A DNA stretch of 64,000 bases from assembly GCA_963849325.1 (NCBI GenBank), contig CAWKHF010000009.1, forward strand, positions 96,001 to 160,000, read 5' to 3'. The stretch comes from an uncultured Planctomycetota bacterium (GTDB lineage Bacteria; Planctomycetota; Planctomycetia; Gemmatales; Gemmataceae). The translations under genes were made by a program, and so were the position numbers. Within the stretch, counting starts at the first letter, position 1. Every line of letters starts with the position of its first letter. The notes under the pieces were generated by a model. The model saw nothing but the letters and a program-made list of their open reading frames with translations, made no database searches and was not told the DNA's origin. This document shows, in pieces, positions 1 through 64,000 of the stretch.

Positions 1-56
1 GTACGCTTTGGTCACAAACCGCTGCATTGATCGCTCCACAGCAAGGATCGCATGTC

Positions 57-551
57 ATGAACCCTTCTCAGGATCCGTCTGTGATGGCCACACCCTCCGG
101 TTTCTCCTGGATCGAAAAACCGCTGTTGGCGGCCATGGCGCGGCCAACGGGTCCGGAGGATCTGGCCTGGCTGCGTGAGCACGGTATCGAGGTGTTGCTG
201 TCGCTGACCGAGGACCGGCCGCGCCGCGACTGGGTCGAGGACGCCAACCTGCTGGTCTATCACGAGCCGCTGGAGGACATGGAGCCGCCGGCGCAGGACC
301 AACTCGATCGCTGTGTGTCGGCGATCGTGCGCGCGAACGAGCGCAAGATGGGCGTGGCCGTCCACTGCGGCGCCGGCCTGGGCCGCACCGGCGTCGTCCT
401 CGCCGCCTATTTCGTCGCTCGCGGCCTCAGCGCCGGCAACGCCATCGCGCGCATTCGCCGGCTCCGTCCCGGTTCGGTCGAGACCGACGAGCAGGCCGCC
501 GCCGTCGAGTTGTTCGCCCGCCGGAAGCGCCAGCCGACGGAGGAGAGTTAA
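57..551 (+). CDS. dual-specificity protein phosphatase (DSP/PTP family)
   Basis: P-loop HCGAGLGRTG, general-acid D loop (LEDMEPP), RPGSVET..Q motif; alternative start at 84. Confidence 0.9.
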   Translation: MNPSQDPSVMATPSGFSWIEKPLLAAMARPTGPEDLAWLREHGIEVLLSLTEDRPRRDWVEDANLLVYHEPLEDMEPPAQDQLDRCVSAIVRANERKMGVAVHCGAGLGRTGVVLAAYFVARGLSAGNAIARIRRLRPGSVETDEQAAAVELFARRKRQPTEES

Positions 552-555
552 AAGA

Positions 556-739
556 GCCGCTTGCGGCTTCGTGTCTGTCCGGTAAGCCCCTCTCCCCCGG
601 TACTCCGGGGGAGAGGGGTTGGGGTGAGGGGGTGCGGTTTCCCAGGGTTTGCCGCCCCCTCACCCCCAACCCCTCTCCCCCGGAGTACCGGGGGAGAGGG
701 GCTTACCGGACAGACGCTAAGCGCTAAGCCGCAAGCGGC
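556..739. repeat. composite palindrome: family B element (573-715) nested inside family A element (GCCGCTTGCGGCTT...AAGCCGCAAGCGGC)
   Basis: arms 573-632 and 655-715 are near-perfect reverse complements, each with an internal CCCCTCTCCCCCGG/CCGGGGGAGAGGGG hairpin; family A halves at 556-569 and 723-739. Confidence 0.9.
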
Positions 740-754
740 CTGGGAGAAAGCACC

Positions 755-2023
<1,269 letters not shown>

Positions 2024-2029
<6 letters not shown>

Positions 2030-2063
2030 CCGCGACGCGCAGCGGAGCGCGTCGCGGCTAAAC
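2024..2063. repeat. REP-like palindrome family D (TTTAGCCGCGACGCGCAGCGGAG)
   Basis: inverted repeat between convergent genes; six copies in the window. Confidence 0.9.
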
Positions 2064-3971
2064 TCAATTGTCGGGCAGCTTGTCGTCGAACATCTTGGCG
2101 ATGGGGTGGATGACGAGGTTGCTGACCTTGTTGCCCTTGTGATAGCCCCACATGCCCTGGATCAGCTCGAAGCTCATCAGGCCGACGAGGAAGAGGATGA
2201 TCGTGCAGGGCAGCATGACGAGGGCGGGCATGACGCCCCATTCGGCCGGCGGCGCGGCCGCGGCGGCGACGGCCGCCGACTCGACCTCTTCCTCCTCCAG
2301 GGCCGGCTCCTGATCGAGGTCTTCGTCCAGCGCCTCGCCGATGTCCTCCAGCCCTTCATCGTCCTCGACCACCTCGCCGCCCGCGCGCTGCACCGTGGCG
2401 GCGGCGTCGTCCGCTTCTTCCTCGTCTTCCAGCGGCACCACCTGGCTGCCGCTCTCCTCGTCGCCCTCCAGCGATAGATCGAACTCCGAACTCTCCAGGT
2501 CGGTGTCGGCCTCGTCCAGGGCGACCGCCTCCGAGCCGGACTCCTCGTCCAGGGCCGGCACCTCGAAATCGGTCTCGAAGACGTCCTGGTCTTCTCCCGA
2601 AGCCTCCGCTCCTTCCTCGTCCTCGACGGACAGGCCGCCGCTCTCGTCCAGCGTCAGCTCGAACTCGCTATCGCTGTCGGCGCCCGGCGACTCCAGGGCC
2701 AGATCGGAGGAGCCTTCATCGATGGCCAGGTCCGACGTTTCCGGGTCGAGGCTCAGCTCGAACTCGCTGCTGCTGCCGTCGGTCGGCGAGGCGTCCTCCT
2801 CGGACAGGCTCAGCTCGAACTCGCTGCTGGAATCCGGGGTGCCCGCGGAGGGGGCGGACTTGGAAGGGTTGCCGGAATCGAGACTCAGCTCGAACTCGAT
2901 TTCGTCGCTGCCGTCCCCTTCGAGCGAGATGCCGCTATCGACGGGGTCTTGCAGGTTGATGCCGCTGCCGCCCCTGGGTCCGGTCAGTTCGCCCAGGCCA
3001 ACCTCCTCGTCCGCTTTCATCGCATCCAGTTCGTCGCTGCCGATCTCCAGGGGAGAGGAATCGCCCAGGGGCTTCAACTCGAAGTCGCTACTGCTGTCGG
3101 TGTCGGCCGGCGTTTTCGCGGCCGGGCCGTTCACGTCGATGTCCGCCTCGGACAACTCGAACGGCGACGAGGTGGGCAGCCTGGGCGCTGCGCCCCCCTT
3201 CGGTTTGTGCTGGGTCGAGCGCGCCTTGGCGGCCGCGTCCGCCTTGCGCTGCTCGGCGTCGAGATCGATCTCCTCGGTCACCATCTGGTCGCGCTTGCCG
3301 GGACGGACGATCTCCTCGATGCGGATGTCGCTATCGGACGGTTTCTTGCCGGGGTGTTCGCCGATGGGCACGTCGCTGTCGTGCGGCGAGGACGGCTCGA
3401 TTTTGACGTCGCTATCGCTGGGTTCGTCCAGCGGGACGATGCGGACGCCGCTGTCGTCCTTGGGAGGTCCAGCCATCCGCGATTTGCTCGACCCCGTTTT
3501 CGGCGGCGGCGACACCGGCGCCTTGGACGCCGGCGGCTTGTCGTCCCCGGCGATGGCGAAATCCATGTCGCTGCCGTCCATGACCAGGCGAACGTCGCTG
3601 TCGCTGGACGCCTTGGGCGGCGACGTCTTGCCGAGCTTGGAGGCATTCGTTTTGTGCGCGGGCGGCGGCGACGCCGGCTTGGCCGCCGGCTCCTTGCCCA
3701 GGGGAACCTCGTCACTGTCGTCCCCGCCGAGACTGAAATTGAAGACGTCCTTGCCGCCGGCCTTGGCCTGCGCCGCGTCGCCCAGCGGCAGTTCGGGGTC
3801 GCTGCCGAGGCCGCGCACACGGGCCATCTCATCGATCTCCTGGGCGCGGAAACGCCAGCCGCTGCGGTCCTGGAAGGCGCGGATCTCTTTCTTGCGCGCC
3901 ATCTCCTTGAGCTGCTCGGGATTGATGCGGAGGATCTGCGCGGCCTGTTCCAGCGTGTAGTACTGCACCAT
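2064..3971 (-). CDS. excisionase-like HTH protein with long acidic low-complexity region and C-terminal transmembrane helix
   Basis: N-term YYTLEQAAQILRINPEQLKEM...WRFRAQEID; repeated SDSDV and SSEFELSL motifs; hydrophobic VMPALVMLPCTIILFLVGLMSF. Confidence 0.85.
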   Translation of the reverse strand: MVQYYTLEQAAQILRINPEQLKEMARKKEIRAFQDRSGWRFRAQEIDEMARVRGLGSDPELPLGDAAQAKAGGKDVFNFSLGGDDSDEVPLGKEPAAKPASPPPAHKTNASKLGKTSPPKASSDSDVRLVMDGSDMDFAIAGDDKPPASKAPVSPPPKTGSSKSRMAGPPKDDSGVRIVPLDEPSDSDVKIEPSSPHDSDVPIGEHPGKKPSDSDIRIEEIVRPGKRDQMVTEEIDLDAEQRKADAAAKARSTQHKPKGGAAPRLPTSSPFELSEADIDVNGPAAKTPADTDSSSDFELKPLGDSSPLEIGSDELDAMKADEEVGLGELTGPRGGSGINLQDPVDSGISLEGDGSDEIEFELSLDSGNPSKSAPSAGTPDSSSEFELSLSEEDASPTDGSSSEFELSLDPETSDLAIDEGSSDLALESPGADSDSEFELTLDESGGLSVEDEEGAEASGEDQDVFETDFEVPALDEESGSEAVALDEADTDLESSEFDLSLEGDEESGSQVVPLEDEEEADDAAATVQRAGGEVVEDDEGLEDIGEALDEDLDQEPALEEEEVESAAVAAAAAPPAEWGVMPALVMLPCTIILFLVGLMSFELIQGMWGYHKGNKVSNLVIHPIAKMFDDKLPDN

Positions 3972-4149
3972 CGGTATGGACCCCAACGGCCACGGGCAAA
4001 GAGAGGCTCCTCGTGAGCGTGCGGCAGCGGTGCTCCCTGCACGTCTCATCATCGATTGTAAACGGTCCCGGCTTGAATGCAAGGCCGCGGAAGGCGGGGG
4101 GATGTGGCGGAAGACGCACGGATGTCTCGGTGGCGCGCGTTGTCCCGAA

Positions 4150-4259
4150 AATAGGGACTAGGGAATAGGGACTAGGGAATAGGGAAGAAGAATCCTCCTC
4201 TCTCGCCCTATATCCCTAGTCCCTATTCCCTAGTCCCTATTCCCTAGTCCCTATTCCCT
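4150..4259. repeat. inverted pair of heptamer tandem arrays (TAGGGAC/TAGGGAA)n ... (TCCCTAG/TCCCTAT)n
   Basis: visible at 4150-4186 and 4206-4259; overlaps the ABC gene stop. Confidence 0.9.
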
Positions 4260-6136
4260 GTTGCGAGTGCCACCGGCTCCGCAGTGGACGCTGCTCCGTC
4301 GGTGGTCGGGTTGGTCAAGCCGTTCTCGGCCGACATCACCAGCTCGCTGAACAAGCCGCCTTGCTGAACCAGTTCCACATAGGTGCCCTCTTCCGCGATG
4401 CGCCCATCGTCGAAGACGAGAATACGATCGGCGTCGCGCAGCGTGGACAGGCGATGGGCCACGAGGATCGTCGTGCGGTCGGCGCTGGTGACACCCAGGG
4501 CTTGCTGCACGGCCCGCTCGCTGATGTTGTCCAGGGCCGACGTCGCCTCGTCGAGGATGAGGATGGGCGGCATCCTCAGCAGGATGCGGGCCAGGGCCAA
4601 CCGCTGCCGCTGGCCGCCCGACAGGTTGCCGCCCCGTTCCGTCAGGACGCCGTCGTAGCCTCCAGGCATTTGTAGGATTTCCTCGTGCAGGTTGGCCAAC
4701 TCCGCGGCGCGGCGGATGTCCTCTCGGGTGACGCTCTCGTTGCCGTAGGCGATGTTCTCGGCGACGGTGCCGGCGAAGACGAACGGCGACTGTCCGACAT
4801 AACCGAGGAACTTGCTGATGTCGGGCCGCGACACGTCCTCGATGCGCACGCCGCCCAGCATCACCTCGCCGCTGTTGGGATGCAACAAACGCAGCAGGAC
4901 GCGGAGGAACGTCGATTTGCCGCAGCCGGATCGGCCAGCGATGCCAATCATCTCGCCCAGGCGAATTTTCAGCGACAGGTTGTTCAAGGCGTGTACGTGC
5001 TTGCCTTGCGGCGTCAGGTATTCCACGTTCAGGTCGCGGACGACGATGGCTGGTTCGTCCGGCCGCAACCGCGGTTCATACGAGCGCGGCAGCGTGAACG
5101 ACGGATCCAACGGCTCGGCCAACAACTCCAGCAGGTCGCCGACACGCAGACTGCTCTCGTGCCCCTCGTCGAGGACGCGATGGATCTCGCTCAACGGCGT
5201 CATGACGCTGAGGAACAGGGCCGAGAAAGCCACCACGTCGCCGGGATCGATCTGGCCGTTGATGGCGTAATAGATGGCCACGCTCAAAACGATAATGTGG
5301 AACAGCCCCTCGTTGAGCGCCTTGGCGCAGCCGAACAGCGACATCTGGAACTGGTGGCGGATCTCCATGGCGCGGCGCTTCTCGGCGGCGCGGGCCAGGC
5401 GCTTGATCTCCTGAGCATAGGTGTTGGCCGCCCGCACGTACTCGATGCCGCCCAGCTGCTCGACGACGGCGCCGTCAATCTCCTCGCAGCTGCGCAGCAG
5501 TTTCAGACGCACGCCCTTCTGCGAGATGAGTTGACGGATGGTGAGGAAGACGGCCGTGGGGATGACGCCGACCATGATAAGGCCCAAGAGTGGCTGCTTG
5601 CTGATGGCGGCGATCAGGGCGAACGTCCCGGTCAGTACGGCCGGGGCGAAGTCAAGGAAGCTCAGGCGCAGGAAACGTACGAACCCTTCGACGCTCCGAT
5701 AGATACGGCCATGCAGGGCGCCGACCTTCTCTTTCGACAGGCTGGCCAGGTCGATCTTCATCAGGTGGTTGACCACCCGAACGCTCATGTCGCGGTTGAG
5801 GCGCGTACAACTGTTCTCGACCAGGTAGCGGCGGGCGACGTTGAGTCCCTCGCGCAAAACGTAGGCGGCGCCGATCAGGCCGAGCACCTCGACAACAAGG
5901 GTGTAGGCGGCGGCGTGCGATCCGTCGGACTTGATGCCGTGCATGACGGCACCGACCAGCTTGCCCAGCAACAAGTTTACGGTCACGTTACATAAACTGA
6001 CGGCGGCCATGATGGCCCCCGCGCCGGCCAAGCCCAGCTTGTGCCGCGCCGGCACCAGACGCCAAACCTGATGGCCGCGACGCAGGATCAGGCGTATCTC
6101 GGCCGCGATCCCCTTCCCGTGCGGATGCGTGGACAT
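4244..6136 (-). CDS. ABC exporter, fused TMD + NBD (MsbA/NdvA-like)
   Basis: GRSGCGKS, LSGGQRQR, ILDEATSALD, AHRLST; N-terminal TM segments. Confidence 0.92.
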   Translation of the reverse strand: MSTHPHGKGIAAEIRLILRRGHQVWRLVPARHKLGLAGAGAIMAAVSLCNVTVNLLLGKLVGAVMHGIKSDGSHAAAYTLVVEVLGLIGAAYVLREGLNVARRYLVENSCTRLNRDMSVRVVNHLMKIDLASLSKEKVGALHGRIYRSVEGFVRFLRLSFLDFAPAVLTGTFALIAAISKQPLLGLIMVGVIPTAVFLTIRQLISQKGVRLKLLRSCEEIDGAVVEQLGGIEYVRAANTYAQEIKRLARAAEKRRAMEIRHQFQMSLFGCAKALNEGLFHIIVLSVAIYYAINGQIDPGDVVAFSALFLSVMTPLSEIHRVLDEGHESSLRVGDLLELLAEPLDPSFTLPRSYEPRLRPDEPAIVVRDLNVEYLTPQGKHVHALNNLSLKIRLGEMIGIAGRSGCGKSTFLRVLLRLLHPNSGEVMLGGVRIEDVSRPDISKFLGYVGQSPFVFAGTVAENIAYGNESVTREDIRRAAELANLHEEILQMPGGYDGVLTERGGNLSGGQRQRLALARILLRMPPILILDEATSALDNISERAVQQALGVTSADRTTILVAHRLSTLRDADRILVFDDGRIAEEGTYVELVQQGGLFSELVMSAENGLTNPTTDGAASTAEPVALATGNRD

Positions 6137-6235
6137 GGCGTTGGATCGGTTGGAAAGACAAAAGGGTTCGCACCCCGGACGATCTCGCCCAGGTTCCCGA
6201 CGATGGGAGGTCGTTCCGTTTGTAAACTTCACTTC

Positions 6236-6439
6236 CTACGAAAGAGCACGACGATTCCGATTGGCCTGCAAGTGGCTCGCAGGCAAAAGCGTACTCTGCA
6301 ACAGCGCCACGAGCTTGCGCTCGACCATCTGGGCCGGCGTCAAGCCTGCCCGCGAGTCGTGAACCAGCGTTTCTTGAGGCGGAGAAGCGAGACGGCGCGT
6401 GGAGACCGTTTCCGGAGTCGAAGCGGTATCGCGAGGCAT
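6236..6439 (-). CDS. small hypothetical protein (67 aa)
   Basis: AAGGAG RBS before the ATG and a sigma54-type box 55 nt upstream; no recognised domain. Confidence 0.5.
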   Translation of the reverse strand: MPRDTASTPETVSTRRLASPPQETLVHDSRAGLTPAQMVERKLVALLQSTLLPASHLQANRNRRALS

Positions 6440-6493
6440 AGTCCACTCCTTGAAAAAATTCAGGTCTTCACACTAAATCTGTGTTGTCGTGGC

Positions 6494-6509
6494 AGCAAAC
6501 GACATGCCA
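6494..6509 (-). promoter_or_regulatory. sigma54-type promoter TGGCATGTCGTTTGCT
   Basis: GG-N10-GC, near consensus, oriented to ORF 6439. Confidence 0.75.
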
Positions 6510-6584
6510 GGAAGGGGGACAGGACGCAGAAGTTCCCCGAACCTTCGTTCCGGCAAAGGGAAAGGATGAAAAAGGAGCCGAAAA

Positions 6585-7844
6585 TTAAGCCGCCTGAGGC
6601 AGTGCAGCGACGCGCGTGTGGAAGCCCGAACGGGCGAGACCGCGAACGACGCACGGCAAAGTGTGAAAGACGTTGCGCACGCGATTGTCAACGAGGGCGT
6701 TGTCGAGTGCCAAAATGGCAGCCCCAGCGTCGATGCCAACCATGTCGAGTCCAAGCCAACCGCGATCCACGTTGACGTTGCGGAAGCCGTAGCGGCCGAG
6801 GAGGTTTCCGCGCCGATCGCGGACGGCACGATGAAGATTGTCGAGGACGAGGTCCGGCCGACGGGCGATCGAGGCGAGAGTGGCCGTCAGGTGCGCGGTG
6901 CCGTCGATCGGGCCGCTGGGGGCGTAGCAGCGATAAACGTATTCGGCCGGGGGCGTCGCGGGACCATCGCCGGCCGACAGACCCCAGTAATCGCGATAGG
7001 TTCGGTAGACGCCGGCCCGCTCGCGGCAGGTTCGATAGTTGGCGTCCGCGGCGATGCTCGCCTCCGCCTCCAGATCGACGCCGCCGGGAACAAGCCAGCT
7101 CTCCAGATCGAGCAGATCCAGCCCATACTGGAAGACGAACAGGCCGAGATCGCTGTTGTTGAAGCGCAGTCCGGCCGTGGTCCCGTAGAATGGCCGCAAA
7201 TGCTGCCAGGCTCGTACCGGCAAGGCGCGTCCCTCGTCGGCCCCGGCGGCCAGGACGTACAGGAACACCGTCTCGCCATTGAGACGGTCCCAGGAGCAGG
7301 GGAGGAAACGTCCGTCGTGACCTTGACCGTGCCGGATTAGAGACGTGTCCGACTCGGCGGGAACCGTCCAGTAGTGCCAGTCGATACGTCCCCAGAACGC
7401 CCGAGACAGACGTTCCAGCTCGGCATCGCGCAGGAAGGCGGACGCCCACAACGCCCCGGCCGCAAGCCAAGCCGTATCGATGGTGCTCAGCCGATCCGCG
7501 CCGTAGACGCGGCCGGTACGCGAGTCGAGGAAATGGGGAACGATGCCGCGATCGTGCGGTAGGACGTGCAGGGCCGTCTCCAGCCCCGTGCGGATGCGCA
7601 GGATCGCCTCGCTCGGCGTCAAAAGGCGATGAGGCTCGGCCGAAGCGAGGGCGAGGGCGATCCAGCCCATGCCGGTGGCCGCGGTGCTGTACAGGCCGTG
7701 CGGCGACAGCGGCCCGTGGTTGCGTTGGCGATCGAGGAGGAGTCCCGTCGTCGTCTGGTTGTCGAGGAAGTACTGCATCGCCTGGGCCTGCAAGCGCAGC
7801 AGCAGACGACGCTCCGCCGTGGTGAAGGGTGCCGTCCTTGGCAT
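6585..7844 (-). CDS. glucoamylase-family / GH144-like (alpha/alpha)6 glycoside hydrolase
   Basis: STAATGMG, LSTIDTAWL, WGLSAGDGP, GRYGF and GIDAG motifs; AGGAG RBS; no signal peptide. Confidence 0.75.
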   Translation of the reverse strand: MPRTAPFTTAERRLLLRLQAQAMQYFLDNQTTTGLLLDRQRNHGPLSPHGLYSTAATGMGWIALALASAEPHRLLTPSEAILRIRTGLETALHVLPHDRGIVPHFLDSRTGRVYGADRLSTIDTAWLAAGALWASAFLRDAELERLSRAFWGRIDWHYWTVPAESDTSLIRHGQGHDGRFLPCSWDRLNGETVFLYVLAAGADEGRALPVRAWQHLRPFYGTTAGLRFNNSDLGLFVFQYGLDLLDLESWLVPGGVDLEAEASIAADANYRTCRERAGVYRTYRDYWGLSAGDGPATPPAEYVYRCYAPSGPIDGTAHLTATLASIARRPDLVLDNLHRAVRDRRGNLLGRYGFRNVNVDRGWLGLDMVGIDAGAAILALDNALVDNRVRNVFHTLPCVVRGLARSGFHTRVAALPQAA

Positions 7845-7959
7845 GACTTCCACTCCTGGCCCGTCTCCGATCCGAAGTGCATTAGTGTAGCAAATCCGCC
7901 CAGAGAGGGAAGAGAAGTCGTCGCTGTGGCGCCCGAATGCTCGACCTCTGCTTCTCCGG

Positions 7960-7975
7960 CGGCATGTCTCTTGCA
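7960..7975 (+). promoter_or_regulatory. sigma54-type promoter CGGCATGTCTCTTGCA
   Basis: GG-N10-GC 58 nt upstream of the GT2 gene. Confidence 0.75.
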
Positions 7976-8032
7976 CTGCTGCGAGCGCGTCTCCGCTTCT
8001 CGGAACGCCCCTCGGCATGGAGGATACGATTG

Positions 8033-8932
8033 ATGGCAGACGCGGACCCTCGGGTGGCGGCGGTGATCCTCACCCACAACCGGCGCGAGGAAGTGCTCGC
8101 CTCCCTCGACCGGCTCACTCGATTGCCGGAACGGCCGCGCCTCGTCGTCGTGGACAACGGCTCCACGGACGGCACGGCGGAGGCGGTGATCGAACGCTTC
8201 CCGCAGGTGGAAGTCCTTTCGGCGGGCGGCAATCTCGGAGCGGCGGCGCGGAACCTGGGCGTGCGGCACGTCGCGGCGCCTTACGTCGCCCTGTGCGATG
8301 ACGATACCTGGTGGCAGCCGGGATCGCTGGCCCATGCCGCCGACCTGATGGATGCGCACCCTCGGTTGGCCGTGGCGACCGCGCGCATTCTCGTCGGGCC
8401 TGAGGAAGTGGAAGACCCCATCTGCGCCGAACTGGCGCGCAGTCCCTTGCCCTGCGAGCCGGACATGCCGGGCCGGCCGCTGTTGGGATTCATGGCTGGC
8501 GCGTCGGTTGTACGGCGTTCGGCCTTCCTCGCCGTCGGCGGTTTTGAGCCGCGCTTCTTCCTCGGCGGCGAGGAGGAACTGCTGGCCGCCGACCTCGTCG
8601 CCTCCGGCTGGTGGCTGTGCTACGTCCCGCGACTGGTCGTTCATCATTATCCGTCCACGCGCCGCGATGCCGTCTCGCGGCGCTGGCACATCCTGCGCAA
8701 CGCTCTCTGGTCCGCCTGGCTGCGTCGACCGCTGTCCGCCGCCCTGCGCAAGACCGGCCACGTCGTTCGCACGGCGCCGCGCTCGCGCGAAACCTGGCGC
8801 GGACTGGCCGCGGCCGTCGCCGGTCTGCCCTGGATCCTCCGTCAGCGTCGCGTTGTGCCGCCTCGGGTGGAGCAACAACTCCGCTTGCTGGAACAACGCC
8901 GACCTTCGTTTCCTCCTTCCCTCACGGCCTGA
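8033..8932 (+). CDS. glycosyltransferase family 2
   Basis: VVVDNGSTDGT, ARNLG, CDDD, VGGF...GGEE; GGAGG RBS. Confidence 0.92.
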   Translation: MADADPRVAAVILTHNRREEVLASLDRLTRLPERPRLVVVDNGSTDGTAEAVIERFPQVEVLSAGGNLGAAARNLGVRHVAAPYVALCDDDTWWQPGSLAHAADLMDAHPRLAVATARILVGPEEVEDPICAELARSPLPCEPDMPGRPLLGFMAGASVVRRSAFLAVGGFEPRFFLGGEEELLAADLVASGWWLCYVPRLVVHHYPSTRRDAVSRRWHILRNALWSAWLRRPLSAALRKTGHVVRTAPRSRETWRGLAAAVAGLPWILRQRRVVPPRVEQQLRLLEQRRPSFPPSLTA

Positions 8933-8934
8933 TT

Positions 8935-9701
8935 ATGTTCTTTCATCCAGACATCAAGGGCGGCGGCCTGCCGCGCGGCACGGTCTGCCTGACTTACGAC
9001 GACGGACCTGGCGCGACCGAGGGCGATGGACCCGGCCCGCATACGCGGGAACTGGGCCGGTATCTTTTCGAGCAAGAGATTGCCGCCACGTTCTTCGTGG
9101 TCGGCAGCCACGCCGAACGCCACCGCGACATCCTGGCGTCGCTCCAGGAATGGGGCCACTTCATCGGCAACCATACGTACAGCCATCCCGGACTGGTGTC
9201 CCTAGCCCTTGCCGGCGGCGACGTGGTTGGAGAACTCCAGAAGACCGACGACATTATCCGGCCGTTCGTCTCGGGAAACGTGGTTTTCTTTCGCGCCCCT
9301 ACGGCAACTGGCGCGAGAAGGTCGGCCCGGATTGCGACGAGGACAAGACCACATCGCTGGTCGCCGATCTTCTCAACTGCGGTGATGCGTTCCGCGATTA
9401 CGTCGGCCCGATCAACTGGGACATCGTCGCCGAGGACTGGGCGTGCTGGCGTCAGGGATTATCGGCGGAAGAGTGTGCCAGGCGTTACCTGGCGGAGACG
9501 GAGCGCGTCGGCAGTGGCATCATCCTTCTGCACGACAGTTCGGAAGAGGAAATGGTGCGTCGTCGAAACCTGACCATGCCGGCGACAAAAATACTCGTGT
9601 CGGAACTGAAGGCACGAGGCTATCGCTTCGTCGGACTCGATGCCGTGCCGCAGGTCGAGAGGGCCATGCGAGCGTGCCGCGAGAACGTCAAGACTTGTTG
9701 A
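8935..9701 (+). CDS. polysaccharide deacetylase (CE4), probable sequencing frameshift ~9295
   Basis: LTYDDGP, ATFFVVG, GNHTYSH, FRAP(YG), IILLHD, GYRFV spread over two frames. Confidence 0.85.
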
Positions 9702-9756
9702 TGAGAAGGAGAATGCTTGCGAGAACGTAGCCTCGTTGACTGAGGGCTGGTGTCTT

Positions 9757-10032
9757 TCACGGTGCCGAACTCAGGAACCGCGCCAGCATCGTGCGCAAAT
9801 TCAAACGTCCCGAGTCGATCCGCTGATCGGCGCGCTGACGACGGGCCAACACTTGCCAGTGCAACCACACGTAGGGGCCTTCGTCGAGCGTCCCGCGCGG
9901 CACCGTTCGTCGGCAGACATCCTCAACGCCGCCGACATCAATGTGCCAGGCCGGCAATTTCCGCGGCAGTTCGTTGACGAATCTCGGATTGTCGTTGTTC
10001 CAACCGTGACGGTATCCGACGAACTCGGTCAT
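9757..10032 (-). CDS. hypothetical protein (91 aa)
   Basis: GAGGAG RBS; follows the DksA-like gene on the same strand. Confidence 0.55.
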   Translation of the reverse strand: MTEFVGYRHGWNNDNPRFVNELPRKLPAWHIDVGGVEDVCRRTVPRGTLDEGPYVWLHWQVLARRQRADQRIDSGRLNLRTMLARFLSSAP

Positions 10033-10080
10033 GGTTTGTTCTCCTCTTCTCTCGCAGTCTTATGTCCTCTTTCGCGGCAC

Positions 10081-10482
10081 TTAAAGTAAGGTCGGCCGGA
10101 AACCCGCCTCGCCGTCGTCTTGCGCACTTTCGGCGCAATCGACGCAGTAGAGCGTGTAAGGAACGGCCTGAAGGCGGTCCTTGCCGATCTCCCGGCCGCA
10201 CCGACCACAAGTCCCATAAGTTCCTTGCTCAATCCGATCCAAGGCGGCGGCGACTTCGGTCTGCATCTGCCGCTCGTTTTGCAAGAGGCTGGCGCTCATC
10301 TCTTGCTCGAACGCATCCGTGCCAATGTCCGCCAAGTGCAGCGGTACATTGGAGAGGTTGCCGCTGGCGTCGCCGCCGGCCTGGCGCAATGCCTCTCCGC
10401 TGACTCCGGCCTCATCCCCTTTCAATCGGGCCGCCAGAACCAGCAGCCGCTGCCGGTAACGGTCTCGTTCCTCTGGGGTCAT
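10081..10482 (-). CDS. TraR/DksA C4 zinc-finger protein (YteA-like)
   Basis: HLADIGTD, ALDRIEQGTYGTCGRCG...RLQAVPYTLYCVDC. Confidence 0.92.
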   Translation of the reverse strand: MTPEERDRYRQRLLVLAARLKGDEAGVSGEALRQAGGDASGNLSNVPLHLADIGTDAFEQEMSASLLQNERQMQTEVAAALDRIEQGTYGTCGRCGREIGKDRLQAVPYTLYCVDCAESAQDDGEAGFRPTLL

Positions 10483-10645
10483 GGAGGGACTCCTCGGGTA
10501 AATGGTCCATTCGCTGTAACGGCCGGCTGCCCGAAAGAAATGCGGCCCGAGCAACCACCTGCTCGGGCCGTCTTTGTCCGGCCCCGCCCCGGTCCTATCC
10601 GCTTCCCGGAAGCCTCCTGGAGACTCGCGGTTGCGGGGATGGTTG

Positions 10646-10661
10646 TGCAAAGGTCATGCCC
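10646..10661 (-). promoter_or_regulatory. sigma54-type promoter GGGCATGACCTTTGCA
   Basis: GG-N10-GC upstream of the DksA-like gene. Confidence 0.65.
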
Positions 10662-10665
10662 GCCT

Positions 10666-11280
10666 TTACGGCCGTCGGGCTTTTTCCATCTCCCTTACCC
10701 GTTTTTCCAGTCGAGAAACGTCGCGTTCCATCTGCCGAATGCGCTCGCGCTGGCGGACAGCCCCATCCGTACCCGCACGGGTGGCGCCCCCGGACTTCCC
10801 AAACCGGAGGGAAGTAAGTACCTCGACCGAGACTTCTTCCAGTTGGACGATGACATCCTGCTTACGGCCGGCGCGCCGGATCGAGAACGTGACCTCCGCG
10901 CCCGACCCGAGACGCTTGAGCCTGGTGCTCAGTTCCTCCTGGGAGGAGAGGGTCTTGCCGTTGACGCGGGTGATGACGTCGGCGTGGCGCAGGCCGGCCT
11001 TCTCCGCCGGCGAGTCCGCCAATACCTCGACGATGACAACGCCCGCGTCCTCCTTCAGTCGCAAACGTGTCTTCACTCGTCGGCTGATGTTCACGGTGGG
11101 TACGGTGAAAATCCCCAGATACACGGCGTTCTCGACCTCACTCGTGGCGGTCTCCTCCGCGGGAATCGCATTCCCTCGCGTAGTTCCCTTCGACTCCCTC
11201 TCGCCGCCAGCCTCCACGGGGAAGGGCAGTAAGCCGGAAGATAGAGCGAGCAGTCCGATGGAAAAGAGCGATCTCAACAT
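10666..11280 (-). CDS. exported PDZ-domain protein with C-terminal coiled coil
   Basis: signal-like N-term; YLGI...GVVIVEVLADSPAEKAGLRHADVITRVNG; GAGGAG RBS. Confidence 0.85.
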   Translation of the reverse strand: MLRSLFSIGLLALSSGLLPFPVEAGGERESKGTTRGNAIPAEETATSEVENAVYLGIFTVPTVNISRRVKTRLRLKEDAGVVIVEVLADSPAEKAGLRHADVITRVNGKTLSSQEELSTRLKRLGSGAEVTFSIRRAGRKQDVIVQLEEVSVEVLTSLRFGKSGGATRAGTDGAVRQRERIRQMERDVSRLEKRVREMEKARRP

Positions 11281-11481
11281 GGGCTTCTCCTCAAAGGTGC
11301 GTGCGCGGACCTCACCCGGGACGGCGCACGCAGCCAAAAGCCGATCGACCCGGCCATCGGCCGGGTCGGGCGGCGTGGGGGGATAAGGGGGTAGATGTGG
11401 CGGACAGTGCCACGAACGAACCGGAGCGGGCGACGGCACTCAGGCCGAATAGGGTCTGCCCAGCGAACCGAGGGACGGCGA

Positions 11482-11676
11482 TTATTTGCTGCTGGCTTTC
11501 TTCTTCGCCGGCACCTTGGCGCCTTTCTGCCGCGCCTCCGACAGACCGATGGCGACCGCTTGCTTGCGGCTGGTCACCTTCTTGCCGGTCTTGCCGCTTT
11601 TCAGCTTTCCATGCTTGAACTTGTCCATCGCCTCGTGGACGGTCTCCTGGGCCTTCGCGCCGTATTTTCGCGTCAT
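11482..11676 (-). CDS. DUF6496-family small basic protein
   Basis: KFKHGKLKSG...VTSRKQAVAIGLSEAR; AGGAG RBS. Confidence 0.88.
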   Translation of the reverse strand: MTRKYGAKAQETVHEAMDKFKHGKLKSGKTGKKVTSRKQAVAIGLSEARQKGAKVPAKKKASSK

Positions 11677-11741
11677 GGGTCTCTCCTGTTCCTGGATGGC
11701 TCCCCGGTCGCATCACGTTTTGCGACTCCGCAGAGATGTTA

Positions 11742-11757
11742 TTCAAATCTGGTGCCA
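11742..11757 (-). promoter_or_regulatory. sigma54-type promoter TGGCACCAGATTTGAA (-12 variant GA)
   Basis: perfect -24 box and correct spacing, 66 nt upstream of the DUF6496 gene. Confidence 0.6.
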
Positions 11758-11868
11758 ATTTTCCTCATCCGGCGGAGGAACTCCCCTCGCCTGGTAGGAC
11801 GGCCGTGCGGGATCGTATGATGAGGGAAGCAAACATGGACCCGAAACTCCAGACAAGACCCACGACTC

Positions 11869-14736
11869 ATGGCACGTTACCTGATCGGCATTGACCTGGG
11901 CACGACCAACAGCGCGCTGGCGTACCTCGACTTGCAGCATCCGCGGCGCGGCGACCGGCTGGACATCAAGCCGTTCCCTCTCCCGCAGCTGGTGGCGGCC
12001 GGCGAGGTCAAGGAGCGGCCGCTGTTGCCGTCGTTTTTGTACCTGCCGGGCCAGCACGACTTACCGCCGGGAGCGACCGCCCTGCCGTGGGACGCCCAGC
12101 GCGGCTACGCCGTCGGCGAGTTCGCCCGCAACCACGGCGGAAAGGTGCCCGGCCGACTCGTCAGCTCGGCCAAGTCGTGGCTGTGTCATGGCGGCGTCGA
12201 TCGCTCGGCCGGCCTGCTGCCGTGGACCGCGCCGCCCGATGTGCCGCGCGTTTCGCCCATCGAGGCATCGGCCCGCTATCTGCGACACATGGTCGAAAGC
12301 TGGAACCACGTCATGGCTCAGGGCCGGCCCGACGATCGGCTGGAGAAGCAGACCGTCGTACTGACCGTGCCGGCGTCGTTCGACGACGTCGCCCGCAACC
12401 TGACGGTCGAGGCGGCGCGCAAGGCGGGGCTGGAAGAGTTGGTCCTGCTGGAGGAACCGCAGGCGGCGTTCTACTGCTGGCTGGTGACGCACTCGGCGAC
12501 CGAGGCCGCCTCCCTCAAGCCGGGGACGCGCTGCCTGGTCGTGGACGTCGGCGGCGGCACCAGCGATTTCAGTCTCATCGAGGCGGTCGAGCAGCAAGGC
12601 GAGTTGGGCTTCGTGCGCCAGGCCGTCGGCGATCATCTGTTGCTGGGCGGCGACAACATGGACCTGGCCCTGGCCAAGTTTGTCGAGACGAAGTTGCCGG
12701 GCGCCGGCCGACTCGACGCGGTGCAATACGGTCTGCTGACGCAAGCATGTCGGTTGGCGAAGGAAACGCTGCTGAGTCCGAACGCGCCGGAGAGCCACAC
12801 GGTAACGGTGATCGGCCGAGGCCGCGCCGTCATCGGCGGCACCTTGCACACGAAATTGACGCCGGCGGACGTGCGGCAGGTGGTCCTCGATGGTTTCTTC
12901 CCGGTGGTGCCGTCCGACGCGGCCCCGCAGCGCGGCGCCCGCGCCGGTCTGCACGAAATGGGTCTGCCTTACGTCAGCGATCCGGCCATCACGCGCCACC
13001 TGGCCGCCTTTCTTCAACATCAATCCGCGCCCGGCGCCGGTGCGCCGACGGCGATCCTGTTCAACGGCGGCGTCTTCCAGCCGCCGGCCCTGCGCCAGCG
13101 CGTCGTCGAGGTTCTGCGCCAGTGGTACGATCGACCGGAGCACCCCTGGCAGCCGCTGGCCTTGACGAACCCATCGCTGGACCTGGCCGTCGCCTGGGGA
13201 GCGGCGTACTTCGCCTGGCTGCGCCACACCGGCGGCCGTCGCATCGGCGGCGGCATTGCGCGTTCCTACTACGTCGGCGTCCAACAAGCCCGGAGCGCCA
13301 GCGACGGGGCAGACGAGGCGATCACGGTGGTTTGTGTAGTGCCGCAGCACATGGAGGAGGGGCAGGACATCGTACTGGACAGGCCGGAGCTGGAGCTGGC
13401 CCTGGGACAGCCGGTGATGTTTCCGTTGTACACCTCGACGGTGCGCGGCGACGACCGTGCCGGCGACCTGCTGACGGTGGCGCCGGACCAACTCTTGCGC
13501 ATGCCGCCGCTTCATACGGTCCTGCGGGGAGGCAAGCGCAGCGGCACCAAATCGGTGCCGGTGACGCTGGCGGCGCGCTCGACGGCCATCGGCACGCTGG
13601 AGTTGTTCTGCGTGGCCCGCGACGGTGCCAACCGCTGGCGACTGGAATTCAACGTCCGCGACCTGGTGCAAGACTCGCCTCCGCGCGGCGAGGCCGACGG
13701 CGACGCGGAGCCGACCGTCACCGACGTTTGGCCGGAGGCCCAGGTGCAGGAAGCCGGCCGGCTTATTCGATCCGTGTACCCTGTCGCCGCACCCGTGGAG
13801 ACGAGTGACAATCCCTTGACACCACAGGAACTGACGAAAGCGCTGGAGTCGGCGCTGGACGCGCCGCGGCACGCCTGGCCGACCGGACTGTGCCGCCGAC
13901 TATGGGATTTTCTGTCCGAGGTCGCCGAGGAGCGGCGCCGCTCACCGTCGCACCTGAGCCGCTGGTACAACCTGACCGGCTACTGCCTGCGCCCCGGCTT
14001 CGGCGATCCCCTCGACAAGTTTCGCATCGAGCAGCTGTGGAAGATGATGGCCGCGCCGCCGCGCGCCGACGCCGGCAAGGGGGCACGAGGGACGGCGCCG
14101 CGCTTGACCGAGACGGGCGCCGACGCCTGGATCATGTGGCGGCGCGTGGCCGGCGGACTGCACTCGACCCTGCAACAAGCGCTATACGATCGACTGCGCC
14201 CGGTACTGCTGCCGGCCAAGGGCAAGGCGTTTGCCCGTCCCGGAGCCAATGAGTTGGCCGAGATGTGGCGGGCGGCGGCCGCCTTCGAGCGCCTCGACGT
14301 CAAGCACAAGGAAACCCTCGGGGCCGCCCTGCTCAAACCGCTGCGACGCAGTCCTGTGCCCACCTACGGCTTCTGGGCGCTGACCCGTCTCGGAGCGCGA
14401 GCACTTCTGTATGGGCCGCTTAACGCAGTCATGCATCATCAGGTCGTCGAGAAGTGGCTGGAATCGATCTTACCGTTCCAGCCAGGCAATCAGAGCGAAC
14501 GGTTGGCCTGGGCGTTCTGCCTGACGCAACTGGCCCGCCGCACCGGACAACGCGCCCTCGACATTGATGACACTCATCGACAGAGCGTGCTCGACGTGCT
14601 GCGCGGCCAATCCATCCCGGATCACTGGCGGCGCATGGTTGAGGAAGTATCGGAAATGGAGCGGGAAGAACAGGGGCAGATGCTCGGCGATTCGCTGCCC
14701 ATCGGTCTGCGCCTGCTGCCGGCGCAAAAAGAGTAG
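11869..14736 (+). CDS. Hsp70/DnaK-like protein with DUF3731-type C-terminal domain
   Basis: GIDLGTTNS, TVPASF, EEPQAA, VDVGGGTSD, LLLGGDNMD; GYCLRPGFGDPLD. Confidence 0.92.
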   Translation: MARYLIGIDLGTTNSALAYLDLQHPRRGDRLDIKPFPLPQLVAAGEVKERPLLPSFLYLPGQHDLPPGATALPWDAQRGYAVGEFARNHGGKVPGRLVSSAKSWLCHGGVDRSAGLLPWTAPPDVPRVSPIEASARYLRHMVESWNHVMAQGRPDDRLEKQTVVLTVPASFDDVARNLTVEAARKAGLEELVLLEEPQAAFYCWLVTHSATEAASLKPGTRCLVVDVGGGTSDFSLIEAVEQQGELGFVRQAVGDHLLLGGDNMDLALAKFVETKLPGAGRLDAVQYGLLTQACRLAKETLLSPNAPESHTVTVIGRGRAVIGGTLHTKLTPADVRQVVLDGFFPVVPSDAAPQRGARAGLHEMGLPYVSDPAITRHLAAFLQHQSAPGAGAPTAILFNGGVFQPPALRQRVVEVLRQWYDRPEHPWQPLALTNPSLDLAVAWGAAYFAWLRHTGGRRIGGGIARSYYVGVQQARSASDGADEAITVVCVVPQHMEEGQDIVLDRPELELALGQPVMFPLYTSTVRGDDRAGDLLTVAPDQLLRMPPLHTVLRGGKRSGTKSVPVTLAARSTAIGTLELFCVARDGANRWRLEFNVRDLVQDSPPRGEADGDAEPTVTDVWPEAQVQEAGRLIRSVYPVAAPVETSDNPLTPQELTKALESALDAPRHAWPTGLCRRLWDFLSEVAEERRRSPSHLSRWYNLTGYCLRPGFGDPLDKFRIEQLWKMMAAPPRADAGKGARGTAPRLTETGADAWIMWRRVAGGLHSTLQQALYDRLRPVLLPAKGKAFARPGANELAEMWRAAAAFERLDVKHKETLGAALLKPLRRSPVPTYGFWALTRLGARALLYGPLNAVMHHQVVEKWLESILPFQPGNQSERLAWAFCLTQLARRTGQRALDIDDTHRQSVLDVLRGQSIPDHWRRMVEEVSEMEREEQGQMLGDSLPIGLRLLPAQKE

Positions 14737-14764
14737 GTCGGAGAGCGATTAAGGAGGATTCCCT

Positions 14765-15559
14765 ATGCCCTCACCATTCCCCGGTATGGACCCGTACCTG
14801 GAGACGCCGCATCTGTGGCCTGACGTGCATAGTCGGCTGATCAGCGAAATCCAGAGCTTCTTGAATCCGGCCTTGCGGCCGCGCTACGTCGCCCGGGTCG
14901 AACTGCGCGTCTATGTCTCGGACGAAGACGATCCCGGAAAAGAGTCTCCCCGCATCCCAGATGTCCGCATCGATCGGACCACGAAACGCAAGGGGGCGAA
15001 AGCGACGAAGGGGGCGGAGACTGTCGCCGTCGCCGAACCGCTGACCATCCCTTTTCTGGTCGAAGACGAAATCGAAGAAGCCTTTCTGGAGATCCGGCAT
15101 CTCGAATCGAAGACCACCGTCACGGTCCTGGAAGTCCTCAGTCCGTCGAACAAGGTTCGCGGCTCAGCGGGTCGGAGGAGTTTCCTGGCCAAACGGCGGC
15201 AAGTCCTCGCCTCGGAGGTCCACTGGGTCGAGATCGACTTGCTGCGAGCGGGCGAGCTGTCCCTGGCGCGGCTGGCCGCGGCGTCCAGCGATTACCGGAT
15301 CGTTGTCTCGCGCGGTGAAGACTGGCGCCGCGGCCAGTTCTGGCCCGTGAACGTGCGCCAAGCCCTGCCGTTCATCGGCATTCCGTTGCGCGGCAAGGAT
15401 CCGGACGTACCCCTCGATCTGAACGCCGTGCTGCGCGCCGCCTACGACCATGCGGCCTACGATCTGTCGATCGATTATCGCCGCGAGCCGTCGTCGCCAC
15501 TGTCGCGCGCGGACGCCGCCTGGGCCAACAAGGTGCTCCGCGAACACGGCTTGCGCTGA
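14765..15559 (+). CDS. DUF4058 family protein
   Basis: MPSPFPGMDPYLE, EVLSPSNK, VEIDLLR, IPLR..DPDV.LDL. Confidence 0.92.
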   Translation: MPSPFPGMDPYLETPHLWPDVHSRLISEIQSFLNPALRPRYVARVELRVYVSDEDDPGKESPRIPDVRIDRTTKRKGAKATKGAETVAVAEPLTIPFLVEDEIEEAFLEIRHLESKTTVTVLEVLSPSNKVRGSAGRRSFLAKRRQVLASEVHWVEIDLLRAGELSLARLAAASSDYRIVVSRGEDWRRGQFWPVNVRQALPFIGIPLRGKDPDVPLDLNAVLRAAYDHAAYDLSIDYRREPSSPLSRADAAWANKVLREHGLR

Positions 15560-15590
15560 ACGGTCGCGGCTCGGTTCGTTCCGCTCGCGT

Positions 15591-16028
15591 TCAATGCCAG
15601 CGGGCGAAAGCGTTCTCGCCGCTGGTGTAGGTGATCTCGCCATGAAGCACGCCGCGCACGGAGAGCAACTCCTCGCCGAGATGACGCACCTCGGTCCCCG
15701 GGCCGCGCAGTACCGATACCTCCAGGCAGTGCCGCTCGCCCAGGTGGACGTGCAGGCTGGATACCACCAGATGGTGGTGATGGTGCTGCTTGTCGATTAG
15801 CCGGGCCGCCAGTTCGCGGGCATGGTGGTCGTAGACGAGCGTGAGGACGGCCACCTGCTCGCTCGTCTCGTCTTGCTCGCCCTGGGACTCTTCCCGGACG
15901 AGGTGATCGCGGATGAGATCGCGGATGGCTTCGCTGCGCGTAGCGTAGCCGCGCGCCGTGATGCTGCGATCGAATGCCGTCAGCAGCACGTCTTCCAGGG
16001 AGATGCTAATTCGCGTCAGGTCCGCCAT
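15591..16028 (-). CDS. nikR: nickel-responsive transcriptional regulator NikR
   Basis: RHH (RISISL...RSEAIRDLIR), YDHH and HVHL...HCLEV nickel site. Confidence 0.93.
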   Translation of the reverse strand: MADLTRISISLEDVLLTAFDRSITARGYATRSEAIRDLIRDHLVREESQGEQDETSEQVAVLTLVYDHHARELAARLIDKQHHHHHLVVSSLHVHLGERHCLEVSVLRGPGTEVRHLGEELLSVRGVLHGEITYTSGENAFARWH

Positions 16029-16282
16029 TTGTCCCTTGTTCCCTCGATTATCCCCGAGCGCGTCTCTTTATCATTGTCCGCGACCGCGTGACGAATTGCC
16101 AGAACGAACCGCGGAGGAGCCGCGTCATCTCGGCGGCGCGACGGACTATCCTACGCAATCCGGACAGAACATGCGAACAGGCGCCGAAACGCGGGGAACT
16201 TTTCCGATTCGTTCTCTCTCCGCTTGAAGGGAGAGAATAATTCCAGGGTGTCACGATCCTTCCCCGACCCACGGCCGTGTTC

Positions 16283-16957
16283 ATGTTGAGAATGTCCGGA
16301 GGCTGCGGGGTTCCGATTTTGGCCGCATGGATGCTGCTGCTGGCAGCGCGGCCGGGGTGGACGGGCGAACGCCATTACCTCCTCATCTTCGGCGCGCAAT
16401 CGCACCCGAAACTGCCCCGCTACACGCATACCTTCGCCACGTTCGTCAAGGTCGGCGACTGCCCAGCCGACGGCGCAGCGCCGCCCTTTCATGCGTACAC
16501 GATCAGCTGGTTGCCTCAGACGTTGAAGGTCCGGCCCTTCCGCTGCTCCAATGAGCCGGGGGTGAACCTGGACCTGGAGACGACCTTGCGCTGGGCCGGC
16601 GCCAACCGCATGCGCGTGTCCGAATGGGGACCATACGAGATCGAGGGCGAGTTCTGGCACCTCGTTTACAACGAATATCTGCGGATGCAAAGCGGCATCT
16701 ACCGCTACAAGGCCATTGATCCCTTCACGCGCGGCTCGTTGACTACCGACTGCATCCACGCCGTCTCCGACGTAGATTACCGCCACAGCCGCGCCGAATA
16801 TTTCTTCGTCCGCAACGGCGACCCGGCCAGCCGCCACCTCGTCTTCGTCCTGCTCGACCGCGAGCGCGTGCTCGCCGATCACGGCGACCTCTCCTGGCTG
16901 AACACGGCCCTGGGGTTGGATCCCTATCCGATTCAACGGCGGCGCGACCCCAGATAA
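16283..16957 (+). CDS. hypothetical exported protein
   Basis: signal-peptide-like N-term and GC3-biased coding; HTFATF, ISWLP and DCIHAVSD segments. Confidence 0.75.
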   Translation: MLRMSGGCGVPILAAWMLLLAARPGWTGERHYLLIFGAQSHPKLPRYTHTFATFVKVGDCPADGAAPPFHAYTISWLPQTLKVRPFRCSNEPGVNLDLETTLRWAGANRMRVSEWGPYEIEGEFWHLVYNEYLRMQSGIYRYKAIDPFTRGSLTTDCIHAVSDVDYRHSRAEYFFVRNGDPASRHLVFVLLDRERVLADHGDLSWLNTALGLDPYPIQRRRDPR

Positions 16958-17073
16958 GGCTCGGTGGGTAGCCGTTCCAAACTACGGTTCGCCCCGAATC
17001 GGCTCCTCGCATCCGCTATAATCCTTTTCTCCCTCTGGTCAGGGTTCGTTGGGGAAGAGGCGGCGGCGCGGAC

Positions 17074-18318
17074 ATGGCGGACGAGGTTTGGGACATCGTG
17101 GTGGTCGGCGCGGGGGCGGCGGGGCTGATGGCGGCCATCCGGGCGGCGGAGTGCGGCCGGCGCGTGCTGGTGCTGGAGAAGAACCGCAAGCCCGGCGTCA
17201 AGATCCTCATGTCCGGCGGCACGCGCTGCAACCTGACGCACGCCACCGACAACCGCGGCATCGTCGAGGCGTTCGGTCCGCCCGGCCGCTTTCTTCACTC
17301 GGCGCTGGCCGCCCTCAGCGTCCAGGACACGGTGGACTTTTTCGAGTCCGAGGGCGTCGCCACCAAGGTCGAGGAGACCGGCAAAATATTCCCGGTCAGC
17401 AACAAGGCGCTAGACGTACTCGAAGCCTTGCTGCGGCGGTTGCGACGGAGCGGGGCGGTTCTCGCCTTGGAGGAGCCGTTGCGCGACTTGCAAGTACGTC
17501 CGTCCGGGTTCGCCCTGACGACGCCACGGCGCATCCTCGACGCCAAACACGTCATCCTCACGACGGGCGGCCAATCCTATCCGGGCTGCGGCACGACCGG
17601 CGACGGCTACGACCTCACGGTTCGACTGGGACACACAATCGTGCCGCCACGGCCGGCACTGGTGCCCGTGACGGTCTCGGATCGTCGGGTGCTCGACCTG
17701 CGCGGCGTCACCCTGCCGGACGTGGCGGTGCGCGTTGTCGAGGACAGGAAGTCACTGATCTCCCGTCGAGGCTCTCTGTTGTTCGCGCACTTCGGACTGT
17801 CCGGCCCGGTCATTCTCGACCTCAGCCGGGTCATCAGCGGACACGCCCGGCCCGAGACGCTGGCCCTGGAAGTGGACCTGCTGCCCGGCATCGCCGAGGC
17901 CGCTCTCGACGAACACCTGCGCGTGGAGACGGCGGCGTCCGGCAAGAAACAGTTGGCGGCCGTGCTGGCCGTTCATCTGCCGCGCCGGCTCTGCGAAACG
18001 CTGCTGGAGATGGCTGGGCTGCCGGCCGACCGCAAGGCAGCGGCGCTGAGCCGCCCTGACCGCGTCCGTTTGGCCGCCACCGTCAAGCGTCTGCACCTGC
18101 CGGTGACGGGCACTCTCGGCTTCGGCAAGGCCGAGGTGACCGCCGGCGGCGTCGCCCTGGAGGAGGTCGATTCCCGCAGTCTGCGCAGCAAGCGCGTGCC
18201 GGGCCTGTTCCTCGCCGGCGAACTGCTCGACCTCGACGGGCCAATCGGCGGCTACAACTTCCAGGCGGCCTGGAGTACCGGCTGGCTGGCGGGACAGTGG
18301 GCCGCAGAGGACGATTGA
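17074..18318 (+). CDS. HI0933/BaiN-family NAD(P)/FAD-dependent oxidoreductase
   Basis: GAGAAG, KILMSGGTRCNLT, VTAGGV, GPIGGYNFQAAWSTG. Confidence 0.93.
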   Translation: MADEVWDIVVVGAGAAGLMAAIRAAECGRRVLVLEKNRKPGVKILMSGGTRCNLTHATDNRGIVEAFGPPGRFLHSALAALSVQDTVDFFESEGVATKVEETGKIFPVSNKALDVLEALLRRLRRSGAVLALEEPLRDLQVRPSGFALTTPRRILDAKHVILTTGGQSYPGCGTTGDGYDLTVRLGHTIVPPRPALVPVTVSDRRVLDLRGVTLPDVAVRVVEDRKSLISRRGSLLFAHFGLSGPVILDLSRVISGHARPETLALEVDLLPGIAEAALDEHLRVETAASGKKQLAAVLAVHLPRRLCETLLEMAGLPADRKAAALSRPDRVRLAATVKRLHLPVTGTLGFGKAEVTAGGVALEEVDSRSLRSKRVPGLFLAGELLDLDGPIGGYNFQAAWSTGWLAGQWAAEDD

Positions 18319-18445
18319 GCCGTTTTTTCCGCGCCGACGGAACTTTTGTCGGCGGGAGGGGTCTAATGTTCCGGATTCCCGCCCGAGAGGCTGTGCCTCG
18401 AATTCTCTCGTGAACGTCTGTCCTCTTGAAGTACAGGGATCGCAC

Positions 18446-19378
18446 ATGCTCCTGCGTCACGTTCCGATTGGTTTTTTCCTGCTGATTTGTGGGGGACTGG
18501 CCTCGGTCGAGGCGGCCGCTCCCAATCCCAAGGCGAAGCCCAAAACTGCCCAAACCCTGCCGTCCGTCGATGGCGATAAACTGCCGCCCGGACAGTTCGC
18601 CGGCACCGTCGTCAATTTGCCCGGCAGCGATCGCATGTTCACTCTTAAGATCACCTATCCCGAAGTGCGTCTCAAGCCGGGCGCGAAGATGCCCAACCTG
18701 AACAACATGCACGCTCGGGGCATGCATCAGACCCTTCAGCAGATGCACCAAGCCCAGCAGACGCGCGGCGGCCGCGGTTATCATCGCGGAGGGCATTATT
18801 CCGCCCTCAGCAACATGATGCACATGCAGCAGATGTACGTGCAGGGGCAGCAGAGGATGGCGCAGGCGATGGCGCGGGCCCAACAAAAGGAACTCCAGCT
18901 CTTACAACAAGAGATCCGGGCCATCCAAAATATGTATCAGGTCGTTCCGGCGACGCGCAACTTCGATTTCCAGGCGGAGGAGACCGTCAAGGTGCGCATC
19001 AAGGACTTGCCCGAACAGTTCGACGACAAGGGCAACATCAAGAGCTATACCGCGCAGGAGAAGTCCGAGCTGAAAGGCAAGGACAAGACCCTGGTCGGCT
19101 ACGAAAGCTCGATCGACAACCTCAAGGTTGGGCAGATCGTCCTGGTTTCGCTTCGCGTCCACAAGGATCCCAAACCGGCGAACAAACTCATCGCCTCCGT
19201 CGCCAGCAATAAGGACCAGGACGCCGACAAGGACAAAGACGCCGAGAAGGACAAGGACAAAGACGCCGATGCTTCGGTCCAACACAAGATGCAGGTGCGT
19301 TTGATTCTGATTGTCAAGGACAGCGATGCGCCGCAGTACTCGACGACGGCGGCGCCGAAGAAAAAGAAGAACAAGTAA
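18446..19378 (+). CDS. hypothetical exported protein with Q/M-rich insert and DKDA repeats
   Basis: signal peptide and strong codon bias; no recognised domain. Confidence 0.75.
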   Translation: MLLRHVPIGFFLLICGGLASVEAAAPNPKAKPKTAQTLPSVDGDKLPPGQFAGTVVNLPGSDRMFTLKITYPEVRLKPGAKMPNLNNMHARGMHQTLQQMHQAQQTRGGRGYHRGGHYSALSNMMHMQQMYVQGQQRMAQAMARAQQKELQLLQQEIRAIQNMYQVVPATRNFDFQAEETVKVRIKDLPEQFDDKGNIKSYTAQEKSELKGKDKTLVGYESSIDNLKVGQIVLVSLRVHKDPKPANKLIASVASNKDQDADKDKDAEKDKDKDADASVQHKMQVRLILIVKDSDAPQYSTTAAPKKKKNK

Positions 19379-19455
19379 GTCGGAAGCCATTCGGTGATGG
19401 GGCCGTTCGCGGCGGAAGGCGAAGCCGCGAGCGGCCACGTTGTTTTTCTCTCTGG

Positions 19456-20379
19456 TCAGTGGTTCAATTCCAGTCCCAGGTAAAGCTGCATGTTATCGGT
19501 CGAGACGGTTCGCTGATCGAGCATTCCCGTCCATTGGTGCTTGGCGCCGACCTTGAACTTGCCGCCGCTGCCGACGGGAACGGCCAGGCGAACGTCCTGG
19601 TTGATCGTGTCTTGCTGAAGGGGCGTCAGGGACGGCGTGGCGCTGCCTTGGTACTCCAGACCGATGCCGTACAGCAGAGGCCATCGGCCCTGTACCTCCA
19701 GCAGCCAGTCGGAGCGCCCCTGGGTGCGCACGGGGTGGAGGGGATCGGTGTAGCTGACGCCCGGTCCACTGCGGAAGGTGAACTCCGCCAGCGAGCCGAC
19801 CGGCAGCTTGCAGGCCAGGCCGGTACGGCCGCTGACCTTCATGTTGGACTGGCCGGCCTCGTCGCTGTTGGCGCCGACCTGGCCGAAGACGGAGAGGGGG
19901 CCGGCGACGCCCAGCTGCCAGGAATCGTTCGTCTGCCAGGTGCGCTTCCAGGACGGATCGTCCCAAACCTTCGCCACCGGGGCGTCGGTCACCTCGACCT
20001 GGGAATTCAACGAACCCAGCAGTCCCGCACTCGTTTGGCTCACCTTTCGCGGCTTCTTGTCGGGCTGCTCCCAGGGACTGAGCGTCGAGGCGTCGGTCCC
20101 TCCGGCCGGCGCAACCGAGTCGGGATCGAGGCCGGCTTGCGCCGGCAGAAGACGAGGTGCGCCGAAGCCGGACGAGTCCGGGGCCAACCACGGATGAGGG
20201 TTCGTGGGGTCGAGTCCGGAGGCCGAAGCGTTCGACTGGGCGGCGTCGGAGTAGGTTTGCCAGAGCGTGAGAAGATCGTCCGCCGGGTCGGGACATTCGT
20301 CGGCACGCAGGCAAACGTCGAGGGTCGTCAACAGCGGAAGGCAGAGAAGAACGAGCCAGGATCGGCGCTCGATCGACAT
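19456..20379 (-). CDS. hypothetical exported protein, C-terminal half beta-strand-like
   Basis: signal peptide; alternating hydrophobic strands ending QLYLGLELNH. Confidence 0.7.
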   Translation of the reverse strand: MSIERRSWLVLLCLPLLTTLDVCLRADECPDPADDLLTLWQTYSDAAQSNASASGLDPTNPHPWLAPDSSGFGAPRLLPAQAGLDPDSVAPAGGTDASTLSPWEQPDKKPRKVSQTSAGLLGSLNSQVEVTDAPVAKVWDDPSWKRTWQTNDSWQLGVAGPLSVFGQVGANSDEAGQSNMKVSGRTGLACKLPVGSLAEFTFRSGPGVSYTDPLHPVRTQGRSDWLLEVQGRWPLLYGIGLEYQGSATPSLTPLQQDTINQDVRLAVPVGSGGKFKVGAKHQWTGMLDQRTVSTDNMQLYLGLELNH

Positions 20380-20432
20380 GACACCCCTCGAAACGATCTC
20401 AGCGGGGGTTAGCAGAGGGCAGAGGAAAAATC

Positions 20433-20491
20433 AATGCGGAATGCAGAATGCAGAATGAAAGACAGGTTTCTTTTATTCTGCATTCTGCATT
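20433..20491. repeat. inverted heptamer tandem arrays (AATGCAG)n ... (ATTCTGC)n
   Basis: directly visible just downstream of the aldolase stop. Confidence 0.85.
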
Positions 20492-20495
20492 GGTG

Positions 20496-21599
20496 TTAGT
20501 AGCCTTCGCCCTGAGTGGTGCCGTGCAGGGGATTGAGTTCGCCGCCGTAGCGGAAGTGCCACCCCTCGGCGGCGCGCAGGCCGTGCAGTTCGTCGAGCGT
20601 CAGACCGTAGCGCGCGAACCAGGGCTTGGCCCTCTCCTTGACCAGATCGTCAATCTGACGGACGCGATCGGCAGCCTCACCCCGCGCGAAACGCTCGCGG
20701 GCCGCCGGGCCATCCTGCTGGAAATACTCCTTCCAGAAGGCACGACCGCCGAGCACGCCGCTGGCGCCGGCGGCGACGGCCATCTCGACCTGCTGCTTGT
20801 AGGCAGGGAAATCGACGCCGGCGCTGAGCAGCACCCACGGCCGTTCCGAGGCGGCGTCCAGCTGGCGCAGGTTCTCCATCAGCTTACCTTCGCCGTCCTT
20901 GCCTAGCCAACCGGGGAACTCGGCCTTGTAGATGTCGCAATAACGGCTGAGTTGGCGGGCGCTCTCGATGACGGTCTCGGCCTTGCGATCGAGGAAGCTC
21001 TTGCTGTCCTTCTTTTCGCCCCCGAAGGGGAAGGCGATCGTCTCCAACAGCAGCAGGATGTCGTGCCGGCGGCACTCCTCGTAAACCTGCTGAATGAGGG
21101 CGAACTGATGCTCGGCGCTCTCCGGCTCGGTCGGCTCGAACTGGGCCAGCAGCTTGACGGCGTCGGCGCCGATGCGCTTGATCTTGTCCACGCCCCAGCC
21201 CGGTTCGATCTCGCCCAACGGTGCGCCGACGGTGCTCTCGCGGGCCGCCGACTTCTCGACGCGGACCAACATGCCGACGTGGGCCGGCAGATGAAAGCTG
21301 GCGATGGTGTTCCAGGCGCCGTAATAGCCGTCCACCAGGACGGCGCTGGCGTGCTGGCTCAGGGCGTCGGCAAGGACGATCTTGGCCTCGACCAGTTCGC
21401 TGTAGGTCGGCTCGCGGTTTTCGCCCTTCTTTTTGAGGCTGTCCTTAATCATGCGGATCATGGAGTTGTTTTGGTCTGTCGCCACCATGGTCAGCGTGCC
21501 GTTGTCGTTGCAAATGCGTTGCAGACCGCGCAGCTTGCCGGGGGTCAGTTGCAGTCCGAGCAGGCGAGTGACGCTGGTGAGAGCACGACCTTGCGACAT
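20496..21599 (-). CDS. tagatose-1,6-bisphosphate aldolase (LacD)-like class I aldolase
   Basis: MVATDQ, GADAVKLL, DIYKAEFP (Schiff-base Lys), PWVLLSAGV, GASGVLGGRAFW. Confidence 0.88.
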   Translation of the reverse strand: MSQGRALTSVTRLLGLQLTPGKLRGLQRICNDNGTLTMVATDQNNSMIRMIKDSLKKKGENREPTYSELVEAKIVLADALSQHASAVLVDGYYGAWNTIASFHLPAHVGMLVRVEKSAARESTVGAPLGEIEPGWGVDKIKRIGADAVKLLAQFEPTEPESAEHQFALIQQVYEECRRHDILLLLETIAFPFGGEKKDSKSFLDRKAETVIESARQLSRYCDIYKAEFPGWLGKDGEGKLMENLRQLDAASERPWVLLSAGVDFPAYKQQVEMAVAAGASGVLGGRAFWKEYFQQDGPAARERFARGEAADRVRQIDDLVKERAKPWFARYGLTLDELHGLRAAEGWHFRYGGELNPLHGTTQGEGY

Positions 21600-21976
21600 G
21601 GAAGGAGCCTCGTGTCAAGAACTTTTTTCCGGTTCACAACCGGAGTCATTCTAGGTGTGGCGGCGAGAGGAGCAAGCGCCGCCGCCGAAGACGAAATCCG
21701 TGCGCTCGTCCTCATCGTCGCCGGGTCCGATTGCCGATGAGGAAGGCAGTCACCCCCGACCCTTCCGCGGCGGTGGGTGCCCCGTCCGGTCGTGGACGGG
21801 TCCGAACGGCGGACGCCGCCGGCCGTGGGAGTCGCCGTCACGCCGACAGGCCGGCCCTCCCGCCCGCGCGGTCCAGACCCGCACCGCCCGCCGGCGCGGC
21901 GACCGCCGCCAAGGCGTCAAGGACACTCCGAGACGGCCCCCGCCGCCTTCGGCGTGTCCTTTCGCCTTTTTCTCTT

Positions 21977-22005
21977 TTGCCTTCATCGCTCCCGTCGCAT
22001 ATAGT
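21977..22005 (+). promoter_or_regulatory. sigma70-type promoter TTGCCT-17-TATAGT for fae
   Basis: near-consensus hexamers with a 17-nt spacer. Confidence 0.55.
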
Positions 22006-22058
22006 CCTCCACATCGACCCGGACGACTCAGACGAACCTTCTTACAGGAGAACGAGCG

Positions 22059-22556
22059 ATGTCGATGTTCATCGGCGAAGCGCTGGTCGGCGAAGGGAAT
22101 GAAGTGGCGCACATCGATCTGCTGATCGGCTCCAAGGACGGCCCGGTGGGCGTGGCCTTCGCCACCGCCCTGGCGAATCAGAAGCAGGGCTTCACGAACC
22201 TGCTGGCCTTACTGACGCCCAACCTGCCGTGCAAGCCGGCCACTGTGCTGATTACCAAGGTGACCATCGAAGGCATGCACCAGGTGGCGCAGATGTTTGG
22301 CCCCGCCCAGGCCAGTGTCGCCAAGGCCGTCGCCGACAGTGTCGTTAGTGGCGTGATCCCCAAGGGCGACGCCGACAACCTCGTGATCGTGTGCGGCGTC
22401 TTCATCCATCCCAAGGCCAAGGATGACACGAAGATCTACGATTTCAACTACGCGGCGACCAAGCTGGCCATTCAGCGGGCCATGAAGGGCGAGCCGAAGA
22501 TCGACGAGATTCTGTCCAAGAAGGACTCGGCGAAACATCCCTTCTCGCCGAAGTGA
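22059..22556 (+). CDS. fae: formaldehyde-activating enzyme (H4MPT-dependent)
   Basis: IGEALVGEGNEVAHIDLLIG, QMFGPAQ..VAKAVADSV, GVFIHP, NYAATKLAI. Confidence 0.95.
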   Translation: MSMFIGEALVGEGNEVAHIDLLIGSKDGPVGVAFATALANQKQGFTNLLALLTPNLPCKPATVLITKVTIEGMHQVAQMFGPAQASVAKAVADSVVSGVIPKGDADNLVIVCGVFIHPKAKDDTKIYDFNYAATKLAIQRAMKGEPKIDEILSKKDSAKHPFSPK

Positions 22557-22565
22557 ACAGCCGAA

Positions 22566-22619
22566 TCCGAGCCTGAAGCGTAAGCGAAGAGCGCTCTTCG
22601 CTTACGCTTCAGGCTCGGA
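22566..22619. repeat. REP-like palindrome family C (TCCGAGCCTGAAGCGTAAGCGAAG)
   Basis: perfect 54-bp palindrome between convergent genes; five copies in the window. Confidence 0.92.
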
Positions 22620-22631
22620 GGAGTTTGGTAT

Positions 22632-23999
22632 TCAGCGCCCCATCAGGTAGGCTTTCAGATCCATACCGATCTTCTGGCAGCGGCTGCGCCATTCCGGCGT
22701 GGGTGTGCCGCTGCCCGGGCGCATGATGAGAGTGATGCGGAGCGAGCTGGGCCGCGCCGGATCCCGTCGCTCCATGCGCAGCTCCAGATCGGTCGCGGCG
22801 GGCGCCGGCAAGACGGCGGACTTGCGCGCGCCTCGGTCCAGCAGGGAAAACAGACCGCTCTTCTTCTTGGGCGCCGCCGCTTCGCCCAGGCGGACGCGGA
22901 CCAGCCCCGGCAGCGTCTCGACCACCTCGCTGCCCAGGTCGTGCAGAAAGCCTTTCAATTTGAGCATGGCCATCGCTTCGGGCATGTCGGCCTCGAAATC
23001 CTGGCGCAGGGCGTGTCGGTCGAGGGCGGCCGGCAGCGGCGTAGTGGGCGACGGCCGCGGCGACGCCTCGGCGCCGGCCGGCACGTCCCGGAAGGACTTC
23101 CGGCTGAGGAGTTCAGCTCCTTCTCGGCGCGGCGCGGACAATCGTTTGCCGACGGCCGACTCGTAGCGCTGGGCGAGTTCCGCGGAATCGCCGGGGCGCT
23201 GCTCGGGATGCTTGGCCAGGCAATCGCGTACCACGGTTTCCACGTCGGGCGGGACGTGCGTGATGCCCCGTTCGGCAAAGCGAGGCGGGGCGTCCTGCGC
23301 ATGCGCGCGCAGCAGGGCGTCGGCCGAGGCGTGCTCGAACGGTCGCCGGCCGGTCAGCATTTCGTACAGCACGACACCGACGCTGTACAGGTCGCCGCGA
23401 GCGTCGAGGTCGAGGCCGCGCGCCTGCTCCGGCGCGATGTACTCGGGTGTGCCCGAAGCGGTCGGCGCGGCCGCATTCACCAGGTCGTCGGCGCCGATGT
23501 ACAGCAGCGAGGCCATTTTCGCCAGGCCGAAGTCCATCAGCTTGAGCGTCTCCTGCGGCGAGCAGGGGTGCAGGACCATCAGATTGCCCGGCTTGATGTC
23601 GCGGTGGACGATACCGGCCCGGTGGGCGGCGCCGAGCACGTCGCACAGCTGCACCAGCAGCCGGCCCGTCCGCTCCGGCGTCAGCCGGCCCTCGCGGTGC
23701 AGCAGCGTCCCCAGGTCGAGGCCGCGCAGATACTCCATCACCAGCACCGGACCGCCGGGTTCGTTGGGCGACGAGTCGCAATAGCCGACGGCGTTGGCGT
23801 GCTGGAAACGAGACAAGATGTGAATCTCGCGGCGGAGCAATTCGCGCGGCCGCGACTGGCTGAGGAACTGCTCTTGCAGCACCTTGACCACCACTTCGCG
23901 CGTCGCGTCGGTCTGGCGGGCCAGCCAGATCTGGCACATGCCCCCCTGATCGAGCAGACGGGAAACTCGGTACTTACCGAGCAGGACGCGACCGAGCAT
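22632..23999 (-). CDS. Hanks-type Ser/Thr protein kinase
   Basis: VVVK, HRDIKPGN, DFG, GTPEYIAPEQ, DLYSVG. Confidence 0.93.
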   Translation of the reverse strand: MLGRVLLGKYRVSRLLDQGGMCQIWLARQTDATREVVVKVLQEQFLSQSRPRELLRREIHILSRFQHANAVGYCDSSPNEPGGPVLVMEYLRGLDLGTLLHREGRLTPERTGRLLVQLCDVLGAAHRAGIVHRDIKPGNLMVLHPCSPQETLKLMDFGLAKMASLLYIGADDLVNAAAPTASGTPEYIAPEQARGLDLDARGDLYSVGVVLYEMLTGRRPFEHASADALLRAHAQDAPPRFAERGITHVPPDVETVVRDCLAKHPEQRPGDSAELAQRYESAVGKRLSAPRREGAELLSRKSFRDVPAGAEASPRPSPTTPLPAALDRHALRQDFEADMPEAMAMLKLKGFLHDLGSEVVETLPGLVRVRLGEAAAPKKKSGLFSLLDRGARKSAVLPAPAATDLELRMERRDPARPSSLRITLIMRPGSGTPTPEWRSRCQKIGMDLKAYLMGR

Positions 24000-24272
24000 G
24001 ATGAATGCCTCGAAAACCTCTGTCCGATTGCAGGCCCGTTCCGAGAGGGCGGCCTGCTCAACTCTAGAGTGCGAATGTCCGTCGTGCCAGCCGCGCCCGT
24101 CTTTTCTCCCGCACAACCGCTAATGTCGCCCCCATTCTCCCGGCCGCCGGTTGTCGCGGACCGAAGCGGCGTCAGGACGTTTTGCTCTCGGGGAGCGCCA
24201 CCTGCGACACTGCACGTACCCGCCGCGAGACGTTGCCCCGGCTCGCTGTTCTCCTGTTTCGAGGCCGCGCAC

Positions 24273-25068
24273 ATGGATCAGGTTTGGACCGGCGATTGTC
24301 TGCGTCATCTCGCCGAATTGCCGGAGGCGAGCGTGGATCTGGCCTTCGCCGACCCGCCCTTCAACATCGGTTACGAGTATGACGTTTACAACGACCGGCA
24401 GACGCGCGAGGAGTACCTGGCGTGGACGGAGCGCTGGCTGGCAGCGGTGCGGCGCGTTCTGAAGGCGGATGGCTCCTTCTACGTCGCCATCGGCGACGAA
24501 TACGTCGCCGAGCTGAAAGTACGGCTCGACGCGCTGGGGCTGGTCCTGCGCAACTGGATCGTCTGGCACTACACCTTCGGCGTCAACTGCCAGCGCAAGT
24601 TCAACCGCAGCCACGCCCACATTCTCTACTATGTGCGGGACGAGAAGCGCTTCACCTTCAACGCGGCGGCGGTGCGTGTGCCGTCGGCGCGGCAGACGAC
24701 GTATGCCGACCGCCGGGCCAACCCGACCGGCAAACTGCCCGACGATACCTGGGTGCTGCGGCCCCAAGAGGACGCCCGCTGTTTCGCGCCGGAGGGCGAC
24801 ACCTGGTATGCGGCCCGCGTGTGCGGCACGTTCAAGGAGCGCACCGGGCATCCGTGCCAAATGCCGGAGGCGGTGCTGGAGCGCATCGTCGCGCGTATCG
24901 AGCAATCCGGGCGATCTGGTGCTCGATCCGTTCGCGGGCAGCGGTACGACGTTGGCCGTGGCCAAGCGCCTGGGCCGCCGTTACCTCGGCATCGAGCTGT
25001 CGGAGGAATACGCCGAGCGAATCCGCCAGCGGTTAGCCGAGATTGGCGGACAGCGTCAGGAGGCGTAA
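24273..25068 (+). CDS. N4/N6 DNA methyltransferase (beta class), probable sequencing frameshift ~24893
   Basis: DPPF, HPCQMP, then [11 protein letters not shown] in the shifted frame. Confidence 0.88.
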
Positions 25069-25125
25069 AATGCCGCTTGCGGCTTCGCCTTCCGTGCGCT
25101 CCCCGCAAGCGATAAAGATTCCACG

Positions 25126-25764
25126 ATGCTCCCTCTCTTGCTGAACCTGACGGATCGCCTCGCCGTGGTGGTTGGCGGCGGCGCCGTCGGTCGCCGCAAG
25201 GCGTCGGCCGTCCTGGCGGCCGGCGGCCGGGTGCGGCTGATTTGCCTGGAGCCGCGACCGGCGGAGATGATCGAACCCCTCCTCGAATGGCGGACGGCGG
25301 CGTACACGGTGGACCATCTGGACGGGGCGTCTCTCGTCTTCGCCGCCGCGGTCGCCGACGTGAACGTGCGCGTCGTTGCCGACGCCCGGACGCGCGGCGT
25401 ATGGGTGAACGCGGCTAGCGAGCCGAGCCAGGGCGATTTCTTCCTGCCGGCGACCGTTCGCCGCGGCGACTTCGTTTTAGCTGTCAGCACGGGCGGGGCC
25501 GCGCCGATCCTCACGCAGATTGTCCGCGATCGCTTGGAGGCGGAGTTTGACGAGGCATTCGGCGTCTGGGCGGGGCTACTGGCCGAACTGCGGCCTCTGG
25601 TTCGAGAGCGCATCGCCGATGCTGAACAACGACGGGTCATACTGACACATTTTTGTCAGTGGGAATGGCTGCTCCGTCTCCGCGAGGAGAAGACGGATAC
25701 GGTGCGCGAGGCCATGCAGTCGTCGATCGAAGCGATTGTGGAATCCTGCGCGGGAATAGACTAA
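25126..25764 (+). CDS. precorrin-2 dehydrogenase / sirohydrochlorin ferrochelatase (SirC/CysG N-terminal type)
   Basis: VVGGGAVGRRK, DFFLPA, AVSTGGAAP. Confidence 0.9.
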   Translation: MLPLLLNLTDRLAVVVGGGAVGRRKASAVLAAGGRVRLICLEPRPAEMIEPLLEWRTAAYTVDHLDGASLVFAAAVADVNVRVVADARTRGVWVNAASEPSQGDFFLPATVRRGDFVLAVSTGGAAPILTQIVRDRLEAEFDEAFGVWAGLLAELRPLVRERIADAEQRRVILTHFCQWEWLLRLREEKTDTVREAMQSSIEAIVESCAGID

Positions 25765-25830
25765 CAATGGAAACAAGAAGAATGTCGGGGACATCCAGAC
25801 CAACTCGCGAAGCCCGCTGGAGGCGGAGGA

Positions 25831-26232
25831 ATGAACCAGGTACATCCAACCGTTCGCTATCTGATCATCTGCGAGGACGTTCTGACCGCTCCCGACAATC
25901 CGCATCGCGTCACGCTCATCGATCTGATCAACGCTATTCGATCGCTGGAAAAACCTCCCTTTCCGCTGCTATATCCGGAGATATGCGTTTTCCTCCAGCT
26001 GACCGAATGTCGTGGCCCGGGCGACGGGCGGATCGAGATCCAGCACGCGGATTCCGGCCAGGTCGTATTCCGCACCCGCACGCGCACTCTTCCACTCGGT
26101 GACGACCCGCTGGAGGTTGTGGGTGTCATCTTTCGCATTCGGAATTGCTACTTCCAACAGCCGGGGCTTTACTGGGTTCAGTTCTGGTACAATGAGCAGA
26201 TGATCGCGCAGCAATCTCTCTTGCTGAGGTGA
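25831..26232 (+). CDS. DUF6941-like hypothetical protein
   Basis: LIICEDV...F..PG.YWVQF pattern; GGAGG RBS. Confidence 0.7.
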   Translation: MNQVHPTVRYLIICEDVLTAPDNPHRVTLIDLINAIRSLEKPPFPLLYPEICVFLQLTECRGPGDGRIEIQHADSGQVVFRTRTRTLPLGDDPLEVVGVIFRIRNCYFQQPGLYWVQFWYNEQMIAQQSLLLR

Positions 26233-26238
26233 CGATTG

Positions 26239-26610
26239 ATGACCAGCCAAAGCGGTGGGAATATCCGGTGTCTCGTGGTTGGCGAGTACGTGGATGAGGC
26301 AGAGATCCCGGCGAACATAACGTGCTCTCGCGGCGAGACGGTGCGCACGCACCTGGTCGCCAACTATCTGGACTTATGGGGCCAGGGCGACGAATTGAAG
26401 GAGTTCACGATCCTGTTGAAAGACAAGGGGAGCATCTTCGTTCACGGGCATGGTTTGAAGCTTATTCCCCCCACTCCCTCCGAGCCGTTTAGCCATTACA
26501 GTGTTATCGTCCGCGCCGGCGAAGAAGAAGTGATCGTCGCGCTCTTCAAGAGTTTGGAGGTCGCCGGCATCTTTTCCGGTGAGATGCGGACCCAACCGAA
26601 CATCGCCTAA
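26239..26610 (+). CDS. hypothetical protein (123 aa)
   Basis: GAGGT RBS, closely follows the upstream gene. Confidence 0.7.
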   Translation: MTSQSGGNIRCLVVGEYVDEAEIPANITCSRGETVRTHLVANYLDLWGQGDELKEFTILLKDKGSIFVHGHGLKLIPPTPSEPFSHYSVIVRAGEEEVIVALFKSLEVAGIFSGEMRTQPNIA

Positions 26611-26778
26611 CCGATCCGCTATCTAGCCCGACCTCTTTCGCGCGTCGTCGCATCGTGCCTGCTCCTCCGAGTTATCCCGTGCTTGCTTGGCTCCCCTTCC
26701 GCCATCCGGTACACTGAACCCTGAACCCGACACTCCCCTGGTCGAGCACCCTCCGAGGAGAGCGGAGGGCGAAACACC

Positions 26779-27590
26779 ATGCTGGATCGCGTTACCATCG
26801 TCTGCTTCCTCGCCTCCTATGCGATGGCCCTCGTGCTGGAGTTGCTGTATCAGTTTCGGCCGCGGCGCGTGTTCCGCTGGCTGGCCGTCGCGTTCGGCGC
26901 GGCGGGCCTGGCGGCCCAGACGATCTTCCTGGCGGTGCAGCAGCCGCCCTTGATCCGGCAGTTCGGTTGGATGCTGTTCCTCGCCTGGATTTTGGCGATC
27001 TTCTACCTGATCGGCTCGGTGCATCACCGTCGCCTGTCGTGGGGGCTGTTCGTGCTGCCGTTGGTGCTGGGACTGGTCGGCCTGGGTGCGGCGTTCGGCC
27101 GGCCGGCCGAAGGCGACAACGCACGCGGCGACAACGTGCTGCCGATCCAGGACGCCTGGGCGCTCTCCACGGCGGACTCTTGCTCCTGGCCGCTGTCGGT
27201 CTGTGCGTCGGCTTTCTGGCCAGCTTGATGTACCTGGTGCAGGCCCATCGGCTACGGGCCAAAACACTACCCGGCCACGGACTGCGCCTATGGAGCCTGG
27301 AACGCCTGGAAGCGATGAACCGCCGGGCCATCGTCCTCGCCTTCCCGCTGCTGACGGCGGGAATGCTCGTCGGTCTCGTCCTCATGTTCCACGACCACCT
27401 GTCCGACTGGAGTGATCCGCGCGTGCTGGCCTCCGTCGTCTTGTGGCTGAGCTTTGCCGTGCTGTTGTATCTGCGTTACGGCTACCACCTGCGCGGCCGG
27501 CCGGTCGCCCTGCTGACGATCCTGACCTTCGTGCTGCTGGTCGGCTGCCTCATCTTGCCGCACTGGCCGGGGCAAGGGGGTGGACGATGA
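26779..27590 (+). CDS. ccsA: cytochrome c assembly protein CcsA/HemX family, probable sequencing frameshift ~27160
   Basis: multiple TM helices; ALHG, MYLVQ, SLERLE, WSDPR; overlaps the hemA start. Confidence 0.82.
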
Positions 27591-28873
27591 TCCTCCTCGC
27601 CATCGGTTGCAGTTACAAGACCACGCCGGTCGATGTCCGCGAACGGTTGGCCTTCAAGGACGATCACCTGGCCCGCGCCCACACCGAACTGTGCAGTGGT
27701 TTCGATTGCGAGGCCGTCATCCTCAGCACCTGCAACCGCGTCGAGCTGTACGTCGGCTGCGTTCTCGATGGACCCGAATCGTCGCGTGAGTTGGATGCGG
27801 AGTCGATCGCGGAGTTCCTCGCCGACTTTCACGGCCTGCCTGCCTCCGTTGTCCGCCCCCACCTGTACGTTCACCGCCAGGCCGAGGCCGTCCATCATCT
27901 GTTCCGCGTCGCCGCCAGCCTCGACAGCATGATCGTCGGCGAGGGGCAGATCGCCGGGCAGATCAAAAAGGCTTACGAGCAGGCCGTCCGCGACGACAGC
28001 GTCGGGACGCTGCTTCATGCCGTGTTTCGCCATGCCCGCCGCGTTGCTCGCCGAGTGCGCACCGAGACCGGCATCTCGCGCGGCCACGTTTCCGTCTCCA
28101 GTGCCGCCGTCGATTACGTCAAGCAGGTCTTCGACCACTTCGGCGACAAGACCGTACTGGTCATCGGCGCCGGCAAGATGGGCGAGTTGACGCTGCGGCA
28201 CTTGCGGCAGTTGCAGCCGCGGCGCATCTGGGTCACCAACCGCAGTCCCGACAAGGCGATGACCGTGGCGCGCGGCTGCGGCGGCGAGGCGAAACCGTGG
28301 GAGGAGTTGGACGATCTGCTGACCGGCGCCGACATCGTGCTCAGCACCACCGGCGCTCCCGAGCCGATCGTCACGCGCGAGCGCTTCGAGCACATCGCCA
28401 ACCGGCGGACGGGGGGGCCGCTGGTCATCCTCGACATCGCCGTGCCGCGCGACTTCGATCCGCGCATCCACGACGGCGATCGCACCTGTCTGTTCAACAT
28501 CGACGACCTGAAGCGCATCCGCGAAGCGACGTTGGCGGATCGCCTCAAGCACGTCGAGCCGGCCGAGGCGATTGTCCACGAGGAGACGAAGACGTTCCTC
28601 AAGGATTGGGCGCGGCGGCGCAACGGCCCGTTGATCGCGCGGCTGACGCAGGACTCCGACGCCAAGCGCCGCGAGATCGTGCGGCAGCTGCTGGGCCGAC
28701 TCAACGGCCGGCTCAGCGACGCCGACCGCCGCGAGATCGAAGGGGCGTTTCGCCTATTCCAGAACCGCCTGCTACACGGCCCCATCACGGCGCTGGCCGA
28801 AGAAACGCACAGCGGTCCCGGCAGCCACACGCTGCTCGACGCGCTGCGCAAACTATTCCGACTCCAAGAATAA
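27587..28873 (+). CDS. hemA: glutamyl-tRNA reductase
   Basis: LSTCNRVE, SLDSMIVGEGQI.GQ, GAGKMG, DIAVPRD. Confidence 0.96.
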   Translation: MILLAIGCSYKTTPVDVRERLAFKDDHLARAHTELCSGFDCEAVILSTCNRVELYVGCVLDGPESSRELDAESIAEFLADFHGLPASVVRPHLYVHRQAEAVHHLFRVAASLDSMIVGEGQIAGQIKKAYEQAVRDDSVGTLLHAVFRHARRVARRVRTETGISRGHVSVSSAAVDYVKQVFDHFGDKTVLVIGAGKMGELTLRHLRQLQPRRIWVTNRSPDKAMTVARGCGGEAKPWEELDDLLTGADIVLSTTGAPEPIVTRERFEHIANRRTGGPLVILDIAVPRDFDPRIHDGDRTCLFNIDDLKRIREATLADRLKHVEPAEAIVHEETKTFLKDWARRRNGPLIARLTQDSDAKRREIVRQLLGRLNGRLSDADRREIEGAFRLFQNRLLHGPITALAEETHSGPGSHTLLDALRKLFRLQE

Positions 28874-28889
28874 ACCACGAAGAAAAGAC

Positions 28890-29067
28890 AAAACATTTCA
28901 CCACGGAAAACACGGAAAACACGGAAAAAAGGCAAAAAGAAAAACCATAACAAGAAGGACGTGGAACGATACCGTTGGGGGACCGTGAGGCCGCGCATTG
29001 CCGAAGGAGTTTTTTGATTTTTTGTTTTTTTTCCGTGCTTTCCGTGTTTTCCGTGGTGAAATGTTTT
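28890..29067. repeat. AT-rich element with inverted arms built of CACGGAAAA nonamer repeats
   Basis: AAAACATTTCACCACGGAAAACACGGAAAACACGGAAAAAA and its near reverse complement about 100 nt downstream. Confidence 0.85.
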
Positions 29068-29092
29068 GGGAATGAATAGAGCTTCTTGACTC

Positions 29093-30391
29093 ATGCTTAT
29101 GGCATCCGGCTCCAACCTGCTGGCGTGGTCCCTGCTGGGAGCGGCGATGGTCCCCATCGCCGGCTTCTTCCTGCAAGTCGTGTGCAACATGTGCGGCGCC
29201 GACGCGCCTTCGCTTCGTCGCGCCAGCCTCATCTCGCTTCTGGTTGCGGCGGCCGCCTTCTTCACCTTCGACCTGATTGGCTACGGCATTGTCCTGGGCA
29301 CACGGGACACGGTGAATCTGAACCTGCCGCCCGGCTACGGTTACGGCAACTGGCTGCGCGAACCACTCTACCTGAAATGGCACGTCATGGGCCTGGTGCC
29401 CGTGCTCCGCTACCTGCCCGTCGCCTTCGCCCTGTGCCTGGCGGCGACGCTTTATGTTTTGATTCTCAAGGAACCCTTCCGCAATTGCGCGGTGATCCTG
29501 CTGGTTCAGTGGACCCTCAACGTCGTGGCGATGGCGGTGCTGACCTTCCTGCTGTCCGTGACCGTCGGATTCGTGGGCCATTCGCTCCAGCCCCCGACGC
29601 AGCCGGTTGCCGACGGCTCGGGTCTCCGGGGTGCTCTCGCCGACCATCACGGCGAGGCCGGATCGTTCGTCAAGCAGATGCGCGGACAACTTCATGCCCT
29701 CGATGAGAATTTCGGACCCTATCTGGAGCCGATCAAGACCGCCTGCCAACCGTACACGACGTATCTGCCGCCAGTAGTCCAGGAATTCCTCGATGACGGC
29801 GGTTGGTGGCTGGTGCTGGCCGCATTGGCCGTCGTCGCCGTGCTGTGGCTGCGGGCGCTGACGCGACGCTTGAAACGAGCCTTGTTTCGCAGGAAAAAAC
29901 GCGGCCACAAGAAGCGGTCGCAAGATCTGGTCATCGACCTGGATCTGGTGAGCGACGCCTTCACCGATCCGGGATCACATCAGATCACGGTGCGCGGCCA
30001 GCCGGGCCGACTGCGGCTCGTGGTCCTGTCGCCGTCCAGTAGCTACGTCGGCGACCTGTTGCCCGAGATGGCCGAGAGCTTACTGGACTGGCTTCAGCCG
30101 GGATTGGGCGACATCGTCGCCAGCGACAGCCCGCGCGTGGTGGTTTGGCCGCGCTATGCCAGCGCCGGTCGGTTTGACGAGATGTTCCCCAAGCTGGTCC
30201 AGGCGCCGGAGACGAAAGGGCGACGCTCGCCCTGGATGCTGCTGTCCGGCGCCGCTCGCCTGGGCCGACAAACGATTTTCCTGGGACTGGCCGTCTACCT
30301 GGACAAGACCACCTTCACACGCGAAGTCCGGGTCGAAAAGGACAAGTGGAACGAAGTCCTCGGCGTGCAAAAAGTCACGGAAGCCGTTTGA
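29093..30391 (+). CDS. hypothetical multi-pass membrane protein
   Basis: about 6 TM segments plus a soluble C-terminal domain; strong codon bias. Confidence 0.8.
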   Translation: MLMASGSNLLAWSLLGAAMVPIAGFFLQVVCNMCGADAPSLRRASLISLLVAAAAFFTFDLIGYGIVLGTRDTVNLNLPPGYGYGNWLREPLYLKWHVMGLVPVLRYLPVAFALCLAATLYVLILKEPFRNCAVILLVQWTLNVVAMAVLTFLLSVTVGFVGHSLQPPTQPVADGSGLRGALADHHGEAGSFVKQMRGQLHALDENFGPYLEPIKTACQPYTTYLPPVVQEFLDDGGWWLVLAALAVVAVLWLRALTRRLKRALFRRKKRGHKKRSQDLVIDLDLVSDAFTDPGSHQITVRGQPGRLRLVVLSPSSSYVGDLLPEMAESLLDWLQPGLGDIVASDSPRVVVWPRYASAGRFDEMFPKLVQAPETKGRRSPWMLLSGAARLGRQTIFLGLAVYLDKTTFTREVRVEKDKWNEVLGVQKVTEAV

Positions 30392-30401
30392 GCCGATGTC
30401 C

Positions 30402-31780
30402 TCACTCCGGCTGCTCCTCGCGCAAACGCAGCAGTCGCTCGACGAAGAAGGACAGAGCGCCGCCGGTGAGAAGGCAAACCACGTTGATGAACTGGATGCC
30501 CGTGAGCAGTTTGAAGAACAGGGCCAGGACGATGACGGCGGCGGCCCCGATGCTCAAAAACGCCCAGTCGCGCTGTCCGGGCGCAGCTCCTGCCACGCCG
30601 CTTTCAGTTGCGGACTCAACGGGCCTTCGCCGCCGCGAGGTTCGGCCGCCTCCGCCGCCGCTTCGCCCTTGTCGGCGTCCGTTTCCTCCGCCGCCGCGAT
30701 GGGAGCGGGCGCGGGACGAAGATGGGCCAGGTGTTCTTCCGGCTGAACATTTCGACTTTCTTCCTCGTGGGCCAGCAATACACGCAGACTCTTGGCGGCC
30801 CGAGCGGCCGTGCTCGGCCGCTGCGCGGGATCGGGATCGATCAGCGACTCGACGAACGAAGCGAGCATGTCGGGGACATCGGGAGCCAGTTGGCGAAGGG
30901 GGACAGCCCGCAAGGCCGCTCCCGCCGGCGCGTCCGCCGCAAAAGGAGACTGCCCGGTCAAGCTGCGATAGAAGACGCTACCCAGGCGGAAGAGATCGTC
31001 GCGTGGAGGAGAAGGCACTTCGACGTCGCCGGACAGAGGATCGCGGCCGGCCGATGACATTCCCGTGTCATCGAGGGCCGACGGGTCGAACAGGGAACGC
31101 GGCACTCCCGCATGGAGGATCTTGACCGTGCGGGCCTTGCTCGCCGTCGATTTGCCGGCGGCGGTCAGAAGAAAGCACTCCGCATCGAGCGGTCCCGTCG
31201 AGACCTGCTTCTCGTGCAGGGCTTGCAGCCCGAGCAGGGCCACGGCGAAAAGACGAGCGGCGGGGATCGGCTGCAACTTGCCGCGGCGGGCGAGGATGTC
31301 GGCCAGGGTATCGCCCTCATCGAACTCGCGCACCAGGTAATGCCGTCCGTGCGCCTCGCCGAAATCGAGCGTCAAGCCGACGTTGGGATGGCGGACGGTC
31401 ATGGCCCGCTCGGCGGCGAGGCGAAAGGCCCGCACGCCCTCGGGACGGGCAGCCCAATCCGCCGACAGCACTTCCAGCACCACCGGCCGACGCACGGGGT
31501 CCAGAGCCAGGTACGCCCCGGCGAAGGGACCACTCGAGAGATGGTCCGCGAGCTGATATTGGTTCAGACGCAGCAGTTCGCCCTTGCCGTCGCGCAGCAT
31601 CCGAAAGGCGAAGCCGCTCAGGTAGCCGTTGACGGTCAACCACTGCCCAAATCGATCCAGGTTGGCCGCATCGGCGCGGCCGGGCTGGAACCAACGGGCC
31701 CGCAAGCGAGACAGGTCGGCGGAGGAGAGCAGCTGAAGTCCAGTCATCATCTCGCAGAGCTGTTCCACCGTCGGCGTCAT
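30402..31780 (-). CDS. Ser/Thr kinase-fold pseudokinase with C-terminal TM pair, probable frameshift ~30575
   Basis: HPNV, YLVREFDEGDTL, DLFRLG, PAQRP retained; catalytic K, HRD and DFG lost. Confidence 0.8.
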
Positions 31781-31850
31781 GGCAGCAATCCGTAAGGGAG
31801 TAGGGAGTTTGATTGTTGAAGAGTATACGGCTCGACCTCTTCCGCGTCTT

Positions 31851-31918
31851 CGTTTAGCCGCGACGCGCAGCGGAGCGCGGGAATACTCCCGCGCTCCGCT
31901 GCGCGTCGCGGCTAAACG
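31851..31918. repeat. REP-like palindrome family D
   Basis: long inverted repeat with a short loop. Confidence 0.92.
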
Positions 31919-31929
31919 GGAACGTTGTG

Positions 31930-33726
31930 TCAGCCAGCAAGAGGCGTGGCTTGCAACCCGTGCGTTTCGGCATAGAAGCCGTCGGCGTCGAGCAGGTCGT
32001 CCGGCCGGCCCTGCGCGATGATGCGTCCGCCCTCCAGGACGATGAGCCAGTCGGCCTTGCGGACGGAGGCGGTCTTGTGCGAGACGACGAGGCGAGTTCG
32101 TCCCGGCAGCAGGTCGTCGAGGGCGGCGCGGACGCGGGCCTCGGTCTCGGCATCGAGGGCGCTGGTGCAGTCGTCCAGCAACAAGACGGACGGTTTGGCG
32201 AGCAGCGCCCGAGCCAGGGCCAGCCGCTGCCGTTGGCCGCCGGACAGGCTGTAGCCGCGCTCTCCGACCGGCGCTTCCAGTCCGCGCGGCAGTGATTGGA
32301 CCAACTCTTCCAGCTCCATCGCTTCCAGGACGCGGCGAATGTCGGCGGCGGACGCCGAGGGGGCGGCGTACAGCAAGTTCGAGCGCAGCGTACCCTCGAA
32401 CAGCACGGCCTGCTGCGGCACCAGGACCACCGCTTGTCGCAGATCGCTCTGTCGCAGGCGCCGCACGTCGCGGCCATCGAGCACGATTCGGCCGGCGTCC
32501 ACGTCGTACAGCCGCGGCGCCAGCAGCAGCAGCGTGCTCTTGCCGGAACCGCTGGGACCGAGGACGCCGACGGTCATGCCCGGCTCGACGATCAGGTTGA
32601 TCCTCTGCAGCACGGGCGGCCCGGCCGGCAGATAGCGAAAGGTGACGTTGTCGAAGACGAGCCGGCCGCGCGGGGCGTGGACCGGTTGGGCGTCGGGCGA
32701 GTCCACCAGCGCCTCCGGCGCTTCGAGCACCTCTATCATGCGATCGAGAGCGACGCGCGTGGCGGCGGCCCCGCCCTGGAACTGGACCAGGCGAACAATC
32801 GGGTTGTAGAGCTGAGCGCTCAGGGCACAGAAGGCCAGCAAGTCGCCGACCGAAAGGCGGCCGGCGCGGAGGAGGAGGACGCCAGCCAGCAGGATCGCCA
32901 CCGTGCCGCCGCCACTGAGCAGCGCCGCCAGCGCCGACTGCCAGGCGCCGGCCCACAGGCCGGCCCGGCTCAGTTCGCGGTGAGTATCGATGCGCTCGTC
33001 CAGAGAGCGCACCTCCGCCTCCTCCCGAGCGAACGAGCGCACCACGCGCACGGCCGAGATGCGTTCGCTGAGCAGAGCATAGACGGCCCCAATCTGGTGG
33101 CGCAGGCGTTCGGACAAGACGCGGAAGCGGGCGGCGAACAGTTGGTGGTTGACGGCGTACAGTGGCACGACCACGAAGCAAACCAGGGCCAGCTGCCAGC
33201 GCAGCCACAGCAACGCCCCCGCAATGCCGGCGGCGAGCACGAGATCCGAGGCCAATTGCAGCGATCCGCTGCCGAGGAAGATCATCAGCGAGCCGACGTC
33301 GCTGGTGATCCGCGCCATCAGCTGGCCGGTCTGCTCGCGGTCGAAGTAGGCCAACGGCAAACGCTGAAACTTGCGATGCAGGGCGTCGGTCAGCTCGCGC
33401 ACCACCTCCAGGCTGACGCGGTTCATGACGGCGTGGCCGCGCCAGACCAGGGCCATCCGCGCCAGGTGGCAACCGAGGGCGGCGCCCAGCGCCAGCAGGA
33501 CCACCCTCGTCGCGGACGAGGGGTCGGCCGTCCCGCCGTGCTCCATGAGGTAGTCGAGCGTCCAGCCTTGCAGCAGCGATACCGGCAGCAGAAGCAGCGA
33601 GCCGAGGAACATTCCGGCCAGGGCGAACAGGATGGCGCGGCGGTGGGGGCGCAAGAACTCCGCGTCCAGGCGCCGTAGCCGGGCGACGAGGCTCGACGGA
33701 GGGATCGACAGCGATTCCCTCGACAT
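31930..33726 (-). CDS. ABC exporter half-transporter (heterodimer subunit, Walker B LLDD)
   Basis: GPSGSGKS, LSGGQRQR, LLDDCTSALD. Confidence 0.92.
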   Translation of the reverse strand: MSRESLSIPPSSLVARLRRLDAEFLRPHRRAILFALAGMFLGSLLLLPVSLLQGWTLDYLMEHGGTADPSSATRVVLLALGAALGCHLARMALVWRGHAVMNRVSLEVVRELTDALHRKFQRLPLAYFDREQTGQLMARITSDVGSLMIFLGSGSLQLASDLVLAAGIAGALLWLRWQLALVCFVVVPLYAVNHQLFAARFRVLSERLRHQIGAVYALLSERISAVRVVRSFAREEAEVRSLDERIDTHRELSRAGLWAGAWQSALAALLSGGGTVAILLAGVLLLRAGRLSVGDLLAFCALSAQLYNPIVRLVQFQGGAAATRVALDRMIEVLEAPEALVDSPDAQPVHAPRGRLVFDNVTFRYLPAGPPVLQRINLIVEPGMTVGVLGPSGSGKSTLLLLAPRLYDVDAGRIVLDGRDVRRLRQSDLRQAVVLVPQQAVLFEGTLRSNLLYAAPSASAADIRRVLEAMELEELVQSLPRGLEAPVGERGYSLSGGQRQRLALARALLAKPSVLLLDDCTSALDAETEARVRAALDDLLPGRTRLVVSHKTASVRKADWLIVLEGGRIIAQGRPDDLLDADGFYAETHGLQATPLAG

Positions 33727-33740
33727 GAATACGTCTCCCC

Positions 33741-35558
33741 TCAGGCGGAAGCCCTCGTGTACGCCGGCAGGGCGATGGTCGGACGGAAGTGAGGCCGGCG
33801 CGACGGGGCCGACGGCGACAGATCGCGGGCCAGGTCGATGCCGCCGAACTGCCGGACGTACAGCCGGTAATACAGGCCATCCCGCTCCGCCAGCAGCTCA
33901 TCGTGTGTCCCGCACTGGACGACCAGGCCGCCCTCCAGGACGACGAGAAGGTCGGCATCGCGGACAGTGCCCAGGCGATGGGCGACGACGAAGGCGGTGC
34001 GACCGCGGAACAGCTCGACCAGGGCGCTCTGCACTCGGGCCTCGCTCTCAGGGTCCAGCGAACTGGTCGCCTCGTCGAGCACAACCAGGGCCGGGTCTTT
34101 GCAGAAGACGCGGGCGATGGCCACGCGCTGTCGCTCGCCCTGGCTGAGCTTGTAGCCGCCCTCGCCAACGATGGTGGCGTAACCGTCCGGCAGTCGGCCG
34201 ACGAACTCGTGGACGCGAGCGGCGGCGGCCGCCGCCTCGACGCGAGCGGCGTCCGCCTCGGGACAGCCATAGCGAATGTTGTCGGCCAGGCTGGCCTGGA
34301 AGAGGACCGGCTCCTGCGGCACGATGCCGATCTGGCGGCGCAGGTCGGCCAGGGCCAGCCGGCGCAACGGAAGGCCGTCGAGCCGAATTTCGCCCCACGT
34401 CGGATCGTAGAAGCGTTGCAGCAGGTGCAGCAGCGTGCTTTTGCCGCAGCCGGTCGGCCCGACCAGGGCCACCTTCATCCCCGGCTCGACCCGCAGACGC
34501 ACATCCCAGACGACTGGCTGACCGGGGTAATAACCGAAGCCGACCTGATCGAACTCGACGCGGCCGTAGGCCCGTCCCAGGGGAACGGGATCGACCGGTT
34601 CGACCACGTCGGCTTGCTGGTCGAGGATCTCGCGCAGGCGGTCGATGCTGGCGGCGGCCTGCTGGAAGACGGCGGCGAGGTCGGCCAGCCGGCTGAATGG
34701 GCCGAATAGCAGCGCCGCCATCGCCGTCGCCGACAGCACCGTCCCCGGCGTCAGACGTCCGCGAAGGATTTCCAGGGCGCCGGCGGCGAAGACCAGCGAG
34801 GTGCCGATGCCGGCGGCCGTCGTGCTCAGGTTGGAGAACGCCGCGCCCAGCAGGCCGACGCGCAGACGCGGCCGATGCGCCTGGCCGATCTGGGCGGCGA
34901 AGCCGGCCATCTCGTCGCGTTCACGGGCATAGGCTCGGACGACGAGAACGCCGTCGATCTTCTCCTTGAGGCGGGTGAAGATGCCGTCGAGCTGGCCGCG
35001 AACCGCCGTGCTGCCCTCGCGGATCGGCCGCGTGTAGGCGCGGAAGATCCAGACGTAACACGGCAAGACGCCCATCACCACCAGGAACAGCCGAGGGCTT
35101 TGCGCCAACAGCCACGAACCGACGACCACGGCGGCGCCCAGGTCGGTCAGCACGCTTAGCGTTTGCGTAGTGATGAGCGCTTGCACGGCTGACACGTCGT
35201 CCATGAGCCGGGAGATGATGGCGCCGGTCGGAGTGCGGTCGTAGTAGGCCAGGCTCATCCGCTGGAGCCGTGCGTACAGCCGGTGGCGCAGATCGCGGAC
35301 GACGGCCAGGCCGATCTCGCCGGTGACGCCGGTGGCGAGCAGGTTCACGCCCGCCTGCGCCGCGAAGACCGCCAGCAGGGCCGTGGCATAACCGGCGACG
35401 GTCCACGCTCCCGCCGGCACGGCTTCGTCAACCAGCGCTCGAACGAGGGGTGGGACCGGGAAGTTGAGCAAGCAGGCTGAGAACGTGAGCAGGAGGGCCG
35501 CCGCGGCGCGCCTCCGGTGGGGACGCAACAGACCCCCAATGCAATGAATCGTGTTCAC
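33741..35558 (-). CDS. ABC exporter half-transporter (heterodimer subunit, signature LSQGE)
   Basis: GPTGCGKS, LSQGERQR, VLDEATSSLD, AHRL. Confidence 0.92.
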   Translation of the reverse strand: MNTIHCIGGLLRPHRRRAAAALLLTFSACLLNFPVPPLVRALVDEAVPAGAWTVAGYATALLAVFAAQAGVNLLATGVTGEIGLAVVRDLRHRLYARLQRMSLAYYDRTPTGAIISRLMDDVSAVQALITTQTLSVLTDLGAAVVVGSWLLAQSPRLFLVVMGVLPCYVWIFRAYTRPIREGSTAVRGQLDGIFTRLKEKIDGVLVVRAYARERDEMAGFAAQIGQAHRPRLRVGLLGAAFSNLSTTAAGIGTSLVFAAGALEILRGRLTPGTVLSATAMAALLFGPFSRLADLAAVFQQAAASIDRLREILDQQADVVEPVDPVPLGRAYGRVEFDQVGFGYYPGQPVVWDVRLRVEPGMKVALVGPTGCGKSTLLHLLQRFYDPTWGEIRLDGLPLRRLALADLRRQIGIVPQEPVLFQASLADNIRYGCPEADAARVEAAAAAARVHEFVGRLPDGYATIVGEGGYKLSQGERQRVAIARVFCKDPALVVLDEATSSLDPESEARVQSALVELFRGRTAFVVAHRLGTVRDADLLVVLEGGLVVQCGTHDELLAERDGLYYRLYVRQFGGIDLARDLSPSAPSRRPHFRPTIALPAYTRASA

Positions 35559-35707
35559 GGAATGTTGCTTACGATCACCTTTGACCGGTGTTGACGGCGC
35601 AGCGACACGCCGCCTCGATACCGCTGTTACTCTATCAGCTTCTCGGGGGGAGAAGGCAAGACCGATTTACGACCGTGGATATGATCGGAGATAGTGCAAG
35701 CGATCTT

Positions 35708-35762
35708 TCCGAGCCTGAAGCGTAAGCGAAGAGTATCTCTTCGCTTACGCTTCAGGCTCGGA
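35708..35762. repeat. REP-like palindrome family C
   Basis: same arms as 22566-22619. Confidence 0.92.
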
Positions 35763-35789
35763 GAGGAGCTCGCTTGGCCGTTCATCCGA

Positions 35790-35805
35790 TGGTATGAAAC
35801 TTGCC
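35790..35805 (+). promoter_or_regulatory. sigma54-type promoter TGGTATGAAACTTGCC
   Basis: GG-N10-GC 82 nt upstream of the SRPBCC gene. Confidence 0.65.
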
Positions 35806-35886
35806 ATAAAGACTCCTCTCATGGCCGGCCTCAGCCGTCTGGCGCGAGTGTACCGGCCCCCCATTGCCGTTTGCAAGGAGTTTCCG

Positions 35887-36657
35887 ATGGCAACCACTGC
35901 AACCGCTCCCGCTCGCATGCGCCGTCCACCGTTCGGACAGACCCCCCGGCCGGCGCCCACGGTCAACGTCGGCGATACCGAGCGCCTGCTGTCCTTCGTC
36001 GGCGGCACCGCCCTGGGCCTGTTCGGCCTATCGCGCGGCTCGCTGGGAGGTCTCGCCCTCGCCGCCGCCGGCGGCTCTCTCGTCTATCGCGGGGCGACCG
36101 GCCATTGCTCCCTCTATCAGGCACTCGACATTAGTACCGCCCCGCAACTGGCCCCGTCCACCAGCATCCGCGCCGGGCACGGCGTCAAGATCGAGGAGAG
36201 CGTCATCGTCAACCGCGATCCCGCGACGCTGTACCGCTTTTGGCACAACCTGGAGAACGTCGGCCGCTTCATGTCCCACCTGGAGCGCGTCGAGGAGCGC
36301 GACGGGGGCCACTCGCACTGGGTCGCGCGGGGACCGATGGGGATGAAGTTCCACTGGGAGGCCGAGATCATCAACGAGAAGGAAAACGAGCTGATCGCCT
36401 GGCGCTCGGTGGAAGGCAGTGAGATCGACACCGCCGGCTCCGTGCATTTCCGCGAGCTGCCGCACGACCGAGGTACGGAGGTGCGCGTGGTGCTAAAGTA
36501 CGACGCCCATTCGGCCCAGCTGGGTGCGCCGCTGGCTCGGCTGATGGGCGCGTCGCCGCGCCAGCAGATCCATGAAGACCTGCGGCGGTTCAAGCAAGTC
36601 ATGGAGACCGGCGAGGTCGCCACCACCGAGGGGCAGCCGCGAGGCCAGTGCCACTAA
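35887..36657 (+). CDS. SRPBCC/cyclase-family protein with DUF2892-type membrane N-terminus
   Basis: NVGDTER, RGATGHC.LY, FMSHL, SHWV, IAWRS, EDLRRFKQVMETGE; AAGGAG RBS. Confidence 0.92.
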   Translation: MATTATAPARMRRPPFGQTPRPAPTVNVGDTERLLSFVGGTALGLFGLSRGSLGGLALAAAGGSLVYRGATGHCSLYQALDISTAPQLAPSTSIRAGHGVKIEESVIVNRDPATLYRFWHNLENVGRFMSHLERVEERDGGHSHWVARGPMGMKFHWEAEIINEKENELIAWRSVEGSEIDTAGSVHFRELPHDRGTEVRVVLKYDAHSAQLGAPLARLMGASPRQQIHEDLRRFKQVMETGEVATTEGQPRGQCH

Positions 36658-36672
36658 CAGGAGGACTGGATC

Positions 36673-37843
36673 ATGAAAGCAGTTTGCTGGTGCGGCACCG
36701 GCTCGATGCACGTCGAGCAGGTCGCCGAGCCGCGCATCCTCAACCCGCGCGACGCCATCGTGCGCATCACGCTGACGGCCATCTGTGGCTCCGACCTGCA
36801 CCTGTACGACGGCTTCATTCCAACGATGGAGAAAGGCGACATCGTCGGTCATGAGTTCATGGGCGAGGTGGTCGAAGTTGGCCATGAGGTCGCCAACCTC
36901 CATCCCGGAGATCGCGTGGTAGTGCCGTTCACGATTTCCTGCGGCCGCTGTTTCTTCTGTCAACGGCAGTTGTATTCGGTCTGCGACAACTCCAATCCCA
37001 ACGCCTGGATTGCCGAGACCCTGTACGGTTACTCCGGCGCCGGCCTGTTCGGTTATTCGCACATGATGGGCGGTTACGCCGGCGGCCAGGCCGAGTTCGC
37101 TCGCGTCCCCTTCGCCGACGTCGGCCCAATCAAGGTGCCGGAAAACCTCAGCGACGAGCAAGTGTTGTTCCTGTCCGACATCTTCCCGACCGCCTACCAG
37201 GCGGCGGAAAATTGTGGCATCCAGGCCGGCGATACCGTCGCCGTCTGGGGTTGCGGGCCGGTCGGCCTGCTCACCATCAAATGCGCTTACCTGCTCGGTG
37301 CCGAGCGCGTCCTCGCCATCGACCGTTTCCCGGAACGGCTGCGCATGGCCCACGACAAGGCCGGCGCCGAAATCCTCAACTACGAACAGACGGACGTGCT
37401 TGAGGCGCTGAAGGAAAGGACCGGCGGTCGCGGACCCGACGCCTGCGTCGATGCCGTCGGTCTGGAAGCGCATGGGACTGGCCTGCTAGGCAAATACGAC
37501 CGCGTTAAGACGCTGCTGATGCTGGAGACCGACCGCGCCTATGTGCTGCGGCAGGCCATCCAGGCTTGCCGCAAGGGCGGCACCGTGTCAATCCCGGGCG
37601 TCTACGGCGGCCTGATCGATAAGCTGCCGTTCGGCTCGGCCTTCGGCAAAGGGCTCGACGATGCGCATGGGACAGACGCACGTTCCGCGTTACATGCCTC
37701 AGCTGCTCGACCTCATCGCCAAGGGCGACTTCGACCCCTCCTTCGTCATCACCCATCGCGGGCGGTTGGAGGACGCGCCACGCCTCTACGAGACGTTCAA
37801 GCACAAGCAGGACGAATGCATCAAGTGTGTGCTTCGGCCGTAA
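36673..37843 (+). CDS. zinc-dependent alcohol dehydrogenase (glutathione-independent formaldehyde dehydrogenase-like), probable frameshift ~37655
   Basis: ICGSDLH, GHEFMG, CGRCFFC, LSDIFPT, GCGPVG; C-term MGQTHV...KCVLRP in the shifted frame. Confidence 0.9.
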
Positions 37844-37854
37844 ATCGCACTTCC

Positions 37855-37889
37855 AAACAGCTCCGGGCGCTCGCCCGGAGCTGTTTTTT
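37855..37889 (+). terminator. intrinsic terminator
   Basis: AAACAGCTCCGGGCG-CT-CGCCCGGAGCTGTTTTTT hairpin with T tract after the dehydrogenase gene. Confidence 0.8.
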
Positions 37890-38031
37890 CTCAGCCTCAT
37901 CAACCTCGTTCCACTCATCTTATCCTTCCTGTTCTCAACCATGCGCAGGGCAGGTGTCATTCCCTCGACGTTTTCGACCTGAGGGCCGCACTGTCAACGC
38001 CATGACAGTAGTTGAAGCACTCCATGCCGAG

Positions 38032-38047
38032 CGGCACATATTTTGCC
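38032..38047 (+). promoter_or_regulatory. sigma54-type promoter CGGCACATATTTTGCC
   Basis: GG-N10-GC 73 nt upstream of the TIGR03000-like gene. Confidence 0.7.
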
Positions 38048-38119
38048 CAAATTCTGTAAACGCCCCGAACGGAAGTTGACGTGGTGTTTCCTTGGTACTT
38101 CGCTCAGAGGAGGTAGGCA

Positions 38120-38911
38120 ATGTACAGTATGGTGTTGATGGCAGCCCTGACGACGGGGACCGACATGCCCGACATGGGTCGGAAGGGCAAAAATGGCGGC
38201 TGCTGCGGTTGTTACGGCGGTATGTATTACGGCGGCTGCTACGGCTACGGTGGCTGGGGTGGAGGCTACGGTGGCTGCTACGGTGGTTGGGGCGGAGGTT
38301 ATGGGGGCTGTCATGGTGGTTATGTTGGCTGGGGGGGGTGCATGGGCCGCGGCTACGCCTGGGGCGGCGGCTATGGCGGTTACAGTGGCTACGCCTGGGG
38401 CGGCCTCGCGCCGACGAGCGGATATGCCGTCGCCCCCCTGAATATCGGTCCCACCTTCAACGCCCCGATGTACGCCGGCAACATCCCTTCCGGCCGGCTG
38501 GGAATGAATCAGTCGTTCTACTTCAATCCCGGCACAGCCAATCGAGGATCGGAGGCGACCATCATAGTGCATCTGCCCGCCGACGCCACCCTGAGCATCG
38601 ACGGACAGGCCACGCAGTCGATGGCGGGCACACGCGTGTTTACGTCGCCGCCGCTGGAGGCGGGCAAGACCTACACCTATACGCTCCAGGGTGAAGTACA
38701 CCGCGATGGCCGCTGGGTCAAAACGGAGAAGACCGTCGAGGTCCGCGCTGGACGCACTTCCGAGGTCACGCTGAATTTCGCGGGGACCAATCGGGACAAC
38801 GAACAAGTTGCCCCCGCCGCTCCGGCGCGTGGCTTCGGTGCTCCGGGTACGGCACCATTGACGAACCCTCGCGCTCCACCTGCGCTGCCACAACCGCCGA
38901 CTAACCGCTGA
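38120..38911 (+). CDS. planctomycete TIGR03000-domain protein with Gly/Tyr/Cys-rich N-terminus
   Basis: MYSMVLMAAL leader; ATIIVHLPADATL.IDG...RVFTSPPLE.GKTYTY; GGAGGT RBS. Confidence 0.9.
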   Translation: MYSMVLMAALTTGTDMPDMGRKGKNGGCCGCYGGMYYGGCYGYGGWGGGYGGCYGGWGGGYGGCHGGYVGWGGCMGRGYAWGGGYGGYSGYAWGGLAPTSGYAVAPLNIGPTFNAPMYAGNIPSGRLGMNQSFYFNPGTANRGSEATIIVHLPADATLSIDGQATQSMAGTRVFTSPPLEAGKTYTYTLQGEVHRDGRWVKTEKTVEVRAGRTSEVTLNFAGTNRDNEQVAPAAPARGFGAPGTAPLTNPRAPPALPQPPTNR

Positions 38912-38915
38912 GGTC

Positions 38916-38964
38916 TCAAGCCGCTTGCGGCTTAGCGATGCCCGCTAAGCTGCGAGCGGCTTGA
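38916..38964. repeat. palindrome family A
   Basis: TCAAGCCGCTTGCGGCTTAGCG...CGCTAAGCTGCGAGCGGCTTGA between convergent genes. Confidence 0.85.
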
Positions 38965-38974
38965 CGTTGGCTCT

Positions 38975-39949
38975 TCACCAGAACAAAACGCGGAACTTCA
39001 CGGCTCCGTACAACCGCCAGTAGACCGAGAGAAACGGGATGAGCACGGAAGTGAAAAGCATTTCCAGAACGTGAGCCGGCGCGTGCGAGGTGCCGCGTAA
39101 ACGCCGGGCGAGGAAGTGCGCAGGAGGACCGTCCACGCCACGAAGGCAGCGAGGCAAGCCATCATCACTCCGCAAGCCGCCGCGACGAGGGCGGCGAAGA
39201 CGGCCAGGATCATGCCATAGTAATCCAGCGGGGGCCAACGCCGGATGTGCTTGCGGTAGAGGGCCGAATGCTTCTTGGACAGCAGAGCGTCAAACAGACT
39301 CTTGCGCTGCATCCGCAAGCTGACGCCCCACGGCGCCGGACGGACAGGGTGTACGACCACGGCGGTAGGCACTTTCCTCAACTTGGCCCCATGCTTCAGC
39401 AATCGAAAATGCAGGTCGCTGTCCTCACGCCAGGCGGACGTGAAGCGCTCGTCGAAGCCGCCCAGCGTTTCGAGAACATCGCGGCGACAGAAACAGTTGG
39501 CGGTGACGAACTCGGCCCCTTCCAGTCCGGCCTCATTGCGTTCGTAGTCCGTCGGCGTCGGCGGCAGGGGCACGACCACTTGCCCGGTAACGGCAGCCAA
39601 CTCGGCATCACGCTCCAGCGCGCCGGCCCCGGCCTCCAGCCAACCGGCGTGGGGGACTGTGTCATCGTCGGTGAAGGCAATCAGAGGAGCATGGGCGGCG
39701 CGCCAGCCCACGTTCCGCGCCGCCGCCGGGCCGTGCGTCTTCGTGACGGGCAGATAACGAACCGCACCCATCCCTTCCGCCGCGAAGTCTTCCACCTGCC
39801 GGCGCGTCGCTTCACTCGCGGCATCGTCGGCGATGAGTACCTCATACTCGTCCGGCGCCATCTCCTGGGCGGCGAGGGCGGCGAGGCAGCGGCCCGAGCA
39901 GGTGCGGACGGCGGAACGTGGGCACGACGACGGAAACGCGCAGCCTCAT
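38975..39949 (-). CDS. glycosyltransferase family 2, probable frameshifts (~39895, ~39115)
   Basis: VSVVVPTFRRP, GPAAARN.GW, AFTDDD, GGFDERF...REDSDL; C-term YWRLYGAVKFRVLFW. Confidence 0.87.
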
Positions 39950-41674
39950 GCCGACGGCTTCTCCAGCAAGTACGAGCCGATCACCAGGGCGTCCAAGGGC
40001 GACGTCCAGAAGCACTCCACCGCGTCGCGCGGCGTACATACGATCGGCTCGCCGCGCGTGTTGAACGACGTGTTGACCAGCACCGGCACGCCGGTTCGCG
40101 CCTGGAACGCCTTGAGCAAATCGTAATAGCGCGAGCACTGTTCGCGGTTGATCGTCTGGATGCGCGCCGTTCCGTCCACGTGCCGCACGGCCGGGATGCG
40201 CTTGGCCTTGTCCGGCCTGACTTGATGCACGAACAGCATGAACGGCGAACTTTCTGCGCCGACGAACCAGTTGCCGGCCTCCTCTTCCAGCACGACAGGA
40301 GCGACCGGCCGAAAGTCCTCGCGGTCCTTGATCTCGTTGAGCCGGGCCTGCATGTTCTCGTGGATCGGCGAGGCCAGGATCGACCGCGCCCCCAGCGCCC
40401 TCGGCCCGAACTCCATGCGGCCCTGGAACCAACCGATGATCTTGTCCTTGGCCAGGATGTCGGCGGTCTCCTCCGCGACGTGGTGGAGATGGCGGAAGGG
40501 GACCTTGGTCCAGCGCAGGAACTCCTCGATCTCGGCGTCATTGTAGGCCGGCCCCAGGTAGGCATGGTGCATGACGTGGGAGCGCTCTCGAGACGCCGCG
40601 TTCGAGGCCGTCGATCCACAGGGCGGCGCCCAGGGCGGTGCCGGCGTCGCCGGCGGCCGGCTGCACCCAGATGCGACGAAAGGGACCGTGATCGCGCAGC
40701 CGGGCGTTCATGACGCAGTTGAGCGCCACGCCGCCGGCCAGGCATAGATCCTCCTCCTTGGACGCCTCGCGCAGCCAGCGGGCCAACTCCAGCACCGTCT
40801 CTTCCAGGACCACCTGAAGCGACGAGGCGATGTCGTAATGTTTCGGCTCGATCTCGCCGCCGCGCAGCCGGGCCGGCCCGAATCGTTCCTCCAGCCGCAG
40901 CGCGCCGATGGTAAATTGCCCCTTCTCGCCGAGCTGCACGATCTCGCGGAAGTCGCGCAGGTAGTTCGGCTTGCCGAACGAGGCCAGGGCCATCACCTTG
41001 TACTCGTCCGAGGAGTGCAAAAAGCCGAGATGGCCGGTGACGGCCTCGTACAGAAGACCGAGCGAGTGCGGCATGTGGACCTGGCCGAGCCACTCCAGGC
41101 TGGTGCCGCGGCCGACGGCGTAGCCGGTGGTCGCCTTCTCGCCTCGGCCGTCCAGCGTGAGGACCGCCGCGTGCGGGAACGGCGAGACGTGAAAGGCACT
41201 GGCCGCGTGCGCCAGATGATGCGGCACGAAATGCCAGCGGAACGGCAGCTGATCCACGCACACGCCGCGGAGCCGCCCTTGCAGATGGTGCGGCACGCCG
41301 TCGCACAGGTGGCCTGGAGCATGGGAGATCGAGGCCAAAAACAGCGGGTCCCACACCGAATCAAAACCCTTCGGCGCCTCCTTGGGGCCGGGCTTCAAGG
41401 GGACCGGCACCGCCTCGCCGCAGTCGCGCGGCAGCAGCAGCTGCGGGTCGAACGAGTAGGCAACGTGGTCCACCTCCGCCAGCGCCAGCCCGGCCTGGCG
41501 CAAACAGAAATCGATAGCGTGGTAGGGCAATTCCCAGGTTGAGAACGGCACGGGGCGCTTGCCGTGCTTGATGTGCGTGAAGCGCTCCTCCTCGGCCGCG
41601 GCCACCACGCGGCCATCGCTGACCAGGCAGGCGGCCGGATCGTGGAAGGCGGCGTTGATCCCCAGTGTGTGCAT
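39946..41674 (-). CDS. O-carbamoyltransferase (NodU/CmcH/TobZ family), probable frameshift ~40580
   Basis: HDPAAC, AAEEERF, HHLAHAAS, EYKVM, AGGVALNC, GDAG; EFGPRALG.RS, KDREDFRP, NTSFN. Confidence 0.93.
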
Positions 41675-42813
41675 CACAGTCCTCCATCTTGAAACCGTGG
41701 TGCCGCTTGCGGCTTAGCGCTAAGCCGCAAGCGGCGCCGCGGGGTGGCTAATAGTTCCAGGGCGGCCCGCGCCACTGACTCCGGCGGCACGCGAGACAGA
41801 CAGTCATGATGGTCCTGCGGACAGATGCTTTTGAAGCAGTTTTTGCATGGCACGTCGTGGTAGAGCACTCGCTGCGGCACGTTCCAGGGCGTGTGCTGCG
41901 GATTGGTCTGTGCATACAGATCTACAACCGGCGTGCCGACGGCGGCCGCGATGTGCGCCGGCCCGGTGTTGTTGGTCACGAGCACCGGCGCCAGCGCGAC
42001 CAGGGCGGCCAACTCGGCTAGATTGAGTTGGCCGGCCAGCGAATGCGACGGGGCACGCATCGCCGCGCGGATGTCCTCGATCAGCTCGCGTTCCGCTTCG
42101 GAACCCGAGAAGACGAGGGGAAGATCGTACACTCGCGCCAGCAAACCAGCGGCTTCGGCGTAGCGTTCGGGCGGGTAGCGGCGCGAGGGAGCCGAGGCTC
42201 CGGGATGGATGAGCACCCAGGGTCGATGCGGCGTCAGACCGAGATCGCCCAGCATACTGCGGACGCGGTGGGTGGCCTGCGACGGGACGCGCAGCGACAG
42301 TCGTTCGTCCGTCGTTCGGCAGCCGACCGCCGCGACGAGATCGAGCTGCCGGCGCACCTCGTGGCGGATGAACGGCTCCGGCTCCGACTCCGGTACCCAA
42401 TTGGTCAGCAGTTGGTAAGGGTTCTCGCGGCAATGAGCCAGGCGGCGCGGGATGTCGGCCAGCAGACACAGCAGCGCCGCCGGCAAGGGGTTCTGGCTGA
42501 AGACCGTGAAGAGGACGGCGGCGTCGAAACGGCGCTGGCGCAGCCGTTCGATCATGGCAAACTCGGGCCGGCTGTCGGCGCGCGGCGCCGTCGCCTTCAT
42601 CCACGGTGCGTCGTAAACGATGGAGTCATCGATCTCCGGCAGCAGCGGCGCCAGCGCCGCGGCGGCGGGGGAAGTCAGCAACGTGAGACGCCGGCCCGGA
42701 CACGATTGCTTGAGGGCGCGAAAGGCGGGCGTGGTCATGAGCACATCGCCCAGCGCATCCAGCCGCACGCACAGCACGTTGTCGGCCTGCTGCCAGTCCG
42801 GGAGAGCGTTCAT
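41674..42813 (-). CDS. glycosyltransferase family 9 (WaaF-like heptosyltransferase)
   Basis: RLDALGDVLMTTPA, HPGASAPSRRYP, NNTGPAHIAAAVGTP, C..C...C....H.C motif. Confidence 0.9.
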   Translation of the reverse strand: MNALPDWQQADNVLCVRLDALGDVLMTTPAFRALKQSCPGRRLTLLTSPAAAALAPLLPEIDDSIVYDAPWMKATAPRADSRPEFAMIERLRQRRFDAAVLFTVFSQNPLPAALLCLLADIPRRLAHCRENPYQLLTNWVPESEPEPFIRHEVRRQLDLVAAVGCRTTDERLSLRVPSQATHRVRSMLGDLGLTPHRPWVLIHPGASAPSRRYPPERYAEAAGLLARVYDLPLVFSGSEAERELIEDIRAAMRAPSHSLAGQLNLAELAALVALAPVLVTNNTGPAHIAAAVGTPVVDLYAQTNPQHTPWNVPQRVLYHDVPCKNCFKSICPQDHHDCLSRVPPESVARAALELLATPRRRLRLSAKPQAAPRFQDGGL

Positions 42814-44324
42814 GAGGTTATGTGTCCGTTCAGCAGAGGGAATACGGCTTGCGGCTTGGCGTCGAGGCCGCTGCGGATGCGGTCGATCATGCTCGTCGTC
42901 GAACGATCCTCGACCAGCGGCAAGATGCGGACGACGCCGCCCAACTCCTCCACCAGCGCGGCTTCCGGGAGACGATCGCGCGTGTAATCGCCGCCCTTGA
43001 CGAAGATGTCGGGCCGGACGAGACGAACCAGTTCGTGCGGCGTGTCCTCGTCGAAGGGCAGCAGATGGTCCACGCAGCGAAGGGCGGCCAGCACGGTCAG
43101 ACGGTCCTCCAGCGTGTTGATGGGCCGCGTCGGACCCTTGAGACGGCGGATGGAGGCGTCGGAGTTGACGCCGACGACGAGGACGTCGCCCAGCTCGCGG
43201 GCACGACGGAGGTAGCTGACGTGGCCGCGGTGGAGGATGTCGAAGCAGCCGTTGGTGAAAACGATGCGCCGCCCGCGGCGCCGGTGCTCGGCCAGTTCGG
43301 CGGCGAGGCGAGCGCGGCAGCCGTTGACCGTGCCGTCGGCGGTCAGGGCGTTGTGCAATTCCACAGTCGAACAGATGGACGTGCCCTCCTTGGCGACGAC
43401 CACGGCCGCCGCCGCCGAAGCGATTTCCGCCGCCGCCGGGAAATCGGCCCCCACGGCCAGGCCCAAAGTGAAGGCGGCCAGAAACGTATCGCCGGCCCCC
43501 GATGGACAACCGGGTGCCGAAGGCCGAGCGCCGGTGCGGTACGGCACTCGGCCGCGCTCGAAGACGACGGCGCCGTCCCGGTCCAGGGTGACGGCCGCGA
43601 TGCGAGCGCCGGTGGCCTTCAGCAGACGTTTTTCGTATCGCACGATCCGTTCGGCGCGAGCGGTGGGTACATCGTCGTCGGGCAGTCCCAGAAGCTGCAC
43701 GGCCTCGGCGTAATTCGGCTTCGCTGCCGTCAGGCCCACTTGTTGGTACGCGCGCAGTTGCTTCGAGTCGGCGACGAGCAGGCGCGGCACCCGCGCTTGC
43801 AGTTCGGTCAGTGTCGCGATCACCGTCGGCGTCAGCACGCCGTAGCCGTAGTCCGAAATGACCACGGCATCGCAACGCGAAAAGAGGGATGCCAACCGCT
43901 CGACCAACTGTCCTTCGCTCGGGGCATCGATGGGGCCGGTGTCGCCCTGGTCGAAGCGAACCAGGATCTGTCCGCCCGCGCAGACGCGCTGCTTGGACAG
44001 GGTCCGTCGGCCCGGCTGAACGAGCAAGTGGTCCGTGGACAGGCCATGCTCCTCCAGGCAACGGCGCAGAAGAAACGCCTCGACACCATCGCCCAGGACG
44101 GAGAGGAACGAAACGGTCGCACCGAGAGCGTGGAGGTTGACGGCGGTGTTGGCCGCGCCGCCGGCGGCGTCGCGGCGAGCGGCGACGGACACGACCGGCA
44201 CCGGAGCTTCCGGGCACAGCCGACTGCTGCCGCCCTCCAGGTAGCTGTCGAGCATGGCCTCGCCGAGGACCAGGACGCGCAGGCCGCGGAAGGCGTCGAG
44301 GTGTTTCACCAGCGCAGAAGTCAT
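42810..44324 (-). CDS. hldE: bifunctional heptose-7-phosphate kinase / heptose-1-phosphate adenylyltransferase
   Basis: EAPVPV, GGAAN, SDYGYG, GAGDT; FTNGCFDILHRGH, VGVNSDAS, KGGDY, STT. Confidence 0.93.
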   Translation of the reverse strand: MTSALVKHLDAFRGLRVLVLGEAMLDSYLEGGSSRLCPEAPVPVVSVAARRDAAGGAANTAVNLHALGATVSFLSVLGDGVEAFLLRRCLEEHGLSTDHLLVQPGRRTLSKQRVCAGGQILVRFDQGDTGPIDAPSEGQLVERLASLFSRCDAVVISDYGYGVLTPTVIATLTELQARVPRLLVADSKQLRAYQQVGLTAAKPNYAEAVQLLGLPDDDVPTARAERIVRYEKRLLKATGARIAAVTLDRDGAVVFERGRVPYRTGARPSAPGCPSGAGDTFLAAFTLGLAVGADFPAAAEIASAAAAVVVAKEGTSICSTVELHNALTADGTVNGCRARLAAELAEHRRRGRRIVFTNGCFDILHRGHVSYLRRARELGDVLVVGVNSDASIRRLKGPTRPINTLEDRLTVLAALRCVDHLLPFDEDTPHELVRLVRPDIFVKGGDYTRDRLPEAALVEELGGVVRILPLVEDRSTTSMIDRIRSGLDAKPQAVFPLLNGHITS

Positions 44325-44926
44325 GACCGCCCTCCAATGGTGACGGGCGCGGCCGACAGGATGAGCCGGGCTGCTTCGGCCAGGTCGGCGGCGACGTGGT
44401 GCGGCCGACGCCCGCGGCCGCGCCGCCATTCCGTCTCATTGCCGTTGTCGATCAATACCGTCCGGCAGCCGGCGCGGCGGCCGGCCTCGATGTCGTCGAG
44501 GATGTCGCCCACCATCCACGATTCGGCGAGATCGACGCCGAGTTCCGCGGCGGCCCGCCGCAACATGCCCGGCGCGGGCTTGCGACAGCGGCAGGCGACG
44601 GCGTAGGACGTGATCCTCCCTTGCGGATGGTGCGGACAGTAGTGGAAACCGGCCAGCGGGACGCCGAACACGGCCAGCAGACGCCGCAACGAACCCTCAA
44701 CCTCCCGCAGCGCCGCTCTCGGGAAACAGGCCGCGAGCCACCCCCGATTGGTTGGAGACCACGATGAGCCGCATAGCTGTTCTCATGCAGCGCCGTCAGC
44801 CCCTCCACGGCCCCCGGAGCGAATCGAATCCTTTGCGGATCGACATTATAGGGAACGTCTTCGATGAGCGTGCCATCCTTATCGAGAAAGACAGCCCTCT
44901 TCGGAAACTCTCCGGAAATAACTTCT
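44321..44926 (-). CDS. gmhB: heptose-1,7-bisphosphate phosphatase (HAD IIIA), frameshifted, apparently fused to the upstream GT4
   Basis: AVFLDKDGTL, CPHHP...C.CRKPAPGML, MVGDILDDIEAG; no own start codon seen. Confidence 0.82.
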
Positions 44927-44987
44927 CGTTTCGCCGTGACGCGCAGCGGAGCGTGTCGCGCGCTCCGCTGCGCATCGCGGCGAAACG
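44927..44987. repeat. REP-like palindrome family D, in-frame between the GT4 and GmhB domains
   Basis: encodes FRRDAQRSARHAPLRVTAKR in ORF 44452..45357. Confidence 0.88.
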
Positions 44988-46219
44988 TGGAGTTGCGGAT
45001 CACGGAGGCGTACAGCGCTTCGATGGCGGTGCTGACGCGCTGCCAGGTGTACAGGTTGCGCGCGCGGCGGATGGCTTGCCGACTGAACTCGCGGAGCAGG
45101 GCCGGCTGCCGCATCAGGTGGGACAGACGTTCCGCCAGCGCATCGGGGGACTTCGGTGGGACCAGGTAGCCGGTGATGCCGTCGCGCACCGTCGTCTGAA
45201 TGCCGCCGACGGCCGAGCCGATCACCGGCGTGCCGCACGCCATCGCCTCGACGGGCGTGATGCCGAACGGCTCGTACCAGGGCGTGGTGACAAACACGTC
45301 GGCGGCGGCGTAGTAGGTCCGCAACTCGGATCGGCCGCGGCTGCCGGTGAAGGTCACGACGTCGTCGATGCCCTCGGCCTGCGGCGATGGCGCGGAGTCG
45401 GCCGATCTCCGGCGTCAGGGCGGGGTCCGGCTCGCGCGATTCGCCGCCGACGATGAGCAGGCGGGCGCCTGTCCATGATCGCGGCGCAGCCGGGCCACGG
45501 CGCGAATCACGTCATCCACGCCCTTGCGCGGCACCATGCGGCCTAGTTGCAAGACGATCCATTCGTTCGGCGACAGCCCCAGCGCGACGCGAGCTTGCTG
45601 CTTGTCCATCGACCCGAACTCCTCCGGGTCGAAGCCGCACGGGATGACGCGGATGCGTCCGGGATCGGCCGCGTACAGTCGCAACAGGTCGTCGCGGTCC
45701 TGCGGACACTCGGCGATGAGGCGATCCGCCTCGGCCACGGCGCGCTCTTCAATCGCCAGCCGCTCCTCGGGGAAGGCGTCGGCGCCGCCCTGGTGCAGGC
45801 GGCGCACCCGGCCAAGGGCGTGGAAGGTGACCACCAGCGGCAGGCCGAGTGCTTTCTTCAACTCCGCGCCTACCAGCGCCGACAGAAAGAAATGCGCGTG
45901 GACCAGGTCGTAACCGACTCGGTGGGCATGGCGCAGGGCGTGAATCGTAAATTCCCCCATGAGAGGTAGCAATTGCTCCTTGGGACGGCGCTCGGGAGGC
46001 CCAGCCGGAACGTGGAGAATGCGCACGCCGTCGAGCCACTCCACCACGGGCGGCCATTCGGGGCTGTCGCGGCGGGTGAGGACGTTCGATGCGATGGCCG
46101 CGCCGCGCCAGGTGGCGAGCCACCTGGCCGACGTAGACGTTCTGGCCGCCGCCGTCGGCGCCGCCCAGCCCCGCCAGCGGCGAGGCGTGCTCGCTAATCA
46201 TCGCAATCCGCATGCGCAT
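44988..46219 (-). CDS. glycosyltransferase family 4 (MshA-like), several probable frameshifts
   Basis: ISEHASPL...DGGGQNVYV, TFHALG, LGRMVPRKG, PWYEPFGITPVEAMACG. Confidence 0.87.
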
Positions 46220-46254
46220 GGGATGCCTCCAACGAGTAACCCCGACCAGACTCC

Positions 46255-46308
46255 TCCGAGCCGGAAGCGTGGGCGAAGGAATGGCTTCGCTTACGCTTCA
46301 GGCTCGGA
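46255..46308. repeat. REP-like palindrome family C (imperfect), supplies the stop codon of the upstream GT4
   Basis: arm CTTCGCTTACGCTTCAGGCTCGGA identical to other copies. Confidence 0.85.
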
Positions 46309-47272
46309 TAGCTATGTGGGCAAACGTCTCTTCCCAATCCCGAGTGAACCGCTCGATGCCGAAGCGTTCCAGGGCGCGGCGGCGAGCGTTTTCGCCCAGC
46401 CGTCGCGCCAGGGCCGGCTCCTCCAGCAGTCGCCGCATCGGCTCGATCAGCCGCCGTACGTCCGTATCGACGTAGCCGTGTACGCCGTTCTCGATGACCG
46501 TCACTAGCTCCGTCGTCGCCAGGCCGACGATAGGCAGGCCGATGGTCATGGCTTCCAGGACGGCCAAGCCGAGGCTGGTGTAACGAACCGGGTGGAAGAA
46601 GAAGCGGTAGCGGGCCGCGAAGGCCGGCAGCTCCGGCGGCGACACCTCGCCGAGACCTCCCAGCGATTTGGCGTCCATCCCCACCAGGTCGAGCGGGACG
46701 TCCCGCCGCGCCTGCTCGAAGACGTCCAACCCCAACCGCCGGCCGCGCTGCCGCAGGTGATTGATGACAACCAGGCCGCGCGCGGCCTCGCCGCTGTAGC
46801 GGACCCCCCTTGGGATCAGGACGCCGTGGTCGATCACCCGCGTCGGCGTTCGGCCGTTGTCCCACATCAGGGCGTTAAATGCCGTCACGTGGACCAGCAG
46901 TCCCTCGGGTTCGTCGAACCAGTGGCGCGTGTCGGTTGGGTGTCCCTGCGGCGGATCGTGCTCCAGGTAAATCCGCGGCCGGCGGCGCTGGGCATCGGAG
47001 AGAATCTCGTATTGATCGACCTCGTAGTTCTTCCGCGTCTGGAACAGGATGCAGTCGAAATCCAGCTCGCGCACCGCGTCGGCGGGTACGTCGTGGACGT
47101 TCACGCCGAAGGGGAATGTTTGGCCGCGCCCACCGTAGCCCTCGCCGCCGTCGCGACGCACCGGCAGGTAGAACTCGACCCGCGCTTGCGACAGGTAGAG
47201 CAAGTAATTGCCGTGAATGTGCCAGGTGAAGACGCGAAGCGGCGGCATGGTTTCCTTGCCTCGAAGGGTCAT
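46298..47272 (-). CDS. glycosyltransferase family 4-like protein
   Basis: TWHIHGNYL, YLEHDPP, RYTSLGLAVLEAM..G.P, ENGVHG; alternative start at 47248. Confidence 0.88.
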   Translation of the reverse strand: MTLRGKETMPPLRVFTWHIHGNYLLYLSQARVEFYLPVRRDGGEGYGGRGQTFPFGVNVHDVPADAVRELDFDCILFQTRKNYEVDQYEILSDAQRRRPRIYLEHDPPQGHPTDTRHWFDEPEGLLVHVTAFNALMWDNGRTPTRVIDHGVLIPRGVRYSGEAARGLVVINHLRQRGRRLGLDVFEQARRDVPLDLVGMDAKSLGGLGEVSPPELPAFAARYRFFFHPVRYTSLGLAVLEAMTIGLPIVGLATTELVTVIENGVHGYVDTDVRRLIEPMRRLLEEPALARRLGENARRRALERFGIERFTRDWEETFAHIAIRA

Positions 47273-48323
47273 CAACTGACCGCCGGTGCGGGCACACAAT
47301 GCCCGGTGCGATCCTTGGCTTCGTCCAGCAGTGCCTCGGCCCGAGCCAGAACATCCGGGAGGGAAATGCGGTCTGTGTCGGAGAACACAGGATGCAGGCG
47401 ACGGTCGGCCGGACCCCAGCGTTCCGGGTTGTCGCCGGTCGAAAGCACGATGCTGGGGATACCCAGCGCGTCGGCGAGGTGGGACACTCCCGTGTCATTG
47501 CACACGAGCAGGCGCGCGCGGCTGAGCAGGGCGGCTAGGGCGCCGAGATCTGTCTTGCCGGCCAGGTCAAGGGCCGGCGACCGCAACGCCGATGTGACCG
47601 TCGCCGTCAACCCCGCCTCCGCGGCCGTGCCGGTCAGGACCAGGCGTAGTCCGCGTCGGGCCAGCACCGCGCCGATGTTGGCGAACCATTCCAGCGGCCA
47701 GCGCCGCTGAGGCACGCTGGCCCCGGGATGCAGGCACACGTATTCGCCCCGTCGCAGGTTCGCCATCCCCTTCACACGGGCGAGGGCGTCAAAGTCCTCG
47801 TCCCGAAGCGGAAAATCCAGATGGTCGCCCTGCGAAGGTAGGCCGAGGAACTCCACCAGCCGCAGCAGCCGGCTCCCTTCGCGCCCTCGCGTCGGCCAGG
47901 GGCGGAACTGCTCCGGGTCCGGGCAGTAATCGCCGGGCAGGTAGAACCCGGCCGTCCGCTGCGCGCCCAAAAGCACGAGGAGCGAGTTCACGAACGGGCC
48001 GCTGCCGTGCAACTGGATGGCGAGATCAAAGCGCTCGGCTTGCATTTCGCTCAGAAACCCAGGCAGCCGCGCGACATCCGGTTCGCGCTCCGGCAGTCCG
48101 GGATAACCCGGAAATTCGCGGAAGCCGTCGAGGTAATGATCGTAACGTTCGACGAAGGATCGGGCCCACGGTAGCCCAAGGAGGACGATTTCGGCCTCCG
48201 GCCAGGCCGCGCGAAAGCGCGGAACGCCGGTACGGCGCACAGCAGGTCGCCCAACTGGAGGGCGCGCAGCACCACCACACGACGAGGGGCCGCCCTACCA
48301 GTGTCGCCGAATCCATCCGTCAT
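47272..48323 (-). CDS. glycosyltransferase family 9 (heptosyltransferase-like), probable frameshift ~48235
   Basis: RALQLGDLLCAVPA, HPGAS..RRWP, CNDTGVSHLA. Confidence 0.88.
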
Positions 48324-48398
48324 AAAGATCCTTCTCTAACCGTTGGCGCGTCCGACAACCGCGCACGGACGCGGCAGAGCGAATAGACATTTGCCGTG

Positions 48399-48426
48399 CG
48401 GAATGGTGTTTGCAAAGGAAGTGCCA
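48399..48426. promoter_or_regulatory. overlapping divergent sigma54-type promoters: TGGCACTTCCTTTGCA (-, glycan operon) and CGGAATGGTGTTTGCA (+, ppa)
   Basis: both GG-N10-GC, sharing the TTTGCAAA core. Confidence 0.7.
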
Positions 48427-48428
48427 TA

Positions 48429-48449
48429 CTTCTGTCAAATTGACAGAAG
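48429..48449. promoter_or_regulatory. operator-like dyad CTTCTGTCAA-A-TTGACAGAAG
   Basis: perfect 10-bp arms abutting the -24 box. Confidence 0.5.
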
Positions 48450-48460
48450 ACAGGGAGTTA

Positions 48461-48515
48461 TCCGAGTCGAAAGCGTAAGCGAAAGGTGTCTCTTCGCTTA
48501 CGCTTCCGGCTTGGA
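48461..48515. repeat. REP-like palindrome family C (imperfect)
   Basis: AAGCGTAAGCGAA...TTCGCTTACGCTT. Confidence 0.82.
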
Positions 48516-48533
48516 GGGGTTCGGGAGGAAGGC

Positions 48534-49079
48534 ATGGCGGCGCCGCAATCCCTCATCCAATTGGACGCGAAAGCAGCGGACGGCGAGTTGATTCACGTCG
48601 TCATCGAAACGCCCAAGGGGAGCCGGAACAAGTTCAAGTATGAGGAAGACTTGGGTTGCTTTCGGCTCAACAAAGTACTGCCTCTCGGCGCCCATTTCCC
48701 CTTCGACTTTGGGTTCATCCCGTCCACGCGCGCCGAGGACGGCGATCCCCTGGACGTGTTGGTGCTTATGGACGAACCGGCTGTCCCCGGCTGCATCGTG
48801 CCGGCTCGCCTCCTCGGCGTCATCGAGGCCAAGCAGACCGCCAAGGGCGAGACGGCCCGCAACGACCGTCTGATCGCCGTCCTCGAAACGCCTTTCAATC
48901 CGCCGGAGGTTCATTCTCTGGAAGAGATTAGCGATAACCGTTTGGCGGAACTGGAGCACTTTTTCGTTTCGTACAACCAAATGGAAGGCCGCGAGTTTGA
49001 GCCGATTGGGCGTCATGGACCCGAGCGGGCGATGGAACTTCTCCAGGAAGGAATGCAGCGTTTCCGCAAAGGGAAGTGA
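48534..49079 (+). CDS. ppa: inorganic pyrophosphatase (family I)
   Basis: IETPKGSRNK, FGFIPST..EDGDPLDVL, NDRL, HFF.SY. Confidence 0.92.
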   Translation: MAAPQSLIQLDAKAADGELIHVVIETPKGSRNKFKYEEDLGCFRLNKVLPLGAHFPFDFGFIPSTRAEDGDPLDVLVLMDEPAVPGCIVPARLLGVIEAKQTAKGETARNDRLIAVLETPFNPPEVHSLEEISDNRLAELEHFFVSYNQMEGREFEPIGRHGPERAMELLQEGMQRFRKGK

Positions 49080-49088
49080 GCACCATTC

Positions 49089-49153
49089 GTTTAGCCGCGA
49101 CGCGCAGTGGAGCGCGGGACAAACTCGCGCTCCGCTGCGCGTCGCGGCGAAAC
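49089..49153. repeat. REP-like palindrome family D
   Basis: between convergent ppa and the FAD oxidoreductase. Confidence 0.88.
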
Positions 49154-49213
49154 TCGTGGGCACCCTGATACTCAAAGGCGGGAAGTCTCTCGCCCTGATG
49201 GTCGAAGCAGAGA

Positions 49214-50785
49214 TCATTCCGGCTTGCTCGGCAGCGGCTCCAACCCCTTGTTCGCGGGTCCGACCACAACGCCGCCGGTGCAGCGGAAGCGCGAGCCGTG
49301 GCAGGGACAATCCCAGGTCTTCTCCGACGCATTCCAGGACACCATACAGCCCAGGTGGGGACACACGGCGGAAAAGGCGTGGACGACCCCGGAATCGTCG
49401 CGGTAGACAGCGGCCTTGCTCGCGCCGTGACGGATCACCGCGCCCGAGCCGGCGGCGATGTCCGCGACCGAACCGACGTCGCCGCCGGTGAGCCAGTCGG
49501 CGTATTGCCGGGCGACGTTGAGGTTTTCGCTCAGAAATTCCTTGGCGGCCCCCAGCGTTTTACGGGACGGATCGTAGAGCGCAGCCCAGGGATTGTCGCG
49601 CCCCAGAATGAGGTCGGTCAACAACAGGCCGGCGATGGTGCCGTGCGTCATTCCCATGCCGGAGTCGCCGGTGGCGATGTACACGTTGTCGGCATCCCCC
49701 GGATTGCGGCCGATGAAGGCGACGCCGTCGATTGGTTCCATGACCTGCCCCGACCAGCGAAACGACACCGGCCCCATGCGCGGAAAGCGCTCGCGCACCC
49801 ACGCTTCCAGGCGGTGATAGCGCTCTTCCTGATCGCTGGCCTGGCCCGTCTTGTGGTCCTCGCCGCCGACGATCAGCAACTCCTCTTTGTCCGGGTCCAG
49901 CGCCGTGCCTCCTTCGGCCGCGGCGGACGTTTCCAGTTTCTGCAGGCGAACGTAGTGATAAGGGTCGAGCGTGTCCCAGTACAGCGCTTTCGTCACCCAG
50001 CCGCGCGGGACGGCAGCGGCGATGACGTAGCTCAGATAGGGCGCCTGCTTGGTGTGGATGGCGAGCCGATCGTTGACAGGCGTGTTGGTGGCGACCACCA
50101 CGGCGGAGCAGGCGACCTCCGCTCCGTCCGCCGTCCTCACCCGCGCCGAAGGGCCGCCGTCCATCTGCTGCGCATGGGTGCCGATGAAGATGCGTCCTCC
50201 CTTGCGCGTGAAGGCCAACGCCAATCCACTCAGGTAGCGAAGGGGGTGAAACTGCCCCTGTCCCGGAAAGCGTAGACAGGGCCGTTCCGGCCACGGTGAC
50301 GGCAGCTTGTCGAGCAACTCCACGGAAGTCAGACCGGCGCGGCGGGCGGCGTCTCGTTCCTGCTCCAAAATGTCCGCCGATTCGCCGGGCGGAACGAACA
50401 GGTAGCCGTCCAGCCGTTCGTAATCGCAGTCGATTTGTTCCTGTCGGGCGATCTCACCGATCTTCTCGATGGCGGCGGTATGGCTGTGGGCGGCCAGGCG
50501 AGCACCCTCGGACCCGTGCAGGCGCTCGATCTCGACATAGCGGTCGTCCAGCGCGTTGGACAGATGCGCCGTCGTTTTGCGAGTCTGCCCGTCGGCGATG
50601 GGTCCGTCGTCGAGGACGACGACGGACTTGCCGGCGGAGGCCAACAAGTAGGCCGTGCTCAGCCCGGCGATGCCGGCGCCGACCACGCAGACGTCAGCCT
50701 TGGTGTTGTGGAAAAGCGGCGCTTGGCGCAAATGGGAGGACGTTGCCGACCAGTAGGAGAGGTGCTGCCGGGTCTCCGTCTGCAT
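49214..50785 (-). CDS. FAD-dependent oxidoreductase with C-terminal Rieske 2Fe-2S domain (YhfW-like)
   Basis: [27 protein letters not shown]...[10 protein letters not shown]. Confidence 0.93.
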
Positions 50786-50865
50786 GGCGCGGCTCCTTGG
50801 CGAGAACGAACGGGAGGGGCCAGCAAATAAAGGTGCCGTGCCCCTCCCCAATGAGAGAGGGCGGA

Positions 50866-51372
50866 TCAAACCCCTTGCGGTTGATGCTGGGCGGCCAGGT
50901 TGACCATGCCTTCGGCAATCTGCGTCAATTTGTGGTCGGCCTCCTTCTCCTCGTGCAGCGTCTGCTCGATGAGGTCGGCAATCTCGTGGTGATTCAGCTG
51001 CCGCGCCCAGGTGCGCAGGCAACCGTAGACGGCCATTTCGTAGTGCTCCACGCGCTGGGCGGCGGCGATCAGGCCCGCGTCCAGGACCATCGGCTCGCCA
51101 TCGGCATCAAGGATGTCCTCGCCCTCCTCAATGATCCCTTGCATGCCGTCGCACGATTTGCCGCGCGCCTTCTTGCCCAACAGGTCGAAGACGCGCTCCA
51201 AACGTTCGATGTGTCCGCGCGTCTGGTCCAGGTGCTCCTCGAAGGCGGCACGAAGTTCGTCCGCCGAGGCCGCCTTGGCCATTTTCGACAGCGCCTTGAT
51301 GAGCTGCTTCTCCGCGTCATACGTGTCGCGCACTTGCTCGAAGAACAGATCCTCCAGCGAATGCAGTTTCAT
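50866..51372 (-). CDS. ferritin-like YciE/YciF (DUF892) stress protein
   Basis: [42 protein letters not shown]. Confidence 0.94.
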
Positions 51373-51442
51373 GAATCACCTCTCCCGTGGCAACAGCATC
51401 GTGGTCCGACCCGGACCTGTGCCGGGTTTCTCTTCTCCTACG

Positions 51443-51458
51443 TGCAAACGTCAGACCG
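51443..51458 (-). promoter_or_regulatory. sigma54-type promoter CGGTCTGACGTTTGCA
   Basis: GG-N10-GC 71 nt upstream of the yciF-like gene; weaker -24 box. Confidence 0.5.
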
Positions 51459-51506
51459 AAACGACCACTCCCTTCGGTCCCGAGTCCTGGCTCAGGGTAC
51501 GGGGAC

Positions 51507-51522
51507 GGGTATGGCGATTGCA
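51507..51522 (+). promoter_or_regulatory. sigma54-type promoter GGGTATGGCGATTGCA
   Basis: GG-N10-GC 48 nt upstream of small ORF 51570. Confidence 0.6.
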
Positions 51523-51569
51523 CGGAAGGGAGAAGTGGATTTCCGAACATCTCTTACAGGAGAGGACCA

Positions 51570-51791
51570 ATGGGCCAGCAGAAGAAAGCCCGAGACGGGC
51601 CGGCGACGGGAGGGTCGTCCAAACCCCTGGATCCCGAAGCGGCGCAGCCGCCGGCTTCTCCGGGAACGGACCCAACTAATCCGCACAACCAGGAACCGAC
51701 GGGAGAGTGGGTCGCCGCCGAACGCGCCTCCGACCGCCGTAACAGCGAGCCGGGATTGACCGAGCACGACCGCCAACAGCGCAAATACTGA
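51570..51791 (+). CDS. small hydrophilic hypothetical protein (73 aa)
   Basis: AGGAGAGG RBS plus sigma54 box; hydrophilin-like composition. Confidence 0.65.
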   Translation: MGQQKKARDGPATGGSSKPLDPEAAQPPASPGTDPTNPHNQEPTGEWVAAERASDRRNSEPGLTEHDRQQRKY

Positions 51792-51801
51792 GGATCGACC
51801 A

Positions 51802-51887
51802 AGCCGCGACTATCCGAGCCGCGACCGTCAGGGAGCGGGGCTTTCTCCGCTCCCTGACGGTCGCGGCTCGGACAGTCGCGGCTCGGA
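51802..51887. repeat. REP-like palindrome family E (CCGAGCCGCGACCGTCAGGGAGCGG) with partial flanking duplications
   Basis: inverted repeat 51813-51872; partial arm also at 15560-15574. Confidence 0.88.
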
Positions 51888-51898
51888 AGGGTCTGTTT

Positions 51899-51914
51899 CG
51901 GCATATGAATTGCT
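51899..51914 (+). promoter_or_regulatory. sigma54-type promoter CGGCATATGAATTGCT
   Basis: GG-N10-GC upstream of the response regulator. Confidence 0.65.
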
Positions 51915-52086
51915 GAAGTTGAGCGGGTAAGTTATGCCGAAAAGGAAGACCCTAGCACGGAGGTTTGGCGACGAATCTGCAATGAAGCATCCCGGGAGAG
52001 TGGAGCCTCCCCAGTCGGATGGATCCTCCAGGAGTGGAGGTTTCGCTCGACTGACTCCTGATGATTGCCCGGAATGAGGTTCCTCC

Positions 52087-52467
52087 ATGAGCGTCTATCA
52101 AGCGGGCAGGAGCATTTTGCTTGTCGAAGATGACGAAATCGTTCGTCGTGCCATGCAGATGGTCCTGGAGTGGGAAGGTTATCCGGTCGATTGCGTGACC
52201 AACGGACAGGAAGCGCTCGATTTCCTCCGGGCCGGCCATCGCCCCTCGCTCATCCTGCTCGATGTGATGATGCCCGTGCTCGACGGCGAGCAATTTCGCC
52301 GGCAGCAGAAGCGCGACCCGGACCTCGCTTCCATTCCCGTCATCGTCGTTTCCGCCACCAGCCAGGCCGCGACCGTGGATGCGGTCTGCCACGTCCGCAA
52401 GCCATTCGAGGTCGAGGAGTTGTTGACCGCCATCCGCGAACATGGTCTTTCGCAGTCGGGAGCGTAA
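52087..52467 (+). CDS. single-domain response regulator (receiver)
   Basis: ILLVEDD, ILLDVMMP.LDG, VVSA, KPF. Confidence 0.93.
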   Translation: MSVYQAGRSILLVEDDEIVRRAMQMVLEWEGYPVDCVTNGQEALDFLRAGHRPSLILLDVMMPVLDGEQFRRQQKRDPDLASIPVIVVSATSQAATVDAVCHVRKPFEVEELLTAIREHGLSQSGA

Positions 52468-52480
52468 GAGGCACGAACCG

Positions 52481-52543
52481 AATGTGGCGGCACGTTTGTA
52501 ACGTGCCGTACAATCCAACACGTTGAAAACGTGTTGCCACATT
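52481..52543. repeat. double-hairpin element (GGCACGTT-N3-AACGTGCC twice) closed by AATGTGGC/GCCACATT
   Basis: directly visible between convergent genes. Confidence 0.75.
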
Positions 52544-52581
52544 TTGGTAGAGCCTCTAAACGAAGAAAGACATTCCTTCGC

Positions 52582-54386
52582 TTACGCTCCCGGCTCCGAC
52601 TTCGCTCGCATGGACAAATCCTCGCTCAGGGAGGAGACGGCCTCTTCCGATGGCTGGGTCTGCCTCAGCCGCCATCTGCCGTCGCCGTACAATTCGAGCC
52701 ATTGGTCATGATAGGGCTGCAATCCCGTGGGGTCTCCGACGCTGACGTAGGTGATCGAGGAACGGACGAGCGCCTCATAGAGGTGCTGCAAGCGTGAAGA
52801 CCCCAAGGCCCAGGGTACGCCGTCCAGGAAGACGAAGCGCGGTTTGGCGAGCAGAAGCCGCGCCAGCGCCAGGGCGTGCTGGTCTCCCGCCGAGAGGTCG
52901 TTGCGCCAGTCCCATTCGCCGTCCAGTCCGCCCTCGTCCCGCGCCAGGTAATCCAGACCCACATCGCGCAGGGTGTCGCGCAATGTTTCGTCATCCGCTT
53001 CCTCGTCGTCAAGCCCGTAACGGAGCAGGTCGCGCAATCGTCCGGTGGCGGTGTACAGCCGCTGCGGCAGGAACACGACGTCGCCCGAAGGTGGGCAGAA
53101 GACCTTACCCTCGCCCTCGCCCCAGAGTCCGACCGTGGCGAGGCACAGCGCCGTCTTGCCGCAGCCAGATGGCCCGCTGACAAGCAGCCTGCGGCCTTCC
53201 GCAACTTCGAGGGTGAGGTCGCGGACGAGGACCCGCTTGTCCGCAGGCGTCCACAGCGTCAAACCTTCGTAAGCGATGCGGTGCTTGTCCTCGGCCGTCT
53301 CGATGCCGGGCGCGGCTTCTCGGGCTGTGCCGGTTCCTCGGCAGAGGGAGCCGCTGGCTCCGGTTCCCCACGGCCGGACGGCGGCGCCGACTCGGTCGCC
53401 TCCCACATGGAGCCGAGGCGGTTGACCACGGCGGCGAAGGTGGACATCTCCTGGAATTTCGTGACGATGAGCGAGAAAGCGCCGACCACCTGGCCGAACG
53501 CGACGGCGGCCTGCGGGATCGTTCCGAACTCGACGACGCCGCGGAAGTACAAGGGCGCCACCACCACGGCGGGGAGGATCTGAATCAGGTAGTTGTACTC
53601 CTTGGTGAAGAAGCCGACGTTGCGGGTGACGGCGATGATAGCGCGGAAATTCGCCACCAGCGCGTTCAGCCGATCGAGGAGGCGCGACTTCTCGTCACGG
53701 GGACCATCGCGGTCGGCGTCCGTCTGCCGGCGCTCGCGGACGCGGCCCAGAGCGAAGCGGAAGTCGGCCTCTTTCTGCAACTGGCGGTTGTTGAGCGGCA
53801 CCAGGCGGCGCCCCAGGAGAATCGTGCCCAGCGAGCCGGCGGCGGAGTAAAGCACGGCCGTCAGAACCAGCCAGGGCGTGATCGACCACAGCACGCCCAG
53901 GAACGCCAGCAAGGTCAGAATGCCGTTGAGGATCAGGACGATGAACGACAGGCTCGACGTGGTGAACGTCTTGACGTCCTCCTGGATGCGCTGGTCCGGG
54001 TTGTCGATGGACTGGTTGACGGTTCGCCGATGGTAGGCGCGGTGGGCCAGGTAACGGTCGAGCAGACGGCGCGTCAGCCACTCACGCCAGAATAGCCCCA
54101 GCCGTTGCTCGGTGAAATAGGAGAAGACCTCGCCGATCGTGGCGAGGGCAAATACGCCCGCCAGCACGCCGCCGAAAAGGTAAAAGCGAGCGCCATGCCG
54201 CTGCTCCAGCGCCGTCATGAAGTCGCGCATGACGTAGCTGTTGAAGAAGTTCAGGCCGGTGACCACCAGCAGCAGGACGACGAGGATAATGAGGGCGGCG
54301 ACCGCTTTCTTGCGGGCCTCGGACACAAAAAAGGGCCAGGCGATGGTGGCGAATCGCCGCCATAACGGATGTTTGAAGAGGCGCAT
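52582..54386 (-). CDS. SbmA/BacA-like (YddA/ABCD-type) transporter with degenerate NBD, probable frameshift ~53290
   Basis: DNPDQRIQEDV, EADFRFAL.RVRE, FAAVVNRLG; GPSGCGKT, FLPQR. Confidence 0.85.
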
Positions 54387-54458
54387 GGGTCCTTGCCTAC
54401 CGCGGTCCTCCAAGGGCGTGGCCACAGCTTCACCGGGCGAGGGTCAGCGACCCGGACG

Positions 54459-54947
54459 TCACAGTCCGAGTGGAGGGACGGAGGCCTCTAGCCCGGCCGA
54501 GGGTTCCTGACGGCGGATGGGGATGCGCCGGCCCTTGGCCTCTTCCGGCAGCGGTAGATGCAGTTCGAGGATGCCATTGCGGTACGAAGCCTGCACCCGA
54601 TCCGGGTTGATGCCGTGCGGGACGCGAAGCGTCTCCTCATAATGGCTGTAGCGGTTGCCTTCCTCTCCTGTCCACCGGCGATCGGCCCGGATGGTCAGCA
54701 CCTCATCGTGAAGGGTCACGTCGAAGTCGTTGACCTCCCAGCCCGGCAGGGCCGCCTTGACCACCATCTCGGTATCGCGCGTATCCACGTCGAGCATACC
54801 GGACGGCATCGGACCCTGTGCGGATCGACCGCCGACCAAACGGTCGAACAGAGCACGGGCCTCGCGCCGCAGTTCGTCCAGGGGGTGAAACCCGCGCGCG
54901 GACAAATCGTAGCCGCGCGGATGCTTCCAGGGGATGAGGTTCATCAT
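54459..54947 (-). CDS. Hsp20/alpha-crystallin small heat-shock protein
   Basis: [34 protein letters not shown]. Confidence 0.9.
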
Positions 54948-55042
54948 GGCGATCGCTCCGTTCTTGGGATTCGTCCACGCCGCTCCGAGGTCCGAAAAGG
55001 CAAAAATCGAGCCGACATCATCGGCCGGATGCAGAATCTAAA

Positions 55043-55086
55043 CGCAAACCCGATGCCACAGCGAGGATAACGGCGCGCCGTATGCT
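55043..55086. promoter_or_regulatory. back-to-back sigma54-type promoters: TGGCATCGGGTTTGCG (-, hsp20) and CGGCGCGCCGTATGCT (+, fumC)
   Basis: both GG-N10-GC at 55043-55058 and 55071-55086. Confidence 0.65.
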
Positions 55087-55120
55087 CCCGAAACGGAACA
55101 GCGAACGGAGGACACTTCCC

Positions 55121-56593
55121 ATGACTCAGTCCCACGTCAAAACCTTCGAGAAGGAGCACACCCCACCAATCCTTGACCTCCCTGTCGGGACGGGACAGAC
55201 GGGCACGCGCATCGAGTCGGACTCGATGGGCGAGATCGCCGTACCGGCGGAACACTACTGGGGCGCCCAGACGCAGCGATCGCTGATCCACTTTTCCATC
55301 GGCGCCGATCGCATGCCGCTGCCGGTGTATCACGCCTACGGCTTCGTCAAGAAGGCGGCGGCGCAGACCAACGCCGACCTCGGCCGACTGCCGCGCTGGA
55401 AGGCCGACCTCATCGCGCGCGTCGCCGACGAAGTGATCGCCGGCCGGCTCGACGACGAATTTCCGCTATACGTTTGGCAGACCGGCTCCGGTACGCAGAC
55501 GAACATGAACGTCAACGAGGTCGTCGCCAACCGTGCGATCCAGCTCACCGGCGGCACGCTCGGCAGCAAACGGCCCATCCATCCCAACGACGACGTCAAC
55601 AAGAGCCAATCGTCCAACGACACCTTTCCGACGGCCATGCACGTTGCCGCCGCGCGGGAGATTCACCAGCGCTTGCTGCCTTCGGTCACGGCGCTGCGGG
55701 ACGCGATCGCGGCCAAATCGCGGCAGTTCGCCGACGTGGTCAAGATCGGCCGGACGCACCTGCAAGATGCGGTGCCGCTGACCGTCGGCCAGGAGTGGTC
55801 CGGCTACGTCGCCCAGCTCGACGACGCGCTGGCGCGAGTCCGGGACGTCTTGCCCGGACTCTATCGACTGGCGATGGGAGGCACGGCCGTCGGCACCGGG
55901 TTGAATGCTCCGGAAGGCTTCGCCGAGGCGGCGGCCGCTCGAATCGCCGAGTATACCGGCCTGCCGTTCGTGACGGCGCCGAACAAGTTCGCGGCCCTGG
56001 CCGCCACCGACGCCATCGTGGCCGTTCACGGCACCCTGCGCGGACTGGCGGCGGCGCTGATGAAATTCGCCAACGACGTCCGCTGGCTCGCCTCCGGTCC
56101 ACGCTGCGGACTGCACGAACTGGTCCTACCGGAGAACGAGCCGGGTTCGTCGATCATGCCCGGCAAGGTCAACCCCACGCAGGCCGAGGCGATGCTGATG
56201 ATCTGCATTCAGGTGATGGGACTGGACGCCGCCGTCGGCTTCGCCGGCGCGATGGGAAACTTTGAACTGCACACCTTCCGTCCTCTCCTGATTCACAACA
56301 CGCTGCACAGCATCCGCCTGCTCGCCGATGTGTGCGAAACATTCCGCCGGCATTGCGCGGAGGGAATCCAGCTCGACCAGGAGCGTATCCACGAGATGGT
56401 GGGCCGCTCCCTCATGCTTGTCACCGCACTGAGTCCGATCCTCGGCTACGATGGCGCCGCGGCCATCGCCCACCAGGCGCACGTGGAAAACAAGACACTG
56501 CGTGAGGTAGCGGTCGTCGGCGGTCATATCTCGGCCGAGGAGTTCGACCGCCTCGTCGATCCGTCCCGGATGACCAGCCCCCCGGCGCCATAA
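55121..56593 (+). CDS. fumC: class II fumarate hydratase
   Basis: [53 protein letters not shown]. Confidence 0.96.
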
Positions 56594-56674
56594 CCGTAAG
56601 TTTGTTTAGCCGCGACGCGCAGCGGAGCGCGGCTGCCGCGCTCCGCTGCGCGTCGCGGCTAAACAAACTTACGG
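56594..56674. repeat. REP-like palindrome family D with extended arms, overlapping the SDR stop
   Basis: CCGTAAGTTTGTTTAGCC...GGCTAAACAAACTTACGG. Confidence 0.92.
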
Positions 56675-57700
56675 GCGTGAGGGCAATCCCATCTCGTTGT
56701 TCTCGCGGGCGGCTCGCTCGGTTCGGGCGGTGAGCCACGAAGGCGCGGCCGGCGATTCGCTCTCCCAGCCATAGGCGGGTGCGCTGCCGATGCCGCCCGG
56801 TCCCGGCAGCAATCGATTCACCCAGCCGCACAGGTCGGAGACCAGACCCGGAGCGATGCCGTGCAGAAGCACCCCCAGCTTCGCCGGCAACGACAGGACG
56901 ACCTCCGCCTTGCCATGCCGGCAGGCATCGAGGATGTCCCGGGCGGCGCGCTCGGCGCTGATGGAGAAGATCGGCAACGAATCGGAGAGAGTGAACCAGG
57001 CGTACTCCGCCCGATGTTGTCCCTTGAACGTGGCGTTGCGCGGACTGCCGGTGCGCATCAAGCCGGGGCAGACGGTGGTGACGACGATGCCGTCCTTGGC
57101 CAACTCCGCTCGCAAGCCCTCCGACAGTCCCACCAACGCGAATTTGCTGCCACTGTAGGGCAGCAGGTGAGGCACGCTGATCTTGCCGCCGATGGAAGTG
57201 ATGTTGACGATGCGGCCAGCGCGGCGCTGGCGCATCTCCGGCAGCACTTCGAGGATCGTATGCACCGCCGCGAAATAGTTAATCGCCATGGCATCATAGA
57301 AGTCTTCTCGCGTCATCGTCTCGACGGGTCCGACGCCGATGATGCCGGCATTGTTGATGAGCACGTCGATGGCGCCGAAATGCCGGCGCACCTCGTCCAC
57401 GAACGCGCCGACCTGATCGCGGTAACGCAGGTCGCAGGTCTGGGCCACCACCTGAGCACCGCGGTCGGTGAGATCCTCGCGGGCGCGGCGAACCTCCTCG
57501 GGGTCGCGGGCACACACCGCCAGTTTGGCTCCCTCGTGCGCCAACTGGCGGGCCAGGACCAAGCCCAGACCCCGCGTACCGCCGGTGAGCAACACCGTCT
57601 TGTCGCAAAAACAGTAGGCCGTACGCGCCTGGTACACACGGTAGGCGAGCCACGAGGCCAGGCCCGCCCCGGCCAACAGCATCGCTTTCTGTTTATTCAT
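56669..57700 (-). CDS. short-chain dehydrogenase/reductase with N-terminal membrane anchor
   Basis: TGGTRGLG, NNAG, YSGSK, PGLMRTGS. Confidence 0.93.
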   Translation of the reverse strand: MNKQKAMLLAGAGLASWLAYRVYQARTAYCFCDKTVLLTGGTRGLGLVLARQLAHEGAKLAVCARDPEEVRRAREDLTDRGAQVVAQTCDLRYRDQVGAFVDEVRRHFGAIDVLINNAGIIGVGPVETMTREDFYDAMAINYFAAVHTILEVLPEMRQRRAGRIVNITSIGGKISVPHLLPYSGSKFALVGLSEGLRAELAKDGIVVTTVCPGLMRTGSPRNATFKGQHRAEYAWFTLSDSLPIFSISAERAARDILDACRHGKAEVVLSLPAKLGVLLHGIAPGLVSDLCGWVNRLLPGPGGIGSAPAYGWESESPAAPSWLTARTERAARENNEMGLPSRP

Positions 57701-57724
57701 GACACAACCTCTCCGTCAAAGACG

Positions 57725-58867
57725 TCACGAACCTCCCGAAGGCGATTCGGCGTGAACCAGATCGGGCTTCTTGATCGGCGGGCGCTGAATCTCCTGGTCC
57801 GGCGCCGGTCGCCGCTCGCGCTCGAACGGCCCCAGTCGCACCGGCTGGCCCGACTGGGCCGACTGGTACAGGGCACGGATGACGCGGACATCGGCCAAAC
57901 CCTCCTGGCCCGACGGCTCCGGAGCTTCGCCCTTCAAAACGCAGTTGGAGAAGTAGAGTAGCTGCGGCCCGAACTGATCGCGCTTCGAGAAGGCCGTCTC
58001 CTTCGTCTTGCCATCCATCGTCAAATAATGCTTGAGTTCGCCGACGAAATCGTAAGCCGGGTCGAGCCGCAGGTCGCCCTTGCTGCCGACCACGCGATAA
58101 GCGGATACCGATGCGGTGCTGAAACTACACGTGAACGCCGCCACCCGATCGCCGGGGAAACGCAGGATAGCGCTGGCCATCTCCTCGACCTCCCGGAACC
58201 GTTCCTCGCCGTTATTGGCGCAGACGGCGAAGACTTCGCTCGGCTCGGCCCGGAAGAGGTAGCGAGCGGCGTTGATGCAGTAAATGCCGATGTCGTAGAG
58301 AGTGCCGCCTCCGGTCTCCTTCCGCAGCCGGATGTCGCCCGGCTTCACCTCTTGCGTGAACGTGGAATTGAAAAGGCGAACGTCTCCCAGCTGGCCCGAC
58401 TGCACGAATTCAATGGCCTTCAAGTTCGCCTCCTCGAAATGGAGACGGTAGGCAACCATCAACTTCACCTCGTTGTCCTTGGCCTCGGCGATCATGACCT
58501 CGCAGTCTTCCTCGGTCAGGGCCATCGGCTTTTCGCAGAGGATGTGAACACCGGCTCGCGCCGCTCGCACCGTGTAGTCGCGGTGCATGCTGTTAGGCAA
58601 ACCGATGTAGACGGCGTCCACCTCGCCGTTGTTCAGGCAGTCCTCGTACTGCTCATACGAATAGAGGCGTTTCACACCGTACTGCCGGCCGAGTTCCTTG
58701 AGCTTGTCGGCATCGCTGGAGACGAGAGCGGTCAGTTCCGAGTTTTCTTTCGCATTGGCGAAAGCCGGGAGAAGGGCCACCTGCGAGATGTAACCGAGGC
58801 CGACCACGGCGTAACGGACCTTGCCGTTGGCTCCCTGGCGCGTGCGTTGCCTGTTCGCGTTTTTCAT
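57725..58867 (-). CDS. Gfo/Idh/MocA family oxidoreductase
   Basis: VVGLGYI, LPNSMH, CEKPMA, AYRLHFE, GGGTLYDIGIYC. Confidence 0.93.
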   Translation of the reverse strand: MKNANRQRTRQGANGKVRYAVVGLGYISQVALLPAFANAKENSELTALVSSDADKLKELGRQYGVKRLYSYEQYEDCLNNGEVDAVYIGLPNSMHRDYTVRAARAGVHILCEKPMALTEEDCEVMIAEAKDNEVKLMVAYRLHFEEANLKAIEFVQSGQLGDVRLFNSTFTQEVKPGDIRLRKETGGGTLYDIGIYCINAARYLFRAEPSEVFAVCANNGEERFREVEEMASAILRFPGDRVAAFTCSFSTASVSAYRVVGSKGDLRLDPAYDFVGELKHYLTMDGKTKETAFSKRDQFGPQLLYFSNCVLKGEAPEPSGQEGLADVRVIRALYQSAQSGQPVRLGPFERERRPAPDQEIQRPPIKKPDLVHAESPSGGS

Positions 58868-58941
58868 GGGAGATTTCTCGTGAGGGTTGCGACAAAGCCG
58901 ATCGCGGTTGCGACCCGCGACGGCATGTTCTCCTTATTCCG

Positions 58942-58957
58942 TGCAATGCCGATGCCA
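58942..58957 (-). promoter_or_regulatory. sigma54-type promoter TGGCATCGGCATTGCA
   Basis: near-consensus, 75 nt upstream of the Gfo gene. Confidence 0.75.
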
Positions 58958-59170
58958 CGAGCTCTCTTCGTGCCCGATGAAAATGCTGGGCTTTTTTCGG
59001 ACTGCAAGGCGGGAAGGAAACGCGAACTTTGAGGAAGAGTGGTACGCAATGGAGCGCAGCGGGGTGCGCTGGCGTCTTGAAGCTCTATGTCGCCGAGGCA
59101 TCCCGTTTCCCATCGTCCACGCGGGGTCGCAGGCTTGCGAACCGCCGCGAAACACTTGAGGACGGCACTA

Positions 59171-59186
59171 TGGCATCTCAATTGCT
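59171..59186 (+). promoter_or_regulatory. sigma54-type promoter TGGCATCTCAATTGCT
   Basis: near-consensus, 59 nt upstream of the SDR gene. Confidence 0.78.
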
Positions 59187-59244
59187 GAGTTACTGGTAAG
59201 GCTGACCCTCAACGCCCACGGAACCGCAAGCGATAGGATTGTCC

Positions 59245-60330
59245 ATGAAGAAACCGGAAATCGTCGTCATCACCGGGGCATCGGCCGGTGTGGGCCGCGC
59301 CGCCGTGCAGGCCTTCGCTCGGCGAGGGGCACACATCGGATTGCTGGCTCGCGGTAAGGACGGCCTGGAAGGAGCGCGGCGCGACGCGGAACGGTTGGGC
59401 GGCAAGGGGCTGGTTTTGCCGACCGATGTGTCCGACGCCGAACAAGTCGAGCGCGCGGCCAGCGCCGTCGAAGACAAGCTCGGACCCATTGATATTTGGG
59501 TCAACAACGCCATGGTGTCCGTCTTCTCTCCCGTCAAGGAGATGACGCCCGCGGACTACCGGCGCGTGACGGAAGTAACCTATCTCGGCTTCATCCACGG
59601 CACCCTGTCGGCGCTGCGGCGTATGTTGCCACGCGATCGCGGCATCATCGTGCAAGTCGGTTCGGCGCTGGCCTATCGCGGCATTCCCTTGCAGTCGGCC
59701 TACTGCGGCGCCAAGCACGCCATCCAGGGCTTCACCGAGTCGCTGCGTTGCGAACTGCTCTACGATAAGAGCAACGTCAAGGTAACGATGTTGCAGATGC
59801 CGGGCATGAACACGCCGCAATTCGATTGGGTCAAGAACCGTCTGCCGAAGAAGCCGCAGCCAGTGCCGCCGGTTTATCAACCCGACGTAGCCGCCGAGGC
59901 CATCTACCACGCGGCCCATCATTACCGCCGCGAGTGGTACGTCGGCGGCTCCACCGCCACTGTCGTCGTCGGCAACAAGATGGCCCCCGCACTGGGTGAC
60001 TGGTATCTGGGTAAAACCGGCATCGACTCGCAGCAGACCGACGAGCCAGCGGACCCTAATGCCCCGAACAACCTCTACGACCCGTTGCCGGGCGATCACG
60101 GCGCGCATGGCCGATTCGATCGCATCGCCCACGACTTCAGCTTCCAGTTGTGGGCGGACCAGCATCGCGGCTTGCTGGCCGTGGGCGGACTTCTCGGTCT
60201 GGTGGGCGGACTGCTTCTCTGGAAACGCGGCAGTCGAGCCTCTCGCGGCGACGGTATGGTTCCTGGAGGCGCTCAGACATCCGGTCACATGGAACGCCAC
60301 GAGCGTATTCCGATGGCGACGAAACCGTAG
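59245..60330 (+). CDS. short-chain dehydrogenase/reductase with C-terminal membrane anchor
   Basis: TGASAGVG, WVNNA, YCGAK, NTPQF, HGAHGRF. Confidence 0.93.
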   Translation: MKKPEIVVITGASAGVGRAAVQAFARRGAHIGLLARGKDGLEGARRDAERLGGKGLVLPTDVSDAEQVERAASAVEDKLGPIDIWVNNAMVSVFSPVKEMTPADYRRVTEVTYLGFIHGTLSALRRMLPRDRGIIVQVGSALAYRGIPLQSAYCGAKHAIQGFTESLRCELLYDKSNVKVTMLQMPGMNTPQFDWVKNRLPKKPQPVPPVYQPDVAAEAIYHAAHHYRREWYVGGSTATVVVGNKMAPALGDWYLGKTGIDSQQTDEPADPNAPNNLYDPLPGDHGAHGRFDRIAHDFSFQLWADQHRGLLAVGGLLGLVGGLLLWKRGSRASRGDGMVPGGAQTSGHMERHERIPMATKP

Positions 60331-60347
60331 CGGCTCGGAGGGAACTC

Positions 60348-60785
60348 ATGAAAACGCAGCTGCTTCACGAACAGGGGGGCGAGAAGACCTTCGTACTGAT
60401 CTTCGCCGCCGGCGATGAGGCAATCGCAGGGTTGACGACGTTCGCCAAGGAGAAAGGGCTGTCCGCCAGCCACTTCACGGCCATCGGCGGTTTTCAGGAA
60501 GCGACGCTGGGTTATTTCAACCTCGACAAGAAGGACTACGACAAGATTCCCGTGCGCGAGCAGGTCGAAGTACTGTCGCTGATCGGCGATGTCACGCAAA
60601 CCGAGAAGGGGGAGCCGAAGATCCATGCCCATGTGGTCCTCGGTCGTTCCGACGGCTCGACGCGCGGCGGCCATCTGGTCGAGGCGCGCGTGCGGCCGAC
60701 GCTGGAAGTGATGCTCGTCGAGTCGCCGCGCCACCTGCGACGGAAGCACGATCCGCAGAGTGGACTGGCCCTCATCCAACTGTAA
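60348..60785 (+). CDS. PPC/DUF296 domain protein
   Basis: TAIGG, EVLSLIG, HAHVVLG...GGHL...VRPTLEV. Confidence 0.92.
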   Translation: MKTQLLHEQGGEKTFVLIFAAGDEAIAGLTTFAKEKGLSASHFTAIGGFQEATLGYFNLDKKDYDKIPVREQVEVLSLIGDVTQTEKGEPKIHAHVVLGRSDGSTRGGHLVEARVRPTLEVMLVESPRHLRRKHDPQSGLALIQL

Positions 60786-60808
60786 GGGCGCGTCCACCAA
60801 TAACTTCA

Positions 60809-60869
60809 TTTAGCCGCGACGCGCAGCGGAGCGCGTCGGCCCCGCGCTCTGCTGCGCGTCCCGGCTAAA
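60809..60869. repeat. REP-like palindrome family D (imperfect)
   Basis: TTTAGCCGCGACGCGCAGCGGAGCGCG...GGCTAAA. Confidence 0.85.
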
Positions 60870-60961
60870 CTTGGAACTTGTTGTTGGACGGCTCCTAAAA
60901 GTCCATTCCACCATCCGCTTGCGGCTGAGTGTTCGTTGCTGTCCTTCTGGGGATGGATAAC

Positions 60962-62159
60962 ATGCCGGTTGATCCCGAGCGGAGAGCATGGATTCAGGAG
61001 CAGCTGACCAGGGCGGACATGGATGCCTTCGTCTGCGCCCTACCGGCGCATGTCCTGCTGCTGAGCGGTTACTGGCCGGTTGTTGGCACGAGCCTCGCCA
61101 TCGTGGTGCGCGGCGGGCCAACGGCGTTGCTGGTGCCGGAGGACGAGCAGGAGTTGGCCCAGCATGGCGGGGCCGATCAGGTCCATACGTACAAGCCGGC
61201 CCCGCTGGATTCGTTGGCGACGCTGATCGAGGCGCAGTCGCCGCCGCTGGCGAAGCTGGCCCACAAGCTTGGACTGCGACGCAAGCGGATCGGCTACGAG
61301 CACGGCGGCTGGTACGAGGCGTCTTCCTACGCGGCGATGCACCTGTATCGTTCGAGCATAGCTGAGATGCTCGAACGGACGTTCGACCATCCCCATCTAA
61401 TCGACGCCGACGATCGTCTGGTTCATCTTCGTACACTCAAGACGCCGCAGGAGTTGGAGCGCCTTCGCCTGGCCTGCCGAATCGCGGCCGAGGCGTTCGA
61501 GGAAGGGCATCGACAAATGCGGATCGGGATGAAGGAGACGGAGGCAGCCGAGCTGTTTCGCGCTCCGCTGGCCGTACACGGTGTCGGGCGTGACGGCGTG
61601 GAGCGGGCTGGCGGCTTTACGTTCTGCATGTCGGGACCGAATTCGGCGAACGCTTCTGGCGCCTTCGCTCGCTCTCGCGCTCGTCGTCTGGCCGAGAACG
61701 ATCTGGTGCTCGTCCACTGTAATTCCTATGCGGACGGTTACTGGACCGACATCACGCGCACCTACTGCCTGGGCGAGCCGGACGAGAAGCAGCGTACCTT
61801 GTACGACGCCATCGCCGCCGCTCATCGCGCGGCCCGGCAAGTGATCCGCCCCGGCGCCCGTGCCGCCGACGTAGACCGAGCAGCGCGCGACGTTCCTCAA
61901 GCAACGTGGTCTCGGCGAAGCGTTCAAGCACTCCACCGGCCACGGCATTGGCTTCGCCGCCATCAATCATCTGGCTCGGCCGCGCTTGCACCCCCAATCG
62001 CCTGACGTCCTCGAAACCGGCATGGTCTTCAATGTCGAGCCAGCCGTTTACCTCGAAGGTTATGGCGGCATCCGCCACTGTAATATGATCGCCCTGACGG
62101 CCAACGGAGTAGAAGAACTCACGCCGTTTCAGGACATCGACGCACGACTAGCCTACTAG
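60962..62159 (+). CDS. M24 (Xaa-Pro peptidase/creatinase fold) protein with atypical metal ligands, probable frameshift ~61893
   Basis: RTLKTPQE, GYWTDITRT, HSTGHGIG, GMVFNVEPAVY..G.GGIRHCN. Confidence 0.85.
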
Positions 62160-62208
62160 CCCGGAGCGCCAGCGACGGGCAGGTAAACCGTCGCTGGCGC
62201 TCCGGGCT
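62158..62208. repeat. REP-like palindrome family F (AGCCCGGAGCGCCAGCGACGG)
   Basis: inverted repeat between convergent genes; one arm also inside the Hsp70 CDS at 13285-13308. Confidence 0.9.
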
Positions 62209-62217
62209 TGTGGTATC

Positions 62218-63765
62218 TCAAAGCTCTCGCATGAACGCGACCAGGTCCGCTTTCTCTTCCTTGGTCAGCTTCAGCTCCAGAACGAGATTGAAGAACTCAA
62301 CCGTGTCTTCCAGGGTCAGACAGCGACCATCGTGCAGATAAGGCGGGCTGTCTTTGATACCGCGCAAGGTAAAGGTTTTGATCGGTCCCCCCGGTGCATC
62401 CGCAACGAACCGCTCGACATGAAGGTCGTGCATCTGATTGTCCAGATAGAACGGCGCGGGATGGCAGACGGAACACTGCGCCTTGCCGAAAAAGAGCTTT
62501 TCGCCCCGCAGCTCGCTCTCCGTCGCCTTGTTGCGGTTGAGGCGGCCGAGGATGGTCAGCTTGGGAGCCGGCGGCCAGTCGAACATCATCTGCACGCGCT
62601 CCATGCGCACGGCCTGTTCCGGCAAAAGAAGGAAAGCTCCCTTCTTCTCGGCGTGCATCTGATCACCGTTGAAGTAGGCGGCTCGCGGCTGCTCGAATTC
62701 GCTGAAATCCTTGACGGAGCGAATGCTCCGCTTGGACCCGTGGATCTGCTGATTGTACAGGCCGCGCAGGCTCGGCGTGTCCAGACGCAGACGGCGCTGC
62801 TGCGGCCGATTGTCCGGGTTCAGCTCGATCTGTCCCGCTGTGTGGCCGTTGACGTGACAATCGAGGCAGGTCACGCCCTGCGTTGGCTCCTTACTCTTGC
62901 GATCATCGGTGGCGTTGAACTCCTCCTGCGGCATCGGCGTCAACAGCAGCCGTAAACCGTCCAGCTCAATCGGCGTCAGGATGCCTTTGAACAGTCGATC
63001 AAAATTGTTGATGGAGACGACCTCGCCGCGCGACACGTCGCCCAGTTCCGGCCGGTTTTGCAAAAACATCGCCGGCGGAAATTCCGGCAGAAATTCTTCG
63101 GGCAGATCGAAATCCACGTCGAACCGCTCCAGCCGTGGAAACATGGCGATCTGCATTTTCGGAAACACCATGCCGCCGGGCGTGTGCTTGGGATGGGGTA
63201 GAGACGGGTACGGGAAGATGCCGGCTTTGCGGATCTCGGCGGGACTCATGTCCGCCAGCTTGGTCCAGGTCACGTCCTCGGGAAGTCGAGCGGTCGGTCC
63301 GACGGCCAGCGGCTTACCGCGCGACATCCGCGCCGAGGCGTCGAGCTTCGGTTTCAGGTTGTAACGCTTCTCCAGCAGCTTCCGTTGAGCCGTCATCACC
63401 TTCGACTTTTGGCCAACGTCCTCCTTGTAGATCTCCTCGAACGTCTGCATCGGCTTCTTGGCGCCGAGGGGGTCGCGGGAAAAATCGAAGCCGAGGAACT
63501 TCCCCTCTTCGGGCTGGTCCTTCAACACGGTGGAGGAAGGCTGCGCATTGGCCGGGTCAAAGACATCGGAGCTATCGTGCTTCGACTTCTCCTGCTCTGG
63601 ACGCTCCGCTCTCACGTCGCGCGGCCGCTGAGCCTCGGCGATGGCATCGCGTGGGGGGCGAGTGGGTGATTTTTTCTGGGCCTCCTGGGAATAAACGATT
63701 AGCCCCGTGAGGCCCAGGACAGCGACGAGCGCGGTGAGCGCCCAGCGTTTTTCGATCCTTTTCAT
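62218..63765 (-). CDS. exported di-heme cytochrome c, cytochrome c peroxidase/MauG-like superfamily
   Basis: signal peptide; CLDCH and CSVCH; DTPSLRG, KTFTLRG, PPYLHDGR. Confidence 0.87.
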   Translation of the reverse strand: MKRIEKRWALTALVAVLGLTGLIVYSQEAQKKSPTRPPRDAIAEAQRPRDVRAERPEQEKSKHDSSDVFDPANAQPSSTVLKDQPEEGKFLGFDFSRDPLGAKKPMQTFEEIYKEDVGQKSKVMTAQRKLLEKRYNLKPKLDASARMSRGKPLAVGPTARLPEDVTWTKLADMSPAEIRKAGIFPYPSLPHPKHTPGGMVFPKMQIAMFPRLERFDVDFDLPEEFLPEFPPAMFLQNRPELGDVSRGEVVSINNFDRLFKGILTPIELDGLRLLLTPMPQEEFNATDDRKSKEPTQGVTCLDCHVNGHTAGQIELNPDNRPQQRRLRLDTPSLRGLYNQQIHGSKRSIRSVKDFSEFEQPRAAYFNGDQMHAEKKGAFLLLPEQAVRMERVQMMFDWPPAPKLTILGRLNRNKATESELRGEKLFFGKAQCSVCHPAPFYLDNQMHDLHVERFVADAPGGPIKTFTLRGIKDSPPYLHDGRCLTLEDTVEFFNLVLELKLTKEEKADLVAFMREL

Positions 63766-63827
63766 GACAGGTTCTCGTTCGGCTCCGATGAGGGAAGGAG
63801 ATCGTTTGGGTTCCTCTCAGCTTTTTT

Positions 63828-63998
63828 TCAGCGCGCGGTGGGATCTTGGCCGATAGTGCTGTCGCCGTGATGTCTGCCTCCGGGAGCGATGCCGTGGCGC
63901 TGATGCCCGCCGGAAGCGCGGCCCTGAGCGATGGCGCCGCCCGCGGCGCCGCCGGCGTGTCCGGCGTAAGGGGGACCACCCTCCTCGCTGTCCTCGCC
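63828..63998 (-). CDS. 3' end of a Gly-rich hypothetical protein (truncated by window edge)
   Basis: frame reads GEDSEEGGPPYAGHAGGAAGG...GDSTIGQDPTAR*; not in the ORF track because it has no start in the window. Confidence 0.55.
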   Translation of the reverse strand, partial: GEDSEEGGPPYAGHAGGAAGGAIAQGRASGGHQRHGIAPGGRHHGDSTIGQDPTAR

Positions 63999-64000
63999 GC

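Follow-up and report, generated by a model that had tools for sequence, protein, structure and literature searches.

The window, a stretch of 64,000 nt from a Gemmataceae genome, carries two groups of genes preceded by putative sigma-54 promoter elements (Table 1). All 15 GG-N10-GC-type boxes listed in the first-pass annotation are present at the positions and on the strands given there (for minus-strand boxes the single coordinate quoted is the low end of the site), with GG at -24 and GC at -12 in fixed spacing, GA standing for GC at 11742, and all are oriented toward genes at a distance of 35-175 nt. With a weight matrix trained solely on upstream regions outside the window they score 10.6-19.2 bits; 13 look solid and two, 48399(+) and 55071(+), doubtful. 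The former is doubted because its -12 element coincides with a palindromic half of the strong 48411(-) box and its -24 element departs from the consensus, and at the syntenic locus of a relative (G007) no such box was found. The box at 51443(-) is retained in G007, and 51899(+) is kept there (17.7 bits) and decayed in another relative, G001. Boxes overlap or stand back to back at 48.4, 51.5 and 55.05 kb, and the one at 10646(-) lies just 4 nt past the stop of the preceding gene. The envelope-glycan cluster comprises nine genes (GT9, GT1/GT4, HAD, PfkB-cytidylyltransferase, GT9, carbamoyltransferase and GT2 among their products). The 73-aa ORF is conserved in two relatives and had no match at 0.9 in an atlas search; Rfam likewise gave no match.

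Table 1. Candidate sigma-54 boxes and related features, in window coordinates.
Feature	Position	Strand	Score (bits)	Context
Box	6494..6509	-	17.2	before 67-aa ORF 6236-6439 (no known family) and ABC exporter
Box	7960..7975	+	17.0	before GT2 glycosyltransferase 8033-8932
Box	10646..10661	-	14.5	before DksA/TraR zinc-finger (YteA-like) gene 10081-10482
Box, GA variant	11742..11757	-	14.6	before DUF6496 gene 11482-11676
Box	35790..35805	+	13.7	before YgaP/SRPBCC cyclase 35917-36657, then Zn-dependent dehydrogenase 36706-38079
Box	38032..38047	+	15.8	before TIGR03000-domain gene 38120-38911
Box, strongest	48411..48426	-	19.2	at head of envelope-glycan cluster, ~39.0-48.3 kb
Box, doubtful	48399..48414	+	13.3	before inorganic pyrophosphatase 48534-49079
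Box	51443..51458	-	13.1	before yciF/DUF892 50866-51372 and FAD-Rieske oxidoreductase 49214-50785
Box	51507..51522	+	12.1	before 73-aa ORF 51570-51791 (no known family)
Box	51899..51914	+	17.1	before single-domain receiver 52087..52467
Box, second for Hsp20	54999..55014	-	13.6	missed by the first-pass annotation
Box	55043..55058	-	15.9	before Hsp20 gene 54459-54947
Box, weak	55071..55086	+	10.6	before fumarase C 55121-56593
Box	58942..58957	-	15.8	before Gfo/Idh/MocA oxidoreductase 57725-58867 and SDR 56669-57700
Box	59171..59186	+	17.2	before SDR 59245-60330 (NF005495, above cut-off) and PCC-domain gene
Single-domain response regulator	52087..52467	+		own box 51899(+), 17.1 bits
First cluster of boxed genes	6236..11757
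Second cluster of boxed genes	35790..64000			extends ~12 kb past window end

The window is the densest box cluster of the genome. Boxes of at least 12 bits precede 0/4 genes at 0-6.3 kb, 3/7 at 6.4-11.8 kb, 0/16 at 11.8-35.5 kb and 10/20 at 35.6-64 kb, against 169/5825 genome-wide, the per-region counts using rough gene calls that hide the boxes at 6494 and 38032, and a 23-copy repeat that mimics a box being left out. The two islands of the first-pass annotation and its box-free housekeeping genes at 12-31 kb, where three 12-14 bit matches all lie inside genes, were thus recovered, but the second island is not confined to the window: of the 8 genes in the following 12 kb, 5 are boxed, with cupin, CBS, HAD and glucan genes in this extension. 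Since GC content is even throughout (0.62-0.70, no shift), the islands are functional clusters, and a reading as compositionally foreign DNA was rejected.

The strict pattern YGGCAY-N5-TTGC occurs 8 times in the window against 0.79 expected (100 dinucleotide shuffles, maximum 4). Upstream regions of the whole genome hold 63 copies, compared with 1-10 in 15 shuffles and 1-9 when the pattern is given any of ten other spacers, so the genome-wide signal is spacing-specific. At 13 bits the weight matrix marks 133 of 5825 upstream regions, versus 19 in reversed and 21 in complemented controls; the enrichment that the first-pass annotation had made its first check is clear. Chance matches in GC-rich DNA could explain single sites at most, given that two of the 15 are either weak or owed to the box on the other strand, and that a false share of about 12-15% is to be expected among genome-wide calls at 13-14 bits. 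For the set as a whole this explanation is refuted by the tenfold enrichment, the single spacer, the strand bias, the conservation and the absence of boxes before fae (0/30), and we give it practically no credence.

The boxes also recur in relatives, the second check. They precede yciF orthologues at 18 of 26 loci (one being the source genome's second copy, and 4 weak loci of 30 omitted; reversed control 0/26) and csbD orthologues at 9 of 26 (3 sub-cut-off loci of 29 omitted). With the source genome's own loci left out, cyclase orthologues are boxed in 13/15 cases and those of the GT9 glycosyltransferase at the head of the envelope-glycan cluster in 5/5, and none of 30 fae orthologues has a box. 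At seven same-genus yciF loci the box is retained and the DNA upstream of it is not. Boxed yciF was found in 12/18 cases in Planctomycetota versus 2/26 in Acidobacteria and 1/18 in Verrucomicrobia. Furthermore, rpoN itself is boxed in the source genome and in 13/30 relatives, and a relay gene in 8/10 same-genus loci. Judged from sequence, these boxes are very probably working sigma-54 promoters.

Genome-wide, the sigma-54 regulon amounts to ~110-130 candidate sites. General stress regulons in other bacteria include YciF, CsbD, KGG, YflT, DUF1328, ferritin and trehalose/glycogen enzymes. Boxed targets outside the window encode a second YciF, ferritin, KGG, YflT, DUF1328, Hva1, DUF2795, Zn-dehydrogenase, TreZ, GlgE, glucan phosphorylase, HPF, Hsp20, two CBS and DksA/TraR proteins, and the operon containing otsA is also boxed. 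KGG and YflT are labelled general-stress by Pfam itself, and the named targets (YciF, ferritin, TreZ, GlgE, Hsp20 and others) we take to be general-stress markers elsewhere. The largest recognisable part of the regulon is made up of ferritin-like and small membrane or hydrophilic proteins, trehalose/glycogen turnover, dehydrogenases and envelope glycan; 41 of the 99 targets fall into no Pfam family. Typical general-stress genes thus share one promoter type, with exceptions: no box precedes the source genome's only csbD, one of its two BON genes or one DUF1328-like gene, and treY has only a weak, distant one. Boxes also precede groES, groEL, dnaK, two amtB genes, a REC-ANTAR protein gene, csrA, rpoN and probably fliA. 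With chaperones, ammonium transporters, csrA and rpoN among the targets, this is not purely a stress regulon. The proposal that the organism runs its stress programme through sigma54 therefore stands as to boxes that are real, enriched and conserved at stress-gene orthologues, but the regulon is genome-wide and broader than stress. That the boxed gene set responds to stress or growth arrest by induction seems probable.

The genome was expected to encode RpoN, and a single rpoN with AID, core-binding and DNA-binding domains was found, as in 42/42 near-complete relatives. No SigB/F/G sigma factor was detected in 61 genomes (a weak box does precede the gene of an RsbW-like ATPase that scores below cut-off), no sigma factor passed the RpoS family cut-off (best 269 vs 378.7 bits, a group-2-like sigma at C12:183.5 kb), and in the source genome (85% complete) no PhyR sigma-like domain above cut-off and no Ku, Mn-catalase, PRC or GlsB family member was found. 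The group-2-like sigma and the many ECFs could carry part of the response. One of them might even be the stress master, the sigma-54 boxes being secondary or holding genes shut as unopened complexes; this would fit the unboxed csbD, BON and DUF1328-like genes, the top rank of the group-2-like sigma on the RpoS model, the overlapping and back-to-back boxes at the three sites named above, and the failure to find an enhancer (see below). Yet the 200 nt upstream of the boxes hold no second shared motif, the boxes point at genes 35-175 nt away and persist from family to family in changing flanking sequence, and in relatives a dedicated activator is among the targets, all of which makes such a master very unlikely.

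Activators with the sigma-54 contact loop are present in the genome and, as predicted, a bEBP need not lie in the window, since at least 14 intact-looking activators were found outside it. One candidate NtrC-type family, which we call EBP-G, stands out (source-genome member G000:C12:226094-227491, G000 being the source genome and C12 the contig). It has a REC-AAA-HTH architecture with phospho-Asp, Walker A/B and Fis-type HTH all intact, a loop reading GSFTGA (GAFTGA-type), a conserved C-terminal HTH with its own signature and a conserved sigma70-like promoter. Its closest solved relatives are 4l4u and 1ny5, and it reaches the cut-off of no named NCBIfam activator family among those listed. In a tree that leaves out one source-genome activator (C4), 14 EBP-G rows form one clade apart from the other source-genome activators (97/90). 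Its neighbours in the source genome are treY and a DUF1328-like gene, making it the sole activator with stress neighbours among those examined there; orthologues adjoin yciF, csbD and kinase relays. At 8/15 loci of other genera the 12-20 kb retrieved contained a stress marker, 0/5 same-genus loci had one, and in three further genomes csbD or yciF lies within 15 kb. Beside EBP-G, genomes carry varied PAS/GAF/CHASE3 kinases, receivers and a divergent kinase operon.

Across 51 genomes of the order, EBP-G occurs in 19/20 with yciF versus 10/31 without, and in 16/16 with csbD versus 13/35 without, figures that are overstated because kin are not independent. At class level, yciF or csbD occurs in the absence of EBP-G in 5/9 genomes, of which three have a boxed yciF, and an EBP-G profile gave intermediate matches only over 250 genomes of the phylum (E 1e-12 to 1e-20 in 32), none of them counted as EBP-G. 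The genome-wide box excess is 15.9 in 20 genomes with EBP-G versus 1.9 in 30 without (p 0.013), a weak comparison in view of its noise, its dependence on kinship and the inflation that a repeat causes in one genome. On balance, the sequence comparisons incline us to see EBP-G as the main activator of the regulon.

For EBP-G, an HTH-less mode of activation was rejected, this domain being conserved. The 200 nt upstream of 107 boxed promoters revealed no shared dyad, palindrome or 6-7-mer after multiple testing (best p 1e-5 among about 35,000 tests), and EM on 47 stress-type promoters did no better than on random sets. GCA-N6-TGC, present in 21/90 of the relatives' promoters, was not accepted as an enhancer since at held-out loci (5/23) spacer 9 was equally frequent (6/23); in the source genome it was seen in 5/47 and 9/107 cases versus a 6-7% background. 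Sigma-54 may instead be a broad second sigma factor with several activators, each for a subset (chaperones, nitrogen, envelope, storage), no master switch, and EBP-G local to its neighbours. The number of activators (at least 14), the mixed targets, the lack of a shared enhancer among 107 or 47 promoters, a high box excess, 31-43, even for three same-genus genomes in which no yciF was detected, and boxed yciF in orders from which no EBP-G was recovered all speak for this arrangement. We nevertheless consider it rather unlikely, since EBP-G alone tracks stress genes by neighbourhood and co-occurrence, and another self-boxed activator (C4:8024-9379) was closely matched (58%) in only 1/5 yciF-positive genomes, these five having been chosen for having EBP-G.

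With EBP-G as the probable switch, we hypothesise the following course. RpoN boxes stand before these genes here and in relatives, and the EBP-G-type activator is intact, with a conserved sigma70-like promoter. It would be made constantly and switched on by phosphorylation from PAS/GAF/CHASE3 kinases, with phosphate travelling via single-domain receivers and hybrid kinases, and its ATPase would open waiting sigma-54 complexes at stress genes. As judged from their conserved boxes, rpoN and relay genes as targets could provide positive feedback. More speculatively, since a common enhancer could not be detected and some boxes directly follow the preceding gene, many promoters may fire with a degenerate enhancer or none. 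The receiver at 52087 had been suggested as a partner of the activator. We found no link between them, and it is better read as a sigma-54 target, since it has a box to itself and EBP-G is accompanied by other receivers and kinases; its 79% matches are in only two same-genus loci. It is possibly a phosphate sink or relay and may tune the feedback.

The same promoters could serve development, with sigma-54 driving differentiation into resting, attached or swarmer cells. The box of highest score and best conservation heads the nine-gene envelope-glycan cluster, there are boxes for HPF, storage glucans, csrA and probably fliA, and the late genes under Chlamydia CtcC, in the accessible part of PMC7482065, provide a PVC precedent. 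However, the varied PAS/GAF/CHASE3 kinases beside EBP-G are as expected for many inputs. Most named targets, moreover, are presumably multi-stress markers elsewhere, and a developmental regulon appears improbable to us.

Taken together, the reading that we favour, with some confidence, is that the window holds the largest cluster in an RpoN regulon spanning the genome, the main recognisable part of which is genes of the SigB/RpoS/EcfG type, with an EBP-G-type switch. It is likely, as far as sequence can tell, that classic survival genes of a planctomycete sit behind ATP-activated sigma-54 promoters and not under a dedicated stress sigma, one conserved activator being the switch. A bolder extension, offered tentatively and quite possibly too broad, would credit Gemmataceae with a fourth type of general stress response. 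It would lack a stress sigma or anti-sigma switch, and one constitutive, phosphorelay-gated EBP-G AAA+ activator would open sigma-54 polymerase already bound at dozens of scattered promoters, for the most part with no enhancer involved, while rpoN, relay and chaperones form a positive feedback loop. Other planctomycete orders would have the same wiring via other activators, and soil Verrucomicrobia an ECF-like promoter for the same genes. The sigma-54 route would follow another logic than SigB, RpoS or EcfG, with a tight off state, ATP-dependent opening and a fast response. The analysis yields a named activator candidate, a list of promoters and about 40 uncharacterised genes that are candidates for a role in survival; Gemmataceae strains are available in culture.

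Studholme and Dixon reportedly treated in-silico sigma-54 regulons of Planctomycetia in 2004. The first-pass annotation knew of no account of this wiring, and we found no published description, but the available text of two papers holds in-silico hints for planctomycetes: predicted targets in Planctomycetia include chaperones, CBS proteins, csrA and an NtrC-type regulator (PMC12316311), and one planctomycete thioredoxin was suggested to be under rpoN (PMC2754498). This precedent lowers the value of our finding, although the same portions propose no general stress regulon, YciF/CsbD link or activator, unlike here. Heat did not raise the rpoN mRNA level of Rhodopirellula baltica, and in salt it dropped (PMC2754498, accessible part). 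In Ralstonia solanacearum, a box scan likewise returned many hypothetical targets and one rpoN gene itself depends on sigma-54, but there are two copies, rpoN1 and rpoN2, against one here, and 'stress' is absent from the main text (PMC4371752). NtrC-family systems (NtrC, ZraR, AtoC) share the REC-AAA-HTH activator, -24/-12 promoters and divergent kinase operon; they have few targets, whereas here we see dozens of scattered candidate targets, no detected enhancer and a distinct HTH signature. The sigma-54/CtcB-CtcC late regulon of Chlamydia, a PVC relative, is a survival-form programme activated without a DNA-binding domain, according to the accessible text; CtcC has none, whereas EBP-G keeps a conserved HTH, and the targets differ (PMC7482065). 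As in the Caulobacter MrrA hub, so far as the available description goes, a number of kinases and single-domain receivers seem to feed into a single output. The general stress regulons of SigB in Bacillota, RpoS in Gammaproteobacteria and EcfG-NepR-PhyR in Alphaproteobacteria (PMC8103513, PMC5964349, in the parts available) have targets overlapping with those found here. Those regulons release a sigma70-family factor, whereas the output here would be a sigma-54 activator ATPase.

We found evidence that stress-type genes in this genome are wired to sigma-54 (RpoN), and, as far as the sequence can tell, this wiring is real and conserved. The candidate promoters are visible in the sequence: all 15 of the -24/-12 motifs (boxes) listed by the first-pass annotation were located in the window at the positions it gave, and they score 10.6-19.2 bits with a matrix trained without the window. 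Thirteen look sound and two, at 48399 and 55071, are doubtful. Enrichment over shuffled sequence was borne out, with 8 occurrences of the strict form YGGCAY-N5-TTGC in the window versus 0.79 (100 dinucleotide shuffles, maximum 4). On the sense strand of 5825 upstream regions, derived from our own hexamer gene calls (7444 genes), the strict form occurs 63 times versus 1-10 in 15 shuffles, and ten other spacers give 1-9 versus the 63 for N5. Strong boxes number 10 in the window versus 0.82 on average across 247 tiles of 64 kb, the top value, tied with an overlapping tile; matrix-scan controls put false calls at about 12-15% at 13-14 bits. A dispersed repeat of about 75 nt that mimics the box (13.8 bits) was excluded from these counts. 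The housekeeping genes between the two boxed clusters indeed lack boxes (0/16 genes), and the second cluster extends past the window end. Features met along the way are collected in the table.

Location of regulators, repeats and other features
Feature	Location	Remarks
EBP-G, candidate sigma-54 activator	G000:C12:226094-227491	REC-AAA-HTH (NtrC-type)
Counterpart of kinase-receiver-hybrid kinase trio	G000:C7:689568-693409	boxed
Another REC-AAA-HTH activator	G000:C4:8024-13000 (L092)	self-boxed (18.2 bits); with REC-ANTAR, PAS kinase and multi-receiver genes
Group-2-like sigma factor	G000:C12:183.1-184.3 kb (L083)	no sigma-54 box; adjoins probable ribosomal S1 gene; best score on RpoS model
Group-2-like sigma factor	G000:C2:436 kb (L086)	no sigma-54 box
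Continuation of second boxed cluster	G000:C9:160-175 kb (L047)	HAD, cupin, CBS, erythromycin-esterase family protein; large fragmented glucan synthase/phosphorylase-like gene
Dispersed repeat, about 75 nt	window 52477-52555 (-)	near-identical copies, internal inverted repeats; 23 genome-wide
REP-like hairpin repeats	window ~35720-35760, 48470-48510, 49090-49150, 51820-51870	intergenic, beside boxed promoters
Genes split by frameshifts	window 8932-9700, 36706-38079, 39946-41674, 44321-48323, 52582-54386	deacetylase-like, dehydrogenase, carbamoyltransferase, glycosyltransferases, ABC transporter
515-aa protein	window 62218-63765 (-)	weak di-heme peroxidase similarity; 65% match adjoins candidate activator in G023
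Ter-associated stress cluster	L181:11735-17018	ATP-grasp, PRTase, StiP, C-C lyase; near EBP-G in G023
Second yciF leader	L108:1960-2100 (-)	conserved GC-rich hairpin with GGA words; also in six same-genus loci

Conservation, scored as a box of at least 12 bits upstream of the orthologue, was observed for yciF at 18 of 26 loci; these range from the same genus to the same class and count the second copy of the source genome as one locus (reversed control 0, downstream control 2). Boxes also precede orthologues of the cyclase (13/15), of GT9 (5/5) and of csbD (9/26 loci), and none precedes fae (0/30 loci). Four window boxes are retained in synteny in one relative (G007), and at seven same-genus yciF loci conservation covers box and leader and does not reach the DNA further upstream. 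Among the best 80 of 594 confirmed yciF loci with taxon names, two planctomycete entries of which are shared with the 26-locus set, yciF is boxed in 12/18 Planctomycetota, 2/26 Acidobacteria, 1/18 Verrucomicrobia, 2/6 Chloroflexota, 0/5 Gemmatimonadota and 0/7 others. Outside planctomycetes the wiring of yciF to sigma-54 is thus sporadic, with strong boxes at two loci each of Chloroflexota and Acidobacteria and at one of Verrucomicrobia (L199, L194, L198, L231, L255, L225). Ten of 18 Verrucomicrobia yciF loci (L195-L266) carry another motif, RCGCR-N16-20-CGTTY, 70-95 nt upstream, which resembles an ECF promoter, although its pattern was defined by visual inspection of the very rows in which it was counted (shuffle mean 0.4, 0/18 planctomycetes).

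The boxed genes of the window comprise the YgaP-cyclase and Zn-dehydrogenase, YciF with a FAD-Rieske oxidoreductase, Hsp20, fumarase C, three further oxidoreductases, a GT2, a DksA/TraR finger, DUF6496, a nine-gene envelope-glycan cluster, the lone receiver and small ORFs of no known family. Outside the window, 99 genes have a box of at least 13.5 bits at 25-200 nt, 41 of them with no Pfam family. They include stress types (a second YciF, ferritin, KGG, YflT, DUF1328, Hva1, DUF2795, Zn-dehydrogenase, HPF, Hsp20, two CBS, two cupins and DksA/TraR) and storage genes (TreZ, GlgE, glucan phosphorylase and amylase), with otsA downstream of a boxed gene. The named families are general-stress markers in other bacteria; for KGG and YflT, Pfam itself gives this label. 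Boxes further precede groES, groEL, dnaK, csrA, two amtB genes, kinase genes and the genes of a REC-ANTAR protein and of one activator. As csrA is boxed and the second yciF has a GGA hairpin in its leader, CsrA control of this copy is possible. When the search started from stress markers in this genome, no box was found before csbD, one of two BON genes and one DUF1328-like gene. Many genes of the assembly contain frameshifts, most likely sequencing or assembly errors.

The inventory of regulators contains, as anticipated, a single complete rpoN and sigma-54 activators outside the window (14 strong matches and two split ones). The rpoN gene has its own box 143 nt upstream, within recR, and is boxed in 13/30 relatives (reversed control 1). 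Five sigma70 genes have region 3 (two RpoD-like, two group-2-like, one FliA); in this 85% complete genome none of the five reached the RpoS or SigB/F/G cut-offs and no PhyR-like domain over cut-off was found. SigB/F/G was not found in the 61 genomes searched. The self-boxed activator on C4 has a close match in 1/5 relatives tested.

EBP-G is a good candidate for the activator of the boxed stress genes, on the strength of the linkage and co-occurrence that we observed. Among annotated activator neighbourhoods only that of EBP-G has stress neighbours (treY and a DUF1328-like gene); a PAS hybrid kinase and a single-domain receiver lie beside it too. The protein has invariant receiver Asp, Thr and Lys, Walker A, a GSFTGA or GAFTGA loop and a distinctive HTH; its close relatives are named Gemmataceae (NCBI), consistent with the first-pass annotation, its C-terminal profile separates 61 genomes cleanly (E <1e-23 or >1e-8), and 14 EBP-G rows form one clade in the tree. 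In other genera, 8/15 EBP-G loci lie near yciF, csbD, DUF1328, holin-X, AI-2E, PRC, DUF2383 or DUF2171, and six or seven have a kinase-receiver-hybrid kinase trio; the five same-genus loci show only receiver and kinase. Within the order, EBP-G is present in 19/20 genomes with yciF versus 10/31 without, and in 16/16 with csbD versus 13/35 without. In the sister family (15 genomes), the single genome with strong yciF matches is the single one with EBP-G, and it has two copies of each, 12-19 kb apart. At class level the link fails, as 5/9 genomes have stress markers but no EBP-G match. The DNA between EBP-G and the adjoining relay genes carries, by eye, a sigma70-like promoter toward EBP-G (TTGTCA-N17-TACCAT in the source genome) and, in 8/10 loci, a sigma-54 box toward the relay. 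We hypothesise that stress would induce the boxed genes, with kinases and receivers (candidates being the single receivers at C12:228034, C7:691301 and window 52087) acting as an ordered phosphorelay, EBP-G as activator, and feedback within the sigma-54 regulon.

Searches of the DNA upstream of boxed promoters established no shared enhancer. Free DNA upstream of 107 boxes is below 30 nt in 9 and below 100 nt in 30 (median 181), so that some promoters may be activated without an enhancer; enhancers may also be located in coding DNA, or differ between activators.

Our literature search, with most subscription papers outside its coverage, found no sigma-54 general stress regulon described for planctomycetes. 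In PMC2754498, one thioredoxin is suggested to be under rpoN control, and rpoN itself is reported not to change in heat and to drop in salt. For Planctomycetia, PMC12316311 places chaperones, USP, MscS, CBS and CsrA under predicted sigma-54 control; the COG numbers for YciF, CsbD, YciG, YtjA and Zn-dehydrogenase had no match in 11 supplementary files searched. A planctomycete rpoN complements Salmonella, according to PMC3906078.
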